Origin: an uncultured Chloroflexia bacterium
Lineage (GTDB): Bacteria > Chloroflexota > Limnocylindria > Limnocylindrales > CSP1-4
Direction of reading: 5' to 3'
Assembly: GCA_963715245.1 (NCBI GenBank)
Contig: CAVQRM010000001.1
Span: forward strand, 643,188 to 707,187
DNA length: 64,000 bases
Part shown: positions 1 through 64,000 of the stretch, piece by piece
How the letters are laid out: the number at the start of each line of letters is the position of its first letter
How positions within the stretch are numbered: the first letter of the stretch is position 1
Notes under the pieces: model-generated
The model's database searches: none
The model's input: the letters and a program-made list of their open reading frames with translations, nothing else
What the model was told of the DNA's origin: nothing
Made by a program: the position numbers and the translations under genes

Positions 1-1
1 G

Positions 2-712
2 GGATGGGCGGACCGCTGGGGCCAGAACCCGGCCATGGTCACCAGCTTCGCCGACGGGACGAAGATCTCCTGCGAGCAGGCGATCGTCGCCAATGCGACG
101 GGGTTCGGCGTGCTGCAGCGCGGGATGTCGCGAGGTCTCGAGTTCTGCGAGCTGCCCGAGAAGCTCCCGGACCTGTATCTGCCGCGACTGGACGAGATCC
201 GGGAGCTCGGCGGTGTCATCGACTACACCGTCGGGACGATCGGAACGAAGGTGTTCGTGCTTGCCGAGCACCCGGATCCCAAGCAGCGCCACTACCTGGA
301 GCTGTACAAGATGGGCCCGGGCCCGCTGTACGCGTTCTGGGTGCCCTACCACCTCGTCCATTTCGAGGTCCCAAACGCCATTGCGCGAGTACGGGTGTTC
401 CGCGACAACCTGGCTCCGCCGCTCGCAGGCCCGGTGGTAGAGGTCTGCGCTGTCGCGAAGCGAGCGCTTGCCGCCGGCGAGATCCTTGACGAGTACGGTC
501 ACTACATGACGTACGGAGAGGCGGTGAATACCGACGAGATGTTCCGCGAGCAGTATCTGCCCGAGGGACTCGTCGAAGGATGCGTGCTTCGGCGCGATAT
601 CGCGCGCGACGAGGTGATCCGTTACGCAGACGTGCAACTGCCAGCCGGTCGCCTCGCAGACGCCCTCCGTTCCGAACAGTATCGTCACTTCCGCGGGTCG
701 AGCCCGATCTGA
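2..712 (+). CDS. C-terminal part of an NAD(P)-binding oxidoreductase with SAF domain (COG4091-like 'predicted homoserine dehydrogenase' family); 5' end lies outside the window
   Basis: ORF 35..712 stays open in the same frame back to the window edge. Coding-like GC3. Conserved C-terminal motifs (…GPGPLYAFWVPYHL…). Family assignment is from memory of motif patterns only. Confidence 0.35.
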   Translation, partial: GWADRWGQNPAMVTSFADGTKISCEQAIVANATGFGVLQRGMSRGLEFCELPEKLPDLYLPRLDEIRELGGVIDYTVGTIGTKVFVLAEHPDPKQRHYLELYKMGPGPLYAFWVPYHLVHFEVPNAIARVRVFRDNLAPPLAGPVVEVCAVAKRALAAGEILDEYGHYMTYGEAVNTDEMFREQYLPEGLVEGCVLRRDIARDEVIRYADVQLPAGRLADALRSEQYRHFRGSSPI

Positions 713-795
713 GCCGCGCCCCGGGGCGGACCTGTCGATCCCTGCCGGGACCTCGACCTGCGTATCCGCCCGGCGTCGCGGCTACACTCGGCCTC

Positions 796-1635
796 GTGCC
801 CTCGGAACAGATCGCGTCCAACCTTGCCCAGATCAACTGGACGGTCCTCAGCGCCCTCGCGGTCGGGTCGTTCGCGATCGTCACGCTCACGAGGCTGCTG
901 ACCCCCGCGACGAAGGGGTTTCTCGCCTTCACCGCGTTCTGCGCCGCCGCCTTCGGGTTCCTGGCCTACCTCTCGGACACGGGCCTGCCGCCGATCTCCG
1001 CGGGCTCGCCGGTCGTGGCGGATCCGACGTACGACATCCCGCGGCGGGCTGCGCTCGTGGTGTTCACGATCCTCGCGCTGGTCTCGACGCTCGCGATCGC
1101 GCGCGGGGCCAAGGCGACGATCCTGCTCGTCGCCGGGATGGCGGCGGGCGTGGCGGTGCTGCTGCTCGGCGCGCTGACGTGGGGCGGCGGCAGCCTTGGA
1201 ACGATCCCCCTGGCCGTCCAGCTGCTCGTGCTCGCCGTCGCGACCGGGGGCGTGTTCGCGGCGATGATCCTCGGCCACTGGTACCTCGTGACGCCGAAGC
1301 TGCCCGAGGGGCCGCTGGTCATGGTGTCCCACCGCCTGCTCTGGATCGTGGCGATCCAGGTGGCGCTGTTCGTCGGCTGGGTCGGGTTCGGGATCGGGCC
1401 GGGCGCCACCGGCGGTCCGTTCGCGGCGCTGGTGGGGGAGTGGGCGCTGTTCGTGTGGCTGCGGCTGATCGTCGGGCTGATCTTCCCGCTCATCGTGTCG
1501 TGGGCGGCGCTCCAGACGGCGAGGACGCGGTCCATGGAGAGCGCCACGGGGCTCCTGTACATCAACGTCGGGACGATCACGGCGGGCACGATCGTCGCGG
1601 CGGGGCTGTACTTCGGGGCCGGGCTGCTGGTATGA
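796..1635 (+). CDS. polytopic membrane protein of unknown function
   Basis: Hydrophobic helices across the 580..1635 ORF. GTG at 796 is the first plausible start after the upstream stop at 712. The antisense 401-aa ORF is a GC artefact. Confidence 0.45.
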   Translation: MPSEQIASNLAQINWTVLSALAVGSFAIVTLTRLLTPATKGFLAFTAFCAAAFGFLAYLSDTGLPPISAGSPVVADPTYDIPRRAALVVFTILALVSTLAIARGAKATILLVAGMAAGVAVLLLGALTWGGGSLGTIPLAVQLLVLAVATGGVFAAMILGHWYLVTPKLPEGPLVMVSHRLLWIVAIQVALFVGWVGFGIGPGATGGPFAALVGEWALFVWLRLIVGLIFPLIVSWAALQTARTRSMESATGLLYINVGTITAGTIVAAGLYFGAGLLV

Positions 1636-1645
1636 CGGTGTCGTC

Positions 1646-2465
1646 ATGACGCCGCCGATCGCCCCGCTCCGGATCCGCGTCCGCCTGTTCGCGATGCAGC
1701 GTGAGACGGCGGGCATGCGCGAGCTGCGCCTCGAGGTGCCGCTGGGATCCACGGTGGACGACGCCTGGAACGAGGTCGTGCGCCACGTGCCGGCGCTCGC
1801 GCCCGGGCGCGCGTCCCTCCGGTTCGCGGTCAACGGGGAGTACACGGACGAGGACCGGCCGCTCGCCGACGGTGACGAGATCGCGTGCATCCCGCCGGTC
1901 AGCGGGGGGTCCGGTGAGGACGCTCCGGACGCAGCGGCGCCCGGGCGCCGGCGGGTGCTGGAGATTCGCGCGGAGCCGCTGCCACGGGACCTCGCCGCGA
2001 CGCTGGCCGGGGAGCTGGCGACCGACGAGGACGGCGGCGTCGTGACGTTCGTCGGACGGACGAGGGTGACGCCCGGGACGCCGGCGCCTGGCCAGGAGGA
2101 GGAGGCCGCGCGCCACGCAGGGCCGAAGCGTCGAGGAGCTGGACTACGAGGCGTTCGAGCCGATGGCGATCCGGACCCTCGAGCAGATCGCGGACGAGAT
2201 CGAGGCGCAGTGGGATGTACGGCGGCTGGCCATCGTCCACCGGACCGGGCGGGTGCCGCTGGGGGACGCGTCCATCGTCGTCGTCGCGGTGTCGCCGCAC
2301 CGGGACGCGGCGTTCGCGGCCGCCCGCTACGCGATCGACGAGACGAAGGCCCGCGCGCCGATCTGGAAAGCCGAACGGTTCGAGGACGGCGTCGTGTGGA
2401 TCGGGCACACCGCGCGGACGGGACCCGACGCCGCAGCGAAGACGGAGCCCGCCGACCCGGCCTGA
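1646..2465 (+). CDS. moaX: MoaX-like fused molybdopterin synthase (MoaD sulfur-carrier domain ending in GG, then MoaE catalytic domain); apparent +1 frameshift inside the MoaE part (~2060-2130)
   Basis: N-terminal ~90 aa is ThiS/MoaD-like and ends …IPPVSGG. It continues in frame into MoaE-like sequence (…DEDGGVVTFVGRTR). The rest of MoaE (GRSVEELDYEAFEPMAIRTLEQIADEI…IVHRTGRVPLGDASIVVVAVSPHRDAAFAAARYAIDETKARAPIWKAE) is in another frame (ORF 2163..2465). The MoaD-MoaE fusion cleaved at GG is known from mycobacterial MoaX. Confidence 0.6.
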
Positions 2466-2546
2466 CCTGCCCACCACCATTCGGGTCCCGGCCGATCCCC
2501 CGAATGGCGCCCTTCCGCGGCGACCGACGCGCGCCATACTGCAGCC

Positions 2547-4132
2547 ATGCAGCCGATCGGGGAGCCGGAGCATCTCGAGGCGCTCGTCACGCGGACCCGC
2601 GCGCTTGCCGCGGCGTGGGGCGCAAGCGCGTCGAACGCGACGAGCGTCGGCCAGGAGCGGGCGATCCTGCGCCTGTTCGGCGTCAGCGGGGTGGACCGGA
2701 GCGGGCGCCCGCTCGCCGCCGAGGTCGTTGACCGGTACCTCTCGCCCGACCCGCGCCGACTGGCCGGCGGGATCGCGCTGCCGTTCGCGATGGCGATCGC
2801 CGAGTACGACCTGCGCGCCGCACGACCTCGCGCTCGAGGTTGCCGCGGGGAACGTGGACCTGGGCCTCGAGGCGGAGCTGCTCGCCGAGTCGGACCGGCG
2901 TGCCGTCGCGGTTGCCGACGCCACGCGCCTCGCGCGCGCCGCGCTTGACCGGATCGACGCGAACCGCACCGCGCGCCGCGAGCTGCTCGATGTCCTGGGC
3001 GACCCACCCCGGCCATGGCTCGGCGCGTCGCTCGCCTCACCGGCGATCGTGGATGCGCTCGACGAGGCCCGGCTCGCGATCGAGTCGGGTGCGGAGCTCG
3101 TTCGCGTGGACGTCCCGCCGAGCCGGGAGCTGGCCGAGCGGATGGCGCGCGCGGGCGCGCCGCTCGAGACGTGGAGCCCCTCTTCGACCTCCCGCGGCGG
3201 CCTCGATGCCTTCGACCCGGCCGGGCTGCCGATCCCCACGGGTTCCCAGCGCGCGCTCGCCGTCCTGCGCCGGTTCATCGACGAGGCGGGCGCGCGCCGT
3301 CGCGGCTACGTGCGGCTTGCGACCGATGCCCCGTCGCTCGCCGCGCCGGACCAGGCGGTCGTCGCCGCGTTCGAGCGGATCGACGTCGTCGTGGCGGATC
3401 CGATGCGCGAGATCGTGACGGGCCGCGTGGATCCGGATCGGGCGCTCGCCGACCACGTGTTCGCCCACCGTCTGCTCGCCCGCGCCGGTGCGCGGGTCCT
3501 GGTCCCGGCCGGGCCCTTGCTCGTGACCCAGGATCTCGCCTCGGGCATGCCCTCCGACCCCGCGACCCGCTCCGGCCGGGCGCTGGCCCTGCAGCTGGTC
3601 GGCGTCGCGCTCGCCCGGCGCGACGGGATGCCGGCGGAAGCCGTCGTCGTGGGTGCGCTGCCGGACTGGCTGATGGACGAGCCGGACGCCGCGGCCCGGG
3701 CCGCGGCCGAGATCGCGCTCCGTCGTGCGCTGCTCCCGGACCATGCGCTCGTGTTCGCCGAGCCGGCCCTGCGTGACGACGCGGCGGCCCGCTGGAACGC
3801 GGTCGTGGGGGCGCTGCTCGCGGACGCCGGTGACGTCGAGACGGTCGTTCGCCGGTCGCACACGACCCTCGCCGGGACGATGGCGATGCGCGACGTCGCC
3901 TCGAGCCTCGCGCAGGCCAGGGTCGCACCGGCCACTCTCCGGCGTTGCCGCGGCTCATGCGGCCGGCGCGGTCGCCGCGGCCCTGGCGACGCTCGGCGCG
4001 CTCGAGGATCGCGGATGGGGTGCGCTCGTCGATCACCCGCTGGGGATCCAGGCGAGCATCGGCGCCGAGGCCGTTGCCGAGCGGACCGAGTCCTTCGATC
4101 CCCTCGCGATCGAGGCCGCGTCCCGGGCGTAG
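2547..4132 (+). CDS. lysine 5,6-aminomutase alpha-subunit (KamD)-like protein, ~528 aa reconstructed across three frames (apparent frameshifts ~2815 and ~3935)
   Basis: Frame-0 N-terminus (…SVGQERAILRLFGVSGVDRSGRPL…) resembles the KamD N-terminal motif. The body lies in the frame of ORF 2215..4515 and the C-terminus in the frame of ORF 3725..4132. Total length matches KamD (~520 aa). No adjacent B12-binding beta subunit. Confidence 0.4.
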
Positions 4133-4195
4133 CGCGGCGGAGCGACGTCGCGCCGGCGTGGGACGTCGCGCCGGACACGACCGGCGAGGGACCGG

Positions 4196-4654
4196 TCAGA
4201 AGCGGGTCAGCTCCTCGGGATCGTCGTCGGCGACGGTCCGGTCGCACGTGGGGCAGTGCCAACGGGCCTCGAGCGGAGTCCCGCACACGTCGTGCCGCAG
4301 CGGCTCGCCCACGCCGCCCCGCCGCGCGCCCCAGTCGGCGAGGAGGTGGAGCGCCCCGGCGAGCTCGCGACCGTCTGCGGTCAGCGCGTACTCCATCCGC
4401 AGCGGCCGGCGCGAGTACGGCGTCGCGACGACGATCCCCGCCCGTTCGAGGCGGCGCAGTCGGTCCGACAGGATGTTCGGCGCGATCCCGGGCACGGCGT
4501 CGGCAAGCTCGTTGAAGCGACGGGACGCCGGCAGGAGCGCCTCGACGAGGAGGAGGCTCCAGCGATCGCCCACCCGGTCGAGGGCGGCGGCGAGCGCGCC
4601 GAGCGGCGGCGGCGCGGCGGGAGCGAGGGCGTCGGCGTCGTCGGCGTCGGTCAT
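4196..4654 (-). CDS. HxlR-family winged-helix transcriptional regulator with C-terminal CxxC…CxxC motif
   Basis: …LDRVGDRWSLLLVEALL…FNELADAVPGIAPNILSDRLRRLERAGIV… is a typical HxlR/MarR-like wHTH. Start chosen at internal Met (MTDADD…); the 4738 start is also possible. Confidence 0.65.
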   Translation of the reverse strand: MTDADDADALAPAAPPPLGALAAALDRVGDRWSLLLVEALLPASRRFNELADAVPGIAPNILSDRLRRLERAGIVVATPYSRRPLRMEYALTADGRELAGALHLLADWGARRGGVGEPLRHDVCGTPLEARWHCPTCDRTVADDDPEELTRF

Positions 4655-4700
4655 CGGGCAATGGTAGGGGAGGGCTTGCGGCGCGTCGCGGTCAGTAGTA

Positions 4701-4724
4701 GATTGCAAATCGCAAGTTGCAATC
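4701..4724. promoter_or_regulatory. AT-rich inverted repeat GATTGCAA-N8-TTGCAATC in the divergent HxlR/htrA intergenic region; candidate HxlR operator
   Basis: Perfect 8-bp inverted repeat read directly. Strongly AT-rich against a 72% GC background. Located between divergent genes 4196..4654(-) and 4774..5700(+). Confidence 0.35.
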
Positions 4725-4773
4725 CGTCGCCGGTCCACCCGGCGCGCCCGTCCCCAGCGAGGAATACCGTCCC

Positions 4774-5700
4774 ATGTCCGTGCTCACCGAGCTTCAGGAG
4801 GCCGTCGCCGCCGTCGCGACCGCCGCCGCCCCGTCCGTCGTCGGCATCGGGGCCCGCAATCGCGGGTCCGGCGTCGTCATCGCGGACGGTGCCGTCCTCA
4901 CCAACGCGCACAACCTCCGCGGCCGCGAGGTCACCGTCCGGTTCGCCGACGGTCGCACAACCCGCGGCACCGTGAGCGGCGTCGATTGGGACGGCGACCT
5001 CGCCGTCGTGGCCGTCGACACCGCCGGCACCACGCCCATCGCCTGGGCCGCCGACGGTGCGACGATCGGCTCCGCGGTGTTCGCGGCCGCCGCCACGCCG
5101 TCGGGCGCGGCGCGCGTCTCGTTCGGCTTCGTGTCGTCCGTGGAGCGGGCGTTCCGCGGCCCGGGCGGCCGCCGGATCTCGGGGTCGCTCGAGCACACGG
5201 CGCCGCTCGCACCGGGCTCCTCCGGGTCGCCGCTGCTCGACGCCGACGGGTCGCTGGTCGGTCTCAACACGAACCGGGTGGGCGAGGGCTTCTACCTCGC
5301 CCTGCCGGCCGACGCCTCGCTGCGAGCCCGCGTCGACGCCCTGGCTCGCGGTGAGAACCGCGAGCGACCGCGCCTGGGGATCGCCGTGGCGCCGGCTCAC
5401 GTGGCCCGGCGGCTGCGGCGGTCAGTGGGCCTGCCCGAGCGCGAGGGCATCCTCGTCCGCGGCGTTGAGGACGAGTCGCCCGCCCAGGCCGCGGGTATCG
5501 CCGAGGGCGACCTGCTCGTCGCCGCGGCCGGACGGCCGATCGCGGATGTGGACTCGCTCCACGAGATCCTCGGCGACGCAGGCTTCCCGCTCGAGGTGAC
5601 CCTCGTCCGCGGGACCGACGAGCGGACGGTGACCGTGAGCGCGCCGCCGGCGACGGACACGGCCGACGGAGAGGCCTCGCCCGACGAGCCCGTCCACTAG
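4774..5700 (+). CDS. HtrA/DegP-like trypsin-family serine protease with C-terminal PDZ domain
   Basis: …GSGVVIADGAVLTNAHN… (His), …GSSGSPLLDADGSLVGLNT… (Ser) and a C-terminal PDZ-like …GILVRGVEDESPAQAAGIAEGDLLVAAAGRPI…. Confidence 0.7.
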   Translation: MSVLTELQEAVAAVATAAAPSVVGIGARNRGSGVVIADGAVLTNAHNLRGREVTVRFADGRTTRGTVSGVDWDGDLAVVAVDTAGTTPIAWAADGATIGSAVFAAAATPSGAARVSFGFVSSVERAFRGPGGRRISGSLEHTAPLAPGSSGSPLLDADGSLVGLNTNRVGEGFYLALPADASLRARVDALARGENRERPRLGIAVAPAHVARRLRRSVGLPEREGILVRGVEDESPAQAAGIAEGDLLVAAAGRPIADVDSLHEILGDAGFPLEVTLVRGTDERTVTVSAPPATDTADGEASPDEPVH

Positions 5701-5714
5701 GAACCAGGTACGTC

Positions 5715-5748
5715 ACGCGCCGGCTCGGGTGGCCCGGGCCGGCGCGTC
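5715..5748 (+). terminator. GC-rich hairpin (10-bp stem ACGCGCCGGC / GCCGGCGCGT, 14-nt loop) just downstream of the protease gene; no U-tract
   Basis: Inverted repeat read directly 15 nt after the stop at 5700. Confidence 0.3.
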
Positions 5749-5847
5749 GTCGCAAAGTTAGGGAGTTTCCCCGATCCCCGGGCACACCCTTTAGACCGAC
5801 GCTGGCCTCATGAACCGGTCCACCCGGACCGCCGAAAGGAGCCAGCG

Positions 5848-6030
5848 ATGCACCCCGAGACCCTCGCCTTCCAGGTCCGCAACCACCAGGACGCGCTGCT
5901 GCGCGAGGCCGCGGCCGCTCGCCTCGCCGCCGCCGCCAAGGCGGCCTTCAACCCGCACGTCGACGAGTCCCGCGCGTTCGATCTCCGGCGGAACCTCCGG
6001 CTCATCGCCGACCGCCTCGCGACTGCATGA
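5848..6030 (+). CDS. small (60 aa) conserved-looking hypothetical protein immediately upstream of the LAL regulator
   Basis: Strong SD (AAGGAG) 7 nt upstream of ATG. Very high GC3 and typical codon usage. Ends 3 nt before ORF 6027. Confidence 0.5.
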   Translation: MHPETLAFQVRNHQDALLREAAAARLAAAAKAAFNPHVDESRAFDLRRNLRLIADRLATA

Positions 6031-6101
6031 TCCGACCGCCCGGGGTGGCGGACGCGGCGGGTCGCGGCTCGTCCGCGGTCGACGGCTCGGCAGCGGCGGG
6101 T

Positions 6102-9100
6102 ATGCTCGCGGGCATGTCGCGCCGGGTCACCAGCCCCAGCTTCGTCGGTCGCCGCGAGGAGCTCGCGACCGTCATCGCGGCGCTCGACCGTGCAGCCGCC
6201 GGCGATCCCGTCCACCTGCTGATCAGCGGTGAGGCGGGCGTCGGCAAGACGCGGCTCACGACCGAGGCCATCACCCATGCGCGCGGCCGTGGCTTCCAGG
6301 TCCTGGTCGGCCAGTGCGTGAGCGTCGGCGACGCCGGCCTGCCCTACGGGCCGCTCGTGGAGATCTTGCGCGGCGTGGTGCAGGACCTTGGCGGCGGGGA
6401 GGCCCGGGGGATCGCGGGCCGCGCCGCCCCGGACCTCGCCCGCCTCGTGCCGGAGTTCGGATCGGGAGGCGCGGAGGCGCCGGCGCAGGCCGAGTGGGCC
6501 CAGACCAGGCTGTTCGAGGCGCTGCTCGGCCTGCTGACCCGGCTCGCGGCACGGTCGCCGGTCCTGCTCGTCGTCGAGGATCTCCACTGGGCCGACGGGG
6601 CCACGCGGGAGGCGCTCGCGTTCCTGGTCGGCGGACTCCGTGGCATCCCGGTGCTCATCCTTGCCACCTTCCGGGCGGACGAGCTCCACCGGCGCCACCC
6701 GCTCGTGCCCTGGCTCGCCGACCTCGAGCGCCGGATGCCCGTCCAGCGCGTGGCGCTCGAGCGCTTCGATCGTGACGCGATTGGCGAGCTGCTCGGGTCG
6801 ATCCTCGGCGCGCCGGCGCCCGCCCGCCTCGTCGCGGACGTCTTCGAGCGCTCCGACGGGAACGCCTTCTTCGCCGAGGAGCTGCTGGCTGCGAGCGAGG
6901 ACGGGCGCGTCGGCCGGCGGCTCCCGCCCACGCTCCAGGAGGTCCTGCTCGCCCAGGTCGCCCGCCTGCCCGAGCCCGCCGTCGCCGTCCTCTCCGCGGC
7001 CGCCGTCGCGGGCCGCAGCGTGGAGCACGGGCTGCTCGAGCGCATCGCGGGCCTGCCCGAGCCACTCGTGCTCGAGGGCCTGCGGGCCGCGGTCGCCGCG
7101 CACCTGCTGATCGTGGAGACGGCCGGCCACGAGGACCGGTACACGTTCCGCCATGCCCTCGTCCAGGAGGCGGTCTACGAGGAGCTCCTGCCGGGCGAGC
7201 GGCGACGGCTCCACCGCACGATCGCGGAGGCCCTCGAGCTCGAGGCGGACAGCCCGACGGCTGCCCAGCCGGACGCCGGGCGACGGACGGAGATCGCCCA
7301 CCACTGGGTCCAGGCCCGGGAGGACGAACGCGCATTCGGGGCCTCGCTCGAGGCTGCGGCGGCGTCGATGGACGCGTTCGCCTTCGAGGCGGCGCTCTCG
7401 GGGTACGAGGCGGCGCTCGAACTGTGGGACCGCGTTGCCGATCCGGCGTCGTCGTCCGGCCTCGACCGGGTGGAGCTCTCCCGGCGTGCCGGGCTGGCTG
7501 CGTACCTCTCGGGCGACTACCGCCGGGCGGTGTCCCATCGTCGCCAGGCCGCAGCGGGGGTCGATCCGGCGGCGGATCCCGCACGCTCGGGGATGCTGCA
7601 GGAGCAGCTCGCGCGGGCCATGTACGTCGCCGGCGACCCGGTCGGATCGCTCGAGGCCTACCGGGAGGCGGTCGCCACGATCCCGGCCAAGCCGCCGTCG
7701 CGTGAGCGCGCCAGGGCCCTGTCGGGCCTGGGCCAGATGCTCATGCTCCTCGCGCGGTACGAGGAGTCACGAGCGCTGTGCGAGGAGGCCGTCTCGATGG
7801 CGCGGGCGGTCGGCGACGTCGTCCAGGAGGGGCACGCCCTGAACACGCTGGGCACGGACCGGACGATGCTCGGGGAGTGCGACGAGGGGATCGAGCACCT
7901 TCGCGCGGCCCTGCGGATCGCCAAGGACGCCGGCATCCCGGACGACGTCGGGCGCGCGTACGTGAACCTGTGCGAGTCGCTCGATGTGTGCGGCCGCACG
8001 GCGGCGGCGCTCGAGACGACGAACGAGGGCCTCGAGCAGGCCGCCGAGATCGGCGTGGGCTACTCGTACGGCTACTACATCGTGCTCGGCGGCGTCTCCT
8101 TCGCCACCGCCCTCGGCCGGTGGGACGTCGCAGGCACCCTGCTCCAGGAGGCGCTGGCGCACGAGCCGTCCGGGGCGGGGAGCGTCGCCTACCGGGTTGC
8201 GCGCACCCTGCCGCTGTTCGTGGTACGGGGCGAATGGACCCGCGCCGATGCGGCGATCGACGAGGCGACGGACCTGGTGGGCCAGAACCGGGGTGCCCAG
8301 TTCGCCGGGCCCGTCTATGCCGCGATCGCGGAGCGGGAGCTATGGCGAGGCGACCCGCGAGCGGCCCTCGAGGCCGTCGGGACGGGTCTCCAGCACGTCG
8401 AGCCCACGCGCGACCGCATCGAGACGGCCCGACTCAGCCGGGTGGGGGCGTGGGCCGCCGCGGACCTGCACGAGCAGGCTCGTGCGCGGCGTGACGAGGC
8501 CGGTCTCGACGCGGCCGCGGCGTGGATCGACCGGCTCCGGTCGCAGATCGCCGCCGTCGTGGGTTCGAGCGCGCCCCGGTTGCTGGTCGCCGACCAGGTG
8601 GCGCTCGAGGGCGAGGCATCGCGGCTCCTGGCGACACCCGAGCGGGAGCCGTGGCGCGAAGCTGCCGCAACGTGGGACGCGGCGGAGCGGCCCTACCTCG
8701 CGGCGTTCGCCCGATGGCGCATCGGCGAGGCTGCGCTGGCGGCGGGCGACACGGCCGAGGCGGCATCCGCGCTCCGGGAGGGCCATGCGATCGCCGACCG
8801 GCTGGGCGCCGTGCCGCTCCGGGACGCGATCGCCGCACTCGCCCGCCGGGCCCGGGTCCACCTTGCACCGGACACGTCCCCGGACCGGGCCCCTGCGCCC
8901 GCCGGCGACGGCGACTCCTTCGGCCTCACGCCTCGGGAGCGCGATGTGCTGGCGCTGGTCGCCGAGGGCCGGACGAATCGCCAGATCGCCGCGGAGCTGT
9001 TCATCAGCGAGAGCACGGCCGGCGTCCACGTGTCGAACATCCTGGGCAAGCTCGGGGTCGCGTCACGCACCGAGGCGGCTGCGCTGGCCTACCGCCTGCG

Positions 9101-9140
9101 CCTCGTGGACCGCGACGGCGGGGTGCCGCCGGGCGGATGA
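6102..9140 (+). CDS. large ATP-binding LuxR-family (LAL/MalT-like) transcriptional regulator
   Basis: N-terminal Walker A (GEAGVGKT), long TPR-like middle region, C-terminal LuxR HTH (…RERDVLALVAEGRTNRQIAAELFISESTAGVHVSNILGKLGV…). Confidence 0.8.
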   Translation: MLAGMSRRVTSPSFVGRREELATVIAALDRAAAGDPVHLLISGEAGVGKTRLTTEAITHARGRGFQVLVGQCVSVGDAGLPYGPLVEILRGVVQDLGGGEARGIAGRAAPDLARLVPEFGSGGAEAPAQAEWAQTRLFEALLGLLTRLAARSPVLLVVEDLHWADGATREALAFLVGGLRGIPVLILATFRADELHRRHPLVPWLADLERRMPVQRVALERFDRDAIGELLGSILGAPAPARLVADVFERSDGNAFFAEELLAASEDGRVGRRLPPTLQEVLLAQVARLPEPAVAVLSAAAVAGRSVEHGLLERIAGLPEPLVLEGLRAAVAAHLLIVETAGHEDRYTFRHALVQEAVYEELLPGERRRLHRTIAEALELEADSPTAAQPDAGRRTEIAHHWVQAREDERAFGASLEAAAASMDAFAFEAALSGYEAALELWDRVADPASSSGLDRVELSRRAGLAAYLSGDYRRAVSHRRQAAAGVDPAADPARSGMLQEQLARAMYVAGDPVGSLEAYREAVATIPAKPPSRERARALSGLGQMLMLLARYEESRALCEEAVSMARAVGDVVQEGHALNTLGTDRTMLGECDEGIEHLRAALRIAKDAGIPDDVGRAYVNLCESLDVCGRTAAALETTNEGLEQAAEIGVGYSYGYYIVLGGVSFATALGRWDVAGTLLQEALAHEPSGAGSVAYRVARTLPLFVVRGEWTRADAAIDEATDLVGQNRGAQFAGPVYAAIAERELWRGDPRAALEAVGTGLQHVEPTRDRIETARLSRVGAWAAADLHEQARARRDEAGLDAAAAWIDRLRSQIAAVVGSSAPRLLVADQVALEGEASRLLATPEREPWREAAATWDAAERPYLAAFARWRIGEAALAAGDTAEAASALREGHAIADRLGAVPLRDAIAALARRARVHLAPDTSPDRAPAPAGDGDSFGLTPRERDVLALVAEGRTNRQIAAELFISESTAGVHVSNILGKLGVASRTEAAALAYRLRLVDRDGGVPPGG

Positions 9141-9153
9141 TCGGTCGTCGGCG

Positions 9154-9171
9154 GCCGGCTCAGGAGCCGGC
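9154..9171. terminator. short GC hairpin (GCCGGCT-cagg-AGCCGGC) between the convergent LAL regulator and the 9160..9462(-) gene
   Basis: 7-bp inverted repeat read directly. It overlaps the stop of the minus-strand gene. Confidence 0.25.
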
Positions 9172-9462
9172 TTCCGCCTCCATCTTCGCGAGGCGCGTGT
9201 AGTAGTCGGGAATCTCGCGCAGGTGCGCGAGCGCGATCTTGCCCGTGGCGATCGGGTCGTCGCCCGTGACGTTCGTGTCGGGATCCCGTCGGCCGTGCTC
9301 CAGCTCGACGTCGAGCCCGGCCCGGTACTCCTCGAGCGTGAACGGCACCGTCGCGAAGTCGATGCCGAGGGTCGAGGCGATGCCGGCGGCCTCGTCGAGG
9401 GTGAAAGCGGTTCGTGCGGTTGTCACCATGGGCTCTCCGTGCGTGCCACGAGCCTCGTGCAC
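9160..9462 (-). CDS. small hypothetical protein (~90-100 aa)
   Basis: ORF with coding-like GC3. An internal Met (MVTTART…) at 9429 is an alternative start. Confidence 0.4.
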   Translation of the reverse strand: MHEARGTHGEPMVTTARTAFTLDEAAGIASTLGIDFATVPFTLEEYRAGLDVELEHGRRDPDTNVTGDDPIATGKIALAHLREIPDYYTRLAKMEAEAGS

Positions 9463-9796
9463 CAGGCGACCCGCGAACAGTGCCCATGGACCTCAATCCC
9501 GCGGCGCGAGCACCGGTGGCGACGGCTCGCGCCCGGACTGAGAAGACCGGCCAAGCGTCCCGCCCCGCCCCGGCGTCCAGATCTGGCCCCAGGGTGCGGT
9601 CGCGAGGTGCGCGCCGATCCTCGTGCTGCCTGCAGGGCATCGGAATCGCGACACGCAAGGAACGACGCTGCGTGTGGCGCAGCGCCCCGCCACGCGGGCA
9701 CGCGGCGTGGCGTCCGGGCCGGCCTGCCGCCTGCGGCTGGTGCCGGCACGATGGAGTCGGCCTGCGCCCCGGACCCGCCGGGCGAGTGAGCGGCGC

Positions 9797-10845
9797 TCAG
9801 CTGCCGGCGGACCCGTCGATCTCGATCGTGACGGTCATGTTCCAGCGCAGGCCGGCGGGTACCTCGCCCGTCGGCGCGACGACCACGCGGAACGTGATGT
9901 CGCCCTGGACCGAGGCGCCGTAGCCGCCGACCGACTCGACCGTCCCGGCGATCTCGCTGCCGGGGAGCGCGTCGACGGTCACGGTCGCCGGCGCGCCCAC
10001 GGATACCCGCGCGACCGACGACTCCGACAGGTCGCTGGTCTCGAACCGCCACTCGGTCGGGTCCGCGAGCCGTACGAGCACGACGCCCGGCTGGACGCGG
10101 TCCCCGACCTGGGGCTCGATCGACACGACGGTCCCGGCGAACGGCGCGGTGATCGTGAACTGTCCACGCGCGATGGTGGCGGCCTCGAGCGCCGCCTGGG
10201 CCCGTGCCTGCTCGGCCGTCGCGGCGGCCACGGCGGCCTCGGCCGCATCCACGCCGGCGCGCGCCTGCGTCCGCTGCGCCCGGGCCCGGTCGAGGGTGGC
10301 GGCCGCCTGGTCGACCTGGGCGTCGAGCTGTCGCTCCTGGGCCGAGGATGCGGCGTTGGGCAGGGCATCCCGGGCGGCGATCGCGGCACGCCGGGCCGCT
10401 GCCGCTTCCTCGGCGCCCGCCTGCGCCGCGTCCGCGGCGGCGCGCGCCTGGCCAGGGCGGCTTCGGCCTGCGCGACGCCGGCCGTGGCGGCCTCGACCGC
10501 CGCCTCGGCCTGGGCCACGTCACCGTCCACGGTCGCCGTGTCGAGCCCCAGCAGCACGTCGCCGGCGGCGACGGTGTCGCCCTCCATGACCGGCAGCGAT
10601 GCCACCGTGCCCACGACGCGGGCCTGGAGCTCGATCGCCCGCGCGGGGACGGCCCGGCCCTCCGCGACGACGCCCGAGTCGGCCGGGATGACGCCCGGTG
10701 CGGACGCCTCGGGGGATGCCTCGGCGGTCGCACCCCCGAACGCGCCGTTCGCGACCGCGACCGCCACGGCGATGCCGATGACGACGACGGTGATCAGCCC
10801 GATGGGCAGCATCGAGCGGCGGCGCGGGGAGGGGTCAGCGGTCAT
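9797..10845 (-). CDS. efflux membrane-fusion (periplasmic adaptor, HlyD/MacA-like) protein; apparent frameshift ~10440 in an Ala-rich coiled-coil region
   Basis: N-terminal TM + …VVAEGRAVPARAIELQARVVGTVASLPVMEGDTVAAGDVLLGLD… (ORF 9979..10845). C-terminal beta-barrel part …FTITAPFAGTVVSIEPQVGDRVQPGVVLVRLADP… is in ORF 9797..10252. Confidence 0.65.
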
Positions 10846-10890
10846 GGGGTGCCTCGTGACGGTTCGGAGAGATCATGCCCAAGTCGGTGC

Positions 10891-13290
10891 TCATTCGTAG
10901 GCGAGGACCTCGCGGACGGCGAGGCGGGTGGCGCGCCAGGCGGGCAGGAACGACGCGATCGCGGCAAGGATCGCCACGGCGAGCAGCCAGAACCCGATCC
11001 CGTCGAGCGCCGGCGTGAAGGCCAGCGGCCGCTGGACGAACGACTCGCCCAGGGCGTCCGAGAGGACCTTGGAGATGGGCAGCGAGATGAGCACGCCGAT
11101 CATCCAGGCGAGGAGCCCGATGAGCAGCCCCTCCGCGAGGAACACGAGGAGGACGGCCCGATCGCGCGCCCCGATCGCGCGCATCACCCCGATCTCGCGC
11201 GACCGCTCGACGACGTTCATGGTCATCGTCCCGGCGAGGCCGAGTGCGCCCACGACGCCCAGCAGCAGCGCCATGACCGAGACGAACAGGAGCATCGCCG
11301 CGAACAGCTGGTCGATCGACGCGCGGATCTCGGAACGCGTCTGCACCGCCGTCGTCTGGAAGCCCGCCCGCTCGAGCGTGTCGCGGACCGCGATGCCCGT
11401 CCGGAGCTCGGCGTCGGGATCGGCCCCCTCGGTCACGAGCATGAGGATCCCCGCCTTGCCCGGCTCCCGGTTGAGGGTCTCGATCGCCGTCGACGGCGCG
11501 TACAGGAACGGCCGCTGGGTCGGTGACTGGACGATTCCCACCAGCGTGTAGTCCACCTCGCGTCCCTTCGTCCGGAGCGTGACCGTGTCACCGATCCCGA
11601 GGTCCGGCTCGTCGTCGAGGAAGTTGCGGGTGACCACGAGCGCGTTCCCGTCGCCGGGGAGCAGGAACCGGCCCTCCTCGAGGACCGGGCGCACGGTCTG
11701 GGCGCCGTCCGGGAGCCCGAACACGATCTGGTTCGAGCCCGTGGTGTCGTCCGGGCGGACCCGCTGGGCAGAGGCGAAGGTCCACGGCTCCGCGGCAACG
11801 ACGCCCGGAACCTGCTCCGCGGTCCGGACGAGGATCGAGGTCCGGGCCGGCTCGACGAGGCCGACCTGGACGTTGTAGTTGAAGTAGTCGAGGGTCTCCT
11901 CGACGGTCCCGACGAGCGACGCGCGCAGCGTGAACACGGACATGAACACCGCCCCGCCCAGCGTCAGCGCCGCCAGGGTCAGGATCAACCGGGACTTGCG
12001 CCGGAACGTGTTGCGGATCGACAGGAGCGTCGGGCGTGACGGGCCCTTGATCCCCTGGATGAACCGGTCGAAGCGGGACCGGCCGAACGTGTCGGACAGG
12101 CCGGCGTTCGAGATCGCCTCGCGCACGGTCACCCGGACGCCGCGCCACACCGGCCACGCGGCGGCCGCCATCGGCACGACGAGCCCGATCGCGATCTCGA
12201 GCGCGAGGACCTGCGGGGGGAGGAAGAACCGTGGCGCCTCGAAGTTGACGAGCCCGGCGGTGAACTGCGTCAGCCCCCAGGCGCCGAGCGCGCCCATCGG
12301 CAGGGCGACCACGAGGGCGAGCAGCGCATACCCCAGGACGATGCCGAAATAGACCCCGGCGACCTGCCCGTCCCGCGCCCCGACGGCCTTCATCATCCCG
12401 ATCTGCCGCGTCTGCTGGGCGAGGATCGCGCTGATCGTGTTGATCACGAGGAACCCCGACACCAGCAGGCTGAGCCCGCCGATCGCGCCGAGGATGAGGA
12501 ACAGCGCGTTGAGCACGTCCTGGGCCGGGTGCTCGCCGGGCGTCGCCACGCGCATGAACGCGACCGGCGCGCCGGCCTTCTCCAGGCGGTCTCGGACGGC
12601 GTTGGCGACGACCCGCATCTCGGCACGGGTGGCGTCGGGGTCGTCGACGCGGATCCGCAGCTCGTCGAAGGAGTCGTCGAAGCCGAGGTCGGCGAGGGTG
12701 TCGAACGTGACGTAGCCGATGAGCTGGCCGAAGAAGAACGCGGGCGCGCCGCCCGGCTCGTGGGCGAAGCCGGCGGTGGTGATCGGCTTCGTGCGGTCCG
12801 GGCCGAGCTGGACGGTCTCGACTCGCCCTTCCTCGAGGGGCGTCAGCCCGCGGCTCGAGCGCTCGAACACGACCTCGCCGCGCTTCGGCGGCCAGCTCCC
12901 CGACTCGCTGCTGACGAGGTCCATCGTCTGGGCGGTGAAGTCCGGGATCGCGTTGAGCACGAGCTCGAGCGACTCGTCCGGGCCCGTGACGAGGCGGACG
13001 GTCGCGGACCGCCGGCCCTCGGCGTCGCCGACGCCGGGCATCGCCCGCACGATCTCGACGAGATCCTTGTCGAACGGGACGGTCGTGAACAGGCTGGCCG
13101 AGCTCGGTCTCGTCTCCGCGTAGCCCTCGGACAGGTTCGCCTGGAGCAGCGCGTTCGCCCCCGCGATCGTCCCGACGGCGGCGACGCCGACGGCGATCGA
13201 CAGGACGACGAGCAGGCTCCGGACCCGGTGCTCGCGGAGGTCTCGCCAGACCTTGCGCCACCGGACCGAGCCGACGGCGAGCAGCGGCAC
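10891..13290 (-). CDS. FtsX-family ABC efflux permease with two FtsX domains (MacB/DevC-like, permease only)
   Basis: 799-aa ORF with two 4-TM FtsX repeats, each preceded by a large extracytoplasmic domain. Gene order is adaptor then permease. No ATPase in the window. Confidence 0.75.
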   Translation of the reverse strand: MPLLAVGSVRWRKVWRDLREHRVRSLLVVLSIAVGVAAVGTIAGANALLQANLSEGYAETRPSSASLFTTVPFDKDLVEIVRAMPGVGDAEGRRSATVRLVTGPDESLELVLNAIPDFTAQTMDLVSSESGSWPPKRGEVVFERSSRGLTPLEEGRVETVQLGPDRTKPITTAGFAHEPGGAPAFFFGQLIGYVTFDTLADLGFDDSFDELRIRVDDPDATRAEMRVVANAVRDRLEKAGAPVAFMRVATPGEHPAQDVLNALFLILGAIGGLSLLVSGFLVINTISAILAQQTRQIGMMKAVGARDGQVAGVYFGIVLGYALLALVVALPMGALGAWGLTQFTAGLVNFEAPRFFLPPQVLALEIAIGLVVPMAAAAWPVWRGVRVTVREAISNAGLSDTFGRSRFDRFIQGIKGPSRPTLLSIRNTFRRKSRLILTLAALTLGGAVFMSVFTLRASLVGTVEETLDYFNYNVQVGLVEPARTSILVRTAEQVPGVVAAEPWTFASAQRVRPDDTTGSNQIVFGLPDGAQTVRPVLEEGRFLLPGDGNALVVTRNFLDDEPDLGIGDTVTLRTKGREVDYTLVGIVQSPTQRPFLYAPSTAIETLNREPGKAGILMLVTEGADPDAELRTGIAVRDTLERAGFQTTAVQTRSEIRASIDQLFAAMLLFVSVMALLLGVVGALGLAGTMTMNVVERSREIGVMRAIGARDRAVLLVFLAEGLLIGLLAWMIGVLISLPISKVLSDALGESFVQRPLAFTPALDGIGFWLLAVAILAAIASFLPAWRATRLAVREVLAYE

Positions 13291-13459
13291 GCGTTCCTCC
13301 GGGATCGGCGAGGCGCGGCGGGCGGGTGCGGTGCCGGCCTCGGCGCCGAGTCTAGCCGCGAACGCTCGAACCGGCGGGCGGTCGGGTCCCGGCCTCGCAT
13401 CGTGGCGGGACGGCCGCTACGCGCTTCACTCGACGGGCAGCGAGACGGAGAGCGACGAG

Positions 13460-13654
13460 GTGGCGATCACCGGCCGCGCCGTCGAGTGGGAGGACGACCC
13501 GGTGTTCCGGAGCCGGGCCGCGGCGGCCATGCCGTTCGAGGTGCCGGCGGACCACCGCCTGTTCGAGCTCGGTATCGAGACGGTGCTGTGGGCCGCGTAT
13601 CCCACCCCGCCGACGTTCCCGCCTGCCTATCACCGCTGGCCGCCACGCAGCTGA
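13460..13654 (+). CDS. candidate small ORF (~65 aa) in the 580-nt region upstream of the tyrosine phenol-lyase gene
   Basis: Segment of ORF 13253..13654 with GC3 >90% and typical codon choice (…VEWEDDPVFRSRAAAAMPFEVPADHRLFELGIETVLWAAYPTPPTF…). Followed by an imperfect hairpin GCGCCCACG-cgac-CGTGGCGCC. No homology recognised. Confidence 0.25.
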   Translation: MAITGRAVEWEDDPVFRSRAAAAMPFEVPADHRLFELGIETVLWAAYPTPPTFPPAYHRWPPRS

Positions 13655-13754
13655 GCGCCCACGCGACGTGGCGCCGCGACATTCGGCCCGCGACGGAGCG
13701 GTCGAACGGACCGCGCGCCACGGACGGGCGTGCGGCAGCGTAGGCTGCCAGTAA

Positions 13755-15281
<1,527 letters not shown>

Positions 15282-15362
15282 GGCCTTCGGGACAGGGCCG
15301 GTTGCGAAGGGCGTCGCGGCCCGCGTTCGCGCGCCGGCGCGGCTGCTAGCATCCGGCGCGGA

Positions 15363-16991
15363 ATGGATCGCTCGAAGCTCCCGCCGCTGTCGTCGATCAT
15401 CGGCGACCTGTTCACCGACAGGAAGGCGTTCGGGACGCTCGTCGCGGGGGCGGCGGCGCTGTTCGCCGTGGGCCTCGACCCGCGGATCTGGGCGCCCCAG
15501 CTGTCCACGGTCCAGGCGGCCGTCCGGGCCCGGCCGGAGCTCGAGACGGTCATCCTCGTCAACGGGCTGCTCGCCGCGATCTTCCTGGTCGCGGGCGGTG
15601 CCGTCGGCGACCTGTCGCGCACCCGTCCGATCATCCGGGGCGGCCTGCTCGTCCTCCTCGCGGGCGCGATCCTCGGCCTGCTGCCCGTGGACTCGGTCCT
15701 GTTCGGCGTCGGCCGGGTTGCGACCAACATCGCCGGTGCGTTCGTGTTCCCTGTCGCGCTCGCCTCCGTGGCCCTCGCCTACACGGGGATCGCGCGCGCG
15801 ACCGCGATCGGCGTCGCCTACGGCGCCTTCGGGGCCGCGCAGGCGGTGATGCCGATTCTGCTCACGATCATCCCGGGCGTGTACCTCCCCGGGATGATCG
15901 CCGAGATCCTCGTCGTGCTGGTCGCGATCCGCCTGACCTGGCCGCGCGACTTCGACCTGCCGCGACCGGCGCGGCACGAGCGGCCGTATGTCCTGGGCAC
16001 CGCGCTCTGGGCGTCCGGCATCGTCGCGCTGACGACCGGCCTGTTCTGGATCGGCGGCGGATGGGACAACCTGGTTCGGCTGGGGATCATCGCGCTGGGG
16101 ATCGGCCTGCTCGTGGCGTTCCTCGCCGAGGAGCGATGGCGCCGCCGCCAGCAACCGGAGGCGGTCCGCGTCGACCGTCGGCCGGTGACCGTCGCCCTGT
16201 TCGTCGGCGTCGTGATCGCCGTCGCGCAGAACATTCCGATGCTCCAGTTGCCGCAGTACTTCTCCATCGTGCTCGGCTTCGGGCCGCTGTTCGGTGTCGT
16301 CGCGGTGGCGCCGCTGTTCCTCGCGCTCGTCGCCGCCGGGCCGGTCGCCGGCTACCTGCTCGCCCGCGTGTCGCCGCGCGCGCTCGTCGGTGGCGGCGTC
16401 GTCGCCGTGGGGCTCGGCAACGTCGTCCTCGCCCTGCTGATCGGACCCACGTCGAGCTACGTCGGGTTCATCGTGCCACTGGCAGTCGTCGGCGCCGGGT
16501 TCGTGATCGCGACCTCCGTGCGGACGGCGATCATCTTTGCCAGCGTGCCGCGCGGCCTGCCGGCGACGGCCGCCGCCCTCAACGAGGCGTCGATCGCGGT
16601 CGGGAACCGGGTCGGCATCCTCGTGTCCACGGCGATCGTCGGCGTGATCGCCATGTCCACGCTCGACGCGAGCCTCGTGGGCGTGGCGCCCGACCTGGTG
16701 GCGGCCCAGCGCTCCCAGTTCGAGGAGCTGCTCGGGGTGCTCGGGACGCCTGCCTTCACGTCGGTGGCCGGGGCCGTCCAGCCGGCCGATGCTGCCGGGT
16801 ACGCGGAGGCCTACGTCGCGGGCATCCGGGCGGCGCTGCTGGCGGGTGGGGTCGCGGCGGTGATCGGCGGCGTCATCGCCTGGGTCTTCCTCGGCCGCCG
16901 GGATCCGCTGGGCACGATCTGGGAGCACCGCGACGAGCGAGCGGTGGCTCCGTCCGCCGGCGGAGTAGCCCCGCCTGACGCCCAGGCTTGA
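15363..16991 (+). CDS. MFS transporter (14-TM-like, DHA2-type)
   Basis: 542-aa polytopic hydrophobic protein directly downstream of tpl. Confidence 0.65.
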   Translation: MDRSKLPPLSSIIGDLFTDRKAFGTLVAGAAALFAVGLDPRIWAPQLSTVQAAVRARPELETVILVNGLLAAIFLVAGGAVGDLSRTRPIIRGGLLVLLAGAILGLLPVDSVLFGVGRVATNIAGAFVFPVALASVALAYTGIARATAIGVAYGAFGAAQAVMPILLTIIPGVYLPGMIAEILVVLVAIRLTWPRDFDLPRPARHERPYVLGTALWASGIVALTTGLFWIGGGWDNLVRLGIIALGIGLLVAFLAEERWRRRQQPEAVRVDRRPVTVALFVGVVIAVAQNIPMLQLPQYFSIVLGFGPLFGVVAVAPLFLALVAAGPVAGYLLARVSPRALVGGGVVAVGLGNVVLALLIGPTSSYVGFIVPLAVVGAGFVIATSVRTAIIFASVPRGLPATAAALNEASIAVGNRVGILVSTAIVGVIAMSTLDASLVGVAPDLVAAQRSQFEELLGVLGTPAFTSVAGAVQPADAAGYAEAYVAGIRAALLAGGVAAVIGGVIAWVFLGRRDPLGTIWEHRDERAVAPSAGGVAPPDAQA

Positions 16992-17082
16992 CAGCGGCGA
17001 TGTCGCGGGTCGCTAATTGCGGCACCGGCCAGGCAGCAGGAGCGGTGATCCAGATGCCCACTTCGCGCGCCCCGCGGACCGC

Positions 17083-17883
17083 ATGACGGACGGGCCCGTC
17101 CTCCGCACGTCTCGGGCCGGAGCTCGTGGCGACATCCTGGTGCTCACGCTGGCACGGCCGAGCGCCCTCAACGCGATCGACAACGCCGTGCTGGCGGCGC
17201 TCCACGAATCGCTCGACGCGCTCGAGGCAGCCGAGTCGGCCCCGTCCCCGCGAGCGGTCGTCCTCACCGGGGAGGGGGGTCGCGCGTTCTCGACCGGGAT
17301 GGACCTCAAGGAGCGGGCACGGTTCGACGACGATGACCTCCGCGCCCAGCGGCGCGAGATCGTCCGGTTGATCACCAGGGTCCATGAGCTTCCGATCCCG
17401 GTCGTCGCCGCCGTCGAGGGGTTCGCGCTCGCCGGGGGGTTCGAGCTGGCGCTCGCGTGCGACCTTATCGTCGCGTCGTCCGAGGCCTCGTTCGGGCTGC
17501 CCGAGGTCAAGGTGGGGATCTTCCCCGGCGGCGGGAGCACGCAGACGCTCACCTGGCTCGTCGGCCCGGCGCGGGCCCGGGACATCATCCTCACCGGCCG
17601 GCGGCTGACGGCGGATGAGGCCGAGCGGTGGGGGATCGCCGCGCGGGTCGTGGGGGCGGGCGGTGCGCTCGCCGCGGCGATCGAGCTGGCGCAGGGGATC
17701 GCCAACGGCGCGCCGATCGGGGTCCGGCAGGCGAGGGCGGCGATCCGCGGCGCGCACCGCTCGCTCGCCGAGGGCCTCGCCGCCGAGAACGCGCTGTACG
17801 AGGAGGTGCTCGTCTCGGAGGACCGCCGCGAGGGGTTCCGGGCCTTCGCCGAGAAGCGCCCGCCGCGGTTCGAGGGCCGCTGA
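17083..17883 (+). CDS. enoyl-CoA hydratase/isomerase (crotonase) family, probable methylglutaconyl-CoA hydratase
   Basis: …[11 protein letters not shown]…[27 protein letters not shown]…[20 protein letters not shown]… Operon context with MCC subunits and HMG-CoA lyase. Confidence 0.75.
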
Positions 17884-17884
17884 C

Positions 17885-19489
17885 GTGGGGGTGATCCGCG
17901 AGCGGCCGCGCGGCCCGGACTGGGACGCGAACCGGGAGGCGAACCTCGCGCTCGTCGCGGAGCTGCGGGAGCGGCTCGCGGTCGTTCGCCGGGGTGGCGG
18001 CGAGGAAGCGGTCGCGAAGCACCGCGCCCGGGGCAAGCTCCTCGCCCGGGAGCGGATCGACCGGCTGGTGGACCCGGGGACGCCGTTCCTCGAGCTCTCG
18101 GCGCTGGCCGCCACGGACCTCTACGGCGGAGATGCCCCGTCCGCGGGGATCGTCACCGGCATCGGCGTCGTCGGCGGGCGCCAGGTCGCGATCGTGGCCA
18201 ACGACGCGACGGTCAAGGGTGGCACCTACTTCCCGGTGACGGTGAAGAAGCACCTGCGGCTCCAGGAGATCGCCGCCGAGAACCGGCTGCCGTGCGTGTA
18301 CCTCGTGGACAGCGGCGGTGCGTTCCTCCCGCTCCAGGACGAGGTGTTCCCGGACCGCGAGCACTTCGGCCGCATCTTCTACAACCAGGCGAACCTGTCC
18401 GCGGCTGGGATCGCGCAGATCGCGGTGGTGATGGGCTCGTCCACGGCCGGCGGCGCATACGTCCCGGCGATGAGCGACGAGACGGTGATCGTGAAGGGCA
18501 CCGGGACGATCTTCATCGGCGGTCCACCGCTCGTGAAGGCGGCGACGGGCGAGGAGGTGACCGCGGAGGACCTCGGCGGGGCGGACGTGCACACCCGGAC
18601 CAGCGGCGTCGCGGACCACTTCGCCGACGACGACGAGCACGCGCTGGCGATCGCGCGCCGGATCCTCGCGAACGTGCCGGCGGTCAGGCCGGTCCTCCCG
18701 TGGGAGGTGGCGCCGGCGCGCGAGCCGCTGTACGACCCGGCCGACCTGTACGGGCTCGTGCCCGCGGACCTGCGGGTCGCGTTCGACGTCCGCGACGTCA
18801 TCGCCCGAATCGTCGACGGGTCCGAGCTCGCCGAGTTCAAGGCGCGCTACGGGACGACGCTCGTGACGGGCTTCGCGCGGATCATGGGCTACCCGGTGGG
18901 CATCGTCGCCAACAACGGGATCCTGTTCAGCGAGTCGTCGCTCAAGGGCGCCCACTTCATCGAGCTGTGCGCGAAGCGGAAGATCCCGCTCGTGTTCCTC
19001 CAGAACATCACCGGGTTCATGGTGGGGCGCGAGTACGAGAACCGGGGGCTGGCGCGGGACGGCGCGAAGATGGTGATGGCGGTCGCCAACGCGCGGGTGC
19101 CGAAGTTCACGGTCGTCGTCGGCGGATCGTTCGGGGCAGGGAACTACGGGATGGCGGGGCGTGCCTTCTCGCCGCGCCAGCTGTGGATGTGGCCGAACGC
19201 GCGGATCAGCGTGATGGGCGGGCCGCAGGCGGCGAGCGTGCTGCTCCAGGTCCGGATGGACAACCTCGCCCGCGAGGGCCGGACGATGACGCCCGACGAG
19301 CAGGCGGCGTTCATGGCGCCGACGCTCGAGACGTACGAGCGCCAGGGCTCGCCCTGGTACTCGACCGCGCGGCTGTGGGACGACAGCGTCATCGACCCGG
19401 TCGACACGCGGATGGTGCTGGGCATGGGCCTGGCCGCGGCCTGCAACGCGCCCATCCCGGAGACGTCCTTCGGCGTCTTCCGGATGTAG
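17885..19489 (+). CDS. methylcrotonyl-CoA (acyl-CoA) carboxylase beta subunit, carboxyltransferase
   Basis: GTG start overlapping the upstream stop. Two carboxyltransferase domains (…[37 protein letters not shown]…, …[13 protein letters not shown]…). Intact. Confidence 0.75.
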
Positions 19490-19500
19490 GGGCGGGCGGG

Positions 19501-21514
19501 GTGTTCTCGTCGGTCCTGGTCGCCAACCGCGGGGAGATCGCGGTCCGGGTGGTACGCACCTGCCGGCGCCTAGGGATCCGGACCGTGGCCGTGTACTCGG
19601 ACGCCGATGCGCGGGCGCCGCACGTGCGGACCGCCGACGCCGCAGTGCGGCTGGGTCCCGGTCCAGCCGCGGAGAGCTACCTGCGTGGCGACCTCGTGAT
19701 CGAGGCGGCGCTCGCGTCGGGCGCCCAGGCGGTGCACCCGGGGTACGGGTTCCTCGCGGAGAACGCGGCGTTCGCGGAGGAGGTCGAACGGGCCGGCCTC
19801 GCGTGGATCGGGCCGCCGCCCGCCGCGATGCGCGCGCTGGGTGACAAGGCGCGGGCGAAGGCGCTCGCCGAGGCGAACCGTGTTCCCGTGCTAGCGGGCT
19901 ACCACGGTGACATGGCAGCAGACGACGACCTCGTCGCGGCCTCCGCGTCGGTCGGCTACCCGCTCCTGGTCAAGGCGAGCGCGGGCGGTGGCGGGCGGGG
20001 CATGCGTGTGGTGCGGGAGGCGGCCGGCCTGCCGGACGCCCTGGCGGCCGCGCGGCGGGAGGCGGCGGCCGCGTTCGGCGACGACCGGCTGCTGCTCGAG
20101 CGGTACGTGGAGCGGCCGCGCCACGTGGAGGTGCAGATCCTGGGCGATACGCACGGGACGCTCGTCCATCTCGGCGAGCGCGAGTGCTCGATCCAGCGGC
20201 GGCACCAGAAGCTGATCGAGGAGTCTCCGTCGCCCGCGGTCACGCCGGCGCTCCGTGCGGCGATGGGGGACGCCGCGCTCCGCCTCGCGCGGGCGGCCGG
20301 CTACCGGAACGCGGGCACGGTCGAGTTCCTCCTCGACGAGACCGGCGGGTTCTTCTTCCTCGAGGTCAACGCCAGGCTCCAGGTGGAGCACCCGGTCACG
20401 GAGGCCGTCACGGGGCTGGACCTCGTCGAGCAACAGCTGCGCGTCGCCGCCGGCGAGCCGCTCGGGTTCGGGCAGGCCGACGTCCGCCTGGACGGGGCGG
20501 CGATCGAGGTCCGGGTCGTCGCCGAGGACGCGGCGGCCGGGTTCCTCCCGGCGACCGGCAGGGTGACCGCGTTCGACGTGCCCGACGGGGTCCGCGTGGA
20601 CACGGGCGTCGAGGCCGGCACGGAGGTCTCGCCGTTCTACGACTCGCTCGTGGCCAAGCTGATCGTCCACGCGACGGACCGGGCCGAGGCGCTCGACCGC
20701 CTCGGAGAGGCCCTCGACGGCGTTCGGCTCGAGGGCGTCGCCACGAACCTGGACCTGCTCGCGGCGGTCGTCTCGGAGCCCGCGTTCCGCGCCGGTGACC
20801 TCCACACGGGCTTCCTCGAGGAGCATGGCCTGGTGGCCGGGCTGTCGGCCGTCGAATTCGACGGTGGTCGCGGCGGCCGCGGCCGTGCGGTCACTGGCGC
20901 CGGCCCGTGCCGATCTCCGCGGTGGCCCAGGGGCCCGGGGCGCGTGGGCGGCGGGGCGCCCGTGGCGGCTCGGCGGGATCGGGGAGCCGACCCGCTGGAT
21001 CGCCGGTGGCCGGACGGTGGACGCGGTCACGGACCGGACCGGGTCCGGCGGGACAGGGGTCGTGCGCGTCGACGGGGCGGTGATCGAGGTCATGCTCGTC
21101 GGGACCGACGAAGACGGCTGGACCGTCCTCGTCGGGGGCCGGCCCGCGCTGGTCCGCCCCGCGACGGGGGCACGGGTCGTGGACACCGTCACCGTCGGCG
21201 GACGGCGCCATCGGCTGCGGCTCGCGCCGCCTCCCTCACCCGAGGCACTGGGCCCCGACTCGGACGAGCCCGACGCGCTCGCGGCCCCGATGCCCGGCCG
21301 GATCGTCCGCATCCACGTCGCGGAGGGTGATCACGTCGTCGCGACCGACCCGTTGCTGGTGCTCGAGGCGATGAAGATGGAGCATGTGATCGCGGCGACG
21401 GCGCCCGGTCGCGTCGCGCGGCTGTTCGCCGCCGTCGGCGACCAGGTGGGGCGAGGCGACCCGCTCATCGAGCTCGTGGCGGCCGGCGACGACGACCCGC
21501 AGGGAGACGACTGA
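19501..21514 (+). CDS. methylcrotonyl-CoA/acyl-CoA carboxylase alpha subunit (biotin carboxylase + BCCP); apparent frameshift ~20870 between BC and BCCP domains
   Basis: ATP-grasp biotin carboxylase (…YPLLVKASAGGGGRGMRVV…EVNARLQVEHPVTE…) in the frame of ORF 18292..21330. Biotinyl domain with EAMKME in ORF 20795..21514. Confidence 0.7.
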
Positions 21515-21515
21515 G

Positions 21516-22460
21516 ATGCCGATGCCGGAGCGCGTGACGATCGTCGAGGTCGGGCCGCGCGACGGGCTCCAGAACGAGGCCGCGGCCATCCCGACCGAGG
21601 TCAAGGTCGGGTTCATCGATCGCCTGTCCGCGGCCGGGCTCCCCGTCATCGAGGCGACCTCGTTCGTCCACCCGCGGGCCGTCCCGCAGCTCGCCGACGC
21701 GGACGAGGTGCTGCCCGCGATCGACCGCGCGCCCGGCGTGCGCTACCCGGTCCTCGTCCCGACGCCGCGCGGCCTCGAGCGGGCGATCGCGGCCGGCGCC
21801 GACGAGATCGCGGTCGTCATCGGCGCAACCGACGAGTTCAACCGGGCGAACCTCAACCGGACGGTCGAGGAGGCGCTATCCGATGCCGCTCGCGTGATCG
21901 AGGGCGCGACGGGCCGCGCGATGCGCGTCCGTGGCTATGTCTCGGTCGCCTTCGGCTGCCCGTATGCGGGCGCCGTCCCGCCGGCCGCCACCGCCCGCGT
22001 TGCGGCACGCCTCGTCGCCCTCGGCTGCGCCGAGATCAGCCTGGGCGACACGATCGGCGCCGCCACGCCCGGGGATGTCCAGCGGGTCCTGGACGCGGTG
22101 GTCCCGGTCGTCGGCGTCGAGCGGCTCGGCCTCCACGCGCACGACACGCGCGGCCAGGCGCTCGCGAACGTCTACGCGGCGATGGAGCGGGGCGTGTCGG
22201 TCATCGACAGCTCGGCGGGCGGGCTCGGTGGCTGCCCGTTCGCGGGTCCGGGGGCCGTCGGCAACCTCGCCACCGAGGACCTCCTGTACTTCCTCGACGG
22301 GCTCGGGATCGCGCACGGCGTGGACCTCGACGCGGTGATGGCCGCGTCCGCGTTCATCGAGCGGTCCGTCGGCCACGGTCTGCGTAGCCCGACGTATCTC
22401 GCCGGCGGCCGGCCCGCGACGCGCCCGGTCCCGGGAACGGATCGCGACGCAAAGGTGTAG
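21516..22460 (+). CDS. hydroxymethylglutaryl-CoA lyase
   Basis: …VEVGPRDGLQNE…, …HAHDTRGQALANVYAAMERGVSVIDSSAGGLGGCPFA… are canonical HMGL motifs. Confidence 0.85.
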   Translation: MPMPERVTIVEVGPRDGLQNEAAAIPTEVKVGFIDRLSAAGLPVIEATSFVHPRAVPQLADADEVLPAIDRAPGVRYPVLVPTPRGLERAIAAGADEIAVVIGATDEFNRANLNRTVEEALSDAARVIEGATGRAMRVRGYVSVAFGCPYAGAVPPAATARVAARLVALGCAEISLGDTIGAATPGDVQRVLDAVVPVVGVERLGLHAHDTRGQALANVYAAMERGVSVIDSSAGGLGGCPFAGPGAVGNLATEDLLYFLDGLGIAHGVDLDAVMAASAFIERSVGHGLRSPTYLAGGRPATRPVPGTDRDAKV

Positions 22461-22710
22461 AAGCGACGCACACTCATTGCCGCCGGGCCGCTCGAAGGCC
22501 CCGCGGCTCGTCACGCAGGACTCGGGTGTCGTGGCCGTCGATCACCGCCCGCATCACCGCGGGGCCACGCCACGCCACGCGCTGTCCGGGAGCCGCTGGG
22601 GCCGAAGAGCGTGGTCGGTTCTCGTGGCGTCGCATGCCACGACAAGGCCCGGGCGAGGGCAACCGCGAGGCCCAGAACGACCCGGGCGGCCTCGGGACGC
22701 TACCGGGCCG

Positions 22711-24183
22711 CTACCGGGCCGCGACAGCCTCGTCGGCGACGCCCGGCAGCGTCGCAAGGCCGAACGGCGCACCCGCCTCACGCACCCGTGCGGCCATCGA
22801 CGACGCGACCGCCGGGTCCAGCCCGATGTCGCGCGGCACGGCGAGCAGCTCCTCGACCCGCAGCCGTGCCCGCCCGAACGCGTCGAGCGCCCCCGCGTCC
22901 GCCCAGGCCCGACGAGAGTTGCGGTCGATCACCTTCGACGGCAGGAACTGCTCGGTGCGGAACAGCCGGCGCGTGTCCTCGAGCTCGAGGAACCGGCCCT
23001 CCGGCCCCGCCTGCTCGAAGAACCCCGTCGCCAGCGTCTCGGTCGGCGTCCCGATCCCGCGGAGCAGCCGCTGGACCATGCCGATCATGTCCGCGTCGAT
23101 CACGAGCTTCTCGGGCGACTGGGCGAGGAGGAAGTCGAGCATCCCGGCCCCGCTGATCATGTCGATCCCGGCGAGCCCGCCGACGAGCGCGGTCATCCCG
23201 CTCTCGAGCCCGGCCTGCGCGTCGATGATCTTCGCGTCGGTCGCGCCGAGATACGCGTGGCACGGGAGCCCCAGCGACTTCCCGACGGCGGCATACCCCG
23301 AGTCGATCATCGCGGTCTCGATCGCCCCCATCGGCGTGGAGCCCGTGCGCATGTCGACGATCGTCGGCGCGCCACCCCACACGATCGGGGCGCCCGGCGC
23401 CGCGAGCTGGTGGAGCACGACGCCCGCGAGGGACTCCGCGGCGTGCTGGACGATCGACCCGACCAGCGTCACGGGCGAGGCGACGCCCGCGAGCGGCATG
23501 GAGATCAGCTCCGCCGGCACCCCGGCCCGACCGAGATCCATCACGTTGCGGCAGGCGAACTCGGACCAGGTGAGCGGCGGGGACGGGCAGACGTCGAAGA
23601 CGGCGCGCGGTCGCTCCCGGAGCGCCTCGGCACCGCCCGCGTCGAGCGCCAGCAGCTCGATCATCACCGCGGACCCGCGCGGCGTGAAGGCGCCCGTGAC
23701 CACCGGCTTGGACGAGTTGTGGAGCACGAGGAACAGGCGGTACAGGTCGCCGATCTCGGTCGGGACGTCGTGCGCGACGATCGCGGTGGAGACGGCGTCG
23801 TAGGCGGGGAGCGCGTCCGCGACCCGGGTGAGGCGGACGAGGTCCGCGGCCTCGGACTGGCGGGTGTCGAGCGTCTCCGGGTCCAGGACCGCGACGCCGG
23901 ACGAGCCCGGGTCGAAGTGGACGACGCCCTGCCCGTAGCGGACGGCCGGCGACCCGGCCCGGTCGTACAGGTTGAACGCCGCGGGTGCGGTCTCGAGCGC
24001 CCGGCGGACCATCGCCTCCGGGATCGAGACGCGCTCGCCGTCCGCCGTGGCCCCGCCCGCGACGAGGACCCGGATCGCCTCCGGCTCCTCCACCTTGATG
24101 CCGGGCGTACGGAGGAGGGCGAGCGCCTCGTCGACAATTCGGTCGATGAGCTCGCGGTCGAGGATCTCGAAGCGGGGTCGCAT
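22711..24183 (-). CDS. MttB-superfamily corrinoid-dependent methyltransferase (non-pyrrolysine; glycine betaine/quaternary amine methyltransferase MtgB-like), paralogue 1
   Basis: 490-aa uninterrupted ORF. MttB family hallmarks (…RPRFEILDRELIDRIVDEALALL…, …PLTWSEFACRNVMDLGRAGVP…GGAPTIVDMRTGS…). No in-frame TAG. Confidence 0.8.
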   Translation of the reverse strand: MRPRFEILDRELIDRIVDEALALLRTPGIKVEEPEAIRVLVAGGATADGERVSIPEAMVRRALETAPAAFNLYDRAGSPAVRYGQGVVHFDPGSSGVAVLDPETLDTRQSEAADLVRLTRVADALPAYDAVSTAIVAHDVPTEIGDLYRLFLVLHNSSKPVVTGAFTPRGSAVMIELLALDAGGAEALRERPRAVFDVCPSPPLTWSEFACRNVMDLGRAGVPAELISMPLAGVASPVTLVGSIVQHAAESLAGVVLHQLAAPGAPIVWGGAPTIVDMRTGSTPMGAIETAMIDSGYAAVGKSLGLPCHAYLGATDAKIIDAQAGLESGMTALVGGLAGIDMISGAGMLDFLLAQSPEKLVIDADMIGMVQRLLRGIGTPTETLATGFFEQAGPEGRFLELEDTRRLFRTEQFLPSKVIDRNSRRAWADAGALDAFGRARLRVEELLAVPRDIGLDPAVASSMAARVREAGAPFGLATLPGVADEAVAAR

Positions 24184-24262
24184 GGCGGGTGGTCCCTCCA
24201 GGGAGGCTGGCGAGGGTGGTGGCCGGTCGGTCGATGGGGGGGCGTGACGCAGGGGCTGGACC

Positions 24263-25744
24263 TCAGCCGACGCCGACGGGCGACGAGCCGGCGCCGCGGG
24301 CGTGGGCCTCGACGATCCGAGTGAGCTCGCGGTCGAGGGCCGGGTCGAGCGGCTCGGGCCGGTGGTCGCGGAGCAGCGTCCGTGCCCGCTCCAGCGCCTC
24401 GCGATGGGGCTTGTCGGGATCCGCCTCGTACTGGCTCCAGGGTCGCCGGTCGAGGTACTTCGGCTGCCACAGCTCGCGCATGTGCCGCCGGGTGTGCTCG
24501 GCCGTGAGGTAGTCGCCGCCGGGGCCCACCTCGGCGATCGCCTCGAGGGCGAGCGACTCCGCGTCGACCGGGATCCCGCGGAGCATCGTCTTCACGATCC
24601 CGTCGATCTCCGTGTCGAGGATGAGCTGCTCGTACGACCAGATCCGGCTCCCGTGGATGAGCCCGGCGCCCAGCAGCATGTCCGCGCCGGATGCCGAGGC
24701 CATGAACGACGACAGGCCGTTCTCGAGGCCTGCCTGCCAGTCGGATGCATGCGCGCCGGTCGCGTACGCGCCCATCGAGAGCGGGACGTGGTAGAAGTCG
24801 GACAGCTGGTTGGTGGCCGCGCCGAACAGGAAGTCCTCGGGCCCGCCGCCGGTGTAGGCGCCGGACCGGAGATCCATCGCCGTCTGGGCGGCCGCGTAGT
24901 AGACCGGGGCGCCCGGGAACGCGAGCTGGAGCATCGCGAGCGCCGCGATGACCTCCGCGTTGCCGACGACGAGCGAGCCCGCGATCGTCGCGGGTCCCGA
25001 GAACGCGCACGACGCCATGGTCATGAACCCGACCGGGACGCCGGCCTCGGCGGCCACGAGCGCCGCGTCCAGCGCCCCGCCGTCGTGGGCGAGCGGGCTG
25101 ATCGTGCACTGCATGAGCGACAGCACCGGCCGCTCCCGCAGCGCGGCCCGGCCACCGGCGATCGCCGCGGCCATCTCGATCGCGGCCTCGGTCTCCCCGG
25201 GCGTGACGATGCTCTCGGTCTGGACGTGCTTGGTGGAGTTGCGCCAGACCGCGGACACCTCCTCGAGCGCGCGCGTCTCGGGCGGGACGTCCTGCGCCGA
25301 CACGGCGACCCAGTGGAACGCGATCGCGTCGAGCGCGTCCGCGACGCGGGCGATGTCCGCGACGTCCTGGAGCGCGGACCGGCGGACGGTCAGCGTCCAC
25401 GGATCGAGGACCTCGATCCCGCAGCCGTCGGTGGCGAGGTGGACGTGCGCCCCATCCAGGGCGAGGTCGCGCGCAGGGTCGCGCGCCGCGAGCGTGTACG
25501 CGGGCGGCGCGGACGTCAGGGCACGCTCGATGAGGTCGCCGGGGGCGCGCACGACGGACGTCGAGCGATCGACGGTCGCGCCGGCCGCCTCCCAGATGTC
25601 CAGAGCGCGGGGCGACGGGAAGCGCACGCCGACGCGCTCGATGATCTCGAGCGTGGCCTCGTGGACGCGGGCGATCGCGGCGGGGGACAGGATCTCGAGC
25701 ACGGGTCGGGCGGACCGGTCCTGCTCGTCTGCGGTGGTGTGCAT
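24263..25744 (-). CDS. MttB-superfamily methyltransferase, paralogue 2
   Basis: Starts at MHTTADEQ… inside ORF 24263..25897. Collinear with paralogue 1 (…EILSPAAIARVHEATLEIIERVG…). Intact. Confidence 0.8.
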   Translation of the reverse strand: MHTTADEQDRSARPVLEILSPAAIARVHEATLEIIERVGVRFPSPRALDIWEAAGATVDRSTSVVRAPGDLIERALTSAPPAYTLAARDPARDLALDGAHVHLATDGCGIEVLDPWTLTVRRSALQDVADIARVADALDAIAFHWVAVSAQDVPPETRALEEVSAVWRNSTKHVQTESIVTPGETEAAIEMAAAIAGGRAALRERPVLSLMQCTISPLAHDGGALDAALVAAEAGVPVGFMTMASCAFSGPATIAGSLVVGNAEVIAALAMLQLAFPGAPVYYAAAQTAMDLRSGAYTGGGPEDFLFGAATNQLSDFYHVPLSMGAYATGAHASDWQAGLENGLSSFMASASGADMLLGAGLIHGSRIWSYEQLILDTEIDGIVKTMLRGIPVDAESLALEAIAEVGPGGDYLTAEHTRRHMRELWQPKYLDRRPWSQYEADPDKPHREALERARTLLRDHRPEPLDPALDRELTRIVEAHARGAGSSPVGVG

Positions 25745-25791
25745 CGATACCTCGGTGGCGGGACGCCGTGGAGGAGGGTGGACGAGGCTCG

Positions 25792-26460
25792 TCAGCCCGC
25801 CGCCATCGCCTCGGGAACGCCAAGCAGCTGGCGGGCGAGCGCGACCGCGCCGATGGCGTCCTCGCTGTACCCGTCGGCGCCGATCTCCGATGCCCACTGC
25901 GAGCTCGCCGGCGCCCCGCCGACGATCACCTTGACCCTGGGTCGGAGCCCGGCGGCCTCGAACGCCTCGACGACCGTCCGCTGCCCGGACATCGTCGTGG
26001 TGAGCAGGGCCGACACCCCGACGAGGTCCGCGTTGTGCTCGCGGGCCGCCTCGACGAACTGCTCAGGGGCGACGTTGACCCCGAGGTCGTGGACCTCGAA
26101 CCCGGACGTCTGGAGCATCATCCCGACGAGGTTCTTGCCGATCTCGTGGATGTCGCCCTTCACGGTCCCGAGGACGACGCGGCCGACGACCTGCCGGGTC
26201 GTCGCCTGGCGGGCCATCTCGGGCTCGAGCACCGAGATCGCCTTCTGCATCGCGCGGGCCGCGAGCATCATGTCCGGCAGGTACAGCTCGCCCTGGCCGA
26301 ACTGCTCGCCGACGTACGACAGCCCGGGGACGAACCCCTGGTCGATCGCGTCGAGCGGCGCGACGCCCGCGGCCAGTGCCTGCTCCGCCAGGCTTGCCGA
26401 CGCCGTCGCATCGCCGTCGATGACGCTCTGCCGCATCGCCGCGAACAGGTTCTCGCTCAT
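25792..26460 (-). CDS. cobalamin-binding corrinoid protein (MtgC/MtmC-like: B12-binding cap + Rossmann domain)
   Basis: DxHxxG motif (DIHEIGKNLV), …VGVSALLTTTM…, …VKVIVGGAP…. Confidence 0.85.
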   Translation of the reverse strand: MSENLFAAMRQSVIDGDATASASLAEQALAAGVAPLDAIDQGFVPGLSYVGEQFGQGELYLPDMMLAARAMQKAISVLEPEMARQATTRQVVGRVVLGTVKGDIHEIGKNLVGMMLQTSGFEVHDLGVNVAPEQFVEAAREHNADLVGVSALLTTTMSGQRTVVEAFEAAGLRPRVKVIVGGAPASSQWASEIGADGYSEDAIGAVALARQLLGVPEAMAAG

Positions 26461-26496
26461 GAGTGCTCCTTCGTCTGGGGTCCGTGGACCGGGGGG

Positions 26497-27940
26497 TCAG
26501 GGGATCGGTGTCGACTGCGGCCTCGCGGCCGCCCGTTGGAGGATCGCGTCGAGCTCGCGCACGACGGCGTCGGGGAGGCCCGGCGGCTCGTGCGCGGCGA
26601 GGAGCTCGTCCACGCGCGCGGCCGCTCGTTCGCCCATCGTCCGTCCGCCGCGCGCCTGCCAGGCGCTGAACGACAGGCGGTCGATGAGCGTTGGGTACCA
26701 GCGCTCGCGGTAGTGCCCCAGCGTGTGGTCCGTCTCGAGGAACGACCCGTCGGGGCCCAGCTCGTCGATGAGGTCGAGGGCGAGCGTCTCGGCGCTGATC
26801 TCGACGGGGGCGATCGCCGCGCGGATCCAGGCCGCGATCTCGTCGCAGATGACGAGCTGGGCGAGCGATCCGGTCAGCCCGGACTCGAGGTAGCCCGAGT
26901 CGTGGATGAGGTGGCCGCCCGCGAGCGCGTCCACGAGCATCGTCAGCGCGGCGTCCGTCGCGGCCTGCTGGTCGACGGTCTTGGAGTCCGAGCCGCCGGC
27001 GAGGCTGAACATCGGCAGGCCGTAGTGGTGGGCGAGCGACGGGACCACGCCCCGGTGATCGGGCTCCGCGTAGGGATCGACCATCGTCCGCAGGTCCAGC
27101 GCGTCGCCGCCGAAGCCCGGGATCACGACGGGCGTTCCCTCCCGGACGAGCTGGGCCAGCACGATGCCCACGAGCACGCCCGCGTTGTTGAGCGTGACGT
27201 TGCCGGCCATCGTGACCGGGCCCGTCGTGCCGCCCGAGGTGACCGGGATCCAGAGGGCCGGCAGGCCGCGCTCGGCGAGGACGAGCAGCTTGCGCAGCGA
27301 GTCGCCGTTGTGGACGAGGCCCCGGGTGACGTTGATGTAGAACGCCACGTTCGGGCGGGCGGCGAGCGCCGCGGCGCCGCCGGCGACGGCCTCCGCCATC
27401 TCGATCACGTCGAGCATCGCCGCCACGTCGTAGGTGACGATGACGAGCGGCTTTGTCGTCCGCTCGAGCATGATCGCCGCCTGGTGACGGTCGGCGAGCA
27501 TCGGGTCGACGTCGGCCGGCAGGAACATCGACATCCCGAAGTCCATGTTCGGCAGCGCGTCGACGAGCGAGAGGCCGTCGCGCACGTCGGCGAGCCGCGC
27601 CTGGCGCCGCTCGCCGGACCGGTGGTCGATCACGTTGAGGCAGTCCGAGCCCGGGCCGAAGAAGACGTTGTCGCCCTCGACAGCGAGCGCGGGCCGGCCA
27701 CCGCGGTCGAACAGCCCGACGGACCGGGGCGCGGCCGCGAGCGCCCAGTCGACGAGTGAGGCCGGGCACGTGGACGCGCCCGTCGTCGGTCACGCGGGCA
27801 CCGGCGCCGTGGAGCCGTTCGACCGCCTCCGCGTCGTGGAGGACGACGCCCGTCCGCTCGAGGATCGTGCAGCTCGCCTCGTGGAGCAGGGCACAGTCGT
27901 CCGGCGTCAGCCGGTCGTAGCGCGGCGAACGAGCGGTGCG
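26497..27940 (-). CDS. MttB-superfamily methyltransferase, paralogue 3; apparent frameshift ~27775
   Basis: ORF 26497..27633 aligns to residues ~115-490 of paralogue 1. The N-terminal ~100 aa (…SPRYDRLTPDDCALLHEASCTILERTGVVLHDAEAVERLHGAGARVTDDGRVHVPGL…) lie in another minus-strand frame. The bridging segment (…LVDWALAAAPRSVGLFDRGGRPALAVEGDNVFFGPGSDCLNV…) is in the first frame upstream of a stop. Exact start uncertain. Confidence 0.65.
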
Positions 27941-28099
27941 AGCGTCCGGAGTGCGCGAAACCAGGGACGCCTCCTTGATGCGGGCCGTTGACCCCCAATC
28001 TCCGGCGTCCGGCGGCGGCCCGGATAGGGCGGAAGGTCCCGGCGGAAGGGTCCGACGGACCATCCGGTCGCCGATGCCCGTGCGCGGAGACTGGATCCG

Positions 28100-29791
28100 A
28101 TGCCCGACGTCGTCCACGGGACCGAGCGTCGACCGCTCGTGTCCGGTCGTCTCCTGTTCGACGAGGCCGCCGAGCTCTCGGTGGTCGTCCCCGCCTCCTG
28201 CAAGCGCACCGGCCGCTGCCGTGAGTGCGTCGTGGAGGTGCGCGCCGGGGCGGACCAGCTGTCGCCGCCCACCGCCGCCGAGGCGTTCCTCCGGCCGGGG
28301 TTCCGCCTCGCGTGCCAGGCGAGCGTCGAGCGGACGGAGCACGACGTCGAGTTCGGCATCCTCCGCCGCCGGCTCCGGATCCAGCTCGCCCCGGAGCTCC
28401 AGGGACCGGTCCCGCATCTCGACGCCGGGGTACGGGTCGAGGATGGCCGGTACGCGGCCGAGCCGGTCCCGTGGGCCGGGCCGGCGTCGCGAGGCCTCGC
28501 CGATTCGGATCCGGAGCTCGCGACGCCGACGCCCGCGGATCTCGGCCCCTCGTACGGCCCGCCCGTCGGTCTCGCCCTCGACGTGGGCACGACGACGGTC
28601 GTCCTCGAGCTCGTCGACCTCGACCGGGGGACGGTGCTCGCGGTCGCGGCGTTCGAGAACCCGCAGCGGTTCGGCGGCTCGGATGTCATGACCCGCATCT
28701 CGTACGAGGACGACCAGCCGGGTCTCCTCCGCCAGGCGCTCCGGCGCGCGGTCAACCACGAGCTTGGCCGGCTCCAGTCGGAGCTCTGGATCGACCGGCG
28801 CCGGATCGTCGAGGCCGTCGTCGTCGGCAACCCGACGATGCGCGACCTCGCGTTCGGCCTCGACGTGCGGCCGATCGGCCGGATCCCGTACCGCTCGGTG
28901 ACCGAGACCGCGCTGCGCGAGGGATCCGACGCGGTCGACGGTCGTCGAGCGCCGGGCCCACGAGCTGGGCCTGCTGATCAACCCCCAGGCCCGCGTCATC
29001 GGCGGCCCGATCGTCGCCAGCCACGTCGGGGCGGACGCGGCGGCGGATCTCGTGGCCGTGGACGCCGTGGAGCGCGGCGGGTCGTTCCTGCTCGTCGACA
29101 TCGGGACCAACAGGGAGATCGTCGTCTCGGACGGCAGGCGGGTGCTCGCGGCGTCCAGCCCGGCCGGCCCCGCGTTCGAGGGCGGCGGGGTGCGCTACGG
29201 GATGCCCGGCGCGGACGGGGCGATCGAGACGGTGCGGCTCGACGCCGGCGCTCGCCGGTTCGACGTTCGCGTCATCGGCGACGGCGAGCCCGAGGGGATC
29301 TGCGGATCCGGGCTGGTGGACCTGCTCGCGGAGCTCCGCCGGGCGGACTGGCTCACGGCCCGCGGCGGGTTCGAGCCCCGGGCGACGAGATCCCCATCGT
29401 CGATGAGCCGCGGATCACGCTCTCGCGCGGCGACGTCGGCCACCTGTCGATCGCGAAGGCGGCCACGGCCGTCGGCCAGCGCGTGCTGCTGCGGAGGCTC
29501 GGCCTCGCGCCGTCGGACCTCGACCGCGTCTACCTCGCCGGCGGCTTCGCGAACGCGATCGACGTGCGCTCGGCCATCGACATCGGGCTGCTCGCGCCGG
29601 TGGCCCCGGAGCGCGTCATCCGGGCGGGCAACGCGTCCATCGCGGGCGCACGGGCGCTGCTGCTCTCCCGTCGTCGGCTGGCCGCGCTCGACGCGCTCAC
29701 CCGGCACATCGAGCACGTCGAGCTCGAGTCCGAGCCCGACTTCTTCGACCTGTTCACCGACGGCTGCCTGTTCGAGCCGATCGTCGTCTGA
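28100..29791 (+). CDS. RACo/RamA-type ATP-dependent corrinoid reductive activase (N-terminal 2Fe-2S ferredoxin domain + DUF4445 ASKHA ATPase); two apparent frameshifts (~28925, ~29385)
   Basis: …CKRTGRCRECVVEV… ferredoxin Cys cluster. Middle part (…TVVERRAHELGLLINPQARVIGGPIVASHVGADAAADLVAVDAVERGGSFLLVDIGTNREIVV…) is in the frame of ORF 29052..30083. C-terminus (…LAGGFANAIDVRSAIDIGLLAPV…IAGARALLLS…) is back in the first frame. Confidence 0.7.
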   Translation: MPDVVHGTERRPLVSGRLLFDEAAELSVVVPASCKRTGRCRECVVEVRAGADQLSPPTAAEAFLRPGFRLACQASVERTEHDVEFGILRRRLRIQLAPELQGPVPHLDAGVRVEDGRYAAEPVPWAGPASRGLADSDPELATPTPADLGPSYGPPVGLALDVGTTTVVLELVDLDRGTVLAVAAFENPQRFGGSDVMTRISYEDDQPGLLRQALRRAVNHELGRLQSELWIDRRRIVEAVVVGNPTMRDLAFGLDVRPIGRIPYRSVTETALREGSDAVDGRRAPGPRAGPADQPPGPRHRRPDRRQPRRGGRGGGSRGRGRRGARRVVPARRHRDQQGDRRLGRQAGARGVQPGRPRVRGRRGALRDARRGRGDRDGAARRRRSPVRRSRHRRRRARGDLRIRAGGPARGAPPGGLAHGPRRVRAPGDEIPIVDEPRITLSRGDVGHLSIAKAATAVGQRVLLRRLGLAPSDLDRVYLAGGFANAIDVRSAIDIGLLAPVAPERVIRAGNASIAGARALLLSRRRLAALDALTRHIEHVELESEPDFFDLFTDGCLFEPIVV

Positions 29792-29805
29792 GGACCGCCA
29801 CCACG

Positions 29806-31468
29806 ATGCCGACCCCGACCCGGGCGACGACGCCCGCCGCCACCGACGCGACGACGCCCGCTGCCACCGACGACCCGATGCCCGGTCCGGGCGCGCTCCG
29901 CCGATCCCTCGCGACGCCCGGTGCCTTCGCCACCGTCGTGGAGCTCGTGCCGTGGGCCGGCGAGCTCTCCGACACCCGCGGCCAGAAGCCGCTGCGGATG
30001 GCGTCGGACCTCGCGGGCGACCCGCGGATCACCGCGCTCTCGGTCACCGACAACGCCGGCGGCCACGCGCGCCTGAGCCCTGACACGCCCGGGGAGGCGC
30101 TCCAGGCGCTCGGCCACGACGTCGTCGTCCACGTGGCGGCGCGGGACCGGAACCGGAACGGGCTCCAGAGCCTTGGCTGGGACCTGCTGTCTCGCGGCCT
30201 CACGACGGTCCTCGCCATCAGCGGCGACTACCCGGTCGACGGCTTCGAGGGGCTTGCGAAGCCGGTGTTCGACCTCGACTCGGTCGCGCTGCTCGCGCTC
30301 CTCCGCGAGCTCGGCGCGGCGGCCGCGGAACGGGCGGCGTCGGATGGGGCGCCGGACTCCCCGAGCCGTGACTTCCTCCTGGGCTGCGCCGTGGACCCGT
30401 TCAAGCGCCTCGAGCGGGACCTCGTGCCGCAGCTGCTCAAGCTCGCCCTCAAGACGCGGACCGGCGCGGACTTCGTCATCACGCAGGTCGGCTACGACGC
30501 CCGCAAGCAGGACGAGCTGCTGCGCTGGATGCGCGGCGAGGGGATCGAGCGGCCGGTGGTCGCGAACGCGTACATCCTCTCCGCCGGCGTCGCGCGGGCC
30601 TTCCACGCGGGCCGGGTGCCGGGTTGCGTGGTCACGGACGAGCTGCTCGCGCTCGCCGAGCGGCAGGCCTCATCGCCGGACAAGGGGCGGGCGTTCTTCC
30701 TCGAGCTCGCGGCGAAGCAGGCGATCGTCGCGCGGGGCATGGGGTTCGCGGGCGTCTATCTCTCGGGCCACCGGGACGCCGACGAGGTTCGCCGCGTCGG
30801 CGAGCTCGTTGACGCCCACGGCGACGCCGACTGGCGGCCGCTCGTGCGCGACGTGTCATTCGGGCAGCCGGGGGCCTTCCACCTGTTCGCGCCCGACGGC
30901 GCCGGGCTCTCCACCGACGAGCCCTCGCGGGCCTATCGTGCGTCGCTGGCGCCGGGCGCCCGATCGCGTGCCCGCGCCCGGGTGTCTCCGTTCTACCGGG
31001 TCAACCGCGTCGCCCACGAGCGCGTGTTCGAGCCCGGGACCCCGGGCTTCCGGGCCTGGGCCCGGGTCTACGGCGCGGTCGAGCGCGCTGCACGTCGAAC
31101 GGCCGCTCCACGTCCTCGAGCAGGCGGTCAAGGTGCCGCTGTACGACTGCCGGGACTGCGGCGACTGCTCGCTCCCCGACATCGCCTACCTGTGCCCCGA
31201 GAGCCACTGCGCGAAGAACCAGCGCAACGGGCCGTGCGGCGGCGCGCGCGACGGCCGCTGCGAGACCGGCGACCGTCCGTGCATCTGGGCCGAGGCCTAC
31301 CGGCGGCTCAAGCCCTACGGGGAGGAGCTGGCGATGCTCGACCGGCCGCCCGTGATCCAGGACAACCGCCTGCGGCGCACGAGCGCCTGGGCCAACACGT
31401 TCCTCGAACGAGACCACCACGCCGTGCGCCGCGCCGCCGGCACCACCCCGAAAGGATCCGATTCGTGA
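29806..31468 (+). CDS. methylenetetrahydrofolate reductase-like protein: MetF-type TIM barrel followed by an MTHFR C-terminal zinc-ribbon (MetV-like) domain; apparent frameshift ~31090 at the domain junction
   Basis: MetF-like …FATVVELVPW…LSVTDNAGGHARLS…VVVHVAARDRNR…FVITQVGYDA… in frame 1. Cys-rich …LHVERPLHVLEQAVKVPLYDCRDCGDCSLPDIAYLCPESHCAKNQRNGPCGGARDGRCE… in ORF 30173..31468. Confidence 0.65.
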
Positions 31469-32519
31469 GGCCCGACCGCACCGGCACCCCGTTCCTCGTC
31501 GTCGGCGAGAACATCCACGCGACCCGCGTCGTCAAGCGGGCCGGCCGCCTGGCCGCGGAGCTGGAGGACGGCACCGTCGGGATCGCGTTCGAGGATGCGC
31601 ACGGCGAACGCCGGATCCTGCCCGTGCACCCCGACCTCGTGACGGGGCGAGACTTCGCGGCAGGCAAGATCAAGCACGTCGCGAGCGCGATCCGCTGGGG
31701 CCTGGACGGGGACCGGCACGCCGAGCTCGCGGCGGCGTACATCCGCTCGATGGCGGCGCGGCAGGAGGCGGCGGGCGCGGACTGGCTTGACCTCAACGCG
31801 GACGAGGTCGCGCCGGCGTCCGAGGTCCGGGCGGCCGCGATGGCCTGGCTCGTCGGGGTCGTCGAGGCGACGCGCATCGGTTCCCGTCTCGATCGACTCG
31901 TCGGACGTCGGCGGTGCTCGCGGCCGGCGTGGCGGCGTCGACCCAGCCCAGAGGCCCGCTCCTCCTGAACTCGGCGTCCCTGGAGCGGCCGGAGGTCCTG
32001 GACCTGGCTGCCGATACGGGCTGTGCGGTCGTCCTGGCCGCGAGCGGGCTGGGCGGGATGCCGGCGAACGCCGAGGAGCGCGTCACGAACGCGATCTCCA
32101 TCGCGGAGCAGGCGATGGCCCGCGGGATCGAGGGCGGGCTGCTGTACGTGGACCCGCTCGTGCTGCCCGTCGCCGTCGAGCCGGACGCGCCGGCCCACGT
32201 GCTCGAGGCGGCTCGCCGGCTCCGCGCCGAGTACGGCGACGCGATCCACCTCACGGGCGGGCTGTCGAACGTGTCCTTCGGGATGCCGGAGCGCAGGCTG
32301 CTCAACGACGTGTTCATCGACCTCGCGGCCGAGGCCGGGATCGACAGCGGGATCATCGACCCGGTGGCATCCGACCTCACGCGGGTGTTCACGGCCGATC
32401 GCGACACCGACGCCTACCGGCTGGCCGCGGACCTGCTCGAGGGGCGTGACCCGTTTGGCGGCGAGTACGTGACCGCCTTCCGGGCGGGCAGGCTCGCGGA
32501 GGTGGCGGTCGCCGGCTGA
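31465..32519 (+). CDS. pterin-binding methyltetrahydrofolate:corrinoid methyltransferase (MtgA/MtrH/AcsE-like); two closely spaced apparent frameshifts (~31878 and ~31915)
   Basis: GTG start overlapping the MetV stop (…PFLVVGENIHATRVVK…). The pterin-binding …VPVSIDSSDVG… motif is in a second frame. C-terminal 200 aa (…LYVDPLVLPVAVEPDAPAHVLEAARRLRAEYGDAIHLTGGLSNVSFGMPERRLLNDVFIDLAAEAGIDSGIIDP…) is in ORF 31914..32519. Confidence 0.65.
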
Positions 32520-32528
32520 CACGTGGAG

Positions 32529-32564
32529 CCCGCCCGCGGGATGCCGCCCGCCCGCGGGATGCCG
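32529..32564. repeat. perfect tandem duplication of an 18-nt unit CCCGCCCGCGGGATGCCG
   Basis: Read directly. Immediately after the stop of the MtgA-like gene. Confidence 0.6.
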
Positions 32565-32740
32565 CCCGGGTATTACTCCCCATGCTATCTGGCCGCAGAA
32601 CCTGGCCGGGAGGCGCGGCCACGGCCCAATGTCGCCATCGCTATTACCCGGGATGATGTCCCTGCCCTTCCGGCGGCTCTCGGGCACCGCGGGAGGGCCG
32701 CGGCCACCGGAGCACGTCGGACTTGACGTCGGATAGCACC

Positions 32741-32815
32741 ACCCGTGATCCGGCGGGCGCCAGGCAGCTGGCGGCCAACCCGTGATCCGGCGGGCGCCAG
32801 GCATCCGGCGGGCGC
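32741..32815. repeat. two 26-nt direct repeats ACCCGTGATCCGGCGGGCGCCAGGCA (11-nt spacer) plus a third partial copy
   Basis: Read directly in the 355-nt convergent intergenic region 32520..32873. That region also contains unusually AT-rich patches (TATTACTCCCCATGCTATCT; CGCTATTACCCGGGATGATG). Confidence 0.6.
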
Positions 32816-32873
32816 GAGCCTTGGGGCGGGGCCGGAGCACCCGCGACCCGAGGTGCGAAAGACCCTGCCGCGA

Positions 32874-33623
32874 TCAGTCGCCCGCCGGGACCGCCTTGAC
32901 GACCCCGTCGTCGTAGCTCATCGCGAGCCGCTCGCCGGGCTGGAGCACGAGCATGTCGTCGCCCCAGTCGCCGTCGAGCAGGCGGCGGAGCAGGACGAGG
33001 CTGCCCTCGACGGTCTCGAACGCCCAGCCACGGCGCCCAGCCTGCGCGCGTGCAATCGACGCCGGCCCATCCTCGCCGGCGACGCCCATCGCGATGAACG
33101 CCGCCCGTCCGTAGTGGGCCCGCCAGGCGCCCATGACCTCCATGAGGTAGTCCGCGTTGTCCTCGCCGTACTTCGCGACGTACTCGGCGCGCACGACCTC
33201 GAGGCCGTCGTCGGTGTCACCGCCGACACCGCTCCCCGCGGGCCCGTCGCGTGTCCCGTCCGCGCGCTCCAGCTGGTCCGCCACGTACCAGTAGGTGGCC
33301 GGCATATCGCGTGTCTCGGCGTCGTACCGCTCCCGCGCACCGAGGAACAGCGTGATGCAGTCGTGGGCGCGGGGGAGGACGACGGGCACATGCCGGGCCT
33401 CGATTCCCGCGGTCGCGCCGCCGCACAGGCCGTATCCCAGGACGACCGCCTCGGCCGTGGGCGGCGCGTCGTCGATCGCCGCCTGGAGCCGGGTCCGCAG
33501 ATCCCGCGGGTCGTTGTGGAGCCCGCGGCGGAACAGCGTGACGTCCACGACGTGCGGCGATCGGGCGGCGCACAGGTAGATCGGACGCGCCATCACGTCG
33601 CAGGCGATCGCATGGATCCGCAT
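32874..33623 (-). CDS. DUF1638-domain protein (family recurrently linked to corrinoid methyltransferase loci)
   Basis: MRIHAIACDVMARPIYLCAARSPHVVDVTLFRRGLHN…GYGLCGGATAGIEARHVPVVLPRAHDCITLFLG… Start at internal Met of ORF 32874..33686. Confidence 0.55.
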   Translation of the reverse strand: MRIHAIACDVMARPIYLCAARSPHVVDVTLFRRGLHNDPRDLRTRLQAAIDDAPPTAEAVVLGYGLCGGATAGIEARHVPVVLPRAHDCITLFLGARERYDAETRDMPATYWYVADQLERADGTRDGPAGSGVGGDTDDGLEVVRAEYVAKYGEDNADYLMEVMGAWRAHYGRAAFIAMGVAGEDGPASIARAQAGRRGWAFETVEGSLVLLRRLLDGDWGDDMLVLQPGERLAMSYDDGVVKAVPAGD

Positions 33624-33727
33624 CCCGAGATCGTAGCGCCGCCTCCGGCCGGTTGGCCCCTGTCGCCCGGGCCGCACATGTGGCACCGTGGACGCAGACC
33701 CGCGATGGCCGGGCGGGAGGAAGATCG

Positions 33728-34198
33728 ATGGTTGAACAAGACGCAGGCGCCGGAGCCCAGGGCCCCTCGACCCGCTGGGTCCGGCTCGAACGCAGCCTCG
33801 ACGCGTCGGCAGAGCGCGCGTTCCGCGCGTGGTCCGATCCGGAGGAGCTCGCCCGCTGGCTCCCGGAGCGGATCGAGGGCGCGCTGGCCGCCGGGACGCG
33901 CAACGTCCTCCTGTGGTCCAGCTCCCGCACCTGGTGGGAGGTGCAGGAGGTCCACCCCGACGACACCTTCGTCTTCCGGCGGCCAGCCACGCCCGACGGG
34001 GCGCTGGTGACGACCGTCCGGGTCGGCGTCCGCTCGATCGGCTACGGCTGTCGCGTGGAGCTCGAGGACGGACCGTTCCAGGTCGACACCCCGGCGGGGC
34101 TGGAGGCCTGGGCGGCAGCGATCCGCACGTGGGCGGAGACGCTGACGATGCTCAGGGCCTACCTGGACTTCAGCGTCGACGTCCGGCGGCGGCCGTAG
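33728..34198 (+). CDS. SRPBCC (AHSA1/START-like) domain protein
   Basis: ~155 aa. …RAFRAWSDPEELARWLPE… is typical of Activator-of-Hsp90-ATPase-like/polyketide cyclase fold proteins. Confidence 0.45.
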   Translation: MVEQDAGAGAQGPSTRWVRLERSLDASAERAFRAWSDPEELARWLPERIEGALAAGTRNVLLWSSSRTWWEVQEVHPDDTFVFRRPATPDGALVTTVRVGVRSIGYGCRVELEDGPFQVDTPAGLEAWAAAIRTWAETLTMLRAYLDFSVDVRRRP

Positions 34199-34211
34199 GC
34201 GAGGCGGCGGC

Positions 34212-34566
34212 GATGGACGCCCGGCTGGTCGCGTTCGGCCTCATCGAGGTCGAAGGGCACCGATACCCGCACGACGTCGTCATCGAGCGGGGTGTGGTCC
34301 GCAAGCGCCGCAAGAAGCCCTCGCGTCCGCACCGTGACCGCTACGGCCACACGCCGTTGTCCGTCGCCGAGGCGATCCCCTGGCACCGCGGCCGGCTCGT
34401 GGTGGGGACCGGCGAGGCGGGCATGCTGCCGGTCATGCCCGAGGTCCTCCGCGAGGCCCGAAGACGAGGCGTCGAGCTCGTCACCGTCCCGACCGAGGAG
34501 GCCTGCCACCTGCTCCGCGAGGTTCCGGCCGAGCGCGTGAACGCCATCCTCCACGTGACCTGCTGA
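34212..34566 (+). CDS. Mth938-like (DUF498) domain protein
   Basis: ~118 aa: …LVVGTGEAGMLPVMPEVLREARRRGVELVTVPTEEACHLL…. Confidence 0.4.
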
Positions 34567-34638
34567 GCCCGCCCGACTCGGGCGGTGGACGGGCAGCTCG
34601 ACTCGCCCCGCCAGCCCCGCCGCCCGGACGGCGTCGCG

Positions 34639-35271
34639 CTACGCGCCGGTGAGCGCCTGCCTCGCGACCTCGACGGCGGTCGCGGCATCGGGCGCGTAGC
34701 CGTCCGCGCCGATCTCCGCCGCCCACTCCGCGGTGACCGGCGCGCCGCCCACGAGGATCCGGACGTCAGCCAGCCCCGCGCCGCGCACGGCGGCGACGAC
34801 GTCCCGCATCCCGGTCATCGTCGTCGTGAGCAGCGCGCTGATCCCGACGAGCCTCGCGTCGTGCTCCTGGATCGCCGCGACGAACCGCTCCGGGGCCACG
34901 TTCGTGCCGAGGTCGATCACCTCGAAGTTCGCGCCCTTCCACATCATCGCGACGAGGTTCTTGCCGATGTCGTGTAGATCGCCGCTGATCGTGCCGATGA
35001 CCGCCCGATGCTCCGGACGAATGCCCGCGCCCACGAGCACGGGCTCGAGGATCAGCATCGCCTCCTTCATCGCCCGGGCACTGATGAGCATCTCGGGGAC
35101 GTAGATCTCGTTGCGCTGGAACCGCCCGCCGATGACGTCCATCGCACCGGTCATCGCGGCGAGGATCGCGTGCGGATCCACCCCCTCGTCGCAGGCAGCC
35201 TGCGTGATCGCCTTCGCTGTGGTCCGGTCGCCCGCTTCGACCGCGGCGGCGAGCGCGGCAAGATCGGCCAT
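34639..35271 (-). CDS. cobalamin-binding corrinoid protein, second copy
   Basis: DLHDIGKNLV (DxHxxG), …VGISALLTTTM…, …VRILVGGAP… Collinear with 25792..26460. Confidence 0.85.
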   Translation of the reverse strand: MADLAALAAAVEAGDRTTAKAITQAACDEGVDPHAILAAMTGAMDVIGGRFQRNEIYVPEMLISARAMKEAMLILEPVLVGAGIRPEHRAVIGTISGDLHDIGKNLVAMMWKGANFEVIDLGTNVAPERFVAAIQEHDARLVGISALLTTTMTGMRDVVAAVRGAGLADVRILVGGAPVTAEWAAEIGADGYAPDAATAVEVARQALTGA

Positions 35272-35284
35272 GGAACGCTCCTCC

Positions 35285-35857
35285 TCAGCCCCGCAGGGGA
35301 TAGGTGCCGTACGCCTCGACGGCGTCGACCATCGCGAGGACGTTTTCGGGCGGGACGTCGCCCATCACGGTGTGCACGGCGCCCAGCATGTACCCGCCCC
35401 CGGGCCCGAGTGCCTCGATCACGCGCTTCACCTCCGCGCGCACCTCGTCGGGGGCCTCGATCTCCTCGAGCGTGTATGCATCCGCGAGCGGGTGGATGCC
35501 CGGGAACCAGTCGTCGGGGCCCTGGTAGATGTGGCCGGCGCCCCAGTCGTCGATCATCGGGGAGCGGGGCTCACGGGCCATGTTGCGGTCGCGGACATGG
35601 GCGGGGAAGTGGTCCAGCACTCCCCTGACGTCCGCGTGGAGTCGCTCGTAGGTCGCCTCGTCCAACTTGGCGGTCCCAAGTTCCGGCCACTCGTAGATGT
35701 ACTCGTCCGGCGCGTCGACGCCGATGAGCTGCTTGACACCGCGGTACGTGACCATCTTGATCCCGGTCGCGTTCGATGGTCCGAGGACGATCGGCACCCG
35801 GTCGGGCTGGTCATGGGCGAACGTCGCGAGGACCCGCTCGCGCGGCGTCATGGGCAT
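35285..35857 (-). CDS. uroporphyrinogen-decarboxylase-like (MtaA/MtbA-type methylcobamide methyltransferase family) protein lacking the central ~150 aa; likely internally deleted remnant
   Basis: N-terminal …RERVLATFAHDQPDRVPIV…SNATGIKMV… and C-terminal …GGGYMLGAVHTVMGDVPPENVLAMVDAVEAYGTY… match the ends of URO-D/MtaA proteins (~340 aa). The uninterrupted ORF is only 190 aa. Confidence 0.5.
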   Translation of the reverse strand: MPMTPRERVLATFAHDQPDRVPIVLGPSNATGIKMVTYRGVKQLIGVDAPDEYIYEWPELGTAKLDEATYERLHADVRGVLDHFPAHVRDRNMAREPRSPMIDDWGAGHIYQGPDDWFPGIHPLADAYTLEEIEAPDEVRAEVKRVIEALGPGGGYMLGAVHTVMGDVPPENVLAMVDAVEAYGTYPLRG

Positions 35858-36098
35858 GCGAACCTCCGGGGCCGGCAGGGAACGAGATCCAGCCTACAGG
35901 CGCAGCCTACGAGCCGACCACCCGCAACCGACCCCAGCATCGGTCCCGAGCAGAGGGGTCCGATCGGCCCGCGTTGTCCCCGGGCTGGTTCGGGCGTCCG
36001 GGGTGAACCGGGTGGACCCATGGCGCGTATCGGCGTGCAAGCGGCGTGGTAGCGTCCGGAGACACCGGGGTGGACCACCGGCCCAGGGGAGGCAGGCG

Positions 36099-36503
36099 AT
36101 GGCAGGCAGCGGCACTCGCGAGGACCCGTGGCAGCTGACCACGGCCAACGGCGGCTCGGCATACCAGATGTGGCGGGACGAGGCGGCGGATCCACCCGTG
36201 CTCGTGTGCATGGTCGGGAGCACGAAGCTCAGCTACCACCTGCGCGCGATCGAGGACCTCCACGCGTGGCTGCAGGCGCAGGGCGACTGGGTGCCGCTCG
36301 GCGGCGCCGATGAGCAGAAGGCGGCTCCCGACGGGTCGGTCGAGGCCTGGGGCCGTTCCGAGGGCAACCCGGTCGGAGGCTGGTACGGCACCCGGAAGGG
36401 GTACCGGGGCCGGTTTGGCGTCTACCTCCCGCCGCTGCTCGAGGCGCTGGGGCTCGTCGAGCTCGAACACAACCCGAAGAACAACCGAGTGCGGGCGCGC
36501 TGA
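36099..36503 (+). CDS. hypothetical protein (~134 aa)
   Basis: ATG preceded by GGGGAGG. High GC3. No family recognised. Confidence 0.45.
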   Translation: MAGSGTREDPWQLTTANGGSAYQMWRDEAADPPVLVCMVGSTKLSYHLRAIEDLHAWLQAQGDWVPLGGADEQKAAPDGSVEAWGRSEGNPVGGWYGTRKGYRGRFGVYLPPLLEALGLVELEHNPKNNRVRAR

Positions 36504-36596
36504 GCGGCGCCGCCGGGAGCGGCCCGGGCGGTCTCCGCGGGCGATCAGGCACGGCTCTCAGGCATCCCGAAGCCGGGCAGGGCATCCTTAGCCGCG

Positions 36597-37745
36597 ATGA
36601 CGACCAGCCGACCCCGCCCTGAGCCGGCCAGCTCCGGACCCAAGCCCCGTCCCTCCGACGAGCGCGCCCAGCTTGCCGCCGCCGGCCGCACGACCAGGCG
36701 GATCGCGCTTGCGGCCCTGGTGATCGCGATCGCGGGCGCCGGGCTCGCGGCCTCGAGGTTCCTGGTCGCGGGCGGCGCGACGTGCCAGGAAGGCGCCTGG
36801 GATGTCCGCCCGGCGACGGCGGATCTCCCCGCCGGCTGGACGGTCAGCGCGGGCCAGTTCGACATCAACCGCCAGCAGGTCACGCTCCTGGGCCCGTTCC
36901 CTGAGGATGAGACCACCGCGCAGGCCGTCGTGTACACGACCATCACCTGCTTCCCGCAGGGCGCCGCGGACGCCGTCGCCCGGTCCGAGGAGGCGAGCCG
37001 CGAGGCGGACCAGCTGGTGACCCCGCGGGACGACCTCAGCGATGGCGGCTTCAGCGCCACGGACGAGAGCGGCGCGACGTTCACCCAGTTCCGCGCCGAC
37101 AGCGTCGTCGTGTACATGGCCGCCTCCGCGGACGCGTCCCCGGCCGAGGTCGATGCGATCGCATCGGCGTTCGACAAGGCGCTCGGCGGCGACGGTGGCG
37201 CGATCGCCGTCGGAACGCCCGACCCCGGCGTGGTGGAGCCGTCGGACGGCATCGAGAGCGCCGAGCCGTCCGAGGAGGTCCCGAGCGAGGTCGCGGCCGC
37301 CCCGGAGCTCGAGGCGCGCCTGCCGACCGAGGTCGCGGACATCGCCCTGAGCGTGGACAGCGCGCTCGGGACGGACGTGTTCGGCGAGGACTCGTCCAGC
37401 CGCGCGATCATCGCGGCACTCCGCGCCGAGGACAAGACGCCCGAGGACGTGACGCTCGCCCAGGCCTACGACGAGACCGGTGCCGCGGACCTGTCGATCC
37501 TTGCCGTCGAGGTGGACGGCCTGCCCGAGGACAGGACGCAGGCGATCATGCTCGACTCCTGGCTGGCCGCCTCCGGGGCCGGGGTCAGCCGTGAGCCGCA
37601 GACGATCGCCGGCCGGGAGTTCATCGTCGTGGACTACGGTGACGAGGGGACGAAGGACTACGTGCTGGCCGAGGACGGCGCCGTGATCATCATCACGACC
37701 GCGAGCACGGAACTCGCGAACGCCGCCGCGGCCGCGCTTCCCTGA
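36597..37745 (+). CDS. membrane-anchored acidic (Asp/Glu/Ala-rich) protein of unknown function
   Basis: Basic N-terminus, then a single TM (IALAALVIAIAGAGLAA), then an acidic extracytoplasmic region. Confidence 0.5.
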   Translation: MTTSRPRPEPASSGPKPRPSDERAQLAAAGRTTRRIALAALVIAIAGAGLAASRFLVAGGATCQEGAWDVRPATADLPAGWTVSAGQFDINRQQVTLLGPFPEDETTAQAVVYTTITCFPQGAADAVARSEEASREADQLVTPRDDLSDGGFSATDESGATFTQFRADSVVVYMAASADASPAEVDAIASAFDKALGGDGGAIAVGTPDPGVVEPSDGIESAEPSEEVPSEVAAAPELEARLPTEVADIALSVDSALGTDVFGEDSSSRAIIAALRAEDKTPEDVTLAQAYDETGAADLSILAVEVDGLPEDRTQAIMLDSWLAASGAGVSREPQTIAGREFIVVDYGDEGTKDYVLAEDGAVIIITTASTELANAAAAALP

Positions 37746-37879
37746 CGGCCCGCGTCGACTTCGGCGCGGACGACCCGGTCGCACGCGTCGGCCGCTTCAC
37801 GCCGCGCTCCGGCGATTACGATCGCAGGTGCAAGCGGGATTGCATGGTCCAGGCAATACCGTGGCGGTGGAGGTGCCGG

Positions 37880-38440
37880 ATGCGCGAGGCGCTGGTCGCA
37901 TGGGCAGCGGACTGCCGGTTGCGCGGGGAGGTGGACCTCGACGAGGGCCGCCTGTCCGACCAGGTCAACGACCGTGAGCTGCTCACGTTCTTCGGCGCGA
38001 CCCTCGAGGCGCTCGAGGATGGGCACGAGGTCGCCGTCGACGAGCTCGAGGTGGAACGCTGGGAGCTCCACCTGATCGAGGTGGAAGGGCGGCAAGGGGA
38101 CCCCGAGCGGCGCCTGCGCACGATCCCGGACCCGGTCAGGCTCGAGGTGGGCCCGTTCGTGGTCACCGGCAACCTGCACCGGCCGCCGTCCTCGCCGACG
38201 CTCGCCGCGCTCCAGCGCCGACAGTGGTTCGTCCCCGTGACCGACGCCCGGATCGACCTCGCCGACGGCACGCGTCCGCCCATCGAGCGGTCCGTGATCC
38301 TCGTCAACAAGGAGCGGATCGGCAAGTCGCAGGCGCTCGAGGACATGCCTGCATCGGAGCGCGACCTGGTGGACATGCCGCCAGGCGCGGTATCGGACGT
38401 GTCGGCGGGCGCGGCCGCGGCCGGGGGAAGCGCCGGCTGA
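37880..38440 (+). CDS. hypothetical protein
   Basis: ORF 37844..38440 with coding-like composition. Internal Met start chosen. Confidence 0.35.
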   Translation: MREALVAWAADCRLRGEVDLDEGRLSDQVNDRELLTFFGATLEALEDGHEVAVDELEVERWELHLIEVEGRQGDPERRLRTIPDPVRLEVGPFVVTGNLHRPPSSPTLAALQRRQWFVPVTDARIDLADGTRPPIERSVILVNKERIGKSQALEDMPASERDLVDMPPGAVSDVSAGAAAAGGSAG

Positions 38441-38474
38441 CGCTCCACCCGACCGCCGCGCGGCTTCCCGGCGG

Positions 38475-38879
38475 TCAGTGCGCCGGGATCACCGGGCACT
38501 CGAACAGCTTCACGGGCGTGCTCGCGATGGTCAGCATGCCGGCCCCCGCGTACGCCTCCACCTGCTCGGCGCTCGTGAGCTGGACGGGCGCGGTGTTCCA
38601 GGTCACCGGCAGGACCATCCAGCGACCGCCGTTGAAGTCCCGATCGCCGGGCTTGGCCTCGGCGACGTTCACGAGGCCCTCGCCGAGGACGTAGATCCGG
38701 TCGTACGAGTGGGCGGGTGCGCCGGTGCGCGAGAAGTCGGTCGGGGTGCCGACGGTGCGATAGCGGTCGCCGTCGACGTAGAACGCGAGCGACGGCGGAC
38801 CACCCGCCGCGACGGATGTTGCAGCGATGGACAGGAGCATGGCTGCCGCGGCGGTGCCGGCGGCGAGGCGACGAAACAT
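38475..38879 (-). CDS. small secreted protein (signal peptide, possible Tat-type RR motif)
   Basis: MFRRLAAGTAAAAMLLSIAATSVAAG… followed by ~100-aa domain. Confidence 0.5.
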   Translation of the reverse strand: MFRRLAAGTAAAAMLLSIAATSVAAGGPPSLAFYVDGDRYRTVGTPTDFSRTGAPAHSYDRIYVLGEGLVNVAEAKPGDRDFNGGRWMVLPVTWNTAPVQLTSAEQVEAYAGAGMLTIASTPVKLFECPVIPAH

Positions 38880-39034
38880 GGGTGACCTCCGTGCCGGCGT
38901 GTGGCGGCCGGCTTGCCGTCCCGGCGACCCGGGATGCGGCGGATGCTCGACCCGGACCCGAGACCGGGCGATGACGCGCCGTCACGGGGGCGTCACCGTT
39001 GCGGATCAGGCTCGGGCCGATGATGATCACCCTC

Positions 39035-39760
39035 ATGGCAGCCGACACCGCCCCCATCCTCGTCGTGGACGACGACCCGAAGATCGTCGCGCTCGTGCGC
39101 ACCTACCTGGAGCGTGAGCGCTACCCGGTGGTCACGGCGGGCGACGGCCGAACGGCCCTGCGCCTGATCGAGGAGGCGGAACCGCGGCTCGTCGTGCTGG
39201 ACCTGATGATCCCCGAGATCGACGGCCTCGCCGTCGTCCGCCGCGCCCGGGAGCTGGGTGACGTCCCGATCCTCATCCTCTCGGCGCGCGGCGCGGTCGG
39301 TGACCGGATCCTCGGGCTGTCGGAGGGGGCGGACGATTACCTGCCCAAGCCGTTCTCGCCCGCCGAGCTCGTCGTCCGGGTCCGGACGATCCTCCGCCGA
39401 GCGGAGCGACGGGCGGGCGGGATCGCGCCCGGCGTCATCCTCGCGATCGCCGACCTGGAGCTCGATGCGTCACGGCACGAGGTGTGCGTGGCCGGGGAGC
39501 CGGTCGTCCTGTCCGCGCTCGAGCTGCGGCTGCTCACCGCGCTCCTCGAGGCCGACGGGCGGGTGCTGACCCGGGACCGGCTGCTGGACGCGATCCACGG
39601 GGACGGCGAGGGCGACGTGACCGACAGGGCGATCGACCAGTACGTCAAGCGCCTCCGCGAGAAGCTGGGCGACGACCCGGCCGAGCCGCGGTACGTGGCG
39701 ACCGTGCGCGGCGCCGGCTATCGCGCCGCGGGTCCGGTCGAGCGACGGGCGGCGGCATGA
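39035..39760 (+). CDS. OmpR-family two-component response regulator
   Basis: Receiver (…ILVVDDDPKIV…LDLMIPEIDGL…) + winged-helix (…VDQYVKRLREKLGDDP…TVRGAGYR…). Confidence 0.85.
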   Translation: MAADTAPILVVDDDPKIVALVRTYLERERYPVVTAGDGRTALRLIEEAEPRLVVLDLMIPEIDGLAVVRRARELGDVPILILSARGAVGDRILGLSEGADDYLPKPFSPAELVVRVRTILRRAERRAGGIAPGVILAIADLELDASRHEVCVAGEPVVLSALELRLLTALLEADGRVLTRDRLLDAIHGDGEGDVTDRAIDQYVKRLREKLGDDPAEPRYVATVRGAGYRAAGPVERRAAA

Positions 39761-40836
39761 CGGCCACCCGCCGCTCCCGCGACCGGATCTGGGCGCGCTT
39801 CCTCGTCGCGGCGATCGTCGTCGCGGCGGTCGCCCTCGGCGTCGTCGCCATCGGGGTGCTCCAGGTGGGGGCCTCGTCGTTCGCGGCGCTGATGATGGCC
39901 GCCGGCGACAGCGCCGAGCACGCCCACGAGATGTTCGACGCCAGCGTGGCCGTCGTGTTCGGGGTCGCCGCGGTCGTCGCGGCCCTCCTGGCCCTGCTCG
40001 TCGCGATGCTCCTGGCCCGCCGGCTCGCCCGGCCCGTCGAGCGGATCGCGGATGCGGCCCGGCGGCTCGCCGACGGCGACCTCGACGTGCGCGTCCACGA
40101 GGAGGGCCCGCAGGAGCTGCGCGATCTCGCCGCCGCCTACAACGCCATGGCCGAGCGCCTGCAGGAGCAGGAGGCCGTTCGCCGCGAGTTCATCGTCAAC
40201 GCCTCGCACGAGCTCCGGACCCCGCTCACGAACCTCCAGGGCTACCTCGAGGCGCTGCGAGACGGCGTCCTGCCCCCGGACCCCGCGACCTTCGACTCGC
40301 TCCGGGAGGAGGTCGACCGCCTGACGCGGCTGGCCTCGTCGCTCGACGTCCTCGCGGGTGCCGGGTTCGAGCGCGGGCCAGCGGGCGACGTGGATGTTGG
40401 TGCGACGGTGCGGGCCTCGGCGGATCTCGTCGCGCCGGTCCTTGCCCGACGCTCGATCACCCTGCGCGTGGACGCCCCGCCGGGCCTGCTCGTGCGTGCC
40501 CGATCCGACGAGCTGACCCAGGTGCTCGCGAACCTGCTCCAGAACGCCGTCCGCTACACCCCGTCGGGCGGCGAGGTGCAGGTCGTCGTCGATCGCGCTG
40601 AGGGCGGTGTGCGCGTCCGGGTCGCCAACACCGGGCCCGGCATCCCGCCCGAGGACCTGCCCCGGGTCTGGGAGCGGTTCTACCGCGTCGAGAAGTCGCG
40701 GGACCGATCGCGCGGCGGCGCGGGGATCGGGCTCGCGATCGTGCGCCAGCTGGTGGAGGACGCCGGTGGCCGCGTCGGTGTCACGAGCGAGGGCGGCTGG
40801 ACGACGTTCTGGCTCACCTTCCCGGCCCGCGCCTGA
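39757..40836 (+). CDS. sensor histidine kinase (two TM, HAMP, HisKA, HATPase_c)
   Basis: ATGA start/stop overlap with the regulator. H-box …FIVNASHELRTPLTNL…, G-boxes …VANTGPGIPPEDLPRVWERFYRV…GGAGIGLAIV…. Confidence 0.85.
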   Translation: MTATRRSRDRIWARFLVAAIVVAAVALGVVAIGVLQVGASSFAALMMAAGDSAEHAHEMFDASVAVVFGVAAVVAALLALLVAMLLARRLARPVERIADAARRLADGDLDVRVHEEGPQELRDLAAAYNAMAERLQEQEAVRREFIVNASHELRTPLTNLQGYLEALRDGVLPPDPATFDSLREEVDRLTRLASSLDVLAGAGFERGPAGDVDVGATVRASADLVAPVLARRSITLRVDAPPGLLVRARSDELTQVLANLLQNAVRYTPSGGEVQVVVDRAEGGVRVRVANTGPGIPPEDLPRVWERFYRVEKSRDRSRGGAGIGLAIVRQLVEDAGGRVGVTSEGGWTTFWLTFPARA

Positions 40837-40923
40837 CGGCCGACGCGCCGGCGTCATCGGCGCGTCATCCGGGTCGTGCACGATCGCGGCGACCCGCGCA
40901 CCCCGTTCCTGGAGCTCCCACCC

Positions 40924-41632
40924 ATGCTGTCCTTCGGTGACCTGCTCGCCACCCTCTACGAGTACCGCGTGCTCGCCGCCGTCGCGTCGGCGGTCGTGGC
41001 CGCCACCATCCTCCTCGTTGCCTGGCGGGCCGGCTGGATCGCGGCGCTCCGCCGCCGTCCCCGTCTTGCCATCGGCCTGGCCGCCGTCGCCCTCGTCGTC
41101 GGCCTGCCGATCACCTGGTACCTGGCCTCCCCGCTGTTCATCCGCACCGAGCTCGTGGAGCCGCCGCCAGTCGCGGCCGTCGTGGCCACGCCGGCGCCCG
41201 AGCCGTCGACCAGCAGCCACGCCCGCACCGACCGCCTCGTCCTCCGGCCGCGCCCCCGTCGTCACGGTCGAGCCGACCGAGGCCCTGCCGACGCCGGAGC
41301 CGCTTGCCGCCCCGCGCTCGGGGTCGTTCAACGGCACGGACGAGTTCCACTTCGGGCGCGGCACGGCGACGCTGATCGAGACCGCCCCCGGCGAGTGGAC
41401 GATCCGCCTCGAGGACTTCAGCGTCCGCAACGGGCCGGACCTGTTCGTCTACCTGTCGCCGGACGCGAAGGACTACGCGAAGGGGGCGATCGAGGTCGCG
41501 CCGCTCAAGGCGACGGACGGGAGCTTCAACGTCCCGCTCCCCGCCGGGATGGACCCGTCGGACATGGAGAGCGTCCTCATCTGGTGCAAGCAGTTCTCGC
41601 ACCTGTTCGCCTGGGCGACGCTGGAGGCCTGA
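40924..41632 (+). CDS. membrane-anchored DM13-domain protein; apparent frameshift ~41225 in the linker
   Basis: N-terminal TM segments in ORF 40876..41754. DM13 domain (…GSFNGTDEFHFGRGTATLIETAPGEWTIRLEDFSVRNGPDLFVYLSP…) in the frame of ORF 40607..41632. Confidence 0.55.
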
Positions 41633-41714
41633 CGCCCAACCGGTCCACGCGCGCGGACCGATCGCTCCTAGAATCGGGTCCCGTCCCCGGCTCGCGACAC
41701 CATGGGAGTGACGA

Positions 41715-42918
41715 ATGCAGGCGCACGCGATCACGCTGCTCGGAACCGGTCTGATCGGCGACTTCTACACGATGACGCTCCACGGGCAGCGCGGGCGTGA
41801 CCGCGTGCGGGTCGTCTACTCCAGGAGCGAGGGTCGCGGCGACGCCTTCCGGGAGCGCTGGGACATTCCGGAGTCCACGACGGACATGGAGGCGGCGATC
41901 CGCCATCCCGACACGGACGTCGTGATCGTCGCCCTGCCGAACCACCTCCACGAGCAGGCGGTCAAGGCCGTCGCGGCCGCCGGCAAGGCGGTCCTGTGCA
42001 CGAAGCCGCTCGGGCGCACGGCGGACGAGGCCCGGCGGATGCTCGAGGCCGTCGAGGCGGCCGGGGTCTTCGGCGGGTACCTGGAGGATCTCTGCTACAC
42101 GCCCAAGACGCTCAAGGCGATCCGGTCCGTGCGAGGACGGCGCGCTCGGCGACGTGACGTGGGTCCGCTCGCGCGAGACGCACCCGGGACCCCACAGCGC
42201 GTGGTTCTGGGACGGCCGGCTGACGGGCGGCGGCGCGATCATCGACCTCGGCTGCCACTGCATCGAGATCATCCGCAACTTCGTGGGCAAGGGGAACCGG
42301 CCGGTCTCCGTCATGTGCCACACGGACACGCTCGTGCACCCGATCGACGACGAGGACAACGCCGTCGCGCTCATCCGGTTCGAGTCGGGCGCGATCGGCC
42401 AGTTCGAGGTGAGCTGGACGTTCCGCGGCGGCATGGACCTGCGCGACGAGGTGGCGGGCACGCACGGCACGATCTGGCTCAACCACTTCCTGCGCACGGG
42501 CTACGAGATGTTCACCGCGGGCGGGTCCGGTGGGTACGTCGCCGAGAAGGCCGAGACCGCGGCCGGCTGGCTGTTCCCCGTGGGCGACGAGGTGTCCGAG
42601 CTCGGCTACGTCGACATGTTCTCGGACATGTTCAACGCGATCGACGGCGCCCGGGCGCCCCAGGAGACGTTCTACGACGGGTACGTCGTCAACGCGGTCA
42701 TGGACGCCTGCTACCGGTCCGCGAAGAGCGGCGCGTGGGAGCCCGTCGACCTGTTCGAGTGGCGCGGCGGCACGACGGCGCGGATCGGGAGCGAGCCGGA
42801 GCTGTACGAGGGGTTCGTCGTGATCAAGCGCGAGGTGCTGCCCGGACGGGCGCGAGAAGCTGATCCTCAAGGACCCGGCGAGGGCGACTTCGTGGACAGG
42901 GTCGTCGCCGGGGCGTGA
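41715..42918 (+). CDS. Gfo/Idh/MocA-family NAD(P)-dependent oxidoreductase (copy 1); apparent frameshift ~42140
   Basis: Rossmann N-terminus (…[13 protein letters not shown]…[14 protein letters not shown]…) in ORF 41715..42863. C-terminal alpha/beta domain in ORF 42154..42918. Confidence 0.65.
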
Positions 42919-43641
42919 CCGGGACGGCCCCCCGGATCGAGGTCCTCCCGGCTCGGGAGTGGGCTGCCGTTGTCGCCGCGACGCTCCTGGAACGACTCTC
43001 GGCGAACCCGCGCCTCCGCGTCTGCCTGCCGACCGGCGACACGCCCTCGCCGGTGTACGGACGGCTCGCCGAGGCCGACCTCGCCGACGGGCGCCAGCTG
43101 GGCGCAGGCGACCGTCGTGCTGCTCGACGAGTGGGCAGGCCTCCCGCCGGGCGATCCGGCACGCTGCGACGCCCGGCTGCGGCGCGAGCTGCTCGACCGG
43201 CTCGCGCCCCCGCCGCGCGTTCGTCCCGATCGACGTCGACGGATCCGACGCCGCGATGGCCGCGGCGGCACATGACGCTGCGGCGCCGGGACCTCGATCT
43301 CGCGGTCCTCGGCCTGGGGATGAACGGGCACGTCGGCTTCAACGAGCCCGGGTCGCGCCCGGACGACGGCACCCGTCTCGTCCGGCTGGCCGCGTCCTCG
43401 CGCGAGGCGGCGACGAGCCGCTACGGCGCGAGCGCCGTCCCCACGGCCGGGATCACGGTTGGCCTGGCCCGGCTGCTGGAGGCCCGGGAGGCCTGGCTCC
43501 TCGTCACGGGGGAGCGGAAGGCGCGCGATCCTGCGACGCGCGCTCCGTGAGCCGGAGGGGCCGGACTGTCCGGCGTCGTACCTGCGGCGCCACCCGGCGC
43601 TGACGGTGTTCGCGGACGAGGCTGCCGCCGCGCTCCTCTGA
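42915..43641 (+). pseudogene. glucosamine-6-phosphate deaminase/6-phosphogluconolactonase (NagB/Pgl)-family gene disrupted by ~4 frameshifts
   Basis: Family motifs scattered over three frames: …LPTGDTPSPVYGRLAE… (frame 0), …WAQATVVLLDEWAGLPPGD… (frame +1), …LGLGMNGHVGFNEPGS… (frame 0), C-terminal …PASYLRRHPALTVFADEAAAALL (frame +1). Confidence 0.5.
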
Positions 43642-43662
43642 GGGTTCCGCAGCCGGCTCGCC

Positions 43663-44973
43663 CCGTCAGGCGAGGGCGACCTCGGGCATGCCGGCGGGGC
43701 CGCCGGCCGCGAGCCAGCCCTCGATCGCATCGCGCGAGAACAGCTGGTCGACGACCAGCGCCGAGGTGCCGATGACGCCCGCCGAGCATCCCGAGCGACG
43801 AGCGCTGGATCACCAGCGATCGCGTCGCGAGCGGGAGCGAGCGGCCGTAGACCGTCTGGCGGATCGCCGCGAGGAGCTGGTCGCCGCTCTGCGCGACGCC
43901 GCCGCCGATGACGATCAGCGACGGGTTGAAGAAGTTGACGACGCTCGCGAGCATCTGGCCGACGCGCTGGCCCGCCTCCTGGAGCATGCCGATGGCGACC
44001 GGGTCGCCAAAGGCGGCTGCCCGCGCGACGTCCTCCGCGGTCACGGTTCCCCGTTCGTCGAGCGCCGCGGCCATGCGTGCGCTCAGGCCCCGGGCGGCCG
44101 CCGCCTCGCCCTGGATGCGGAGCGCATGACCGCCCGCGAGCGCCTCGAGACAGCCGACGTTGCCGCAGCGGCAGACCACGGATGGGTCGTCGACCACCTG
44201 GATGTGGCCGACGTCGCCCGCGCTTCCCTGGGCGCCGCGATGGAGGCGGCCGTCGGAGATGATGCCGGCGCCGATGCCCGTCCCGATCTTGACGACGACG
44301 ACGTTGTCGTGGCCCTGCGGCGATACCCGACCGCCACTCGCCGAGCGCGAGGACGTTGACGTCGTTGTCCACCCACACCGGGGCATCGAAGCGCTCGGCG
44401 AACCGCTCGCGGATCGCATAGCCGTCCCAGCCGGGCATGATCGGCGGCGAGATGGGCCGGCCCGTCGCGAACTCCACCGGTCCCGGCACCGCCGACGCCG
44501 ACGCCCCAGACCGGGATCGCGAGGTGCTTCGAGGTGTGCTGGAGCTGGGTGAACAGCTCCTCGACGCGGCCGAGCACGACCTCGGGTCCATCGGCGATGT
44601 CCGCGGGCTCCGTGTAATGGCCGAGGATGCGCCCGTCGAGATCGGTGATCGCGACGTCGATGCTCGTCGCCCCGAGGTCAGCGACCAGGACCTGGCCGGC
44701 ATCCGCCTGGAACGCGAGCTGGCGGGGCGGACGGCCACCCGTGCTGGGACCGACGTCGCCCTCGGTGACGAGCCCGCGGTCCAGCAGCTCCTGCACCCGG
44801 CGGGCGACGATCGCCCGCCCGAGGCCGGTCCGCGTCACGAGCTCCGAGCGGGACCGCGACCGGCCCAGCCGGATCTCGTCGAGGACGACGACGAGCGCGT
44901 CGAGCACCTCGTCCGGGAGCGCATCCAGGGGCCGCTGATCCGGCGGCCGTTCGAGCTGCTGCACGGAACGCAT
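43663..44973 (-). pseudogene. ROK-family (NagC/XylR-like) transcriptional regulator/sugar kinase gene with several frameshifts
   Basis: N-terminal wHTH (…SELVTRTGLGRAIVARRVQELLDRGLV…) and ROK motifs (…VKIGTGIGAGIISDGRLHRGAQGSAGDVGHIQVV…CRCGNVGCLEALAGG…) split between ORFs 44083..44997 and 43421..44419 and a third frame. Confidence 0.55.
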
Positions 44974-45119
44974 GCTACATCGCGGTGAGGCGTGCACAAC
45001 GGGCCTTTTGTCGTTGACACGCCGAAGTATGCTGGGCGGGACATTGTGGATCGCTTTCGGGCGACCGGCCGCCTGATCCGGCGCCGCGCCCGGCGCGGTA
45101 CCCGTACTATCCTCTGGAC

Positions 45120-45129
45120 TGTCTAGACA
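45120..45129. promoter_or_regulatory. 10-bp perfect palindrome TGTCTAGACA in the AT-richer divergent region between the ROK regulator and the downstream sugar operon; candidate operator
   Basis: Read directly, ~35 nt upstream of the Gfo/Idh/MocA gene start. Confidence 0.2.
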
Positions 45130-45161
45130 AGTTGTCGCGGTCTGAAGCCTGACTGGAGAGC

Positions 45162-46338
45162 GTGACCGAGATGGTGCGCCGGAGCGACATCAGCACCGCC
45201 GTCATCGGCAGCGGGTTCATCGGGACCGTGCACATCGAGGCCCTCCGCCGGATCGGCGTGCAGGTCGCCGGCCTCCTCGAGTCCACGCCGGAGCTCGGCG
45301 CGAGGCGCGCCGCGGAGCTCGGCCTGCCGAAGTCGTGGGACAGCCTTGACGCCGTCCTCGCGGACCCGACGGTCCAGGTCGTCCACGTCACCAGCCCCAA
45401 CGAGCTCCACTACGAGCAGGCGTCCGCGATCCTCGGCGGCCGGCAAGCACGTCATCTGCGAGAAGCCGCTCGCCATGACGTCGCAGGAGTCCGCGGCGCT
45501 CGTCGCGCAGGCCGCGGCGTCCGGGCTCGTCAACGCCGTCAACTTCAACATCCGGTTCTACCCGCTCAACCAGCACGTCGCCCAGCTCGTGCGCGACGGC
45601 GGGGTGGGGGACGTCCGCTTCGTCAACGGGCGCTACTTCCAGGACTGGCTGCTGTTCGACACGGACTGGAACTGGCGGCTCGAGAAGGACAAGGGTGGTG
45701 CGCTGCGGGCGGTCGGCGACATCGGGAGCCACTGGCTGGACCTCACCTCGTTCCTCACCGGGCTGCGCCTCGAGGCCGTCATGGCCGAGCTCACGACCTT
45801 CATCCCGGTCCGCCAGAAGCCGGCCGGTCCCGTGCTCACCTTCTCGACCGAGCGGGCGGCGGAGACCGTGCCCGTCGAGATCAACACCGAGGACACGGCG
45901 ACGATCCTGCTGCGCTTCGAAGGCGGCGCTCGCGGCAGCGTGGCCATCTCCCAGCTCAGCCCCGGCCGCAAGAACAGCATCGTCTACCAGATCGACGGCT
46001 CCTCCTCCGCCGTCGCGTGGGATTCGGAGCAGCCTGAGCAACTTTGGATCGGTCATCGCGACCGTCCGAACGAGCTGCTGCTCCGAAACCCCGCGCTGAT
46101 GAACGGCGCGGGGGCCGCGGCAGCCCGCCTGCCCGGCGGCCACGTGGAGGGCTTCGCCGACACGTTCGGCGCGGTGTTCGGCGCCGTCTACGACGACGTC
46201 ATCGCCGGTCGCCCGTCCGCCGACCCGCGCTACGCGACGTTCGCCGACGGCCACGAGGAGATGCTCGTCGGCGACGCGGTCCTCGAGAGCTCCCGGACGG
46301 GCCGCTGGGTCGAGATCGCCCGCGGCGCCGGCGCATGA
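45162..46338 (+). CDS. Gfo/Idh/MocA-family oxidoreductase (copy 2); apparent frameshift ~45430
   Basis: …TAVIGSGFIGTVHIEALRR… N-terminus in ORF 45162..46037. Remainder (…GKHVICEKPLAMT…) in ORF 45346..46338. Confidence 0.7.
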
Positions 46339-46381
46339 CCATCCCCCCCGTGTGCGTCCACCAGCGAGAGGAGCAGCCGCG

Positions 46382-47297
46382 ATGAAGCTCGGCTTCCTGA
46401 CCGCCCCGTTCCCCGAGACGCCGCTGATGGAGGTGGCCGACTGGGCCGCCGGCGTCGGGTTCGAGGTCCTCGAGATCGCCTGCTGGCCCCGGAGCGGAGG
46501 CGACACCCGCCGCTACGCGGGCACCAGCCACATCGACGTCGCCACGCCTCTCCGCGTCGCAGGCGCGCGACATCCGGGCCGAGATCGAGGGCAAGGGCCT
46601 CGCCATCTCGGGCCTCGGCTTCTACCCCAACCCGCTCCACCCGGACCCGGCCCATCGCGACCAGGTCATCGGCCATCTCAAGCTCGTGATCGACGCGGCC
46701 GAGAAGATGGACCTCCCGCTGGTGAACACGTTCATGGGCGGTGACGGCGCCCTGAACCAGGACCAGAACTGGGAGCGGGCGCTCGAGATCTGGCCCGACA
46801 TCGTCAGCTACGCGCAGGACCACGGCCGGAAGATCACGCTCGAGAACTGCCCGATGCTGTTCAGCTACGACGAGTGGCCGGGCGGGCACAACATCGCGAC
46901 CTCGCCCCGGATGTGGCGCCGGATCCTGGAGCAGTGGGGCGGCACGATCGGGCTCAACTTCGACCCGAGCCACCTCATCCTCCAGATGATCGACATCCGC
47001 CGGTTCCTCGTGGAGTTCGGGCCGCACGTCCTCCACTACCAGGCGAAGGACCTGATGATCGACCGCGACGGGCTGTACGAGCGCGGCATCTTCAGCATGG
47101 GCATGGGCTGGCAGGTCCCGCGGATCCCCGGCCTGGGCGACGTGGACTGGAGCGTCGTCCACGGCGAGCTGTACCGGGCCGGCTACGAAGGGGACTGCAT
47201 CATCGAGCACGAGGACCGCCGCTTCGAGGGGACCGACGAGAAGGTCAAGCAGGGGTTCCTCATCGCCCGTGACGTCCTTCGTCCGTACTGCCATTGA
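46382..47297 (+). CDS. sugar phosphate isomerase/epimerase (xylose-isomerase-like TIM barrel) family protein; apparent frameshift ~46565
   Basis: MKLGFLTAPFPETPLMEVADWAAGVGFEVLEIACWP… in ORF 46352..46744. Remainder (…KITLENCPMLFSYDEWPGGHNIATSP…) in ORF 46686..47297. Confidence 0.65.
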
Positions 47298-47325
47298 GCA
47301 CACGAGCGGCCGTGCCGTGCGCGGG

Positions 47326-47371
47326 GTTGACCCGGACGGGTCCGGTCCATACCATCGGTAATCGATTATCG
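47326..47371 (+). promoter_or_regulatory. sigma70-like promoter (TTGACC-17 nt-TACCAT) immediately followed by the 11-bp palindrome TCGATTATCGA; candidate promoter plus repressor operator for the deoC-led operon
   Basis: Read directly. The same architecture recurs at 61242..61281 on the minus strand, with 15/15 identity over ATCGATTATCGAGGA and similar spacers. Confidence 0.4.
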
Positions 47372-47439
47372 AGGACAACCGTGCTGCAGCCCGACGGGAC
47401 CCGGGCCGCAACCGGCAGGCCCCCGGCATCCGGAGCGAC

Positions 47440-48180
47440 ATGACCCTTTCGATCGAGCACCTGACCGAGCGCGACATCGCGAAGACCATCGACCACAGCC
47501 TCCTGCGGCCGGAGCTCGACGACGAGTTCGTCGAGGACGGCTGCCGGCTGGCCGCCCGATACGACGTCGCCTCCGTGTGCGTGCGTCCCGCGGACGTCCG
47601 GCGCGCGGCGGCGATTCTCGACGGGACCGACGTCGCGGTGGGCACGACCATCGGCTTCCCGCACGGCAACCACGCGACCGAGACCAAGGTGTTCGAGGCC
47701 CGGCAGGCCCTCGCGGACGGCGCAACCGAGCTGGACATGGTCATCAGGATCGGCGCGCTCAAGAGCGGTCGCGACCAGGATGTCGAGGACGACATCCGTG
47801 CGGTCGTGGAGGTCGCCCACGCCGCCGGTGCGATCGTCAAGGTGATCTTCGAGAACGCCTACCTCACGGATGACGAGAAGATCCGCGCGTGCCGGCTCAC
47901 CGAGGCCGCGGGCGCCGACTTCGTCAAGACGAGCACCGGCTTCGCCCCATCGGGGGCCACCCACGAGGACCTGCGCCTCATGCGCGCGAACACGGGCGCG
48001 CACGTCCAGGTGAAGGCCGCGGGCGGGGTGCGCACCCTGGATGCGCTGCTCGCGGTCATGGAGATCGGCGTCACACGGATCGGCGCAACCGCCACCGAGA
48101 CCATCATCGCCGACTTCCGCGCCCGCAAGGCCGGCGAGGTCCCGGGCGCCGCCGTCACCTCGGACTCGGGCGCCTACTGA
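47440..48180 (+). CDS. deoC: deoxyribose-phosphate aldolase
   Basis: …LLRPELDDEFVEDGCRLAARYDVASVCVRP…FVKTSTGFAPSGATHEDLRLMR…VKAAGGVRTLD… is class I aldolase DeoC signature with Schiff-base Lys context. Intact. Confidence 0.85.
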   Translation: MTLSIEHLTERDIAKTIDHSLLRPELDDEFVEDGCRLAARYDVASVCVRPADVRRAAAILDGTDVAVGTTIGFPHGNHATETKVFEARQALADGATELDMVIRIGALKSGRDQDVEDDIRAVVEVAHAAGAIVKVIFENAYLTDDEKIRACRLTEAAGADFVKTSTGFAPSGATHEDLRLMRANTGAHVQVKAAGGVRTLDALLAVMEIGVTRIGATATETIIADFRARKAGEVPGAAVTSDSGAY

Positions 48181-49242
48181 TGCCGCCGGTCGGCGTCGGG
48201 ATGCTCGGCTGCGGCTTCATCGGCGAGTTCCACGCCCTGGGCCTGCGGTACGTGGCCGACGCCAGGCTCGTCGCCGCGTGCGACGCCAGCCCGGAGCGCG
48301 TGGCCGGGTACACCGAGCGGTTCGGCGGGCGGCCCTACGCGACCGTCGAGGAGCTGTGCGCCGACCCCGACGTCGACCTCGTCGTCGTCTCGCTGCCCAA
48401 CCACCTGCACCGCGAGGCCGTGCGCACGGCCGCCGCCGCGGGCAAGGGCGTCGCGTGCACCAAGCCGCTCGGGCGCAACGCGACCGAGGCGGCCGACATG
48501 CTGGCCGCGGTCACGGACGCCGGCGTGTTCAACGCCTACCTCGAGAACGTCATCTTCAACCCGGACCTGCTGCGGATGCGCGAGATGGTGGAGGCCGGCG
48601 CCATCGGCCGCCTGACGACCGCACGCGCGCGTGAGGGCCACTCGGGTCCGCACGCGGCACACTTCTGGGATGCCGAGCTGGCGGGGGGCGGGGCGCTCCT
48701 CGACATGGCGTCGCACGGCGTGGAGTACGCGCGGTTCCTGTTCGGCAAGGACGCTCGCGGTCGCCGACGTGTTCGCGTGGGGCGCCACCCTCGTCCACGG
48801 CGAGCGGACCACTGGCGAGGACAATGCGGTCATGGTGATGCGCTTCGAGGACGGGCGCGCCGCGACGATCGACGTCTCGTGGTCGTCGAAGGGCGGGCTC
48901 GAGGGCCGCTTCGAGGCCTACGGGGACGCCGGCCGGCTGATCACGGACATCAGCGTCGGGTCCCTCAAGGCGTTCGTGGAGCGCCCGGCAGGCTACGTCG
49001 TGGAGAAGGCCGACGCCGAGACCGGCTGGGTGTTCCCGGTGCCGGACGAGGTGCGCGTCCACGGCCACGACCTGATGATGGCCGACGTGATCGACGCGTT
49101 CCGAAGCGGCCGCGCCCCGAAGGAGACGTTCCGCGACGGCTTCGCCGTGAATGCCGTCCTCGACGCCGCGTACCGATCGCTCCGCAGCGGCACCTGGGAG
49201 CCCGTGGCGACGACCCCCGTGCCCGCGATGGCCGCCTCGTGA
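48181..49242 (+). CDS. Gfo/Idh/MocA-family oxidoreductase (copy 3); apparent frameshift ~48760
   Basis: ATG overlapping deoC stop (TGATG). …VGMLGCGFIGEFHALGLR…VVVSLPNHLHREA… N-terminus in the long ORF 47889. C-terminal part in ORF 48631..49242. Confidence 0.7.
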
Positions 49243-50036
49243 ACGCGACGACGACCGCCGCCACCACGTGGCTCGGGGATGCCGCCGCCGTCCTCGCCCG
49301 CGTCGCCGAGACCCAGGCCGACGGGATCGAGACGGCGAGCCGCTGGTGCGCCGACGCCATCGCCGCCGACGGGCTCGTCCACCTGTTCGGCACCGGGCAC
49401 AGCCGGATCCCGGTGGAGGAGATGTTCCCGCGGTACGGGTCGTATCCGGGCTTCAACCCGATCGTGGAGCTGTCGATGACGTTCCACACCCAGGTCGTCG
49501 GGGCGAACGGCCAGCGCCAGGCGATGTTCATCGAGCGGATGCCCGGGCTCGCGGAGGTGATCCTCTGCAACTTCACCTTCGGCCCGCGCGACGTGATGAT
49601 GGTGTTCTCGGCCGGTGGCCTGACGGCCGTCCCGGTCGAGATGGCGCGCGGGGCGAAGGCCCGCGGCCTGCGCGTGATCGCGGTGACCTCCGTCGCGCAG
49701 TCGATGTCCTCGGAGCCCGAGCCGGCGGCCGGCCAGCGACTGCTCGAGGTCGCGGATCTCGTCCTCGACCTATGCTCTCCGCACGCCGACGCGTCGGTCA
49801 CGATTCCCGGCCTGGAAAGTCCGGTCGGCCCGTTGTCGACGGTCGGCGCAGTCGCCATTGTCAACGCCATCAAGTCCCGGACCGCAGAGCTCCTCGTCGA
49901 TCGAGGGGCGATGCCGCCGGTCATCAGCCGCGCCAGCGCGGTTGGCCCTGACCGGTCGCGGGAGTTGTTCGACGAAGCCTATCGAGAGCATGCGCGGCGG
50001 CTCGCCCGTGCGATCGGCCAGCAAGGAGGTGGGTGA
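49239..50036 (+). CDS. SIS (sugar isomerase) domain protein
   Basis: GTG start overlapping upstream stop. …GLVHLFGTGHSRIPVEEMF…VMMVFSAGGLTAVPVEMARGAKARGLRVIAVTS… Intact. Confidence 0.6.
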   Translation: MNATTTAATTWLGDAAAVLARVAETQADGIETASRWCADAIAADGLVHLFGTGHSRIPVEEMFPRYGSYPGFNPIVELSMTFHTQVVGANGQRQAMFIERMPGLAEVILCNFTFGPRDVMMVFSAGGLTAVPVEMARGAKARGLRVIAVTSVAQSMSSEPEPAAGQRLLEVADLVLDLCSPHADASVTIPGLESPVGPLSTVGAVAIVNAIKSRTAELLVDRGAMPPVISRASAVGPDRSRELFDEAYREHARRLARAIGQQGGG

Positions 50037-50130
50037 CGCTTCAACGAGCCCGTGGTAGCGCAACGTCAGGGTTCCAGGCGGACCTGGCTCCGATCGGAGC
50101 CGTCGGCCGCCACAAGGAGGAGACGCGTTC

Positions 50131-51225
50131 ATGAAGCATCTGGGCAAGGCCCGCGCGGTGGTCGCCATCGGCGCGATCGCGCTCGTCGCTGCCGCGTGCG
50201 GCAGCGGCGGTGGCAGCAGCGACCAGTTCGCGATCGGCTATTCCAACGGCCTCGGCGTCGGCAACGGCTTCCGCGAGGAGCAGGTCTGCACCGCGAAGGC
50301 CGAGGCGCTCGCCTCGGGCAAGGTGTCCACGCTGACCACCATTCACCGGGTCACCGACTCGGCCGGCCAGCTCCAGGACATCCGCGACCTGATCGCGAAG
50401 GGCGTGAAGGCCATCGTCTTCAACCCGAACGACACCGAGGCGCTCAACCCGGCCCTCGACGAGGCCCAGGCGGCCGGCATCAAGACCGTCTCGGTCGATG
50501 CCTACGTCACCGACCCCGAGACCTACAACCTGTACAACAACCAGGTTGAGTACGCCAAGCTCGGCGCGAAGTGGCTGTTCGAGCAGATGGGCGGCCAGGG
50601 CACCGTGTACTACATGCGCGGTGCAGCCGGTCACCCGGCCGACAGCGACCGCGACATCGGGTTCAAGGAAGTCCTTGCCGAGTACCCGAACATCACGGTC
50701 GTCCCGAACGCCGACGGCGTCCACACGGGCTGGGATCCGGCGACCACCACCCAGCTGATCAACGACTTCATCGCCTCCGGCGAGTACGACAACATCCAGG
50801 GCATCTGGACGTCCGGCATGGACTCCCAGGTTGTTGACGCGATCTACGCGGCCGGCAAGACCCCCGTGCCGATCGTCGGCGCGGACCTCGGCGCGTTCGT
50901 GGCGCAGCTCCTCGACCCGGACAAGTACCCGGGCCTCGTGGGCGCGGCCGTCACCAACACCGCCGCCGTCGGCGGCGCAGGCGTCAACCTCGCGCTCAAG
51001 CTCCTCCAGGGCGAGACGATCGAGACCGCGGCCGACGCCCCCCAGCCGAACACCGTCCTCCTCGACCCCGTCGTCGCCGACAACGTGTCCGACGATGGCA
51101 AGGCCACGCTCGAGTCGTGGCAGGTGGACGGCCTCGATCCGCTGTGGCCGCTCGGCCTCACGATCGACGGCTGGACCACGTACACCCCCGAGCAGGCCGT
51201 CGCCTGCAAGGCTCCCGGCGAGTAG
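50131..51225 (+). CDS. sugar ABC transporter substrate-binding lipoprotein (RbsB/CUT2-type periplasmic binding protein)
   Basis: Lipobox …LVAAACGSGG… Type I PBP fold motifs. AAGGAG-like SD. Confidence 0.8.
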   Translation: MKHLGKARAVVAIGAIALVAAACGSGGGSSDQFAIGYSNGLGVGNGFREEQVCTAKAEALASGKVSTLTTIHRVTDSAGQLQDIRDLIAKGVKAIVFNPNDTEALNPALDEAQAAGIKTVSVDAYVTDPETYNLYNNQVEYAKLGAKWLFEQMGGQGTVYYMRGAAGHPADSDRDIGFKEVLAEYPNITVVPNADGVHTGWDPATTTQLINDFIASGEYDNIQGIWTSGMDSQVVDAIYAAGKTPVPIVGADLGAFVAQLLDPDKYPGLVGAAVTNTAAVGGAGVNLALKLLQGETIETAADAPQPNTVLLDPVVADNVSDDGKATLESWQVDGLDPLWPLGLTIDGWTTYTPEQAVACKAPGE

Positions 51226-51307
51226 ACTTTCCGCTCCGCGGAAGCCCTTCCAGGGGGATGCCGGTTCGCCGGCATCCCCCTCGTCCATCCCCACCGACCA
51301 GGGACCG

Positions 51308-52882
51308 ATGACCGTCAGCGCGCCCCCCTTCCTGCTCGAGGCCGAGGACGTTTCCAAGACCTACGGCGCCGTCGTGGCGCTCAAGGCCGCGTCCCTGCAC
51401 GTCAGACCCGGTGAGGTCCACGCGCTCATGGGGGCCAACGGCGCGGGCAAGAGCACGCTGGTCAAGATCCTGACCGGCGCCGTCCGCCCGAACTCCGGCC
51501 GCATCTCCGTGCGCGGCCGCGACCGCGTCGTCCACTCGCCCGCCGAGGCACGCCGCGGCGGTCTCGTCTCGGTGTACCAGGAGCCGGCCCTCATCCCGGA
51601 CCTGGACATCCGGGACAACCTCCGCCTCACCGATACCCCGCTCGAGCCGTTCCGCCACTGGCTCTCGGAGCTCGGGCTCGAGGGCCTCGACCTGTCCGAC
51701 CTGGCGCGGCGCGTGCCGCTCGCCTCGCTGCGGGTCATCGACCTCGCCCGGGCGCTCGCGATCGAGCCCGACATCCTGATGCTCGACGAGATGACCGCGG
51801 CCCTGCCCGCGAACCTCACGGAGCGGGTGCTCGAGGTCGTCGGCCGCACGCGCGGAGGAGACCGGTCCGTCCTCTTCATCTCCCACCGCATGATCGAGAT
51901 CGCCTCCGTGTGCGACCGGGCGACGGTCCTCCGCGAGGGCGAGACCGTCGGCGTCGTGGACGTCGAGGCCGGCTCCGAGGAGCGGATCGTCGAGCTGATG
52001 CTGGGCGAGGGGGTCGACGACGTCCCGGCGACCGGGGGTCGGGAGCCCACCGCCGCCCGCAGCGCAGCGCAGGGACCGCGGCTCGTCGCCCGGGCGCTCG
52101 CCCGCGGCGCGAGGCTCCAGGACGTCTCGTTCGAGCTGTACCCGGGCGAGGTGCTGGGCGTCGTCGCGCTCGAGGGCCAGGGCCAGGACGAGCTGTTCAA
52201 CGTCCTGTCGGGCTCGAGCCGGCCCGATGCCGGTGGCCTGTCGGTGGACGGGACGCCGGTCGTGTTCAAGCACCCCGCGGACGCGATCCGCGCGGGCCTC
52301 GTGTACGTCCCGGCGGACCGGGCGGAGGCGCTGCTCATGCAGCGGTCGGTGCGCGAGAACATCGCGCTCCCCCTGACGACGCGCCTGCGGGCATGGGGAC
52401 TCATCCGCACCGGCGAGGAGAACCGCATCGTCGACGGCGCGATCGACCGCCTCCAGATCGACACGCGCGCCCAGGGCGAGGTCCGCCGGCTGTCCGGCGG
52501 CAACCAGCAGAAGGTGACGATCGGGCGCTGGGTCGCGGGCGGCGTGCGGACGCTGCTCTGCTTCGACCCGACCCGCGGCATCGACATCCGGACGAAGCAC
52601 CAGATCTACGTCCTGCTCCGCGACCTCGCCGAGGCGGGCGCCGCGGTCCTCCTGTACACGTCCGAGCTCAAGGAGGTCCAGCTCGCGTGCGACCGGGCGA
52701 TCGTGATCTTCAACGGGCACGTGGTCGCCGAGATCGCCGTCCAGGACGCGGATGAGCCGACCCTGCTGCGGGCTGCGTACAACCTCACGTCGGACGCGGT
52801 GATCCCGCAGTTCACCGCCGGCGACGGGCCGGGCGCCGCGAACCCGACGCACGCCGAGCCGGCCACGGAGGCACCGGCATGA
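51308..52882 (+). CDS. sugar ABC transporter ATP-binding protein with duplicated NBDs (CUT2 family)
   Basis: Walker A GANGAGKST, two ABC signature regions (LSGGNQQKVTIGRW…). ~525 aa. Intact. Confidence 0.85.
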   Translation: MTVSAPPFLLEAEDVSKTYGAVVALKAASLHVRPGEVHALMGANGAGKSTLVKILTGAVRPNSGRISVRGRDRVVHSPAEARRGGLVSVYQEPALIPDLDIRDNLRLTDTPLEPFRHWLSELGLEGLDLSDLARRVPLASLRVIDLARALAIEPDILMLDEMTAALPANLTERVLEVVGRTRGGDRSVLFISHRMIEIASVCDRATVLREGETVGVVDVEAGSEERIVELMLGEGVDDVPATGGREPTAARSAAQGPRLVARALARGARLQDVSFELYPGEVLGVVALEGQGQDELFNVLSGSSRPDAGGLSVDGTPVVFKHPADAIRAGLVYVPADRAEALLMQRSVRENIALPLTTRLRAWGLIRTGEENRIVDGAIDRLQIDTRAQGEVRRLSGGNQQKVTIGRWVAGGVRTLLCFDPTRGIDIRTKHQIYVLLRDLAEAGAAVLLYTSELKEVQLACDRAIVIFNGHVVAEIAVQDADEPTLLRAAYNLTSDAVIPQFTAGDGPGAANPTHAEPATEAPA

Positions 52883-53874
52883 CGGCGGCGTCGCCGGCCG
52901 TGCCCGTCGGCCGGACCGCCTCGCTCGATGCCGCCGCGCGCCGCAACGCGTGGACGCTCGGGCTGGTCGGGTTCCTCGTCGCGCTCCTCGCGTTTACCAA
53001 GATCATCAACCCGGACTACGGCGTGGCCGGCCTCCAGGGCCTCGCCATCGCGGTGCTGCCGCTCGCCCTCGCGACCGTGGGGCAGGCGATCGCGGTGATC
53101 TCCGGCGGCATCGACCTCTCGATCGCCGCGATGATGGCGCTCTGCGGCGTGGTCACGGCGACGATGATGGAGGGCCAGTCCGCGGAGTTCGGGCTTGTCG
53201 TCGTGGCCGGCGTGCTGCTGCTGGGGATCGCCCTCGGGGCCATCAACGGCGGCGTCGTGGTGCTCACGAAGGTCCCGGATATCGTCGTCACCCTCGCGAT
53301 GTCGTTCGTGTGGTCGGGGTTCGCGCTGCTCGTGCTGCGAACGCCGGGCGGCAAGTCCGTGCCCTGGCTGCGCGACCTCGTCCTCGGACCGGTGGTCGTG
53401 GACTTCGTACCCAAGGCCGCCGTCGTGCTGCTCGTGGTCGTCGCGATCATCTGGATCCCACTCCGGCGCTCGCGCCTCGGCCTGTCGATCTACGCGATCG
53501 GCAGCAACCGGCTGGCGGCGTTCCGCAGCGGCGTCTCGGTCGGACGCACGAAGGTCGCGGCGTACGCGTTGACCGGCCTGTTCGCGGCGCTGGGCGGGCT
53601 GGCCGTCGTCGCGTCGACCGGCATCGGCGACCCGAAGTCCGGCCCGTACACGCTCCAGGCCGTCGCGGCGGTCGTCCTCGGGGGCGTGAGCCTCGCGGGT
53701 GGCCGGGGCGGCATCTTCGGCCCGGTGATCGCGGTGGTGATCCTCCAGCTCATCCGGACGGACATGACGTTCCTCAACCTCGACACGAACCTGGCCGTCG
53801 TCGCCCAGGGCGTCATCCTCATCGGCGTCGTGATGGTCGGCAGCTACGTCCAGCTCAGGAGGGATCGCGCATGA
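52879..53874 (+). CDS. ABC transporter permease (RbsC-like), copy 1
   Basis: 10-TM-like hydrophobic protein. Translationally coupled (ATGA overlap). Confidence 0.8.
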   Translation: MTAASPAVPVGRTASLDAAARRNAWTLGLVGFLVALLAFTKIINPDYGVAGLQGLAIAVLPLALATVGQAIAVISGGIDLSIAAMMALCGVVTATMMEGQSAEFGLVVVAGVLLLGIALGAINGGVVVLTKVPDIVVTLAMSFVWSGFALLVLRTPGGKSVPWLRDLVLGPVVVDFVPKAAVVLLVVVAIIWIPLRRSRLGLSIYAIGSNRLAAFRSGVSVGRTKVAAYALTGLFAALGGLAVVASTGIGDPKSGPYTLQAVAAVVLGGVSLAGGRGGIFGPVIAVVILQLIRTDMTFLNLDTNLAVVAQGVILIGVVMVGSYVQLRRDRA

Positions 53875-54866
53875 GCGGCGCCGCCGGGGTCCAGGGCGTG
53901 CGTGGCACGCTGTCCGCGGGCGGCCTCCGCGGCCTGTTCCGCGACTATCCGCTGGTGCCGCTGGTCGCGCTCCTGCTGCTGCTCGTGGCGTTCATCGCGG
54001 TCGTGCGGCCGGGGATGGTCAGCGCCGACTGGGCCGGCGTCGTCGTCCGCCAGTCGATCCCGCTCGCCCTGCTCGCGGCCTGCCAGACGATCACGTTCCT
54101 CACCGGCGGCATCGACCTCTCGGTGGGTGCCGTGGCGTCGATGAGCGGCTTCCTCGTGGCGACGCTCGTCGGCGGGCAAGGCCTCCCGATGGCGCTCCTC
54201 ATCGCGCTGCTCGTGGCGGCGCTCGCCGGCTTCCTGTCCGGGATCGGCGTGGGCGTGTTCCGCGTCCACCCGCTGATCATGACCCTGGGCATGGGCCTGG
54301 TCGTGCTCGGTCTCGCGAACGTGTGGCAGCTGATGATGGTCCAGACCGGCGCCGGCGTTCCCGGCGAGCTGCGCTGGATCGGGTCGGGGATGCTGGCGTC
54401 GATCCTGCCGTACAGCCTGCTGGTGTTCGTCCCCGTTGCGGCCTTCGTCCTGATCATGCTGCGTCGGACCGGCTATGGCCGGCAGCTCTATGCCATCGGC
54501 GACAACCCGGTTGCGTCCCGCCTGTCGGGTGCCCGGAGCTGGCAGGTCCTCACGGCCCTGTACGTGATCTCCGCGCTGATCGCGGCGATCGCCGGCTTCC
54601 TCTACTCGGGCGCGAACAACACCGCGAGCGTCACGCTCGTGGACTCCTCGGTGCTGCCGTCCGTCGCGGCGGCGGTCATCGGCGGGACGTCGATCATGGG
54701 CGGGCGCGGCGGCTATGCGGGCACGATCGTCGGGGCGCTGATCCTCACGGTCCTCGCGTCGCTGCTGACGGTGATGGGCTTCCCCGAGGCGGTCCGCCAG
54801 ATCCTGTTCGGGTCGATCATCGTCGCGGTCGCCGCCGCCTACACACGGGTCACCGCCGAGGGCTGA
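53871..54866 (+). CDS. ABC transporter permease (RbsC-like), copy 2
   Basis: Hydrophobic. ATGA overlap with the upstream permease. Confidence 0.8.
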   Translation: MSGAAGVQGVRGTLSAGGLRGLFRDYPLVPLVALLLLLVAFIAVVRPGMVSADWAGVVVRQSIPLALLAACQTITFLTGGIDLSVGAVASMSGFLVATLVGGQGLPMALLIALLVAALAGFLSGIGVGVFRVHPLIMTLGMGLVVLGLANVWQLMMVQTGAGVPGELRWIGSGMLASILPYSLLVFVPVAAFVLIMLRRTGYGRQLYAIGDNPVASRLSGARSWQVLTALYVISALIAAIAGFLYSGANNTASVTLVDSSVLPSVAAAVIGGTSIMGGRGGYAGTIVGALILTVLASLLTVMGFPEAVRQILFGSIIVAVAAAYTRVTAEG

Positions 54867-54914
54867 GGCGGGGCCCCGGGCGTCGTCTGGGCCCGTTCGC
54901 TCGCTCGCCCGCAC

Positions 54915-54952
54915 CTGACCCGCCCGCCCGCCCCTGACCCGCCCGCCCGCCC
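54915..54952. repeat. perfect tandem duplication of a 19-nt unit CTGACCCGCCCGCCCGCCC
   Basis: Read directly in the 320-nt convergent intergenic region. Complementary GGGCGGGCGGGG lies ~150 nt downstream. Confidence 0.6.
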
Positions 54953-55130
54953 GGCGGGTGAACGAGCGCACCGTGCATCGTCTGACCCGGCCGCCGGGAC
55001 ATCCGTCCCATGCGCGGCGTCACGGTGCGATGGCCGTGCCGCGGGGCGGGTGGATCGTCGCGCCATGCATCCATACGCCCGCTGGGCGGGCGGGGACGCG
55101 GACGCAGCGCAGGTGGGGATGCGGCCCGCG

Positions 55131-55175
55131 GACGGCGAACGCCCCGGCCGGGGGGGATGACCGGGGCTTCGCCGA
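55131..55175. terminator. extended GC-rich hairpin (CGGCGAAcGCCCCGG … CCGGGGCTTCGCCG, one bulge) between convergent permease and flavoprotein genes; candidate bidirectional terminator
   Basis: Inverted repeat read directly, ending ~10 nt before the minus-strand stop at 55186. Confidence 0.35.
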
Positions 55176-55185
55176 AGGGTGAGGC

Positions 55186-57363
55186 TCAGTTGCGGGCGGC
55201 GGCGGCCTCCTGGAGCTCGCGCATCCGGACCGTCGAGTACGAGGGCCCTTCCTCGCGCGTCAGCTGGGCAAGCACGTCGATCGGCAGGTCGTCGACGATC
55301 GCCCCGTTGGGGTTGAACAGCAGGTGCTCGTCCACGGCGAGCCCGAACGCCGAGCCCTCCTTGACCGCGTGGTACAGGTTCCGCGGCGCCACCGAGTCGC
55401 CCACGTTGAGGACGTGGACGCCGGCCGCCTTGAGCTCGGTGAACAGTCCGATCTCCGGCCGGGTGTGGCAGGTGACGACGTCGTCCACCTCGATCTCGGA
55501 GCGTCCGAAGTCGCTGCCCTGGAGCACCACCCGGGTCCCGTCGATCTCCGCCACGGTCGTCGACGTGATCACCGTGACGGGATGCTTGTACGGCCGCGAC
55601 GAGAGCACCTCCGCGTCGCCCTGCGCGAAGCGCTTGCGCAGGACGTACATGTGGATGACCTCGCAGTCGGCCGCGAACTCCCGGTTCTCGGTGACGATCG
55701 TGACCTCGCGGCCGATGTCGGCCAGCCACGCGGCGGTGTCGGCGGCCGCGTACGAGTCGCCCCACAGCAGCACCCGCTGGCCGACCTTGCGCATCTTCCG
55801 GCCGCCGGGATGGCACTCGCAGGCGATCTTCGGGCAGGCCATCGTCTCCTCGAACGGCACGACCCGCGACGCGTCGCCGACGACCGGCGGCACGTACGAC
55901 GCGGCACCGGTCGCGTTGAGCACGAGGTCGAAGCCCGCGCAGCTCCTCGACCGTCGGCGCGTGGTTCAGCCGCACGTCCACGTGGAGGTCGAGCACCTGG
56001 TCCCGGATCCAGTCCAGGTACCAGCGCATCTTCTCCTTGCCCGGGACCATGCACACGTACTTCATCGCCCCGCCGAGCTCACCGGAGCGCTCGAACAGCG
56101 TCACGAGGTGGCCGCGCTCGGTCGCGATCCGCGCCGCCTCCATGCCCGCCGGCCCGCCACCGACGACCGCGACGCGCACCGGGCGCTCCGTCCGCCGCAT
56201 GTCGTCATAGGCGGGGTTGCCGCACGCCGCGTTGATCGAGCACGCGATCTCGTGCTTCGCCATCAGCGACTCCTGCCAGCAGCCGCCGAGGCAGGAGATG
56301 CACTTGCGGATCGACTTCGTCCGGCCGTACTGCGCCTTGACCGGCCAGTACGGGTCCGCCAGGAGCTGGCGCGCGAGGCCGACGAGGTCCGTCTTGCCCT
56401 CGGCGAGGATCTGCTCGCAGTACTCGGGGTCGCGCAGCGAGTGCGAGGTGATGACCGGGATCTTCACCACGGCCTTCGTCGCCTCGGCGGCGTAGGTCGC
56501 CCAGCCCTGCGGGTACTGCATCGGGTCGAAGCCCGCGCCGGGCGACTCCTGCATGCCCTGCGCTGAGGTCGAGCGCCGCGACACCGGCCCGCTCCAGCAC
56601 CCGCGCGGTCTCGAGACCCTCCTCCATGTCGCGGCCGCCCGGGCACCACTCCTCGAACGAGTACCGGACGAGGATCGGGTATCCCTTGCCGCACTTCTTC
56701 TGGATCGAGTCGATGACCGCGAGCGGGAACCGCATCCGGTTCTCGAACGAGCCGCCGAAGCGGTCCGTCCGCATGTTGAGGTAGGGGCTCATGAACTCCG
56801 ACAGCAGGTAGCCGTGGGCCGCGTGGAGCTCGACCGCGTCGAAGCCCGCCTGCTTCACGCGCCAGGCCGCCTCGCTGAACAGGTCGACGAGCTCGAGGAT
56901 CTCGGCGATCGATGCCTCGCGGATCTCCTTGCCCTTCTCCTCGGCGTTCTCGTACACGATCTCGTGGCCCGCGGACCACGGGAGCTTGAGGACCCGGTCC
57001 GTTGCGCCCAGCGTGTTGTAGCGGGGGATCGCGCACTGGCGCCCCGGGTGCTGGAGCTGGACTGCGCACTTCGCGCCGTAGCGGTGCATCGACTCCGCCA
57101 GGCGGGCGAGGCCCGGGACGTAGTTGTCGCCGTCGGCCACAAGGCAGGTCACGGTGGGCCGGCCGGTCTTCATGTCCGGCGTCGTCGCGCCGACGATGAC
57201 GAACCCGGTCCCGCCCTTCGCGATGTTCGCGTGGTGGTGGATGTCGCGCTCGCTGACCTCGCCGTCTGCATGGGAGGAGCTGATGTCCGTCGGGACGTGG
57301 ACGATGCGGTTGGGGAGCGTGAGGCTGCCCAGCTGCAGGGGGCTGAACATCGTGCGGGAACGG
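55186..57363 (-). CDS. OYE-like NADH:flavin oxidoreductase fused to an FAD/NAD(P)-binding domain (2,4-dienoyl-CoA reductase / DgcA dimethylglycine demethylase / StcD N-methylproline demethylase / trimethylamine dehydrogenase family); two apparent frameshifts (~56575, ~55935)
   Basis: N-terminal TIM barrel MFSPLQLGSLTLPNRIVHVP…HAAHGYLLSEFMSPYLNMRTDRFGGSFENRMRF… (ORF 56205..58202 frame). 4Fe-4S linker + FAD region …RKCISCLGGCW…VAVVGGGPAGMEAA… (ORF 54839..56584). NAD(P) domain (ORF 55186..55923). Confidence 0.65.
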
Positions 57364-57548
57364 CCATGGGAGGCACTCCTGGAGGCGAGCATGACTCGAC
57401 GCCTCGATGCTGGCGCCCCCTCCGCCGGCGGCAATGCCAGAGGGGGTCGAAGGAGTGGCAGAACCGGTCGCCGCGGTCCGGACGGGCTGCGCGATTGGCG
57501 TCCGATGGCCCTGTCCGATCCGGCTGCGGCCCGGCGACGCTGTCCGCA

Positions 57549-58457
57549 ATGGCCGTCTACGTCTGGCAGCAGGACATGGAGCCCGCGTTCCCGCTCGCGG
57601 CGCTCGAGTACACCGTGCACGGCGACGGCGACCCGATGCACTGGCACGACCACTTCGAGATCGCGCTCGTGCTCGAGGGGCGCGGCGTGTTCATGTTCGG
57701 CCGGCGCCCGCTCGAGGCGGAGGCGGGAGACGTGTTCTTCATCGACAACTCGCAGCCGCACGTCGCGCTGGCCGACCGCGGGGCGCCGATGCGGCTGCTC
57801 CTGCTCCTGTTCCGGCCCGAGCTCGTCGCACCGCCCGGCTGCCGCGAGCTCGACGAGGCGCTGCTCGCCCCGTTCCGACCGGTCGCCGGCGGCTCGCCGC
57901 GCGTCCCGGCCTCGGCGCCGGTCGCCTGCGAGGTCGCGTCGATCCTCCATGACATCGCGGACCGGTGGACGGGCCGCGACCCGGCCGAGCGACCGGTCGT
58001 CGACGCGATGCTCCGGCTCGCGCTCGCGCTCGTCCACCGAGCGGCGGCCTCGTCCGCGCCCGCCGACGCCGCGCGTGCGGCCGCCGACCGTCGCGAGCAG
58101 ATCCGCCCGGTGCTGGCCTATGTGGACGGCCACTGCCGCGAGAGCATCACGCTCGAGGACGTCGCCGCGGTCGCGCACGTGAGCCCGAGCCGCGTCCGGC
58201 ACGTGTTCAAGGACGTCACCGGCGTGAGCTTCAAGGAGTACGTGACGCAGGTCCGCGTGGCGGAGGCGAAGCGCCTGCTCCTGGGCACCGAGCTGTCCGT
58301 CGCGGACGTCGCGCGGTCCGTCAGCTACACGAACCTCAACCAGTTCTACAAGGTGTTCTACCGCTCGTGCGGCATGTCGCCGGGCGAGTACCGCCGCTAC
58401 TACCTGCCGGCCGGGAGCGACGAGGCTCCCGTGCCCGCCGCAGCACCACGGGAGTGA
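57549..58457 (+). CDS. AraC-family transcriptional regulator (cupin sensor + HTH_AraC)
   Basis: Divergent from the flavoprotein gene. C-terminal …ITLEDVAAVAHVSPSRVRHVFKDVTGVSFKEYVTQVRVAEAKRLLLGTELSVADVARSVSYTNLNQFYKVFYRSCGMSPGEYR…. Confidence 0.8.
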   Translation: MAVYVWQQDMEPAFPLAALEYTVHGDGDPMHWHDHFEIALVLEGRGVFMFGRRPLEAEAGDVFFIDNSQPHVALADRGAPMRLLLLLFRPELVAPPGCRELDEALLAPFRPVAGGSPRVPASAPVACEVASILHDIADRWTGRDPAERPVVDAMLRLALALVHRAAASSAPADAARAAADRREQIRPVLAYVDGHCRESITLEDVAAVAHVSPSRVRHVFKDVTGVSFKEYVTQVRVAEAKRLLLGTELSVADVARSVSYTNLNQFYKVFYRSCGMSPGEYRRYYLPAGSDEAPVPAAAPRE

Positions 58458-58462
58458 CGTCG

Positions 58463-59347
58463 ATGACGATGACGATGCAGGCCGACGCGGTCGGCGTCCG
58501 GGTCCGCGAGGCGGTCGACGCCGACTGGGAGGATGCCGGGCGGATCTGCTACGAGGCGTTCGCGACGCTCGCCGACCAGCACGGCTTCCCGCACGACTTC
58601 CCGACGGTGGAGGCGGCCGCGCTCCCGATTCGCTGGCTCATCAACCACCCGCAGGTCTACGGCGTGGTCGCGGAGAAGGACGGCCGGGTCATCGGGTCGA
58701 GCTTCCTCGACGAGCGGGGGACGATCTCGGCGATCGGGCCGGTGAGCGTGGAGCCCGGGATCCAGGACCACCACGTCGGGCGGATGCTCATGGAGGCGAT
58801 GCTGGGGCGGGCGCACGCGCGGAACGCACCCGGGGTCCGGCTCGTCCAGATCGCGTACCACAACCGCTCGCTCGCCCTGTACGCGCGGCTGGGGATGGAG
58901 GTCCGAGGCTCGTTCGCCGCGATGTACGGCCCGCCGATCCGCGAGTCCATGCCGGGCTACGACGTCCGCGCCGCCACCATCGACGACGAGTACGCCTGCA
59001 ACTCGCTGTGCCTCCGGGTCCACGGGCACGCGCGCGCCGGCGAGGTCCGCGAGGCGATCGAGGCGGGGACCGCTCGGGTCGTCGAGCGCCTCGGCCGGAT
59101 CACGGGCTACACGACGAGGATCAACTACTTCGCCCACTCGGTCGCCGAGACGAACGACGACCTGCGCGCGCTCATCTGCGAGGCCGAGGAGTACGGGACG
59201 CCGGGCTTCCTCGTCCCGCTGTCGAACAACGACCTGTTCCGGTGGTGCCTTGACCGCGGGCTGCGGGTGTTCTTCGTCACCCAGATGATGACGATCGGGC
59301 TGTACCAGGAGCCCGAGGGCGCGTACATGCCGTCCGTCGGGTACTGA
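58463..59347 (+). CDS. GNAT-family N-acetyltransferase (tandem acetyltransferase fold)
   Basis: …HVGRMLMEAMLGRAHARNAPGVRLVQIAYHNRSLALYARLGMEV… acetyl-CoA binding-like motif. Confidence 0.55.
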   Translation: MTMTMQADAVGVRVREAVDADWEDAGRICYEAFATLADQHGFPHDFPTVEAAALPIRWLINHPQVYGVVAEKDGRVIGSSFLDERGTISAIGPVSVEPGIQDHHVGRMLMEAMLGRAHARNAPGVRLVQIAYHNRSLALYARLGMEVRGSFAAMYGPPIRESMPGYDVRAATIDDEYACNSLCLRVHGHARAGEVREAIEAGTARVVERLGRITGYTTRINYFAHSVAETNDDLRALICEAEEYGTPGFLVPLSNNDLFRWCLDRGLRVFFVTQMMTIGLYQEPEGAYMPSVGY

Positions 59348-59526
59348 GGGTCCCGCTCTCGCCCCCGGCCTCTCCCATCCGCGTGACTCCGCTGGGAGTC
59401 ACCATGCGGCTTGCGCTGCGTGGATGTGCATCGGCACGCAGGGCTCGGACGCAGCTCTCTGCGCAGCAGGGCGCTGTGTGACTCACGGATGAGTCAGGGG
59501 CGGCCGGCAGAGGCCGGCGGCACGGC

Positions 59527-60420
59527 CTAGCGCTTCGGCGGCTCCATCGCGGGGTAGGTCGTCGACGTCGGGGCAGTGAGCTTGTCGTAGAGCGCGCCGG
59601 CGTTACGCTCCTGGATGTACTCCATCATGTACTCCTGCCCGATATCGACCGGGTAGCGCTCGGCGAAGCTCACGCGTGCGATCGTCTCCTCGCGCGACCA
59701 GCCCTTCGCGATCGCGGTGGCGACGGCCGACGTCCATTCCATGAGGAACGCGCGCTGCGTGGCCAGGTACGACTTCGGCTGGACGGGGCCGTGGCCCGGG
59801 ACGACGTGCTCGATGTCGAGCGCCCGGATCCGGTCGAGCGCGGTGATCCACTGCTCGACGTTGGACGTCATGAGCCACGTCGTGCACTCGGAGAAGATCG
59901 TGTCGCCCGTGAACACGACCCGCTCCTCGGGGACGTAGACCGCGAGCTGCCCCGGCGTGTGCCCGGGCGTGTGGAGCAGGTTGAACGTGCGGTCGCCGAC
60001 CTCGAGCGTCACGTCGCCCGTGAACACGATGTCGGCCGTGCCCATGTTCGCGTAGTAGGTCTGGCGGTCGGGGACGAGGGCGCCGCCGCCGGGGTCGTCG
60101 GTGGGCAGGGCCTCGAGCGCGTACTCGAACGGGTCGAGCTCCGGGAACACGGTCATGAACCGCTCGTGGACGCCCTGGTGGTGGACGATCGTCGTGCGGC
60201 CCTTGAACCAGTAGTTGCCGAAGATGTGGTCGACGTGGTGCTCGGTGTTGATGAGGTACTGGATCGGGCCGAGGGCCTCGACCTCGTCGCGCATCGCGAC
60301 GGCCTTCGTCGGCAGCTGCGGCGTATCGATGACGACGGGCCCCGCCGAGGTCTTCACGAAGCTCGGGTTGCAGCCCCGGACCTTGGTCTCGGTCCAGATG
60401 CGGTCGGTGACCTGCTCCAT
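59527..60420 (-). CDS. MBL-fold metallo-hydrolase
   Basis: HxHxDH motif (…NTEHHVDHIFGN…) plus …LLHTPGHTPGQLAVYV…VPGHG…. Confidence 0.75.
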   Translation of the reverse strand: MEQVTDRIWTETKVRGCNPSFVKTSAGPVVIDTPQLPTKAVAMRDEVEALGPIQYLINTEHHVDHIFGNYWFKGRTTIVHHQGVHERFMTVFPELDPFEYALEALPTDDPGGGALVPDRQTYYANMGTADIVFTGDVTLEVGDRTFNLLHTPGHTPGQLAVYVPEERVVFTGDTIFSECTTWLMTSNVEQWITALDRIRALDIEHVVPGHGPVQPKSYLATQRAFLMEWTSAVATAIAKGWSREETIARVSFAERYPVDIGQEYMMEYIQERNAGALYDKLTAPTSTTYPAMEPPKR

Positions 60421-60433
60421 CGCTGGTGCGCTC

Positions 60434-61219
60434 CTACTGGGTGGCGGTGAGGCCGCCGTCGATGCCGATCACCTGGCCGGTGATGAACGAGGCGGCGGGG
60501 GAGGCGAGGAACACGACGGCGCCCGTGATGTCGTCGGTGGTGCCGATGCGACCCAGCGGGATCCGGTTGACGACGTTCGCCTTGAACACGGGATCGCCGA
60601 GGAGCGTCGCCACCTGTGGCGTGTCCACGAACGTGGGCCGGATGGCGTTGACGTTGATCGCGTGCTTCGCCCACTCGGTCGCCCACTGGCGCGTGAGGGC
60701 CTCGATCGCGCCCTTCGCCGCGACGTACGCGGAATAGCCGGCGTTGATCGCGAGCACGGCGCGCACCGAGGACAGGTTCACGACGCTGCCGCCGTTGCCC
60801 GCCTCGATCATGGCCCGAACCGCGGCCTGGGTCGGGATCACCGTCGAGCGGAGGTTGAGCTCCATGATCCAGTCCCACGCGTCGCGCGGGTACGTCTGGG
60901 CGTCGTGCAGCTCGTTGCCCGCGCCCCCGCCGATCGCGTTGACGACGATGTCGATGTGGCCGAAGCGGGCGAGCGCTGCGGCCACGGCGCGTTCCGAGTC
61001 GGCCTCGCTGGTCGCATCCGCCGCCACGCCGATGGCCTCGCCGCCGGCCGCCACGATCGCGTTGGCCGTCGCGTCTGCCTTCTCCTGGGTCTGGTTGACC
61101 GCGACGACCTGCGCGCCGGCGCCCGCGAGGGCCTTCGAGATCGCGCTTCCCATCGCCCCGCCGCCGCCCGGTACGAGGGCGACCTTGCCCTGCAGGCTGA
61201 ACGCATCGAGATAGCTCAT
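60434..61219 (-). CDS. SDR-family NAD(P)-dependent oxidoreductase
   Basis: …KVALVPGGGGAMGSAI… glycine-rich motif, …NAIG…, catalytic Y-xxx-K (…YSAYVAAKGA…). Start set at MSYLDAF (ATG 61219) because the longer ORF would overlap the promoter elements at 61242..61281. Confidence 0.8.
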   Translation of the reverse strand: MSYLDAFSLQGKVALVPGGGGAMGSAISKALAGAGAQVVAVNQTQEKADATANAIVAAGGEAIGVAADATSEADSERAVAAALARFGHIDIVVNAIGGGAGNELHDAQTYPRDAWDWIMELNLRSTVIPTQAAVRAMIEAGNGGSVVNLSSVRAVLAINAGYSAYVAAKGAIEALTRQWATEWAKHAINVNAIRPTFVDTPQVATLLGDPVFKANVVNRIPLGRIGTTDDITGAVVFLASPAASFITGQVIGIDGGLTATQ

Positions 61220-61241
61220 CGGGCTCCCTTCCGTCACATCA

Positions 61242-61281
61242 TCGATTATCGAGGATAGGTGACGTCCGGGTCCGGGTCAAC
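61242..61281 (-). promoter_or_regulatory. minus-strand promoter (TTGACC-17 nt-TATCCT) followed by palindrome TCGATAATCGA; paralogue of the deoC promoter-operator module
   Basis: Reverse complement reads TTGACCcggacccggacgtcaccTATCCTcgATAATCGATgatg. Ends 23 nt upstream of the SDR start codon. Confidence 0.4.
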
Positions 61282-61567
61282 GACGCACGCCGGCCCCGAC
61301 GCCCCTACGACCCCCATGGCCCCTACAGACCCGACGATCCCGACGGTCCCGACCAGCCCGCGGATTGCGTGGTGGTCACGTTTCCGAGACCGATGCGCCG
61401 CGGACTTGACCCACATGCACGTTCGCAACGCGTCTTGCGCCAGGATTGGCGGTTCGGTGTCACGAACGTGCGCGATGGTCACGTTCTCGACGAGCGTGTT
61501 CGGAAGACGTGAGTGCCAGGCAATCCCGAACCGGGGTGCGGGGCGCGCAACGGGACCGGGCGCGCTG

Positions 61568-62561
61568 CTACGCGGAGAGGGCGCGGTCCAGCCACGCGGC
61601 GTCGAGGCGGCCGTCGGCGAGGGCTGCGCGGTAGGTGTCGATCGTGGCGGCGACCCCGTCGGCGAGCGGCGTCTGGGGGACGTGGCCGAGGGCGACTTCG
61701 AGTGGCCATCCGTCGAACGCGCTGGGGAAGGGGAGGACCCGGTCCTCGAACGTGATCGTCCCGAGCGATGCCGGTGCGGCCGCCTCGATCGCGTCGACGA
61801 TCTCGGCCACGCCGACCGCCGGCCCCGGGAGGCTGAACACGTGCGCGCCGTCGAGGTCCGCGCGCGCCGCGGCGACGAACGCCCGGGCCGCATCCTCGGC
61901 GAACTGGAACTGGTACCGCCCGCCGAAGTTGACGTGGTAGTCGCGCCCGGCCGCGGCCGCGATCATGGCGACGGTCGGCTTGGAGGTCACGCCCTGGTCC
62001 CGCCCCGGGCCGTAGACCGAATGGGGACGGAGGCCGATGCTCGCGACGCCCTCGGTCTCCCATGCGACGCGGGCGCCCTGCTCGTTCGCGACCTTGTACA
62101 CGCCGTACCACGAGGTCGGGTAGAGCTCCGCGTCCGGCGGGAGGACGTCGACGCCGTAGCGCGCCGCCGGGCCGTAGACCGCCGCGCTGCTCGCGTACAC
62201 GAGCCGCCCGATGCCGAGCCGCCGGGCGAGCTGGAACATCGAGACCGTGCCCTCGACGTTGACCCGTGCGCCCTTGATCGGGTCGGCGGCGCAGAACGGG
62301 AACTGGAGCGCCGCGAGGTGGACGAGGCGGGTGATGCCGCGGTCCCGCGCGACGGCCTCGAGCGCAGCGATGTCCAGCAGGTCGCCCTCGACGACGTCGA
62401 GCGCCGGCCAGCTCGGAAGGGGAGAGGACGAGCGCGAGCCGGTCATGCCGGCCGCTCGACGTGAGCACGGTGACCGGGGCCCCCTCCCGGACGAGCTGGC
62501 GAACGACCCACGAGCCGATGCAGCCCGTGCCGCCCGTGACGAGGAAGCGATCGCCGACCAT
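61568..62561 (-). CDS. NAD-dependent epimerase/dehydratase family protein; apparent frameshift ~62440
   Basis: N-terminal MVGDRFLVTGGTGCIGSWVVRQL… (ORF 61479..62561). Body with …YASSAAVYG…Y…K… (ORF 61568..62908 frame). Confidence 0.6.
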
Positions 62562-62571
62562 CGCCGCCGCC

Positions 62572-62857
62572 TCAGGCGACCCTGGTGTACGCGACGATCT
62601 CCATGCCCTCGTGGAGCTCGTTGAGCTCGGGCTGGAGCCCCTGGTGGATGGGGCTGGTCCGCCACGCTGCCGCCTGGTCGGCGGTCTCCCAGCGGAACAC
62701 CATCTGGTAGCGCTCGGGGTGCTCGGCCTCGCGAAGCAGGCCGCACTCGATGAGACCGGGGAGATCGAGCACGGGCGGCCGGTAGCGCTCGGCGAAGAAC
62801 TCCTCGAAGTCCGCCGTGCGGTCGGGAAGAACCGCGAAGGACACGTGCCGCTCGATC
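62572..62857 (-). CDS. ABM (antibiotic-biosynthesis-monooxygenase-like) / Dabb-fold small protein
   Basis: ~95 aa: MIERHVSFAVLPDRTADFEEFF…YQMVFRWETADQAAAW…. Confidence 0.45.
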
Positions 62858-62892
62858 ATCACGCAGGCTCCCACTGAAATTGGCCTTACCAG

Positions 62893-62921
62893 TTGACGAC
62901 TTTATCACCCGGGCCTAGCAT
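62893..62921 (+). promoter_or_regulatory. sigma70-like promoter TTGACG-17 nt-TAGCAT ending 8 nt before the GntR ATG (near-leaderless transcript predicted)
   Basis: Read directly in the AT-richer divergent region between the ABM and GntR genes. Confidence 0.3.
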
Positions 62922-62928
62922 CCCGTCA

Positions 62929-63718
62929 ATGGCCGTCGACACCAGCGATCGATCTGCTCCTGTGCCCGCGTCCGCGCCCTCGCCGGCGTGGCCGACGTTC
63001 GCGCTCGTCAACCGGAGCACCCTGCCCGAGGAGATCGCCGCGCGCCTGCTCGACCTGATCCGCGCCGAGCGGCTCCGGCCGGGCGACAAGCTCCCTGCGG
63101 AGCGCGAGCTCGCCGCCGCGATGCAGGTCAGCCGCCCGGTCCTGCGCGAGGCGCTCCGGGCACTTGCGATCATGAAGGTCGTCGAGATCCGGCAGGGGGC
63201 CGGGACGTACATCACGGCGCTCGAGCCGCAGCAGCTCGTCTCTCACCTCGACTTCGTGGTCTCCAAGGACCCGGTTGCGCTCGCCCAGGTCATCGAGACC
63301 CGGCGGGTCGTGGAGGTCGGCAACGTGCGGCTGGCCGCCGAGCGGATCGACGACGCGGGCATCACCCGCCTTGAGGCGCTGCTCGCGGAGCTCCGCGGCG
63401 CCGTCGGCGACGCGGACCGCTTCAGCACCCTCGACATCGCGTTCCACGACGCCGTGTGCGATGCGGCGGGCAACTTCCTGCTCGCGCAGTTCATGGCGAT
63501 CATCGACACGCTCGGCAAGGTCAGCCGGGAGCGCACGGGGGCGAACCGCGCGGACGCGCGAGCTCGCGCTCGCCGACCACGAGTCCATCCTGTCCGCGCT
63601 GCGCCTGCGGGACGCGGACGCCGCCGCCGCAGCGATGACCGCCCACCTCGACCACGTGGAGGCCGCCCTCGTCGCGGCCGCACCCGCGGCGAAGCGATCG
63701 CAGGACGCTGCGCGGTGA
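62929..63718 (+). CDS. GntR/FadR-family transcriptional regulator; apparent frameshift ~63550 in the FCD domain
   Basis: wHTH …LPAERELAAAMQVSRPVLREALRALAIMKVVEIRQGAGTYI… C-terminal FCD helices partly in ORF 63275..63718. Confidence 0.7.
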
Positions 63719-64000
63719 ACGTCCACGGCAGCCACCACCTCGACGCCTCACGCGACGTCGTGTTCGGCGCGATCCGCGACCCACGGGTCCTGCTCGAGGT
63801 CATCCCCGGCATCGAGGCCGTCGAGGAGGTCCAGCCCCGACGAGTACGAGGGTCGGATGACGCTCCGCCTGCCCGGCGCCGTGGGCACGTACCGCACCCA
63901 TGTCCGCCTCGTTGACGTCGTCGCGCCCGAACGGGCGGCGCTCGACGGCCGCGTCGAGGGCTCGATGGGCACCATCGAAGGGTCCGCCCGGTTCGCGCTC
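63715..64000 (+). CDS. CoxG-like SRPBCC protein, 3' end outside window; apparent frameshift ~63835
   Basis: GTG overlapping upstream TGA. VNVHGSHHLDASRDVVFGAIRDPRVLLEVIPGIEAVEEV… then …YEGRMTLRLPGAVGTYRTHVRLVDV… in ORF 63456.. frame. Confidence 0.45.

Follow-up and report, generated by a model that had tools for sequence, protein, structure and literature searches.

The window analysed here, a stretch of 64,000 nt with a GC content of 73%, carries conserved genes whose protein similarity jumps repeatedly between reading frames, and the question is whether such breaks belong to the organism or to its assembly. The frame switches were traced with a six-frame codon-usage dynamic programme together with an open-frame check, and were assessed by codon usage, by Pfam domains or solved structures lying across the junctions, and by alignment, at DNA or protein level, to as many as 42 relatives. 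In total, 28 one-base frame changes are situated in 19 of approximately 58 genes, which amounts to 0.48 changes per kb of coding DNA. The original prediction had claimed about 28 frameshifts; exactly 28 were recovered, including every switch that it listed, all within approximately 30 nt of its positions. Twenty-six of them are +1 changes (an extra base) and two are −1 changes (a missing base), a bias (binomial p = 3e-6) that is the strongest signal in the data and that the prediction had overlooked. At each switch, the pre-junction frame remains open far past the junction; hence, the junctions are not gene boundaries. The codon signal is kept on both sides of every junction, and taking out or putting in exactly one base yields a full-length product for all 28 events. 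The repaired genes show full Pfam or structure coverage, and neither in-frame stops nor IS elements or larger lesions were found in the 19 affected genes.

Because 26 of the 28 events consist of a single extra base, a signature encountered here only in Nanopore-only assemblies of relatives, the frame changes are most likely consensus errors and not the marks of dying genes. With a probability of approximately 0.9, they represent consensus insertion errors of a Nanopore-only assembly of the Flye plus Medaka type. On this reading, a deposited long-read metagenome assembly of a Candidatus Limnocylindria (Chloroflexota) genome would carry a spurious extra base at almost all of the event sites. It was most probably built from Nanopore reads alone with Flye and a single Medaka round, the procedure used for the Microflora Danica MAGs; the window's own contig would share this Nanopore-only technology. 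A near-identical independent assembly was found neither in the genome collection (91% amino acid identity at best) nor among metagenome contigs (74% for RACo) or JGI sequences (90% amino acid identity for protein P0001, 88% nucleotide identity for contig L124). Since the closest sequences are only 90–91% identical in amino acids and 88% in nucleotides, the artefact is inferred rather than observed.

In the first half of the window, the MoaD–MoaE fusion gene (1646–2465) carries a +1 insertion at 2117..2124 (plus strand), where the window reads GCAGGGCC against GC-CGGCC in three relatives; the MoaE Pfam stretch crosses this junction, and the event also appears in the DNA alignment to L121–L123. 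The lysine 5,6-aminomutase alpha-like gene (2545–4132; 1590 nt, plus strand) contains a G inserted between T and C at 2811..2815, seen as one gap column at 2813 against L121, L122 and L123 and spanned by the Lys-AminoMut_A stretch, and a second +1 insertion at 3930..3934 with a single gap column at 3932; apart from these two insertions, its length equals that of the three relatives. A −1 deletion is located at 10450..10460 (minus strand) in the membrane-fusion (HlyD-type) gene (9813–10867), where the window has a one-base gap against L121–L123 and tblastn gives a shift of −1. In the acyl-CoA carboxylase alpha gene (19487–21514), a +1 shift at 20840..20880 (plus strand) separates the biotin carboxylase part from the BCCP part. 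The frame passes from +0 to +1 and the old frame stays open for a further 470 nt; after repair, residues 5–665 align in one stretch to PDB 9yx0_D. The third MttB-family gene (26500–27917) has a +1 insertion at 27757..27761 (minus strand), placed by DNA alignment and spanned by the MTTB Pfam stretch 3–460, with ORF support from two relatives' loci only (at 27762). In RACo (28100–29791, plus strand), a +1 insertion at 28927..28931 (26 supporting loci, DNA alignment, best repair at 28929) is followed by a −1 deletion at 29380..29390 (13 supporting loci) that brings back the original frame; at the latter site, the window shows a one-base gap against seven relatives in the DNA alignment. The MTHFR gene with a C-terminal DUF5981 (29885–31468) carries a +1 insertion at 31084..31089 (plus strand; 17 supporting loci, DNA alignment). 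In the pterin-binding MtgA-like gene (31451–32519, plus strand), +1 insertions lie at 31870..31875 (best repair 31872–31873) and 31907..31913 (DNA alignment, repair scan), corresponding to two separate one-base gaps on the relatives' side of the DNA alignment. Relatives' ORFs from 11–26 loci are split over two window frames at 28930, 29384, 31077 and 31892.

The remaining events lie between 41 and 64 kb. The DM13-domain gene (40862–41632) has a +1 insertion at 41186..41243 (plus strand, best repair at 41219) within a poorly conserved linker, and successive parts of the L001 ORF match frame 1 and frame 2. The first Gfo/Idh/MocA oxidoreductase (41715–42918) contains a +1 insertion at 42129..42134 (plus strand; 30 loci, DNA alignment, repair scan). 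The NagB-like gene (42915–43641, plus strand) bears four +1 insertions, at 43085..43089, 43218..43224, 43283..43289 and 43521..43526, with event points at 43087, approximately 43221, approximately 43286 and 43523. All four were placed by three-frame comparison with L001, L061 and L064 and by four-site repair. A single-frame model of this gene, in which Pfam matched the C-terminal half alone, was rejected once the three-frame comparison gave the four events. The ROK-family gene (43669–44926, minus strand) carries three +1 insertions, each placed by DNA alignment: at 43780..43786 (19 loci), at 44311..44318 (28 loci), where GCAGGGCC again stands against GC-CGGCC in the relatives, and at 44487..44493 (19 loci); the ROK Pfam stretch crosses all three junctions. 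The NagB-like, ROK and MtgA-like genes thus bear four, three and two events, respectively. Single +1 insertions, likewise placed by DNA alignment on the plus strand, occur in the second Gfo/Idh/MocA oxidoreductase (45151–46338) at 45432..45438 (42 loci), in a xylose-isomerase-like TIM-barrel gene (46375–47297) at 46543..46547 (38 loci; AP_endonuc_2 spans the junction) and in the third Gfo/Idh/MocA oxidoreductase (48176–49242) at 48751..48755 (22 loci). The OYE-type flavoprotein gene (55189–57350, minus strand) was hit twice, by a +1 insertion at 55931..55939, possibly GG to GGG (nine loci, DNA alignment), and by another at 56559..56563 (eight loci, DNA alignment). The NAD-dependent epimerase gene (61571–62572) has a +1 insertion at 62409..62413 (minus strand), with the Epimerase Pfam stretch across the junction and a single relative, L025. 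The GntR/FCD regulator gene (62993–63718) and the CoxG-like gene (63711 to the window end) show +1 shifts from frame +0 to +1 at 63540..63575 and 63815..63850 (both plus strand); the FCD stretch 99–218 spans junction residue 187 and the COXG stretch 6–87 crosses junction residue 40.

That the frame jumps lie inside conserved genes, as originally claimed, is borne out by Pfam domains, the solved structure and the relatives' intact ORFs, all of which span junctions. After frame joining, single Pfam stretches cross the junctions for MoaE, Lys-AminoMut_A, MTTB, Pterin_bind, ROK and AP_endonuc_2, and further for the RACo middle and C-terminal domains, GFO N and C3, Oxidored_FMN, Pyr_redox_2, Epimerase, FCD and COXG. 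Intact ORFs of relatives (8–42 loci) fall in two window frames at 42118, 43784, 44314, 44486, 45445, 46546, 48752, 55934 and 56548, and DNA alignments locate events to within a few bases.

Indel errors in long-read consensus sequences are a much-discussed problem of Nanopore and PacBio assemblies, and the textbook Nanopore error is one of homopolymer length. The original expectation that the events are roughly evenly spaced and that many fall in G/C homopolymer-rich stretches does not hold in either respect. The events are significantly clumped (variance/mean of 2.5 in 4-kb bins, P = 0.002), with seven of them inside 2 kb, in nagB–ROK (P = 0.004). Among 19 precisely placed insertions, 11 are unlike both flanking bases and the others lie in runs of two or three bases only; none of the twelve runs of six or seven bases, the longest in the window, coincides with an event. 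The clusters at 27.7–31.9 kb and 41.2–48.8 kb may represent local coverage drops or strain mixture, where polishing would fail.

Ten of ten intact window proteins were located by cluster look-up on one contig of 1,411,123 bp, deposited at NCBI and ENA, whose source pattern is that of Microflora Danica MAG contigs; exact look-up of three intact proteins and of the DeoC-like protein in the contig index gave no hit. The truncated MttB product of 378 aa (P0136) and the MetF read-through ORF of 720 aa (P0167) are on the same contig, so that at least two frameshifts are in the public record. A length of 1.41 Mb for a contig from this soil lineage points to long reads, and, with frameshifts already present, its length and source pattern make a long-read assembly very probable. 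Among ten guessed frameshift-dependent ORFs, one was found in the public collection and nine were not, the probable reason being that gene calling started them at other codons. The Nanopore-only Microflora Danica assemblies of related Limnocylindria, compared at 43 loci (421 kb), show 24 +1 events and no more than one doubtful −1 event, distributed over 14 loci. The 37 loci from other assemblies (286 kb), mostly with short-read assembler names, show no more than one doubtful event, or 0.003 per kb at most. In the Nanopore control loci, too, approximately half of the events have no adjoining identical base, and L121, a Flye-named ENA contig, has +1 events of its own at positions other than those of the window. 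The window rate, far above what chance or ordinary pseudogene content would give, is approximately eight times the mean of the Nanopore control loci, and the worst of these (e.g., L031 with five events) come near it. The inserted bases look nearly random in position relative to their neighbours, as they would had the window been corrupted in silico after deposition; however, the MttB and MetF ORFs already exist publicly and independent public Nanopore MAGs carry the same signature, leaving such corruption scarcely credible.

The original attribution to indel error in an uncorrected long-read assembly is accordingly the favoured one, given the public contig with its frameshift-dependent ORFs and the shared signature of Nanopore-only MAGs. 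Microflora Danica was assembled from Nanopore reads alone, using Flye and a single pass of Medaka 1.8.0; its low-coverage MAGs were noted to have a lower coding density (PMC12313526). A review describes frameshifts in low-depth long-read metagenomes without short-read correction and echoes the textbook emphasis on homopolymer-length errors (PMC13543314). The window resembles these published cases (PMC12313526; PMC13543314) in the single-base indels that split intact genes, the per-kb rate that varies between MAGs, the restriction to long-read-only assemblies in the clade and the megabase contig, but differs in that nearly all of its events are insertions and most lie outside homopolymers. The related Nanopore MAGs examined share this non-textbook signature. 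The frameshifts are most likely a quality flag and not biology. Gene calling would wrongly report one third of the genes here as truncated, fused or pseudogenes, as with the truncated MttB and the MetF read-through of the public record; a related contig carries a chimeric MoaE–aminomutase ORF. Gene loss, novel fusions or low coding density reported from this MAG, or from Nanopore-only high-GC MAGs like it, should carry no weight before the assembly is polished. The +1-only, non-homopolymer signature offers a practical diagnostic; as the errors are not in homopolymers, homopolymer-aware correction will not fix such assemblies.

Pseudogenes of reductive evolution are known from Mycobacterium leprae, in which, as in the window, interruptions affect approximately one third of the genes. 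A genuine and very recent pseudogenisation, in which the organism, or the nagB–ROK pair and a few other genes, is losing accessory metabolic functions, would accommodate the seven events in two adjacent sugar genes, the presence of frameshifts in the deposited record and the absence of core housekeeping genes from the affected set, which consists entirely of accessory metabolism or regulators. A URO-D-like gene in the window has also lost approximately 560 bp in frame; this internal deletion is a lesion of a different kind and counts against the artefact, as do the rate above the controls, the clumping and the lack of homopolymer association. Bacterial mutation is, however, expected to be deletion-biased, opposite to the 26:2 excess of insertions, and the window, in contrast to M. 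leprae, shows a single type of lesion without nonsense codons or loss of codon bias. The repaired proteins are no more diverged than intact ones (median identity to the short-read MAG GCA_038245845.1 of 78% for repaired versus 84% for intact neighbours, Mann–Whitney p = 0.17); repair of the flavoprotein, which was hit twice, gives 92% identity to L001. No event is common to any of the relatives compared, of which the nearest are only approximately 80–90% identical, and the event type, common in Nanopore assemblies, is absent from the 286 kb of mostly short-read-named ones. Pseudogenisation is, therefore, improbable. The suggestion that the nagB/ROK clustering reflects genuine decay finds no support: all seven events are +1, and the repaired full-length NagB and ROK are 76% and 75% identical, respectively, to the short-read relative (L001 for NagB). 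It is similarly doubtful that the insertions are non-random, some of them flagging a sequence context, or a modification of the DNA, at which the Nanopore basecaller or polisher adds a base in Limnocylindria, or that the nagB–ROK cluster is a real, very recent inactivation amid errors.

Programmed +1 frameshifting is known from prfB, where one base is skipped to read the protein. If the window genes were recoded in this manner and functional as written, the same fix, skipping one base, would serve nearly all events, and the downstream frames are indeed intact and conserved. The window nevertheless lacks the conserved shift site and stop of prfB: the old frame continues for hundreds of bases, leaving the sites with neither a stop nor a rare codon, and no common shift motif was found across the event sites beyond a borderline CGCA/TGCG (seven seen versus 1.6 expected, p of approximately 0.04 after correction). 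The orthologues in up to 42 relatives are unshifted at these positions and up to four sites fall in one gene of 730 nt, so recoding is extremely unlikely. No tRNA or Rfam RNA usable as a non-coding indel test was found in the window. Some contexts do recur, as an insertion-prone sequence context would have it: GC-CGGCC is read as GCAGGGCC at 2117–2124 and 44311–44318, with GCGCAGGGC at approximately 56556–56564, and CGGGC-type contexts recur in related MAGs. The window contains 11 copies of GCAGGGCC versus 5.5 expected, only two of them at events, and GCCGGCC occurs 114 times without trouble.

Because the window has a GC content of 73%, long open frames exist in all six frames and a list of ORFs alone is uninformative. 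The true frame was followed through codon usage in two ways, by a GC3 frame plot and by a six-frame dynamic programme trained on the window's long ORFs, in which in-frame stops are forbidden. A same-strand switch is read as a gene boundary where the old frame ends at a stop, and as a frameshift where the old frame runs on. Every position of the original prediction is recovered as such a switch, beyond which the old frame continues without a stop for tens to hundreds of bases. Its count is borne out, at 28 events in 19 of about 58 genes (only coding indels are visible to the methods, and any in non-coding DNA would raise the true error rate), and none of them is more than about 30 nt from the coordinates that it gave.

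In a Pfam scan of the joined frames, single domain matches bridge the junctions in MoaE, Lys-AminoMut_A and MTTB, the RACo middle and C-terminal domains and Pterin_bind are matched across theirs, and the ROK match bridges all three of its junctions. Junctions are likewise bridged by the GFO N-terminal and C3 domains, AP_endonuc_2, Oxidored_FMN and Pyr_redox_2, and by the Epimerase, FCD and COXG matches. The HlyD-type protein, the oxidoreductase Gfo1, the carboxylase and MTHFR-DUF5981 possess a normal architecture split over different frames, half in each. After repair, the carboxylase aligns continuously over residues 5–665 with a biotin carboxylase subunit of known structure (669 residues). 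The gene labelled MoaX (1646–2465, + strand) earns that label, joining the small and large subunits of molybdopterin synthase (ThiS/MoaD and MoaE domains); the MoaD–MoaE fusion also exists in relatives, as proteins of 274 aa.

With the intact DeoC-like protein as query, species-representative genomes yield 80 loci (amino-acid identity 78–91%), all from Candidatus Limnocylindria/Limnocylindrales (Chloroflexota) MAGs. A metagenome scan with RACo adds 40 further loci, and three loci syntenic with the left end of the window are reached by protein search with the repaired aminomutase; no sequence closer to the window than about 90% identity was found. The relatives' ORFs were translated and compared with the window frames. 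In the right half, nine junctions are each crossed by single ORFs that match two window frames (from 8–42 different loci); the RACo-to-MtgA region has four such junctions (11–26 loci), and the MttB junction at 27762 is supported by only 2 loci. DNA alignments to relatives locate the events to a few bases; the two in MtgA are 38 nt apart. For events 20861, 63558 and 63834 the support comes from codon usage together with a domain or structure alignment, and not from alignment of relatives' DNA; event 62411 is based on a single relative, and event 41219 is situated within a poorly conserved linker. The four events expected in NagB are confirmed, the frames running A, B, C, A, B, and with four single bases removed the gene encodes a full-length protein of 240 residues that shares 76% identity with the closest relative.

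The direction of the events, which the original prediction overlooked, is nearly uniform: 26 place one extra base in the window and 2 lack one (binomial p = 3e-6), the latter at 10455 in the HlyD-type gene and at 29384 in RACo. At 11 of the 19 precisely placeable insertions the base is unlike both flanks, such as T in CC[T]CA, A in CG[A]CG and G in T[G]C, and the remaining 8 could have lengthened a run, though to no more than 2–3 bases. No event is located at any of the longest runs of the window, three of 7 bases and nine of 6. An origin in homopolymers, as had been argued, thus fails, and so does the supposed even spacing, the variance/mean being 2.5 per 4 kb (P = 0.002). Event-free stretches of 6–10 kb are present, and nagB and ROK together contain seven events inside 2 kb (P = 0.004). 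The three 7-base homopolymers (24236–24242, 46343–46349 and 55150–55156) are all intergenic, where coding frames cannot judge the true length.

No sequence motif at the event sites survives multiple-test correction, and the k-mer enrichment at insertion sites is borderline. The relatives' GC-CGGCC reads GCAGGGCC in the window at two sites (2117–2124, + strand; 44311–44318, − strand), and their GC-CAGGGC reads GCGCAGGGC at about 56556–56564 (− strand). Such a recurrent insertion context possibly reflects systematic basecaller or polisher error.

The single-base events aside, the 19 affected genes contain no in-frame stop; their domain coverage is full, and the codon signal is intact on either side of each junction. 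In the aminomutase gene, 1590 nt compared with three relatives reveal no length difference beyond the single-base events. Once repaired, the affected genes match their orthologues in GCA_038245845.1, a short-read MAG of a relative, over the whole length, with a median identity of 78% compared with 84% for unaffected genes (Mann–Whitney p = 0.17), and the flavoprotein, hit twice, has the highest conservation of all (92%). No event is common to the window and any relative. Genuine pseudogenisation, by which the frame changes would be real lesions, is unlikely, with a small residual probability for the nagB–ROK cluster, in view of the lesion spectrum, the intact and conserved state of the affected genes, and an occurrence specific to sequencing technology. 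Programmed +1 frameshifting is practically ruled out by the lack of a shift site, by unshifted orthologues and by the presence of up to four sites in one gene.

In the public protein collection, 10 of 10 intact window proteins are found, all on one 1,411,123-bp NCBI/ENA contig, a length which for a soil Chloroflexota MAG implies long reads. The same record contains two frameshift-dependent ORFs, a 378-aa truncated MttB (entry P0136) and a 720-aa MTHFR read-through (P0167); hence, the deposited sequence includes at least events 27759 and 31086. In-silico corruption of the window is contradicted by these ORFs.

As a reverse control, the window proteins were searched against the relatives' loci. 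Over 421 kb, the 43 loci from Microflora Danica, a Nanopore-only MAG set, show 24 clean +1 frameshifts and a single doubtful −1, distributed over 14 loci, compared with one doubtful event in 286 kb of the 37 other loci, which mostly bear contig names of the MEGAHIT or SPAdes type. The event contexts in the Nanopore loci resemble those of the window, about half being without an adjacent identical base and several being of the CGGGC type. From this pattern and these controls, consensus insertion error in a long-read-only assembly is the best explanation, with a probability of about 0.9, in agreement with the indel error of long-read assembly originally proposed. Microflora Danica MAGs are Nanopore-only Flye assemblies with one round of Medaka 1.8.0, and coding density is reduced in those of low coverage (PMC12313526); a review has also noted frameshifts in low-depth long-read metagenomes without short-read correction (PMC13543314).

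Among the loci of related Nanopore-assembled MAGs, L022, L023, L024, L031, L044, L046, L047, L053, L069, L071, L077, L078, L080 and L121 have +1 frameshifts of their own at unrelated positions, as many as 5 of them within a single 20-kb locus (L031). In L121, an ENA contig with a Flye-style name whose +1 events are at other sites, gene calling merged MoaE with the aminomutase in a chimeric 451-aa ORF (P0081).

Judged by sequence, 22711–35851 holds a putative gene set for demethylation of quaternary amines or methylamines to methyl-tetrahydrofolate in a Limnocylindria genome, comprising three MttB-family genes without an in-frame stop, two corrinoid proteins, RACo, MTHFR with DUF5981, a pterin-binding MtgA-like protein and DUF1638. 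This block appears to be absent from the closest short-read relative, since about 8 kb of its contig corresponds to about 18.6 kb of the window. The URO-D/MtaA-like methyltransferase gene (35288–35851, − strand) codes for only 188 aa. The relatives' ORFs (about 408 aa) match it through residues 19–156 and 344–408 in the same frame, about 187 codons (about 560 bp) being lost in frame with a junction at about 35453–35482, a loss that may be either genuine or the product of a collapse in assembly. In addition, a sugar-catabolism cluster at 41715–57350, syntenic in many Limnocylindria MAGs, consists of three Gfo/Idh/MocA oxidoreductases, a NagB-like isomerase/deaminase, a ROK regulator or kinase, a xylose-isomerase-like TIM barrel, a DeoC-type aldolase, a SIS protein, a four-gene ABC sugar transporter and an OYE-type flavoprotein.

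Follow-up and report, generated by a model that had tools for sequence, protein, structure and literature searches.

A conserved two-operon gene cluster in soil Limnocylindria (Chloroflexota) that probably channels methyl groups through corrinoid proteins to tetrahydrofolate

Gene content and proposed function

The window analysed here, a 64-kb stretch of DNA, contains at 22.7-35.9 kb a cluster of three non-pyrrolysine MttB-family genes, two corrinoid proteins, a RACo/RamA activase, an MTHFR-MetV fusion, a pterin-binding methyltransferase, a DUF1638 protein and a shortened URO-D-family gene. In our view this is quite probably a vertically inherited, two-operon catabolic cluster, through which methyl groups from methylated small molecules would pass to a protein-bound corrinoid and from there to tetrahydrofolate (THF). 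The gene set includes all parts of a methyl-donor:THF corrinoid system, namely three substrate methyltransferases (MT1), a corrinoid protein, a pterin-binding second methyltransferase (MT2), MetF-MetV and an activase. About 45 species-level Chloroflexota MAGs share the order MttB1-MttB2-CoP1-[MttB3]-RACo-MTHFRfus-Pterin-DUF1638, with amino-acid identities of 65-90%, which speaks for purifying selection on a unit that works. All ten members listed in an earlier sequence-only reading were found, at the positions given there or within about 25 bp of them, and every family assigned in it was recovered in Pfam profile searches. NCBIfam equivalog cut-offs were all missed, and assignments within the cluster are therefore at family level only.

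The flow direction, partnerships and substrates proposed below follow from homology to MtgBCA/RamA of Desulfitobacterium and MtgBCD/MetF2/RamA/DUF1638 of Ruegeria. Each of the three MttB-family MT1 proteins, which are about 30% identical, would bind its own methyl donor and methylate Co(I) on CoP1. MT2 would then move the methyl group from CH3-Co(III)-CoP1 to THF, and the MetF-MetV fusion would oxidise CH3-THF to CH2-THF for entry into C1 oxidation or assimilation. Corrinoid inadvertently oxidised to Co(II) would be returned to Co(I) by the [2Fe-2S]/ASKHA RACo together with DUF1638, at the cost of ATP and a low-potential electron. A second branch on the common MT2/MetF/RACo backbone would appear to have CoP2 as its carrier and the URO-D-family gene as its MT1, the latter internally deleted here. 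As a whole, the cluster probably demethylates methylated nitrogen compounds, with folate receiving the methyl groups.

A divergent intergenic region (27965..28099) separates a minus-strand MT1/CoP operon from a plus-strand RACo-MetF-MT2 operon. From the gene layout it is presumed to be the shared promoter region of both operons; no Rfam family, such as a cobalamin riboswitch, was detected within it.

The MttB paralogues and their pockets

MttB1 (22711..24183, minus strand, 490 aa; PF06253 E 2.3e-86) and MttB2 (24263..25744, minus strand, 493 aa; PF06253 E 2.7e-90) are both intact MttB-superfamily methyltransferases and are about 32% identical to each other. Orthologues of both occur in 46 related loci, those of MttB1 at the same position and with 75-90% identity. 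Against PDB sequences MttB1 matches MttB (7xcl, 6e-62) and MtgB (9yce, 2e-56), scoring slightly better against the pyrrolysine enzyme 7XCL (213 bits) than against MtgB (195 bits), while MttB2 matches MtgB (2qne/9yce) at 5e-69. MttB3 (26497..27964, minus strand, 488 aa after frame correction; PF06253 E 3.5e-72 over 26500-27789) has orthologues in 26 loci, about half of the relatives. Its N-terminal 71 aa were located by tblastn with intact orthologues in another frame, at 27964-27764. The gene and family previously proposed at 26497-27940 stand, with the true start near 27964.

The possibility that these were pyrrolysine-type MttB enzymes was checked, and all three proved to be non-pyrrolysine: the position of Pyl334 is occupied by Ala, Ala and Gly in MttB1-3, and no in-frame TAG is present. 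They share their superfamily with the pyrrolysine MttB of Methanosarcina barkeri (PDB 7XCL) but differ from it in having no UAG/Pyl codon and in a methyl acceptor pathway that would lead to THF rather than to CoM.

The three-component logic of Desulfitobacterium hafniense (MtgB/MtgC/MtgA plus RamA, glycine betaine:THF; 2QNE/9YCE; PMC13080624) is shared, with an MttB-family TIM barrel related to MtgB at E 1e-45 to 5e-69 and the same corrinoid protein and MT2 families. The differences lie in the activase here, with its N-terminal [2Fe-2S] domain and DUF1638 partner, in a MetF-MetV gene within the cluster and in the substrate pocket. The MtgB glycine-betaine tetrad Y97/R312/H348/F356 is kept by none of the three paralogues, being replaced by S/H/S/L in MttB1, G/S/L/S in MttB2 and S/F/H/G in MttB3. 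These pockets are invariant across 43 (MttB1, including the Ala at the Pyl site), 42 (MttB2) and 25 (MttB3) aligned orthologues. In the pocket alignment R312 is missing from all three, whereas it is conserved in MtgB, MtcB, MtpB, MthB and MtyB (PMC13080624). The Eubacterium limosum enzymes MtpB, MtcB, MtyB and MthB, which retain this residue (PMC13080624), otherwise offer a parallel in the use of MttB paralogues of differing specificity on one corrinoid protein, MT2 and activase, an arrangement that is assumed for the present cluster.

The suggestion of a complete quaternary-amine:THF demethylation module akin to MtgB, MtpB, MtcB and MtyB thus stands for the methyl-donor:THF corrinoid parts, with the analogy holding at superfamily level only, and does not extend to the quaternary amine or the substrate pocket. 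With R312 missing from all three MT1 proteins, a quaternary-amine module is a statement about class and not about substrate, and even that substrate class is an extrapolation. In every characterised quaternary-amine substrate the acidic group is bound by this Arg, and as none of the three pockets has it, glycine betaine should not be taken as the default. By analogy, the substrates would be methylated small molecules, most probably N-methylated ones.

Corrinoid protein, activase and folate-linked enzymes

CoP1 (25792..26460, minus strand, 222 aa) consists of a B12-binding cap and Rossmann domain (PF02607 and PF02310), scores 218.5 bits against TIGR02370 (cut-off 215.3) and contains the motifs GDIHEIGKN, SALLTTT and VGGAP. 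It is present in every Limnocylindria-type locus and by analogy is the predicted cognate methyl carrier of the cluster. The RACo/RamA-type reductive activase (28100..29791, plus strand, 563 aa after correction; PF00111, PF17651 and PF14574 over two frames) was recovered as three colinear tblastn pieces and comprises an N-terminal [2Fe-2S] ferredoxin domain, a middle domain and an ASKHA ATPase; its orthologue matches NF040756 AcsV (3e-78) and TIGR04270 RamA (7.5e-35), both under the cut-off. The next gene (29806..31468, plus strand, 553 aa after correction; PF02219 E 3e-11 and PF12225 E 1.2e-24, in two frames) encodes an MTHFR (MetF) with a fused, Cys-rich C-terminal domain of MetV-like type (DUF5981/MTHFR_C), and its orthologue in locus L002 is a single 588-aa protein with both domains. 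Its stop is overlapped by the start of the pterin-binding methyltransferase (MT2; MtgA/MtgD/MeTr-like; 31465..32519, plus strand, 350 aa after correction), which again came from three colinear tblastn pieces, the C-terminal one giving PF00809 at E 1.2e-9. The MT2 orthologue matches NF005719, methyl-THF:corrinoid methyltransferase, at 1.4e-53. The DUF1638 protein (32874..33623, minus strand; PF07796 E 1e-31) is encoded in 40 of the 46 Limnocylindria-type loci, and RamA-like activases are known to be partnered by a DUF1638 protein in bacteria (PMC5764234).

Among the closest known systems is that of aerobic Ruegeria pomeroyi, in which MtgB, MtgC and MtgD were found by genetics and proteomics in 2025 to work with MetF2, RamA and DUF1638 alongside several PF06253 paralogues (PMC12478193). 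Its list of parts is identical to the one here: several PF06253 MT1 proteins, a stand-alone corrinoid protein, a pterin-binding MT2, a dedicated MetF paralogue adjoining MT2, a RamA-like activase with ferredoxin domain and DUF1638 (PMC12478193; PMC5764234). The parts are scattered in Ruegeria, however, whereas here they form one compact divergent cluster in a Chloroflexota host, with MetF fused to a MetV-like domain, MT1 pockets lacking the glycine-betaine residues and no homocysteine-binding MtgE nearby.

The Ruegeria system has a link to a split MetH, that of Phaeobacter inhibens (PMC12478193; PMC5764234). As in Phaeobacter, the corrinoid protein, pterin-binding protein, RACo and DUF1638 could instead form mainly a split cobalamin-dependent methionine synthase, with methyl-THF as donor and homocysteine as acceptor, and the MttB paralogues as optional additions on the same carrier, a dual use as in Ruegeria. 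MtgD has been reported active in both directions, which would suit such a role. We nevertheless regard it as unlikely: no PF02574 homocysteine-binding module was found in the scanned frames of the window or the called genes of loci L001 and L002, and three MT1 genes with a MetF paralogue at the core of the cluster are a catabolic signature.

Host and genomic setting

Best protein matches and about 50 syntenic loci belong to Chloroflexota, Candidatus Limnocylindrales MAGs, and the closest relatives are soil Limnocylindria from long-read MAG projects. On these protein matches and loci the host is assigned to an uncultured soil bacterium of the class Limnocylindria; the actinobacterial type claimed earlier for the genome had to be given up on the same grounds. 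The G+C content is 0.72-0.75 within the cluster and also in its flanks, so that "island" is apt for a functional cluster but not for a compositionally foreign one.

The gene families are those of the Desulfitobacterium, Eubacterium and Acetobacterium systems and MetF-MetV is typical of acetogens, as might be expected if the host were an anaerobic methylotroph or acetogen whose routine anaerobic system for quaternary amines supplied the Wood-Ljungdahl pathway. There is hardly any probability in this, given that the close relatives are all soil Limnocylindria MAGs, that CODH/ACS, Hdr and Rnf genes are absent from the 64-kb window and the flanks of the L001 and L002 loci, and that a RACo with N-terminal [2Fe-2S] domain and DUF1638 partner is the arrangement of aerobic Alphaproteobacteria (PMC5764234).

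The aerobic-type neighbours pointed out previously are real: profile searches of the window recovered the leucine-degradation genes and, also in the neighbourhood, a tyrosine phenol-lyase (TPL) above the TIGR02618 equivalog cut-off (742.6 against 720.7 bits). Surprise at finding them there is dated, in view of aerobic Ruegeria (PMC12478193) and of mttB-type genes having already been listed as common in Limnocylindria MAGs in 2024 (PMC11264602). Neither a transporter of betaine type nor a demethylase for dimethylglycine or sarcosine is present in the window, which leaves the pathway context incomplete.

A more specific proposal would have the three MttB proteins act in succession on one N-trimethylated amino acid such as tyrosine betaine; the neighbouring TPL would then cut the product, with TPL and an MFS transporter as conserved neighbours. 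In 19 related loci a beta-eliminating lyase (TPL) gene falls within the 10 kb upstream of the MttB genes, no other transporter and no downstream demethylases belong to the cluster, and no pocket resembles a known betaine pocket. This association is synteny only, within one order. TPL and MFS were directly observed as a pair in just the window and L002; for the HMGL-type arrangement only the window showed TPL, and L001 has an MFS gene beyond the leucine genes. Depending on the genome, TPL-MFS is separated from the MttB genes by sigma/anti-sigma genes or by a 5.5-kb leucine-catabolism cluster, which speaks against a common transcript. The MFS protein resembles DHA2 efflux pumps, and MttB3 is missing from about half of the genomes. 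To our knowledge, no MttB-family member demethylates secondary or tertiary amino acids, and the proposal is in sum very improbable.

Frame breaks, the second corrinoid protein and accessory genes

A GC3 frame plot and tblastn with intact orthologues revealed six single-base indels in four genes: two indels in RACo (about 28929 and 29384), and extra bases in MttB3 (one, at about 27762), MTHFR-MetV (one, about 31084) and MT2 (two, about 31872 and 31912). Once these are corrected, all four proteins are full length without internal stops. Similar breaks and split domains occur outside the cluster, across the window, among others in MCC-alpha, GFO/IDH/MocA oxidoreductases, a FadH-like flavoenzyme and HlyD, and for both reasons the six frameshifts are probably assembly indels.

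Were they and a 591-bp deletion in the URO-D-family gene real, this strain would have four to five pseudogenes here. Six indels in 4 of 11 cluster genes, plus the deletion, could accordingly be read as a decaying array whose pathway has been lost. This seems decidedly unlikely, for beyond each shift, downstream, the amino-acid sequences are still 78-83% identical to the orthologues, GC3 does not fall below 0.9 across any of the shifts, correction of single bases leaves no stops, breaks of the same kind run across the whole window and such errors are common in the long-read MAG projects that supplied the closest relatives.

The deletion itself is the only one of the lesions that may well be genuine. 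It is a clean, in-frame internal deletion at about 35452/35453 in the URO-D (MtaA/CmuA-like fold) family gene (35285..35857, minus strand), defined by two blastn blocks that lie about 590 bp apart in relatives. By comparison with the 387-aa L042 orthologue, the N-terminal 135 aa run directly into the C-terminal 55 aa, and 197 central residues are gone. The gene is thus shortened, as the term "remnant" had implied, yet it is no terminal stump; its product is presumably inactive, the TIM-barrel core being missing. Full-length copies occur in 20 related loci (PF01208 5.5e-25, TIGR01463 2.8e-12), and an AF2 model (pLDDT 88) has as its best PDB fold match MtaA (4ay8; E 7e-14, TM 0.65), with HemE just behind.

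CoP2 (34639..35271, minus strand, 210 aa, intact; PF02607 and PF02310), beside this gene, is 47% identical to CoP1 and has the motifs GDLHDIGKN, SALLTTT and VGGAP, so that the cofactor-binding motifs DxHxxG/SxL/GG are kept in both corrinoid proteins. The only loci with it at this position are L016 and L042 (81-82% identity). RACo-MTHFR-Pterin-CoP-DUF1638 clusters of other Chloroflexota (L056, L057, L063, L065, L067 and L069) contain copies that are 71-74% identical, and in L069 URO-D-family genes adjoin the CoP gene. By sequence, CoP2 is of the type predicted to serve a sister cluster built on URO-D-family methyltransferases in place of MttB. URO-D-fold MT1 systems (the O-demethylases MtvB/OdmB/VdmB, chloromethane CdmB/CmuA, and MtaA) resemble this pair in that the truncated gene is PF01208, its full-length orthologue folds like MtaA/HemE and in L069 such genes accompany a carrier of the CoP2 type together with MT2, MetF and RACo. 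The sequence is only 19% identical to MtaA, however, and lacks the MtaA zinc motif H-x-C...C (FHTDGD / AVHTV). In Anaerolineae, orthologues (66-70% identity) stand alone, with no corrinoid genes nearby. The gene belongs to the cluster by position, as listed before, but its membership is doubtful, as is its tie to methyl transfer, which is positional only.

Between DUF1638 and CoP2 are two plus-strand genes for small proteins absent from the earlier list, one SRPBCC/AHSA1-like (about 33728-34198; PF08327 E 1.6e-7) and one DUF498 (Mth938-like; about 34213-34566; PF04430 E 5.6e-8). The former occurs in only five related loci (L016, L033, L034, L037 and L042) and the latter in L033, L034, L035 and L042; they are variable accessory genes of uncertain cluster membership. 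Also additional to that list is a DUF6855 protein (36099..36503, plus strand; PF21619 E 2.8e-68), a conserved neighbour without evidence for a methyl-transfer role, whose gene adjoins DUF1638 or URO-D in 30 of the 46 Limnocylindria-type loci and closes the cluster in relatives.

Gene content and integrity of the cluster

The G+C content of the window is 70-76% throughout and its ORF lists are full of spurious frames, so coding frames were taken from a third-position G+C frame plot and then scanned against Pfam. All of the cluster members listed in the sequence-only reading were found in this way, and its family assignments hold. On the minus strand are MttB1 (22711-24183; PF06253, E 2e-86), MttB2 (24263-25744; PF06253, E 3e-90), the corrinoid protein CoP1 (25792-26460; B12-binding_2 and B12-binding) and MttB3 (26497 to about 27964; PF06253, E 3.5e-72). 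The plus strand then carries the activase RACo (28100-29791), with Fer2 (PF00111), RACo_middle (PF17651) and RACo_C_ter (PF14574) domains, the fused MTHFR and MTHFR_C/DUF5981 gene MetF-MetV (29806-31468; PF02219 and PF12225), and the putative second methyltransferase, Pterin_bind (31465-32519; PF00809, E 1.2e-9). DUF1638 (32874-33623), the second corrinoid protein CoP2 (34639-35271; both B12-binding domains) and a short URO-D-family ORF (35285-35857) are again on the minus strand, and the Pfam scan placed a DUF6855 gene next. Two small genes between DUF1638 and CoP2, SRPBCC/AHSA1 and DUF498, had been absent from the earlier list. NCBIfam provided an equivalog-level name for none of the cluster genes, and nothing at all for DUF1638, DUF6855, SRPBCC, DUF498 or orf414. 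Scanning the whole window for Rfam families and tRNAs gave no hit, neither a cobalamin riboswitch nor a tRNA-Pyl, and the frames scanned in the window included no betaine transporter and no dimethylglycine or sarcosine demethylase.

The reading frame is broken in four of the genes, MttB3, RACo, MetF-MetV and Pterin_bind. Intact orthologues from a related 3.6-Mb contig (L002) matched the window in tblastn as colinear pieces in different frames, and DNA alignment to six relatives located six single-base indels, five being an extra base (at about 27762, 28929, 31084, 31872 and 31912) and one a missing base (at about 29384). With single-position edits the proteins become full-length and stop-free, at 488 (MttB3), 563 (RACo), 553 (MetF-MetV) and 350 (Pterin_bind) amino acids. 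Real pseudogenisation of the cluster is unlikely, as the corrected genes are free of stops, orthologue identity (72-84%) and GC3 (at least 0.9) are held on either side of each shift, and similar breaks are found outside the cluster. The latter include one in MCC-alpha at about 20856 and domains split between frames in two GFO/IDH/MocA oxidoreductases, a ROK protein, an HlyD protein and a FadH-like flavoenzyme. The most economical reading of the cluster frameshifts is assembly indel error, and the splits across the window point to the same cause rather than to gene decay. The nearest relatives were obtained for the most part in long-read MAG projects on soil. Apparent single-base frameshifts were noted at 1.5-4.5, 9.8-10.9, 41.7-42.9, 43.4-45.2, 47.9-50.0 and 54.8-58.6 kb, and with this many frame breaks any ORF-based annotation of the contig will come out fragmented.

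Host lineage and conservation

The genome had been described as actinobacterial in type, a placement that its homologues contradict. MttB1 homologues are 80-95% identical and those with an organism name belong to Candidatus Limnocylindrales or Chloroflexota. A scan of one genome per GTDB species, with the RACo orthologue as query, gave 80 loci, and without exception the best 50 or so belong to MAGs of Chloroflexota (labelled "uncultured Chloroflexia" or "Candidatus Limnocylindrales/Limnocylindria"); the NCBI taxonomy places Limnocylindrales within Chloroflexota. At about 50% identity, RACo homologues were found in Latescibacterota, Acidobacteriota, Gemmatimonadota and Dehalococcoidia. The window is colinear with related loci at 76-79% nucleotide identity and therefore represents a further species of the Limnocylindria group. 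Neither the relatives nor the flanks support a host of the anaerobic acetogen type, and the window contains no Wood-Ljungdahl genes. Horizontal acquisition was also considered and dropped, because the G+C of the cluster is that of its flanks and synteny extends across the order; what had been called an island is better read as a gene cluster.

When 82 loci were searched with the corrected proteins of the window, the order MttB1-MttB2-CoP1-[MttB3]-RACo-MetF/MetV-Pterin_bind-DUF1638-[variable]-DUF6855-orf414 was found to be kept in about 45 species-level genomes. Almost all of the related loci have MttB1 and MttB2, and about half have MttB3. Twenty carry the URO-D gene and a handful SRPBCC and DUF498, while CoP2 was found at its cluster position only in the window and two of the loci searched (L016 and L042). 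The MttB paralogues are about 30% identical to one another against 73-90% within each orthogroup, which indicates that they are old paralogues kept by selection.

Substrate pockets of the MttB paralogues

All three MttB proteins match the PF06253 TIM-barrel profile over nearly its full length (positions about 25-494 of 500). They were compared at the residue level with Desulfitobacterium hafniense MtgB (2QNE/9YCE), the pyrrolysine MttB of Methanosarcina barkeri (7XCL) and the rhizobial-type protein 4YYC, and are about equally distant from the first two and more distant from the third. Pyrrolysine is absent. The position of M. barkeri Pyl334 is occupied by Ala in MttB1 and MttB2 and by Gly in MttB3, with no in-frame UAG, and the residue is invariant in 43, 42 and 25 orthologues, respectively. 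The trimethylamine MttB equivalog TIGR02369 (cut-off 525 bits) was missed by MttB1 (367.7 bits), MttB2 (432.6 bits) and the L002 orthologue scored in place of the window's MttB3 (333.8 bits). The three are non-pyrrolysine members of the MttB family.

Mutagenesis together with a structure containing the ligand has defined the glycine-betaine site of MtgB (Picking et al. 2026, PMC13080624). Cation-pi contacts come from Y97 and F356, and the carboxylate is bound by R312 and H348, R312 being kept also in MtcB, MtpB, MthB and MtyB (PMC13080624). We reconstructed MtgB from its HMMER alignment, the numbering of the paper being the 9YCE chain index plus 2 (in agreement at all four residues), and aligned it with the three MttB proteins of the window and 110 orthologues. 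At the positions of Y97, R312, H348 and F356, MttB1 has S, H, S and L (invariant in 43 orthologues), MttB2 has G, S, L and S (invariant in 42) and MttB3 has S, F, H and G (invariant in 25). A conserved G-[LV]-P motif anchors the R312 column and makes it robust, and phmmer aligns MttB2 in the same way. The rhizobial-type 4YYC keeps both R312 and H348. Since the four MtgB residues are not kept as a set, none of the three paralogues qualifies as an MtgB by its pocket, and the carboxylate/phosphate anchor that is common to all characterised quaternary-amine enzymes is missing from each.

The sequence-only reading had taken the genes for a quaternary-amine demethylation module. Its families and logic stand, and the substrates that it implied do not, given the absence of R312 from MttB1-3; the term "quaternary amine" is here an extrapolation from the superfamily. 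A tentative and somewhat doubtful reading is that the three conserved orthogroups without Arg312 have substrate specificities new to the MttB superfamily. On that reading they may act on methylated nitrogen compounds that carry no acidic group, or demethylate one substrate in successive steps. Lacking the substrate-binding arginine of every characterised relative, MttB1-3 are good targets in a search for new substrates of this family.

Predicted methyl carriers, activation and transfer to THF

CoP1 and CoP2 each have a B12-binding_2 cap and a B12-binding Rossmann domain, with the motifs GD[IL]H[ED]IGKN, SALLTTT and VGGAP, which correspond to the DxHxxG/SxL/GG cobalamin-binding motifs. CoP1 passes TIGR02370 (218.5 bits, cut-off 215.3) and CoP2 falls below it (157.8). 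After correction of two indels RACo is a single protein with N-terminal [2Fe-2S], middle and ASKHA ATPase domains. Its NCBIfam scores are under the cut-offs for AcsV (263.7 of 800) and RamA (120.3 of 500), and by family it is the predicted reductive activase of the corrinoid proteins. MTHFR and the Cys-rich MTHFR_C/MetV are fused in a protein of 553 aa in the corrected window and 588 aa in L002, and the stop of this gene overlaps the start of Pterin_bind. The latter is a stand-alone PF00809 TIM barrel adjoining the corrinoid system, and its orthologue scores 181.8 bits on NF005719, below the cut-off of 259.

The sequence itself establishes the parts, their intactness after correction, their conservation and the lack of pyrrolysine; from these assignments we infer the direction of flow, the partnerships and the nature of the substrates. 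By homology, an MttB-family methyltransferase would pass a methyl group from its substrate to Co(I)-CoP1, and the pterin-binding protein would move it from CoP1 to THF. MetF-MetV may then oxidise methyl-THF to methylene-THF, the direction being presumed, and RACo, together with DUF1638, would re-reduce Co(II). The split methionine synthase found in P. inhibens requires DUF1638 and a ferredoxin-DUF4445 RamA-like protein (Price et al. 2018, PMC5764234), and DUF1638 co-occurs with the RamA-like protein across Alphaproteobacteria (PMC5764234). Less probably, the present cluster may be primarily, or also, a split methionine synthase of this sort; however, there is no homocysteine module nearby, and no gene for one (PF02574) was found in the reading frames scanned in the window.

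CoP2 and the URO-D gene

The URO-D gene had been described as a remnant, and a short copy is indeed what the window holds. Aligned with relatives it forms two blocks that lie about 590 bp apart in them, and in its product residues 1-135 run in frame straight into residues 333-387 of a 387-aa protein, which 20 related loci encode at full length. It is thus an in-frame internal deletion with both ends kept; 197 central residues, and with them the TIM-barrel core, are gone. Microhomology was sought at the junction, and the CCGGACG repeat of L042 does not fit that of the window. The full-length form matches PF01208 (5.5e-25) and only weakly the MtaA/CmuA subfamily (TIGR01463 46.6 bits, cut-off 235.4), and has FHTDGD / AVHTV where MtaA has its H-x-C...C zinc Cys ligands. 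An AF2 model of it (pLDDT 88) aligns to MtaA 4AY8 with a TM of 0.65, only marginally above HemE. With the barrel incomplete in the window copy, and with a low subfamily score and no zinc motif in the full-length orthologue, the gene does not qualify as an MtaA/CmuA-type methyltransferase.

The family is large and strongly conserved, matches at 64-70% identity including proteins named Anaerolineae and Caldilineales. Orthologues at about 68% identity stand alone in a MAG named Anaerolineae (L083, 8001-9155) and a metagenome contig (L085, 8001-9161), with no corrinoid genes nearby and with a nucleoside-type ABC transporter or unrelated genes as neighbours. A role for the URO-D protein as a methylcobalamin:thiol MT2 or a substitute for methionine synthase was rejected, given the absence of zinc-thiolate ligands and these solitary orthologues.

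Carriers of the CoP2 type (71-74% identity) are found in a sister Chloroflexota cluster of the order RACo-MetF/MetV-Pterin_bind-CoP-DUF1638 (L069 10001-19017; also L056, L057, L063, L065 and L067). In L069 two URO-D-family genes are situated where MttB genes would stand, which suggests that the backbone is modular and can take MT1 proteins of different families. URO-D-fold MT1 proteins are the norm in O-demethylases and chloromethane systems, and some are zinc-free (PMC13222342). Our reading is that CoP2 and the URO-D gene may be a second MT1/carrier pair on the shared backbone, crippled in this strain; the evidence that the URO-D protein might act in methyl transfer is only positional.

Relationship to described systems

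Corrinoid-dependent demethylation was long regarded as a trait of anaerobes, and the older models for such a cluster are the anaerobic MtgBCA/RamA system and the multi-MT1 systems of Eubacterium. The closest described system is that of the aerobe Ruegeria pomeroyi, comprising MtgB/MtgC/MtgD, MetF2, RamA and DUF1638, work which carried corrinoid demethylation into aerobic marine bacteria (PMC12478193). R. pomeroyi loses its growth on glycine betaine when mtgC or mtgD is knocked out, and genomes with as many as seven PF06253 paralogues were recorded (PMC12478193). The aerobic MtgC clade lies near CmuA, distinct from the MtgC of anaerobes, and a dual role with MtgE, which binds homocysteine, was described (Mausz et al. 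2025). As in the Ruegeria system (Mausz et al. 2025), MT1, CoP, MT2, MetF, activase and DUF1638 co-occur here: all six, namely a PF06253 MT1, a CoP, a pterin MT2, an adjacent MetF, a RamA-like activase and DUF1638, lie within 11 kb in the window and are conserved in about 45 relatives. Genes of the mttB type were also common in Limnocylindria in a 2024 MAG survey (PMC11264602). The novelty that the sequence-only reading implied is therefore anticipated by these two studies, and apart from its arginine-less paralogues the cluster adds an expected case to a system already described. Specific to the present case are the compact, conserved cluster, the MetF-MetV fusion, the host lineage and the three MT1 orthogroups without the arginine.

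The same machinery, compact and conserved, is thus present in about 45 species of an uncultured soil class of Chloroflexota, and likely extends B12 demand and methylated-amine turnover to soils. If the suggestion of new specificities were true, the abundant soil Limnocylindria would take up methylated amines in oxic soils as a sink that depends on B12, and a second, URO-D-based branch served by CoP2 would be in the course of being lost in this strain.

Neighbouring genes

Upstream of the cluster on the plus strand are a tyrosine phenol-lyase gene (TPL, 13755-15281) and, directly after it, a 14-TMS-type MFS transporter with weak DHA2-efflux similarity (15282-16991). A link between this pair and the MttB genes is attractive, in that TPL exceeds the equivalog cut-off of TIGR02618 (742.6 against 720.7 bits) and 19 related loci also have the lyase gene upstream of their MttB cluster, but it amounts to synteny, which is broken by different insertions in different genomes. 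The gap between TPL and the cluster holds leucine-catabolism genes in the window and sigma/anti-sigma genes in L002. The former (17017-22460, plus) encode enoyl-CoA hydratase, methylcrotonyl-CoA carboxylase beta and alpha and HMG-CoA lyase of leucine/isovalerate degradation; they lie between TPL-MFS and the MttB genes, and are at that place in only some relatives. Further upstream (1481-4515, plus) is a ThiS-MoaE fusion followed by a protein, spread over several frames, that weakly matches the TIM barrel of D-lysine 5,6-aminomutase alpha. Some 20 kb from the cluster, this protein may be a further cobalamin-dependent enzyme.

A FadH/OYE-type Fe-S flavoenzyme (54842-57500, minus; Oxidored_FMN and Pyr_redox_2), split by frameshifts, adjoins an AraC/cupin regulator (57600-58454, plus). 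Its architecture is common to trimethylamine/dimethylamine dehydrogenases and N-methylproline demethylase. A function as an N-methyl-amino-acid demethylase was set aside, as its NCBIfam matches are only generic FadH/OYE ones and it is 20 kb away.

The cluster is followed (36099-38440, plus) by the DUF6855 gene (134 aa), a gene for a 380-410-aa protein with one N-terminal transmembrane segment, an Ala/Glu-rich body and no family match, and a DUF6812-containing ORF, all of which keep their synteny in most relatives although their identity is lower (39-61% for orf414). Just downstream of these conserved neighbours (38975-41632, plus) are an OmpR-type response regulator, a HAMP/HisKA kinase and a DM13-domain protein with a frame break. 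Beyond them a sugar/inositol-type catabolic block (41712-54866) contains several GFO/IDH/MocA oxidoreductases, a xylose-isomerase-like TIM barrel, a DeoC aldolase, a SIS protein, a ROK regulator and a Peripla_BP_4/ABC/BPD_transp_2 transporter.

Follow-up and report, generated by a model that had tools for sequence, protein, structure and literature searches.

In the MttB superfamily (PF06253), absence of pyrrolysine (Pyl) is the rule and not the exception (PMC13080624, PMC12155760). M. barkeri MttB (7XCL/7XCM/7XCN) carries Pyl334, encoded by UAG, and is paired with a corrinoid protein bearing a DxHxxG motif and with coenzyme M as the downstream methyl acceptor; Gly110 and Tyr364 are 100% conserved among Pyl-MttBs (PMC9842639). 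The non-Pyl MtgB of Desulfitobacterium hafniense (2QNE, 9YCE) binds glycine betaine through a motif of Y97, R312, H348, and F356 (PMC13080624). Eubacterium limosum MtpB (proline betaine), MtcB (carnitine), MtyB (gamma-butyrobetaine), and MthB (phosphocholine) are also non-Pyl; hosts of this type are strict anaerobic acetogens with multiple paralogues per genome, each with a proposed or shown quaternary-amine substrate, and methyl groups pass via a corrinoid protein to tetrahydrofolate (THF). Arg312 has a conserved equivalent in all characterised non-Pyl members, these four included, and this residue binds the acidic moiety of their substrates (PMC13080624). In marine roseobacters, glycine betaine is demethylated by a cobalamin-dependent, non-Pyl system (MtgB/MtgC, RamA, DUF1638), in which the activase and DUF1638 are implicated in cobalamin recharging, the DUF1638 family having a proposed role in its reductive step (PMC12478193).

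The locus described here was analysed within a 64-kb window (the whole stretch of DNA studied) from a high-GC soil Chloroflexota, nearest Ca. Limnocylindrales. We consider it likely, from the sequence, that the locus encodes a complete cobalamin-dependent methyl-transfer module with three Pyl-free MttB proteins, and that the break in mttB3 is an error. As in the MtgB/MtgC/MtgA system, a corrinoid protein, a methyl-corrinoid:THF methyltransferase, and a reductive activase are gene neighbours, but here three methyltransferase paralogues accompany one corrinoid protein. Several non-Pyl paralogues and a proposed route via a corrinoid protein to THF are shared with E. limosum, in a soil Chloroflexota rather than a strict anaerobic acetogen; M. 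barkeri MttB differs in its methyl acceptor. The roseobacter systems are similar in occurring outside strict anaerobes and in the presence of an activase and DUF1638, and differ in phylum and in the activase, here a RACo-type protein that includes a 2Fe-2S domain. Within the 64-kb window, no connection with methionine synthesis was apparent.

Gene content of the locus

The features of the locus are as follows.

22711..24183, minus strand: MttB1, 490 aa, ATG start, TAG stop; PF06253 (MTTB) E 2e-86, 290 bits
24263..25744, minus strand: MttB2, 493 aa; PF06253 E 3e-90, 303 bits
25792..26460, minus strand: corrinoid protein (MtgC/MttC-like), 222 aa; Pfam B12-binding_2, B12-binding
26497..27964, minus strand: MttB3, two frames, ~488 aa corrected; PF06253 E 3e-65 (C-terminal 378 aa), 220 bits
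27760..27766, minus strand: MttB3 frameshift, one extra base in a CCCGGCC run
27965..28099, no strand: divergent intergenic region, mttB3 to RACo gene; alignment of 21 intergenic regions
28100..29791, plus strand: RACo-type reductive activase; Pfam Fer2 (2Fe-2S), Raco_middle, RACo_C_ter (ASKHA ATPase)
29806..31468, plus strand: MTHFR-like gene; Pfam MTHFR and C-terminal DUF5981, called on the L001 orthologue
31459..32519, plus strand: pterin-binding methyltransferase (methyl-corrinoid:tetrahydrofolate, MtgA/MeTr-like); Pfam Pterin_bind
32874..33686, minus strand: DUF1638 protein; Pfam DUF1638 E 1e-31

The operon runs mttB3-corrinoid protein-mttB2-mttB1 on the minus strand and is faced by a divergent set encoding the RACo-type activase, MTHFR, and the methyl-corrinoid:THF methyltransferase, so that a corrinoid protein, a second methyltransferase, and a reductive activase are all encoded beside the MttB genes. 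The corrinoid protein gene is the only one in the operon, and its product carries the His-ligand motif DIHEIG (residue 103), of the same DxHxxG type as the M. barkeri partner. It scored above the TIGR02370 cut-off (218.5 vs 215.3 bits), and below those of the MtgC models (NF047995, 216 vs 310 bits; NF047996, 198 vs 370), which sets it apart from MtgC. The RACo-type activase scored under the cut-offs of the AcsV and RamA models, and the pterin-binding methyltransferase under that of NF005719 (185 vs 259 bits). The start of the MTHFR-like gene lies anywhere within 29806-29884. The DUF1638 gene is found in 30/36 loci with a RACo gene.

Alignment of the divergent intergenic region revealed blocks conserved in ~20 loci, among them a 13-nt tandem repeat (28028-28053); within 27965..28099 no Rfam match and no sigma-70 consensus were found, and an AGGAGG ribosome-binding site lies 5 nt ahead of the mttB3 start. 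Among the neighbouring genes, no consistent transporter or catabolic gene hinting at a substrate was found.

Family membership, predicted fold, and conservation

All three proteins are full-length members of the MttB superfamily PF06253 (gathering score 25; profile coverage 25-494 of 500 after correction of MttB3), and are uncharacterised members of an already known superfamily. Sequence matches were E 6e-62 for MttB1 to 7xcl, M. barkeri MttB being its top PDB sequence match, E 5e-69 for MttB2 to 2qne (MtgB), and E 2e-52 for corrected MttB3 to 9yce, and MtgB is likewise a full-length PF06253 TIM barrel (E 1e-52 to 1e-69). An AF2 model of MttB1 (pLDDT 83, pTM 0.86) superposed on 7xcl with TM 0.87 and on 9yce with TM 0.86-0.89 (482-484 columns), and the predicted fold is the MttB/MtgB TIM barrel plus C-terminal dimerisation extension. 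The MttB2 ATG at 25744 agrees with a 493-aa orthologue gene called on contig L141, which brings the ~494 aa of a sequence-only reading of this DNA to 493 aa; its 490 aa for MttB1 stands.

Mutual identity of MttB1, MttB2, and MttB3 is 30-33%, about as distant as each is from MtgB (28-30%) or Pyl-MttB (27-32%). The same reading had placed all three in a 'non-Pyl clade'; their Pyl-free status holds, as described below, but a single clade does not, the paralogues, MtgB, and MttB all being 27-33% identical.

Orthologues of each paralogue (30-73 sequences, 60-90% identity) were found in related Chloroflexota, mostly Ca. Limnocylindrales, and 30-36 related loci show synteny with the cluster. The core of corrinoid protein, MttB2, and MttB1 is kept in 72-73/80 loci, down to 58-60% identity. 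Retention of the pair with one corrinoid protein in 72/80 loci would fit cooperation of MttB2 and MttB1, as a heterodimer or in successive methyl removals from one compound, as would the dimeric state of MttB and MtgB, in which the C-terminal loop of each subunit borders the active site of its partner. We regard such cooperation as improbable, since adjacent paralogues with different substrates are common in the family (E. limosum has 42 paralogues), and a first demethylation yields a tertiary amine, a class of compound for which no non-Pyl member is a known user.

Absence of a pyrrolysine codon

Pyrrolysine cannot be encoded by MttB1, MttB2, or MttB3. A triplet scan of minus strand 22711-27964 in all frames found a single TAG, at 22713, which is the terminal stop of MttB1, so a TAG at the Pyl site is impossible under any frame correction. 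The absence of an in-frame amber codon reported by the sequence-only reading is thereby confirmed, including for mttB3 once its frame is corrected. By alignment to 7xcl, the counterpart of Pyl334 is Ala314 in MttB1 (codon GCG, 23242-23244), Ala330 in MttB2 (GCG, 24761-24763), and Gly in MttB3 (GGC, 26992-26994), and this column is Ala, Ala, or Gly in 170/170 orthologues; ATGAH in MttB2 aligns with O-SDAK in MttB and LNDSK in MtgB. TAG terminates 8/35 window genes and is thus an ordinary stop codon here. No tRNA genes of any kind, tRNA-Pyl included, were found in the 64-kb window, the extent of that search.

The equivalents of Gly110 and Tyr364 are Ser/Ser in MttB1, Gly/Leu in MttB2, and Ser/His in MttB3, with the full pair in none and Gly110 in MttB2 only, and all three paralogues scored under the NCBIfam equivalog cut-off of 525 bits for TIGR02369 (the Pyl enzyme, EC 2.1.1.250), at 368, 433, and 332 bits, respectively. 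Public automatic annotation would make at least one of the three a Pyl-independent, true trimethylamine (TMA):corrinoid methyltransferase: the JGI label for close homologues is 'trimethylamine--corrinoid protein Co-methyltransferase', the top PDB match of MttB1 is the M. barkeri enzyme, and MttB2 retains Met at the Met249 position as well as the Gly noted above. This is nevertheless very improbable, given the shortfall of 92-193 bits against TIGR02369, the residues at the Pyl334 and Tyr364 positions, and the published account that Pyl is thought necessary for conversion of TMA to a quaternary adduct and that non-Pyl MtgB does not use TMA (PMC13080624, PMC9842639).

Substrate pockets

Seven experimentally defined pocket columns were compared, mapped through sequence alignment and not coordinates, with the MttB2 H348-equivalent ambiguous by one residue. 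The signatures are S-S-M-H-A-S-L in MttB1 (invariant in 73 orthologues), G-C-M-S-A-L-S in MttB2 (invariant in 67 orthologues), and S-D-V-F-G-H-G in MttB3, for which 33-34 loci carry intact orthologues (62-84% identity). All seven columns are at least 95% conserved inside each orthologue group, and 0/7 are common to the three groups, as against 29/65 identical across all three among the columns conserved within every group. Together with the 30-33% mutual identity and the 60-90% identity of each paralogue to its own orthologues, this supports, without proving, the suggestion of the sequence-only reading that each paralogue has a separate specificity.

At the positions of MtgB Y97/R312/H348/F356, the residues are S/H/S/L in MttB1, G/S/L/S in MttB2, and S/F/H/G in MttB3, and each set is invariant across the corresponding orthologues. 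The glycine-betaine motif is thus complete in none of the three paralogues or their orthologue groups, by alignment, and the only MtgB motif residue retained is His348, in MttB3. The substrates of MttB1-3 are probably other than glycine betaine. Arg312 is replaced by His in MttB1, Ser in MttB2, and Phe in MttB3, so the substrates may not be acidic; MtpB, MtcB, MtyB, and MthB differ in this from MttB1-3, as judged from their published description.

Frameshift in mttB3

A three-frame translation placed a +1 frameshift at codon 66 of mttB3. Removal of one base from the CCCGGCC run gives RVHVPASLVDWAL, collinear with MttB1 and four orthologous loci, and the break appears as a one-base gap vs L003, L004, L008, and L012, as a phase change at 27760, and as a Viterbi frame switch at 27756. 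MttB3 is therefore interrupted by one surplus base, and the sequence-only reading is right that a frameshift, not a TAG, breaks the gene; the start that it placed at 27940 is not retained, the homologous start being a CTG at 27964-27962, where 20 orthologues use GTG or TTG.

Single-base indels occur across the window (at least 12 confirmed; ~23 predicted over 64 kb). Eight were confirmed by comparison with five orthologous loci, and four more, 14-18 kb away, via split Pfam domains; affected genes include unrelated ones (a ROK regulator, two Gfo/Idh/MocA oxidoreductases, MCC alpha). Since such indels run throughout the window, the frameshift carries little information on MttB3 itself and is probably a sequence artefact. 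Within the module, there are an extra base at ~28934 and a missing base at ~29383 in the RACo gene (vs five orthologous loci), an extra base at ~31087 in the MTHFR-like gene, and two extra bases, at ~31871 and ~31910, in the pterin-binding methyltransferase gene; if these five were real, the module would be dead in this strain.

Genuine decay was weighed against an artefact. mttB3 could be a true pseudogene, an accessory paralogue being lost while mttB1 and mttB2 still function, which the CTG start and the frequent loss of the gene in relatives leave as a possible, though clearly less probable, reading. The +1 frameshift itself and the bunching of six indels in 27.7-31.9 kb are in its favour, as is the precise absence of the gene in L001, the closest relative in the genome collection (MttB1 90% identical). 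mttB3 was undetected within ~10 kb of mttB1 in 46/80 loci, some of which are short contigs, and its patchy absence with same-position retention in distant lineages implies repeated loss. Against decay, the window-wide indels strike unrelated genes too, and contig L141 (MttB1 95% identical) retains the mttB3 3' end. Corrected mttB3 contains neither in-frame stops nor deletions, GC3 is kept at 0.96, and only 4/212 columns invariant in 17 orthologues are changed (1.9%), inside the 0.5-5.4% by which the orthologues themselves deviate at these columns. The frameshift is most likely a sequencing error, with the gene probably intact in the organism.

Proposed pathway and significance

In the proposed pathway, MttB1, MttB2, and MttB3 would each demethylate a separate methylammonium compound, most probably a quaternary amine, and transfer the methyl group to the operon's single corrinoid protein in its Co(I) state, a partner that the three would share. 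The pterin-binding methyltransferase would then pass the methyl group from the corrinoid protein to THF, the MTHFR-like enzyme would oxidise methyl-THF toward the C1 pool, and corrinoid protein oxidised to Co(II) would be re-reduced by the RACo-type activase, probably with DUF1638.

All three paralogues are without the Arg used by every characterised non-Pyl member, and on this ground the orthologue groups could represent new MttB-superfamily specificity classes, acting on a methylammonium compound without an acidic group or through a new binding mode, a suggestion that we advance tentatively and consider rather unlikely. The residues specific to the MttB3 group include three Asp and three aromatics, a composition that would suit a purely cationic substrate. 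If the suggestion is true, new classes of the superfamily would belong to a module that is conserved and widely distributed among soil and freshwater Chloroflexota, and that would deliver methyl groups to tetrahydrofolate.

Gene content and layout of the cluster

The window has a GC content of 70–76%, and PF06253 (MTTB) was matched near full length by three of its minus-strand genes, MttB1, MttB2 and MttB3. The features of the region are as follows.

17017–22460, plus: leucine/isovalerate catabolism set (enoyl-CoA hydratase, methylcrotonyl-CoA carboxylase beta and alpha, HMG-CoA lyase)
22711–24183, minus: MttB1, 490 aa, PF06253
24263–25744, minus: MttB2, 493 aa, PF06253
25792–26460, minus: corrinoid protein gene between MttB2 and MttB3, B12-binding_2 and B12-binding domains, DIHEIG His-ligand motif
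26497–27964, minus: MttB3, PF06253
27964–27962, minus: CTG start of mttB3, 5 nt past an AAGGAGG ribosome-binding site
27965–28099: divergent mttB3/RACo intergenic region, with blocks conserved in ~20 related loci and a tandem repeat at 28028–28053
28100–29791, plus: RACo-type corrinoid activase, with Fer2, Raco_middle and RACo_C_ter
~29806–31468, plus: MTHFR-like gene, DUF5981 at the C-terminus
~31459–32519, plus: pterin-binding methyltransferase
32874–33686, minus: DUF1638 gene
34639–35271, minus: second corrinoid protein gene
35285–35857, minus: ORF neighbouring the second corrinoid protein gene

Since the gaps separating mttB3, the corrinoid protein gene, mttB2 and mttB1 are only 36–79 nt, these four genes look like a single operon. 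The MttB, corrinoid protein, RACo, MTHFR, pterin-binding and DUF1638 genes are together the parts of a substrate:corrinoid:tetrahydrofolate methyl-transfer system. The core of corrinoid protein, MttB2 and MttB1 was found in 72 of 80 related loci, MttB3 preceded the corrinoid protein in 34 of the 80, and the divergent RACo-MTHFR-methyltransferase set was found in the 33–36 Limnocylindrales-like loci; this conserved layout, three paralogues with one corrinoid protein, is mildly notable. The leucine/isovalerate set directly adjoins the mttB operon and holds the same position in 11 related loci, and no functional link between the two was evident. The second corrinoid protein gene (49% identity to the first, DLHDIG motif) adjoins an ORF that matches the URO-D (MtaA-like methyltransferase) profile over its final 50 positions alone, and the pair may be what is left of a further corrinoid system. 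The stretch 33637–36086 spans 2.45 kb in the window and only ~1.1 kb in L001, the closest relative in the genome collection.

Absence of a pyrrolysine codon

The sequence-only reading held that none of the three genes carries an in-frame amber codon, and this was borne out. Across 22711–27964 of the minus strand, read in all frames, the sole TAG lies at 22713 and is the MttB1 stop, so frame correction cannot place a TAG at the pyrrolysine position of any copy. In the column of Pyl334 of M. barkeri MttB, located by pairwise alignment with 7xcl and in a 175-sequence alignment, MttB1 has Ala314 (GCG), MttB2 has Ala330 (GCG), and MttB3 has Gly (GGC). TAG is an ordinary stop in the window, since it ends 8 of 35 genes, and no tRNA genes were found within the 64 kb. 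Two orthologues from other MAGs carry an in-frame TAG off the Pyl column, one of MttB1 at codon 103 in place of Glu (L027), and one of MttB2 at codon 214, where MttB2 of the window has Leu (L022); the probable cause in each is a nonsense mutation or an error rather than pyrrolysine. Pyl is absent from most MttB homologues (PMC13080624, PMC12155760), and E. limosum alone has 42 MttB paralogues without it.

Frameshift in MttB3 and indels across the window

MttB3 was read in one frame for its first 66 codons and in another for the remaining 422, with the junction in a CCCGGCC run at 27760–27766. Removal of one base gave RVHVPASLVDWAL, collinear with MttB1, and four orthologous loci showed a one-base gap exactly at the junction; the gene is thus interrupted by one extra base, as first read, with no TAG in any frame there. 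Programmed frameshifting was ruled out, every orthologue being in a single frame.

Comparison with five orthologous loci revealed further single-base indels in the RACo gene (~28934, ~29383), the MTHFR gene (~31087), the pterin-binding methyltransferase (~31871, ~31910), MCC alpha (~20900) and a gene at ~2813–2815. A codon-usage Viterbi scan of the 64 kb predicted ~23 frame switches without a stop codon, and four distant ones were confirmed by a single Pfam domain running across frames, two in a ROK regulator (44317, 44494) and one in each of two Gfo/Idh/MocA oxidoreductases (42131, 45433). In all, 12 single-base indels were confirmed, by orthologous loci or by a Pfam domain split between frames, and the window looks like unpolished long-read assembly. 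Long-read MAG projects are the source of many of the closest relatives, and such frame splits recur in related assemblies; in one MFD-series MAG (L011, 8445–9900), the MttB2 orthologue is likewise split over two frames.

The MttB3 frameshift is probably a sequence error, which is the simplest reading. Compared with 17 orthologues, corrected MttB3 differed at 4 of 212 invariant columns, inside the range that the orthologues show among themselves. Real decay of mttB3 is less likely, though of appreciable probability: its start is CTG, against GTG or TTG in 20 orthologues, six of the indels cluster in 27.7–31.9 kb, 46 of 80 related loci have mttB1 with no mttB3 detected within ~10 kb, and the gene is precisely absent from L001 (90% MttB1 identity). 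Against decay, the 3′ end of mttB3 is still present at the end of a contig with a 95% identical MttB1 (L141). No canonical in-frame start was found in the ~45 codons after the CTG. When metagenomes were scanned with corrected MttB3, no relative exceeded 85% identity, which left no second, independent copy of the site for comparison. Because the window is indel-ridden throughout, any pseudogene call there needs read-level support, and its frameshifts are not readable as biology without such checks.

Intergenic region

On the mttB3 (minus) strand, the conserved blocks upstream of the gene are, in order, CCGGATGGTCCGTCGGACC, a 13-nt unit, GGACC(C)TTCCGCC, twice in tandem, and GACGCT, and they may form an operator or promoter. 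A sigma-70 promoter scan gave no match, and the sole terminator-like site lies inside mttB3, at chance level. Rfam gave no match in the whole window, nor, with E values as high as 1 allowed, in the region between mttB3 and RACo, leaving a cobalamin riboswitch unsupported.

Family relationships and pocket residues

MttB1, MttB2 and MttB3 share 30–33% identity with one another, and 27–32% with MtgB (glycine betaine:corrinoid methyltransferase) and Pyl-containing MttB. Their initial placement in a "non-Pyl clade" holds insofar as all three are without Pyl, but not as to a single clade, since identities of 27–33% throughout describe five roughly equidistant lineages. An AlphaFold model of MttB1 (pLDDT 83) gave TM scores of 0.87 to MttB and 0.86–0.89 to MtgB. 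Scores against TIGR02369, the equivalog model for Pyl-containing trimethylamine methyltransferase, were 368 (MttB1), 433 (MttB2) and 332 bits (MttB3), all under the cut-off of 525. The filtered alignment held 73 MttB1, 67 MttB2 and 30 MttB3 orthologues from Chloroflexota MAGs (~60–90% identity), and the protein homologue search returned just close relatives with generic names. JGI names close homologues (P0001–P0120; L141) "trimethylamine--corrinoid protein Co-methyltransferase", very probably an over-annotation, as judged from the missing Pyl and the scores under the TIGR02369 cut-off; that public pipelines use a name contradicted by this evidence is mildly notable. Genes annotated as mttB are already recorded as common in Ca. 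Limnocylindria MAGs, and MttB1–3 add new members, as yet uncharacterised, to a superfamily already known, a result correct but ordinary in kind.

Pocket residues defined by glycine-betaine-bound MtgB (Y97, R312, H348, F356; PMC13080624) and by MttB structures (Gly110-Thr111, Met249, Pyl334, Tyr364; PMC9842639) were mapped to seven alignment columns.

Residues of the three paralogues in the pocket columns, each labelled with the residue of M. barkeri MttB followed, where one aligns, by that of MtgB (order: MttB1, MttB2, MttB3)
G110/Y97: S, G, S
T111: S, C, D
M249: M, M, V
Y329/R312: H, S, F
Pyl334/L317: A, A, G
Y364/H348: S, L (ambiguous by a single residue, either Leu or a gap, and neither His nor Tyr), H
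G372/F356: L, S, G

All seven columns were at least 95% conserved within each orthologue group, as were only 65 of 535 alignment-wide; none of the seven was identical across the three groups, whereas 29 of the 65 were, and four differed in all three (Fisher p 0.04). Paralogues whose specificities differ and are conserved would be expected to show this pattern, and it supports at the level of the alignment the earlier suggestion that the specificities of MttB1–3 differ. The MtgB glycine-betaine motif is absent from MttB1, MttB2 and MttB3, as is Arg312, which all characterised non-Pyl members are reported to conserve and to which acidic-group binding is assigned (PMC13080624); that none of the paralogues has kept the Arg is mildly notable.

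Proposed pathway and substrates

Each MttB paralogue would transfer a methyl group from its own methylammonium substrate to the Co(I) corrinoid protein, the pterin-binding enzyme would pass it to THF, and the MTHFR-like enzyme would tie it to the C1 pool, while RACo would re-reduce Co(II), perhaps with the DUF1638 protein, in the role proposed for roseobacters (PMC12478193). Because non-Pyl members are thought to require a nitrogen that is already quaternary, quaternary amines would be the likeliest substrates of MttB1–3. In the window, leucine-catabolism genes flank the cluster on one side, and genes for an MFS transporter and a beta-eliminating lyase lie farther away. In less closely related Chloroflexota, the core of corrinoid protein, MttB2 and MttB1 lies beside an MFS_2 transporter and a PhzF/proline-racemase-like gene in Thermoflexales (L046, 5027–7475), and beside an Opp-type ABC transporter in Anaerolineae (L067, 11512–15318). 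Transporters vary between lineages, and the neighbours at these three loci gave no consistent substrate clue.

To our knowledge, only six substrates of the MttB superfamily are known, and all non-Pyl examples use acidic quaternary amines. Metagenome pipelines still call such genes trimethylamine methyltransferases (PMC11264602), a labelling that inflates inferred TMA use in soils. The three orthologue groups are conserved and well defined, with pocket residues fixed yet different, and belong to a module that is complete and occurs in an abundant lineage of soil bacteria; they are therefore concrete targets for new substrate assignment.

Follow-up and report, generated by a model that had tools for sequence, protein, structure and literature searches.

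The window, by which we mean the whole 64-kb stretch of DNA that was analysed, belongs to a MAG of the Limnocylindrales (Chloroflexota), an uncultured soil/freshwater bacterium, and has a GC content of about 72%. The gene map was made on the basis of Pfam and NCBIfam, and the genes that concern us here are:

41715-42918, + strand: Gfo/Idh/MocA oxidoreductase
42915-43550, + strand: NagB/6PGL-like protein
43421-44997, - strand: ROK regulator, encoded inside the sugar cluster
45162-46338, + strand: Gfo
46428-47297, + strand: xylose-isomerase-like TIM barrel (TIM)
47440-48180, + strand: deoC, deoxyribose-phosphate aldolase family (Pfam DeoC; NCBIfam TIGR00126, 232 bits, cut-off 117)
48190-54866, + strand: predicted remainder of the deoC operon (Pfam)
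about 48190-49242, + strand: Gfo/Idh/MocA oxidoreductase, frameshifted in the assembly
49239-50036, + strand: SIS_2 sugar isomerase-like protein
50131-54866, + strand: sugar ABC transporter (binding protein, ATPase, two permeases)
55186-55923, - strand: Pyr_redox
57549-58457, + strand: AraC
58454-59347, + strand: GNAT
59527-60420, - strand: MBL, metallo-beta-lactamase-fold hydrolase (Pfam Lactamase_B), predicted to be co-transcribed with SDR
60434-61219, - strand: SDR, short-chain dehydrogenase (Pfam adh_short_C2, E = 1e-57)
61568-62446, - strand: NAD-epimerase
62929-63915, + strand: GntR/FCD (GntR helix-turn-helix and FCD)

The gene order of the predicted deoC operon matches that of about 70 related loci, and deoC itself is the first gene behind the element called site 1 below, with its ATG at 47440 and a GGAG ribosome-binding site 9 nt upstream. 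The start of SDR was placed at ATG 61219, as read from the sequence, with the ribosome-binding site GGAAGGGAG. The three Gfo/Idh/MocA genes (41715-42918, 45162-46338 and about 48190-49242) and the ROK gene (43421-44997) have their frames split in two in the window. In the related locus L001, the three Gfo orthologues are single-frame and the hits to the ROK orthologue are nearly contiguous, which points to indel errors of long-read assembly rather than real pseudogenes; the fragmentation is alike in many related MAGs, many of which bear 'MFD' names.

Two predicted promoters with a common palindromic element

Promoter and candidate operator elements of the two operons were located as follows:

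47327-47332, + strand: -35 (TTGACC) of the deoC-operon promoter, from the promoter scan; TTGAC is kept in 10 orthologous promoters
47350-47355, + strand: -10 (TACCAT) of the deoC-operon promoter, from the promoter scan; TAnnAT is equidistant from the operator in orthologues
47354-47376, no strand assigned: candidate operator site 1, three hexamers in a 7-bp register, ATCGGT-A-ATCGAT-T-ATCGAG-GAC
61275-61280, - strand: -35 (TTGACC) of the SDR-MBL promoter, from the scan; TTGACC is kept before SDR in L007, L080-L083, L086 and L132
61252-61257, - strand: -10 (TATCCT) of the SDR-MBL promoter, from the scan; orthologues have TATCCT or TATCAT
61238-61256, no strand assigned: candidate operator site 2, on the + strand AT-C-ATCGAT-T-ATCGAG-G-AT

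The consensus promoter scan returned one promoter per region, TTGACC-17-TACCAT (47327-47355) and TTGACC-17-TATCCT (61280-61252), and 0 in shuffled sequences. Both predicted promoters are of the sigma-70 type, with 9 of 12 hexamer matches each and with hexamers kept in orthologues. The site 1 module on the + strand (47325-47376, GGTTGACCCGGACGGGTCCGGTCCATACCATCGGTAATCGATTATCGAGGAC) consists of TTGACC, a 17-nt spacer and TACCAT followed by CGGTA-ATCGATTATCGAG-GAC, and the site 2 module on the - strand (61282-61217, CGTTGACCCGGACCCGGACGTCACCTATCCTCGATAATCGATGATGTGACGGAAGGGAGCCCGATG) of TTGACC, a 17-nt spacer and TATCCT, with cTCGATAATCGAT beginning within the -10. The first-pass annotation of this DNA had proposed TTGACC/17-nt/TAnnnT modules at these two operons, and the scan found both as placed there.

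The pattern search for TCGATWATCGA that the same annotation had recommended, run on the 64-kb window, gave exactly two matches, both at the predicted promoters, against 0.03 expected, and 0 of 100 shuffles reached two. The window contains the 15-mer ATCGATTATCGAGGA at two positions only, 47361-47375 and 61241-61255, against about 0.05 expected. With two exact copies against 0.03-0.05 expected, the arrangement is indeed very unlikely by chance, as had been claimed. The 15-mer lies on the same genomic strand at both copies and the promoters are oppositely oriented, so that the block is inverted relative to the two promoters, which is tolerated at both because the block is a palindrome. Relative to the -10, it begins 5 nt downstream at the deoC promoter and overlaps the hexamer at the SDR promoter, since GAGGA complements TCCTC. 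The initial description, an identical 15-nt block with an 11-bp perfect palindrome just downstream of the -10, thus needs to be amended: the identity of the block stands, as does its position at deoC, but in addition to the inversion the centre of the 11-bp palindrome is asymmetric (T versus A, read in gene direction), and the stated position does not hold at SDR.

In a gapless alignment from the -35, the modules also match in register (TCGGTAATCGATTAT versus TCGATAATCGATGAT), and the element appears as ATCGAT-like hexamers repeated every 7 bp, counted from the fifth base of the -10 (ATCGGT-A-ATCGAT-T-ATCGAG at site 1 and cTCGAT-A-ATCGAT-G-ATGTGA at site 2). The best 13-bp core of site 1 spans 47361-47373, with the palindrome centre at 47367; site 2 is centred at 61247, overlaps the -10 and has one mismatch to the 19-bp consensus given below. 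The 12 nt shared around the -35, GTTGACCCGGAC, are not significant alone (10 of 100 shuffles give at least two hits at one mismatch or fewer) and orthologous promoters do not keep the spacer; the initial description had counted this common -35/spacer start as part of the module.

Conservation of the site and the link between SDR-MBL and deoC

The comparison set comprised about 170 related loci (numbered from L001), including 80 related deoC loci taken from species-representative genomes. In most of these 80, deoC directly follows TIM, with no promoter in between. The 10 loci with a TIM-deoC gap all have TTGAC-N17/18-TAnnAT and then CG(G/C)(T/C)(A/G)ATCGATTATCGAG; site 1 is conserved in L001, L003, L004, L005, L007, L008, L035, L037, L045 and L075. 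The ten orthologous deoC promoters retain TAnnAT and CGGTAATCGATTATCGAG, and the -35/-10 spacer and the UTR of 60-120 nt diverge. Judged by this alignment, the candidate ATCGAT site is a phylogenetic footprint. A position-weight scan of the related loci found further copies of the palindrome before TIM (L010, L028, L036, L057), before the binding-protein gene (L014), before the first Gfo gene (L043, L048, L059) and before SDR-MBL (L007, L076, L080). The arrangement of site 2 recurs before SDR in 7 other loci.

Over 1.5 Mb of related loci together with the window, ATCGATNATCGAT was found 15 times as a perfect match, against 0.2 expected under a second-order Markov model, and 40 times with one mismatch, against 12 expected. 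Of the 33 site clusters in the deoC loci and the window, 29 were intergenic, with intergenic DNA making up 14% of the sequence. The symmetrised consensus of 88 unique sites is AT-n-ATCGAT-w-ATCGAT-n-AT. Its flanks at +/-8 and +/-9, which were not used in site selection, are about 70% A/T in genomes of about 70% GC, and therefore the palindrome extends to 19 bp. We also considered a LacI or Cra-like operator at site 1, in which CG would be the centre of an 18-bp palindrome. This reading was rejected because its left half is poorly conserved in orthologues, and because the 88-site consensus has its axis of symmetry at the W between the ATCGAT hexamers, whereas a LacI-family operator would be an even palindrome of 14-20 bp with CG in the middle; no LacI-type regulator was seen among the annotated gene families common to deoC loci, in a scan that was not exhaustive.

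The suggestion of the first-pass annotation that a small regulon links the deoC cluster with the SDR/MBL pair was borne out in other genomes of the Limnocylindrales. In L080-L083, L086 and L049, SDR-MBL-Gfo-TIM-DeoC form a single operon behind an ATCGAT site, and therefore the proposed regulon link appears real. The five genes make one co-directional block in L080 and L049, and in L076 SDR-MBL is divergent from Gfo-TIM-DeoC with the site between them, so that SDR-MBL and the deoC cluster belong to one functional unit. The SDR-MBL pair is kept in L007, L049, L076, L080-L083, L086, L109, L132, L158 and L159. Taken at the level of gene order and site position, these data support the assignment of the SDR/MBL pair and the deoC cluster to one predicted regulon with a common promoter-operator module. 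L007, a close relative, has deoC and SDR sites as in the window; its SDR is divergent from an Rph-like gene, the promoter of which contains the 23-mer TACCATCGGTAATCGATTATCGA, identical to the deoC module of the window. A protein search with the N-terminal fragment of this Rph-like protein returned only fragmentary proteins, none of them on the L007 or the window contig.

A GntR/FCD protein as the candidate cognate regulator

In L080, a GntR/FCD gene at 5387-6142, here called GntR-X, lies between two sites. Its product has a GntR domain (E = 1.3e-14) and an FCD domain (E = 9.8e-25) according to Pfam, as do the homologues in L081-L086 (65-88% identity; L080-L086 together span 65-100%); its relatives are P0121 and P0122. 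In all seven loci, L080-L086, the (ABM-)Rph-like-GntR-X operon is directly preceded by a perfect site, which lies on its -10. In L081-L086 the layout is TAL on the - strand, the site, and then (ABM)-Rph_4th/PEP-utilizers(594 aa)-GntR-X, and what lies downstream of GntR-X is either a site followed by SDR-MBL-Gfo-TIM-DeoC-... or a CoxMSL-like Mo-hydroxylase with a PPDK_N/PEP-utilizers protein. Where SDR adjoins, in five GntR-X loci, the second site is found between GntR-X and SDR.

A further 80 metagenome loci encode GntR-X homologues of 53-69% identity. Their recurrent core reads MBL(-), SDR(-), TAL(-), site, (ABM), Rph, GntR-X, 295aa, FAD-binding, Fer2, MoCo, PPDK. Upstream DNA of at least 2.2 kb was available for 30 metagenome loci; by hand count, about 21 of these have the site within 2.3 kb upstream of GntR-X, typically in the divergent region between TAL(-SDR-MBL) and (ABM-)Rph-GntR-X. 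The remaining GntR-X-like loci (about 9 of 30) are without a site at one mismatch or fewer, their gene context differs, and they are probably paralogues. The helix-turn-helix TSQAPVREALR is invariant across the family.

GntR-X is the sole DNA-binding protein in the conserved core and the sole regulator conserved beside the site over 53-100% identity. Such co-occurrence of a site with the only regulator in the core, measured here on DNA selected for encoding DeoC or GntR-X, is what comparative genomics ordinarily takes as the mark of a cognate repressor that regulates itself. With GntR-X co-transcribed with the Rph-like enzyme behind an ATCGAT site, upstream of the regulator's own unit in 7 of 7 MAG loci and about 21 of 30 metagenome loci, autoregulation is implied. 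An adjacent regulator with GntR and FCD domains was found in the related loci only and not inside the window: the 64 kb contain no GntR-X orthologue and no Rph-like, TAL or Mo-hydroxylase gene. The regulator must therefore act in trans, encoded elsewhere, and we infer that GntR-X is present in the source genome.

Altogether, we consider it likely that the ATCGAT palindrome is an operator of a trans-encoded dimeric repressor of the GntR family (FadR/FCD), namely GntR-X, that acts by promoter occlusion; GntR-X binding, repression and a ligand are what we infer. Whatever the promoter class, the palindrome, 13-19 bp long, either adjoins the predicted -10 or overlaps it. It begins within TATC(A/C)T in the SDR class and 5 nt downstream of the -10 in promoters of the deoC and Rph class, where a weaker third hexamer overlaps the -10, and in other lineages its start falls within the final two bases of a box resembling TATAAT. 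A palindrome at or just past the -10 is placed as is classical for steric repression. Occupied by a GntR-X dimer, its 13-19 bp would keep RNA polymerase off the promoter or stop the open complex from forming, and since the site lies on or directly after the -10, a bound repressor would block RNA polymerase at both operons, that is deoC-Gfo-SIS-ABC transporter and SDR-MBL. A small-molecule inducer from the pathway would bind the FCD domain and release GntR-X. In the related genomes GntR-X would repress its own Rph-like-GntR-X operon, and its gene is directly followed by a second site, which would control SDR-MBL(-Gfo-TIM-DeoC); in the genome of the window it would act in trans from outside the 64 kb.

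Alternative regulators and relation to known systems

Alternatively, another trans-acting factor, such as AraC (57549-58457) or a heptad-binding ribbon-helix-helix protein, may bind the site, the neighbourhood of GntR-X being merely a co-regulated target. Ribbon-helix-helix repressors can bind 7-bp heptads, and hexamers repeated every 7 bp, in runs of up to three, recall them; however, no ribbon-helix-helix gene is conserved near the sites. AraC is weakly enriched among the deoC loci that bear a site (7 of 25, against 3 of 56), but the AraC-type loci have a different conserved palindrome in the AraC-Gfo region, and neither L080-L086 nor the metagenome core loci have a full AraC gene. Furthermore, a compact palindrome of 13-19 bp on the -10/transcription start is a misfit for an AraC-type activator. 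Since no regulator other than GntR-X stays beside the site over the range of 53-100% identity, GntR-X remains the better candidate, and we regard a different trans factor as unlikely.

The first-pass annotation had named the nearby GntR, ROK or AraC as the shared regulator, and none of the three is supported; the best candidate is the GntR/FCD protein encoded outside the window. The in-window GntR/FCD (62929-63915), proposed there, has the same domain architecture as GntR-X, GntR helix-turn-helix and FCD, and its gene is a near neighbour of the SDR-MBL promoter, at a distance of about 1.7 kb from site 2. The two proteins are nevertheless only 24-26% identical, and their recognition helices begin differently (VSRPV in the in-window GntR, TSQAP in GntR-X); relatives of GntR-X at about 55-60% identity in other gene contexts are already without the site. 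The promoter of the in-window GntR has its own, different TTGG-N5-CCAG box (AATTGGCCTTACCAGTT) beside TTGACG-17-TAGCAT and no ATCGAT site nearby, and the gene was not seen beside the motif in any other locus examined, which makes its binding to the ATCGAT palindrome highly improbable.

Just as improbable is that the ROK regulator (43663-44973, - strand) binds the palindrome and controls the internal promoters. In 37 of 81 loci, a ROK gene and the first Gfo gene are divergently oriented; the window is among these loci, and so are all those that have a deoC site of the window type. Against this, the site occurs with no ROK gene nearby in L010, L014, L028, L057, L076 and L080-L086, and over the 81 deoC loci ROK is not linked to the site, being encoded in 12 of 25 loci with it and in 25 of 56 without it. 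The ROK-Gfo intergenic region contains two other conserved motifs and no ATCGAT site, and the palindrome that flanks the ROK gene is of a different kind from the candidate operator, so that neither association nor position is as for an operator of a ROK regulator of the NagC/Mlc/XylR type. Finally, that the element acts as RNA (a hairpin in the 5'UTR or a riboswitch), or is a functionless product of chance or of a recent duplication, is hardly credible: the palindrome could form a hairpin of -7.1 kcal/mol (z = -1.76) and the two window promoters share the 12 nt around the -35, but the folds of the UTRs do not surpass those of shuffled sequences (z = 0.35 and 0.72), an Rfam search of both strands of the 64-kb window gave no hit at the gathering score, the site is mostly untranscribed at the SDR and Rph promoters because it overlaps the -10, it serves in both orientations with respect to the gene, and intergenic enrichment with cross-species conservation excludes chance.

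Repression by GntR-X, the reading we prefer, resembles what is known of the FadR-subfamily (FCD) GntR repressors, such as FadR, PdhR, LldR, McbR/YncC and NanR of E. coli and Atu1419 of Agrobacterium. The likeness lies in the winged helix-turn-helix with FCD, in the compact palindromic operator over the core promoter, and in the regulator gene in or beside the regulated operon with a site upstream of itself; the differences are that the target genes of GntR-X are others and uncharacterised, and that in the window the regulator would act from elsewhere in the genome. The nearest solved relatives of GntR-X are FCD regulators (7xp0, McbR 4p9f, 6z74, NanR 6on4), either uncharacterised or distant, and an Atu1419-like regulator is among them. 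GntR-X reaches no curated NCBIfam equivalog, the best being phnR_burk with 100 bits against a cut-off of 271. Operators of the FadR subfamily usually have a t.GT-N(x)-AC.a core. The consensus AT-n-ATCGAT-w-ATCGAT-n-AT is without such a GT...AC core, and thus GntR-X may represent a new specificity within the subfamily.

The logic is also that of RegPrecise-style regulon reconstructions for sugar-catabolic repressors, where a palindrome at co-localised catabolic promoters goes together with autoregulation of an adjacent regulator. In the literature searched we found no comparative-genomics reconstruction and no other description of a regulon for Limnocylindria, no relevant paper with the motif strings, and nothing relevant on PDB 7XP0 and Limnocylindria regulators. 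The proposed ATCGAT-w-ATCGAT/GntR-X regulon is new, and the promoter-occluding kind of repressor is already known; the mechanism being that of a conventional repressor site, the view of regulation is unchanged. The regulators DasR/NagR of the HutC subfamily, with dre sites of the GTCTAGAC type, are comparable in that they serve sugar/amino-sugar catabolism clusters, and a GTCTAGAC/GTATAGAC motif is present upstream of the first Gfo gene. This motif (45113-45128 in the window) is separate from the ATCGAT palindrome and marks a second regulatory input to the sugar cluster.

We tentatively suggest that ATCGAT-w-ATCGAT and GntR-X may define a previously undescribed catabolic regulon serving one pathway, widespread in uncultured soil Chloroflexota and related high-GC bacteria. 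If so, the pathway would combine a split Rph/PEP-synthase-like phosphotransferase and a CoxMSL-type molybdenum hydroxylase with a TAL/FSA-type aldolase, SDR and MBL-fold hydrolase and, in the Limnocylindrales, with the Gfo/TIM/DeoC/SIS sugar module and its ABC importer, and the ligand of GntR-X would be an intermediate of it. The predicted regulator-operator pair is concrete and testable, and it concerns Limnocylindria, a class for which we know of no cultured representatives. The site ties SDR, the MBL-fold hydrolase, the Rph-like PEP-utilising enzyme and the Mo-hydroxylase to a sugar-uptake/aldolase cluster, and this link offers a handle for pathway discovery and for the annotation of many metagenome contigs.

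The gene cluster around GntR-X is conserved in L081-L086 and L087-L166 (e.g. L158:998-12634) and is widespread in high-GC soil and sediment metagenomes. One side of it carries MBL, SDR and a TAL/FSA-type aldolase; the divergent side begins with ABM and the Rph_4th/PEP-utilizers protein and continues with GntR-X, a 295-aa protein that has no Pfam hit, the CoxMSL-like Mo-hydroxylase and PPDK_N/PEP-utilizers, and the whole looks like a split PEP-dependent phosphotransferase. In L080 (3205-3262), L081 (5817-5875), L082, L083 and L086, the site at the ABM/Rph promoter is bracketed by an 8-bp inverted repeat, GGTTGGCA ... TGCCAACC, the arms of which are about 36 bp apart, and the left arm doubles as a -35-like TTGGCA.

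Other conserved elements were noticed upstream of the first Gfo gene. In the ROK-Gfo intergenic region (window 45005-45030), a palindrome of about 25 bp, ACTTTTGCAC-TTGACA-GTGCAAAAGT, is built around TTGACA; it is conserved beside the start of the ROK gene, at the same position in about 35 related loci, with a degenerate copy in the window (CTTTTGTCGTTGACACGCCGAAGT), and is likely a ROK operator or an element of the divergent promoter. In most related loci, a tandem or palindromic motif, TCTAGAC-NN-TCTAGAC / CTAGCCGTATAGACTGG, lies 40-90 nt before the Gfo start (window copy at 45113-45128, TCTGGACTGTCTAGAC), in some of them directly after a TTGACC-N17-TACCAT promoter. We take this motif to resemble the sites of the HutC family (DasR/NagR), and a HutC-family gene follows the ROK kinase in 34 related loci (e.g. 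L016:18324-19073). L010, L014, L028, L034 and L036, in which AraC is divergent from the first Gfo gene, have a different palindrome in common, TGACAGTTAATCGGCCGTTAGTGTCA. In the promoter of the in-window GntR/FCD gene (window 62878-62931), the -35 TTGACG (62893-62898) is overlapped by the TTGG-N5-CCAG palindrome and is followed after 17 nt by the -10 TAGCAT (62916-62921); the ATG at 62929 comes only about 7 nt after this -10, which suggests a leaderless mRNA.
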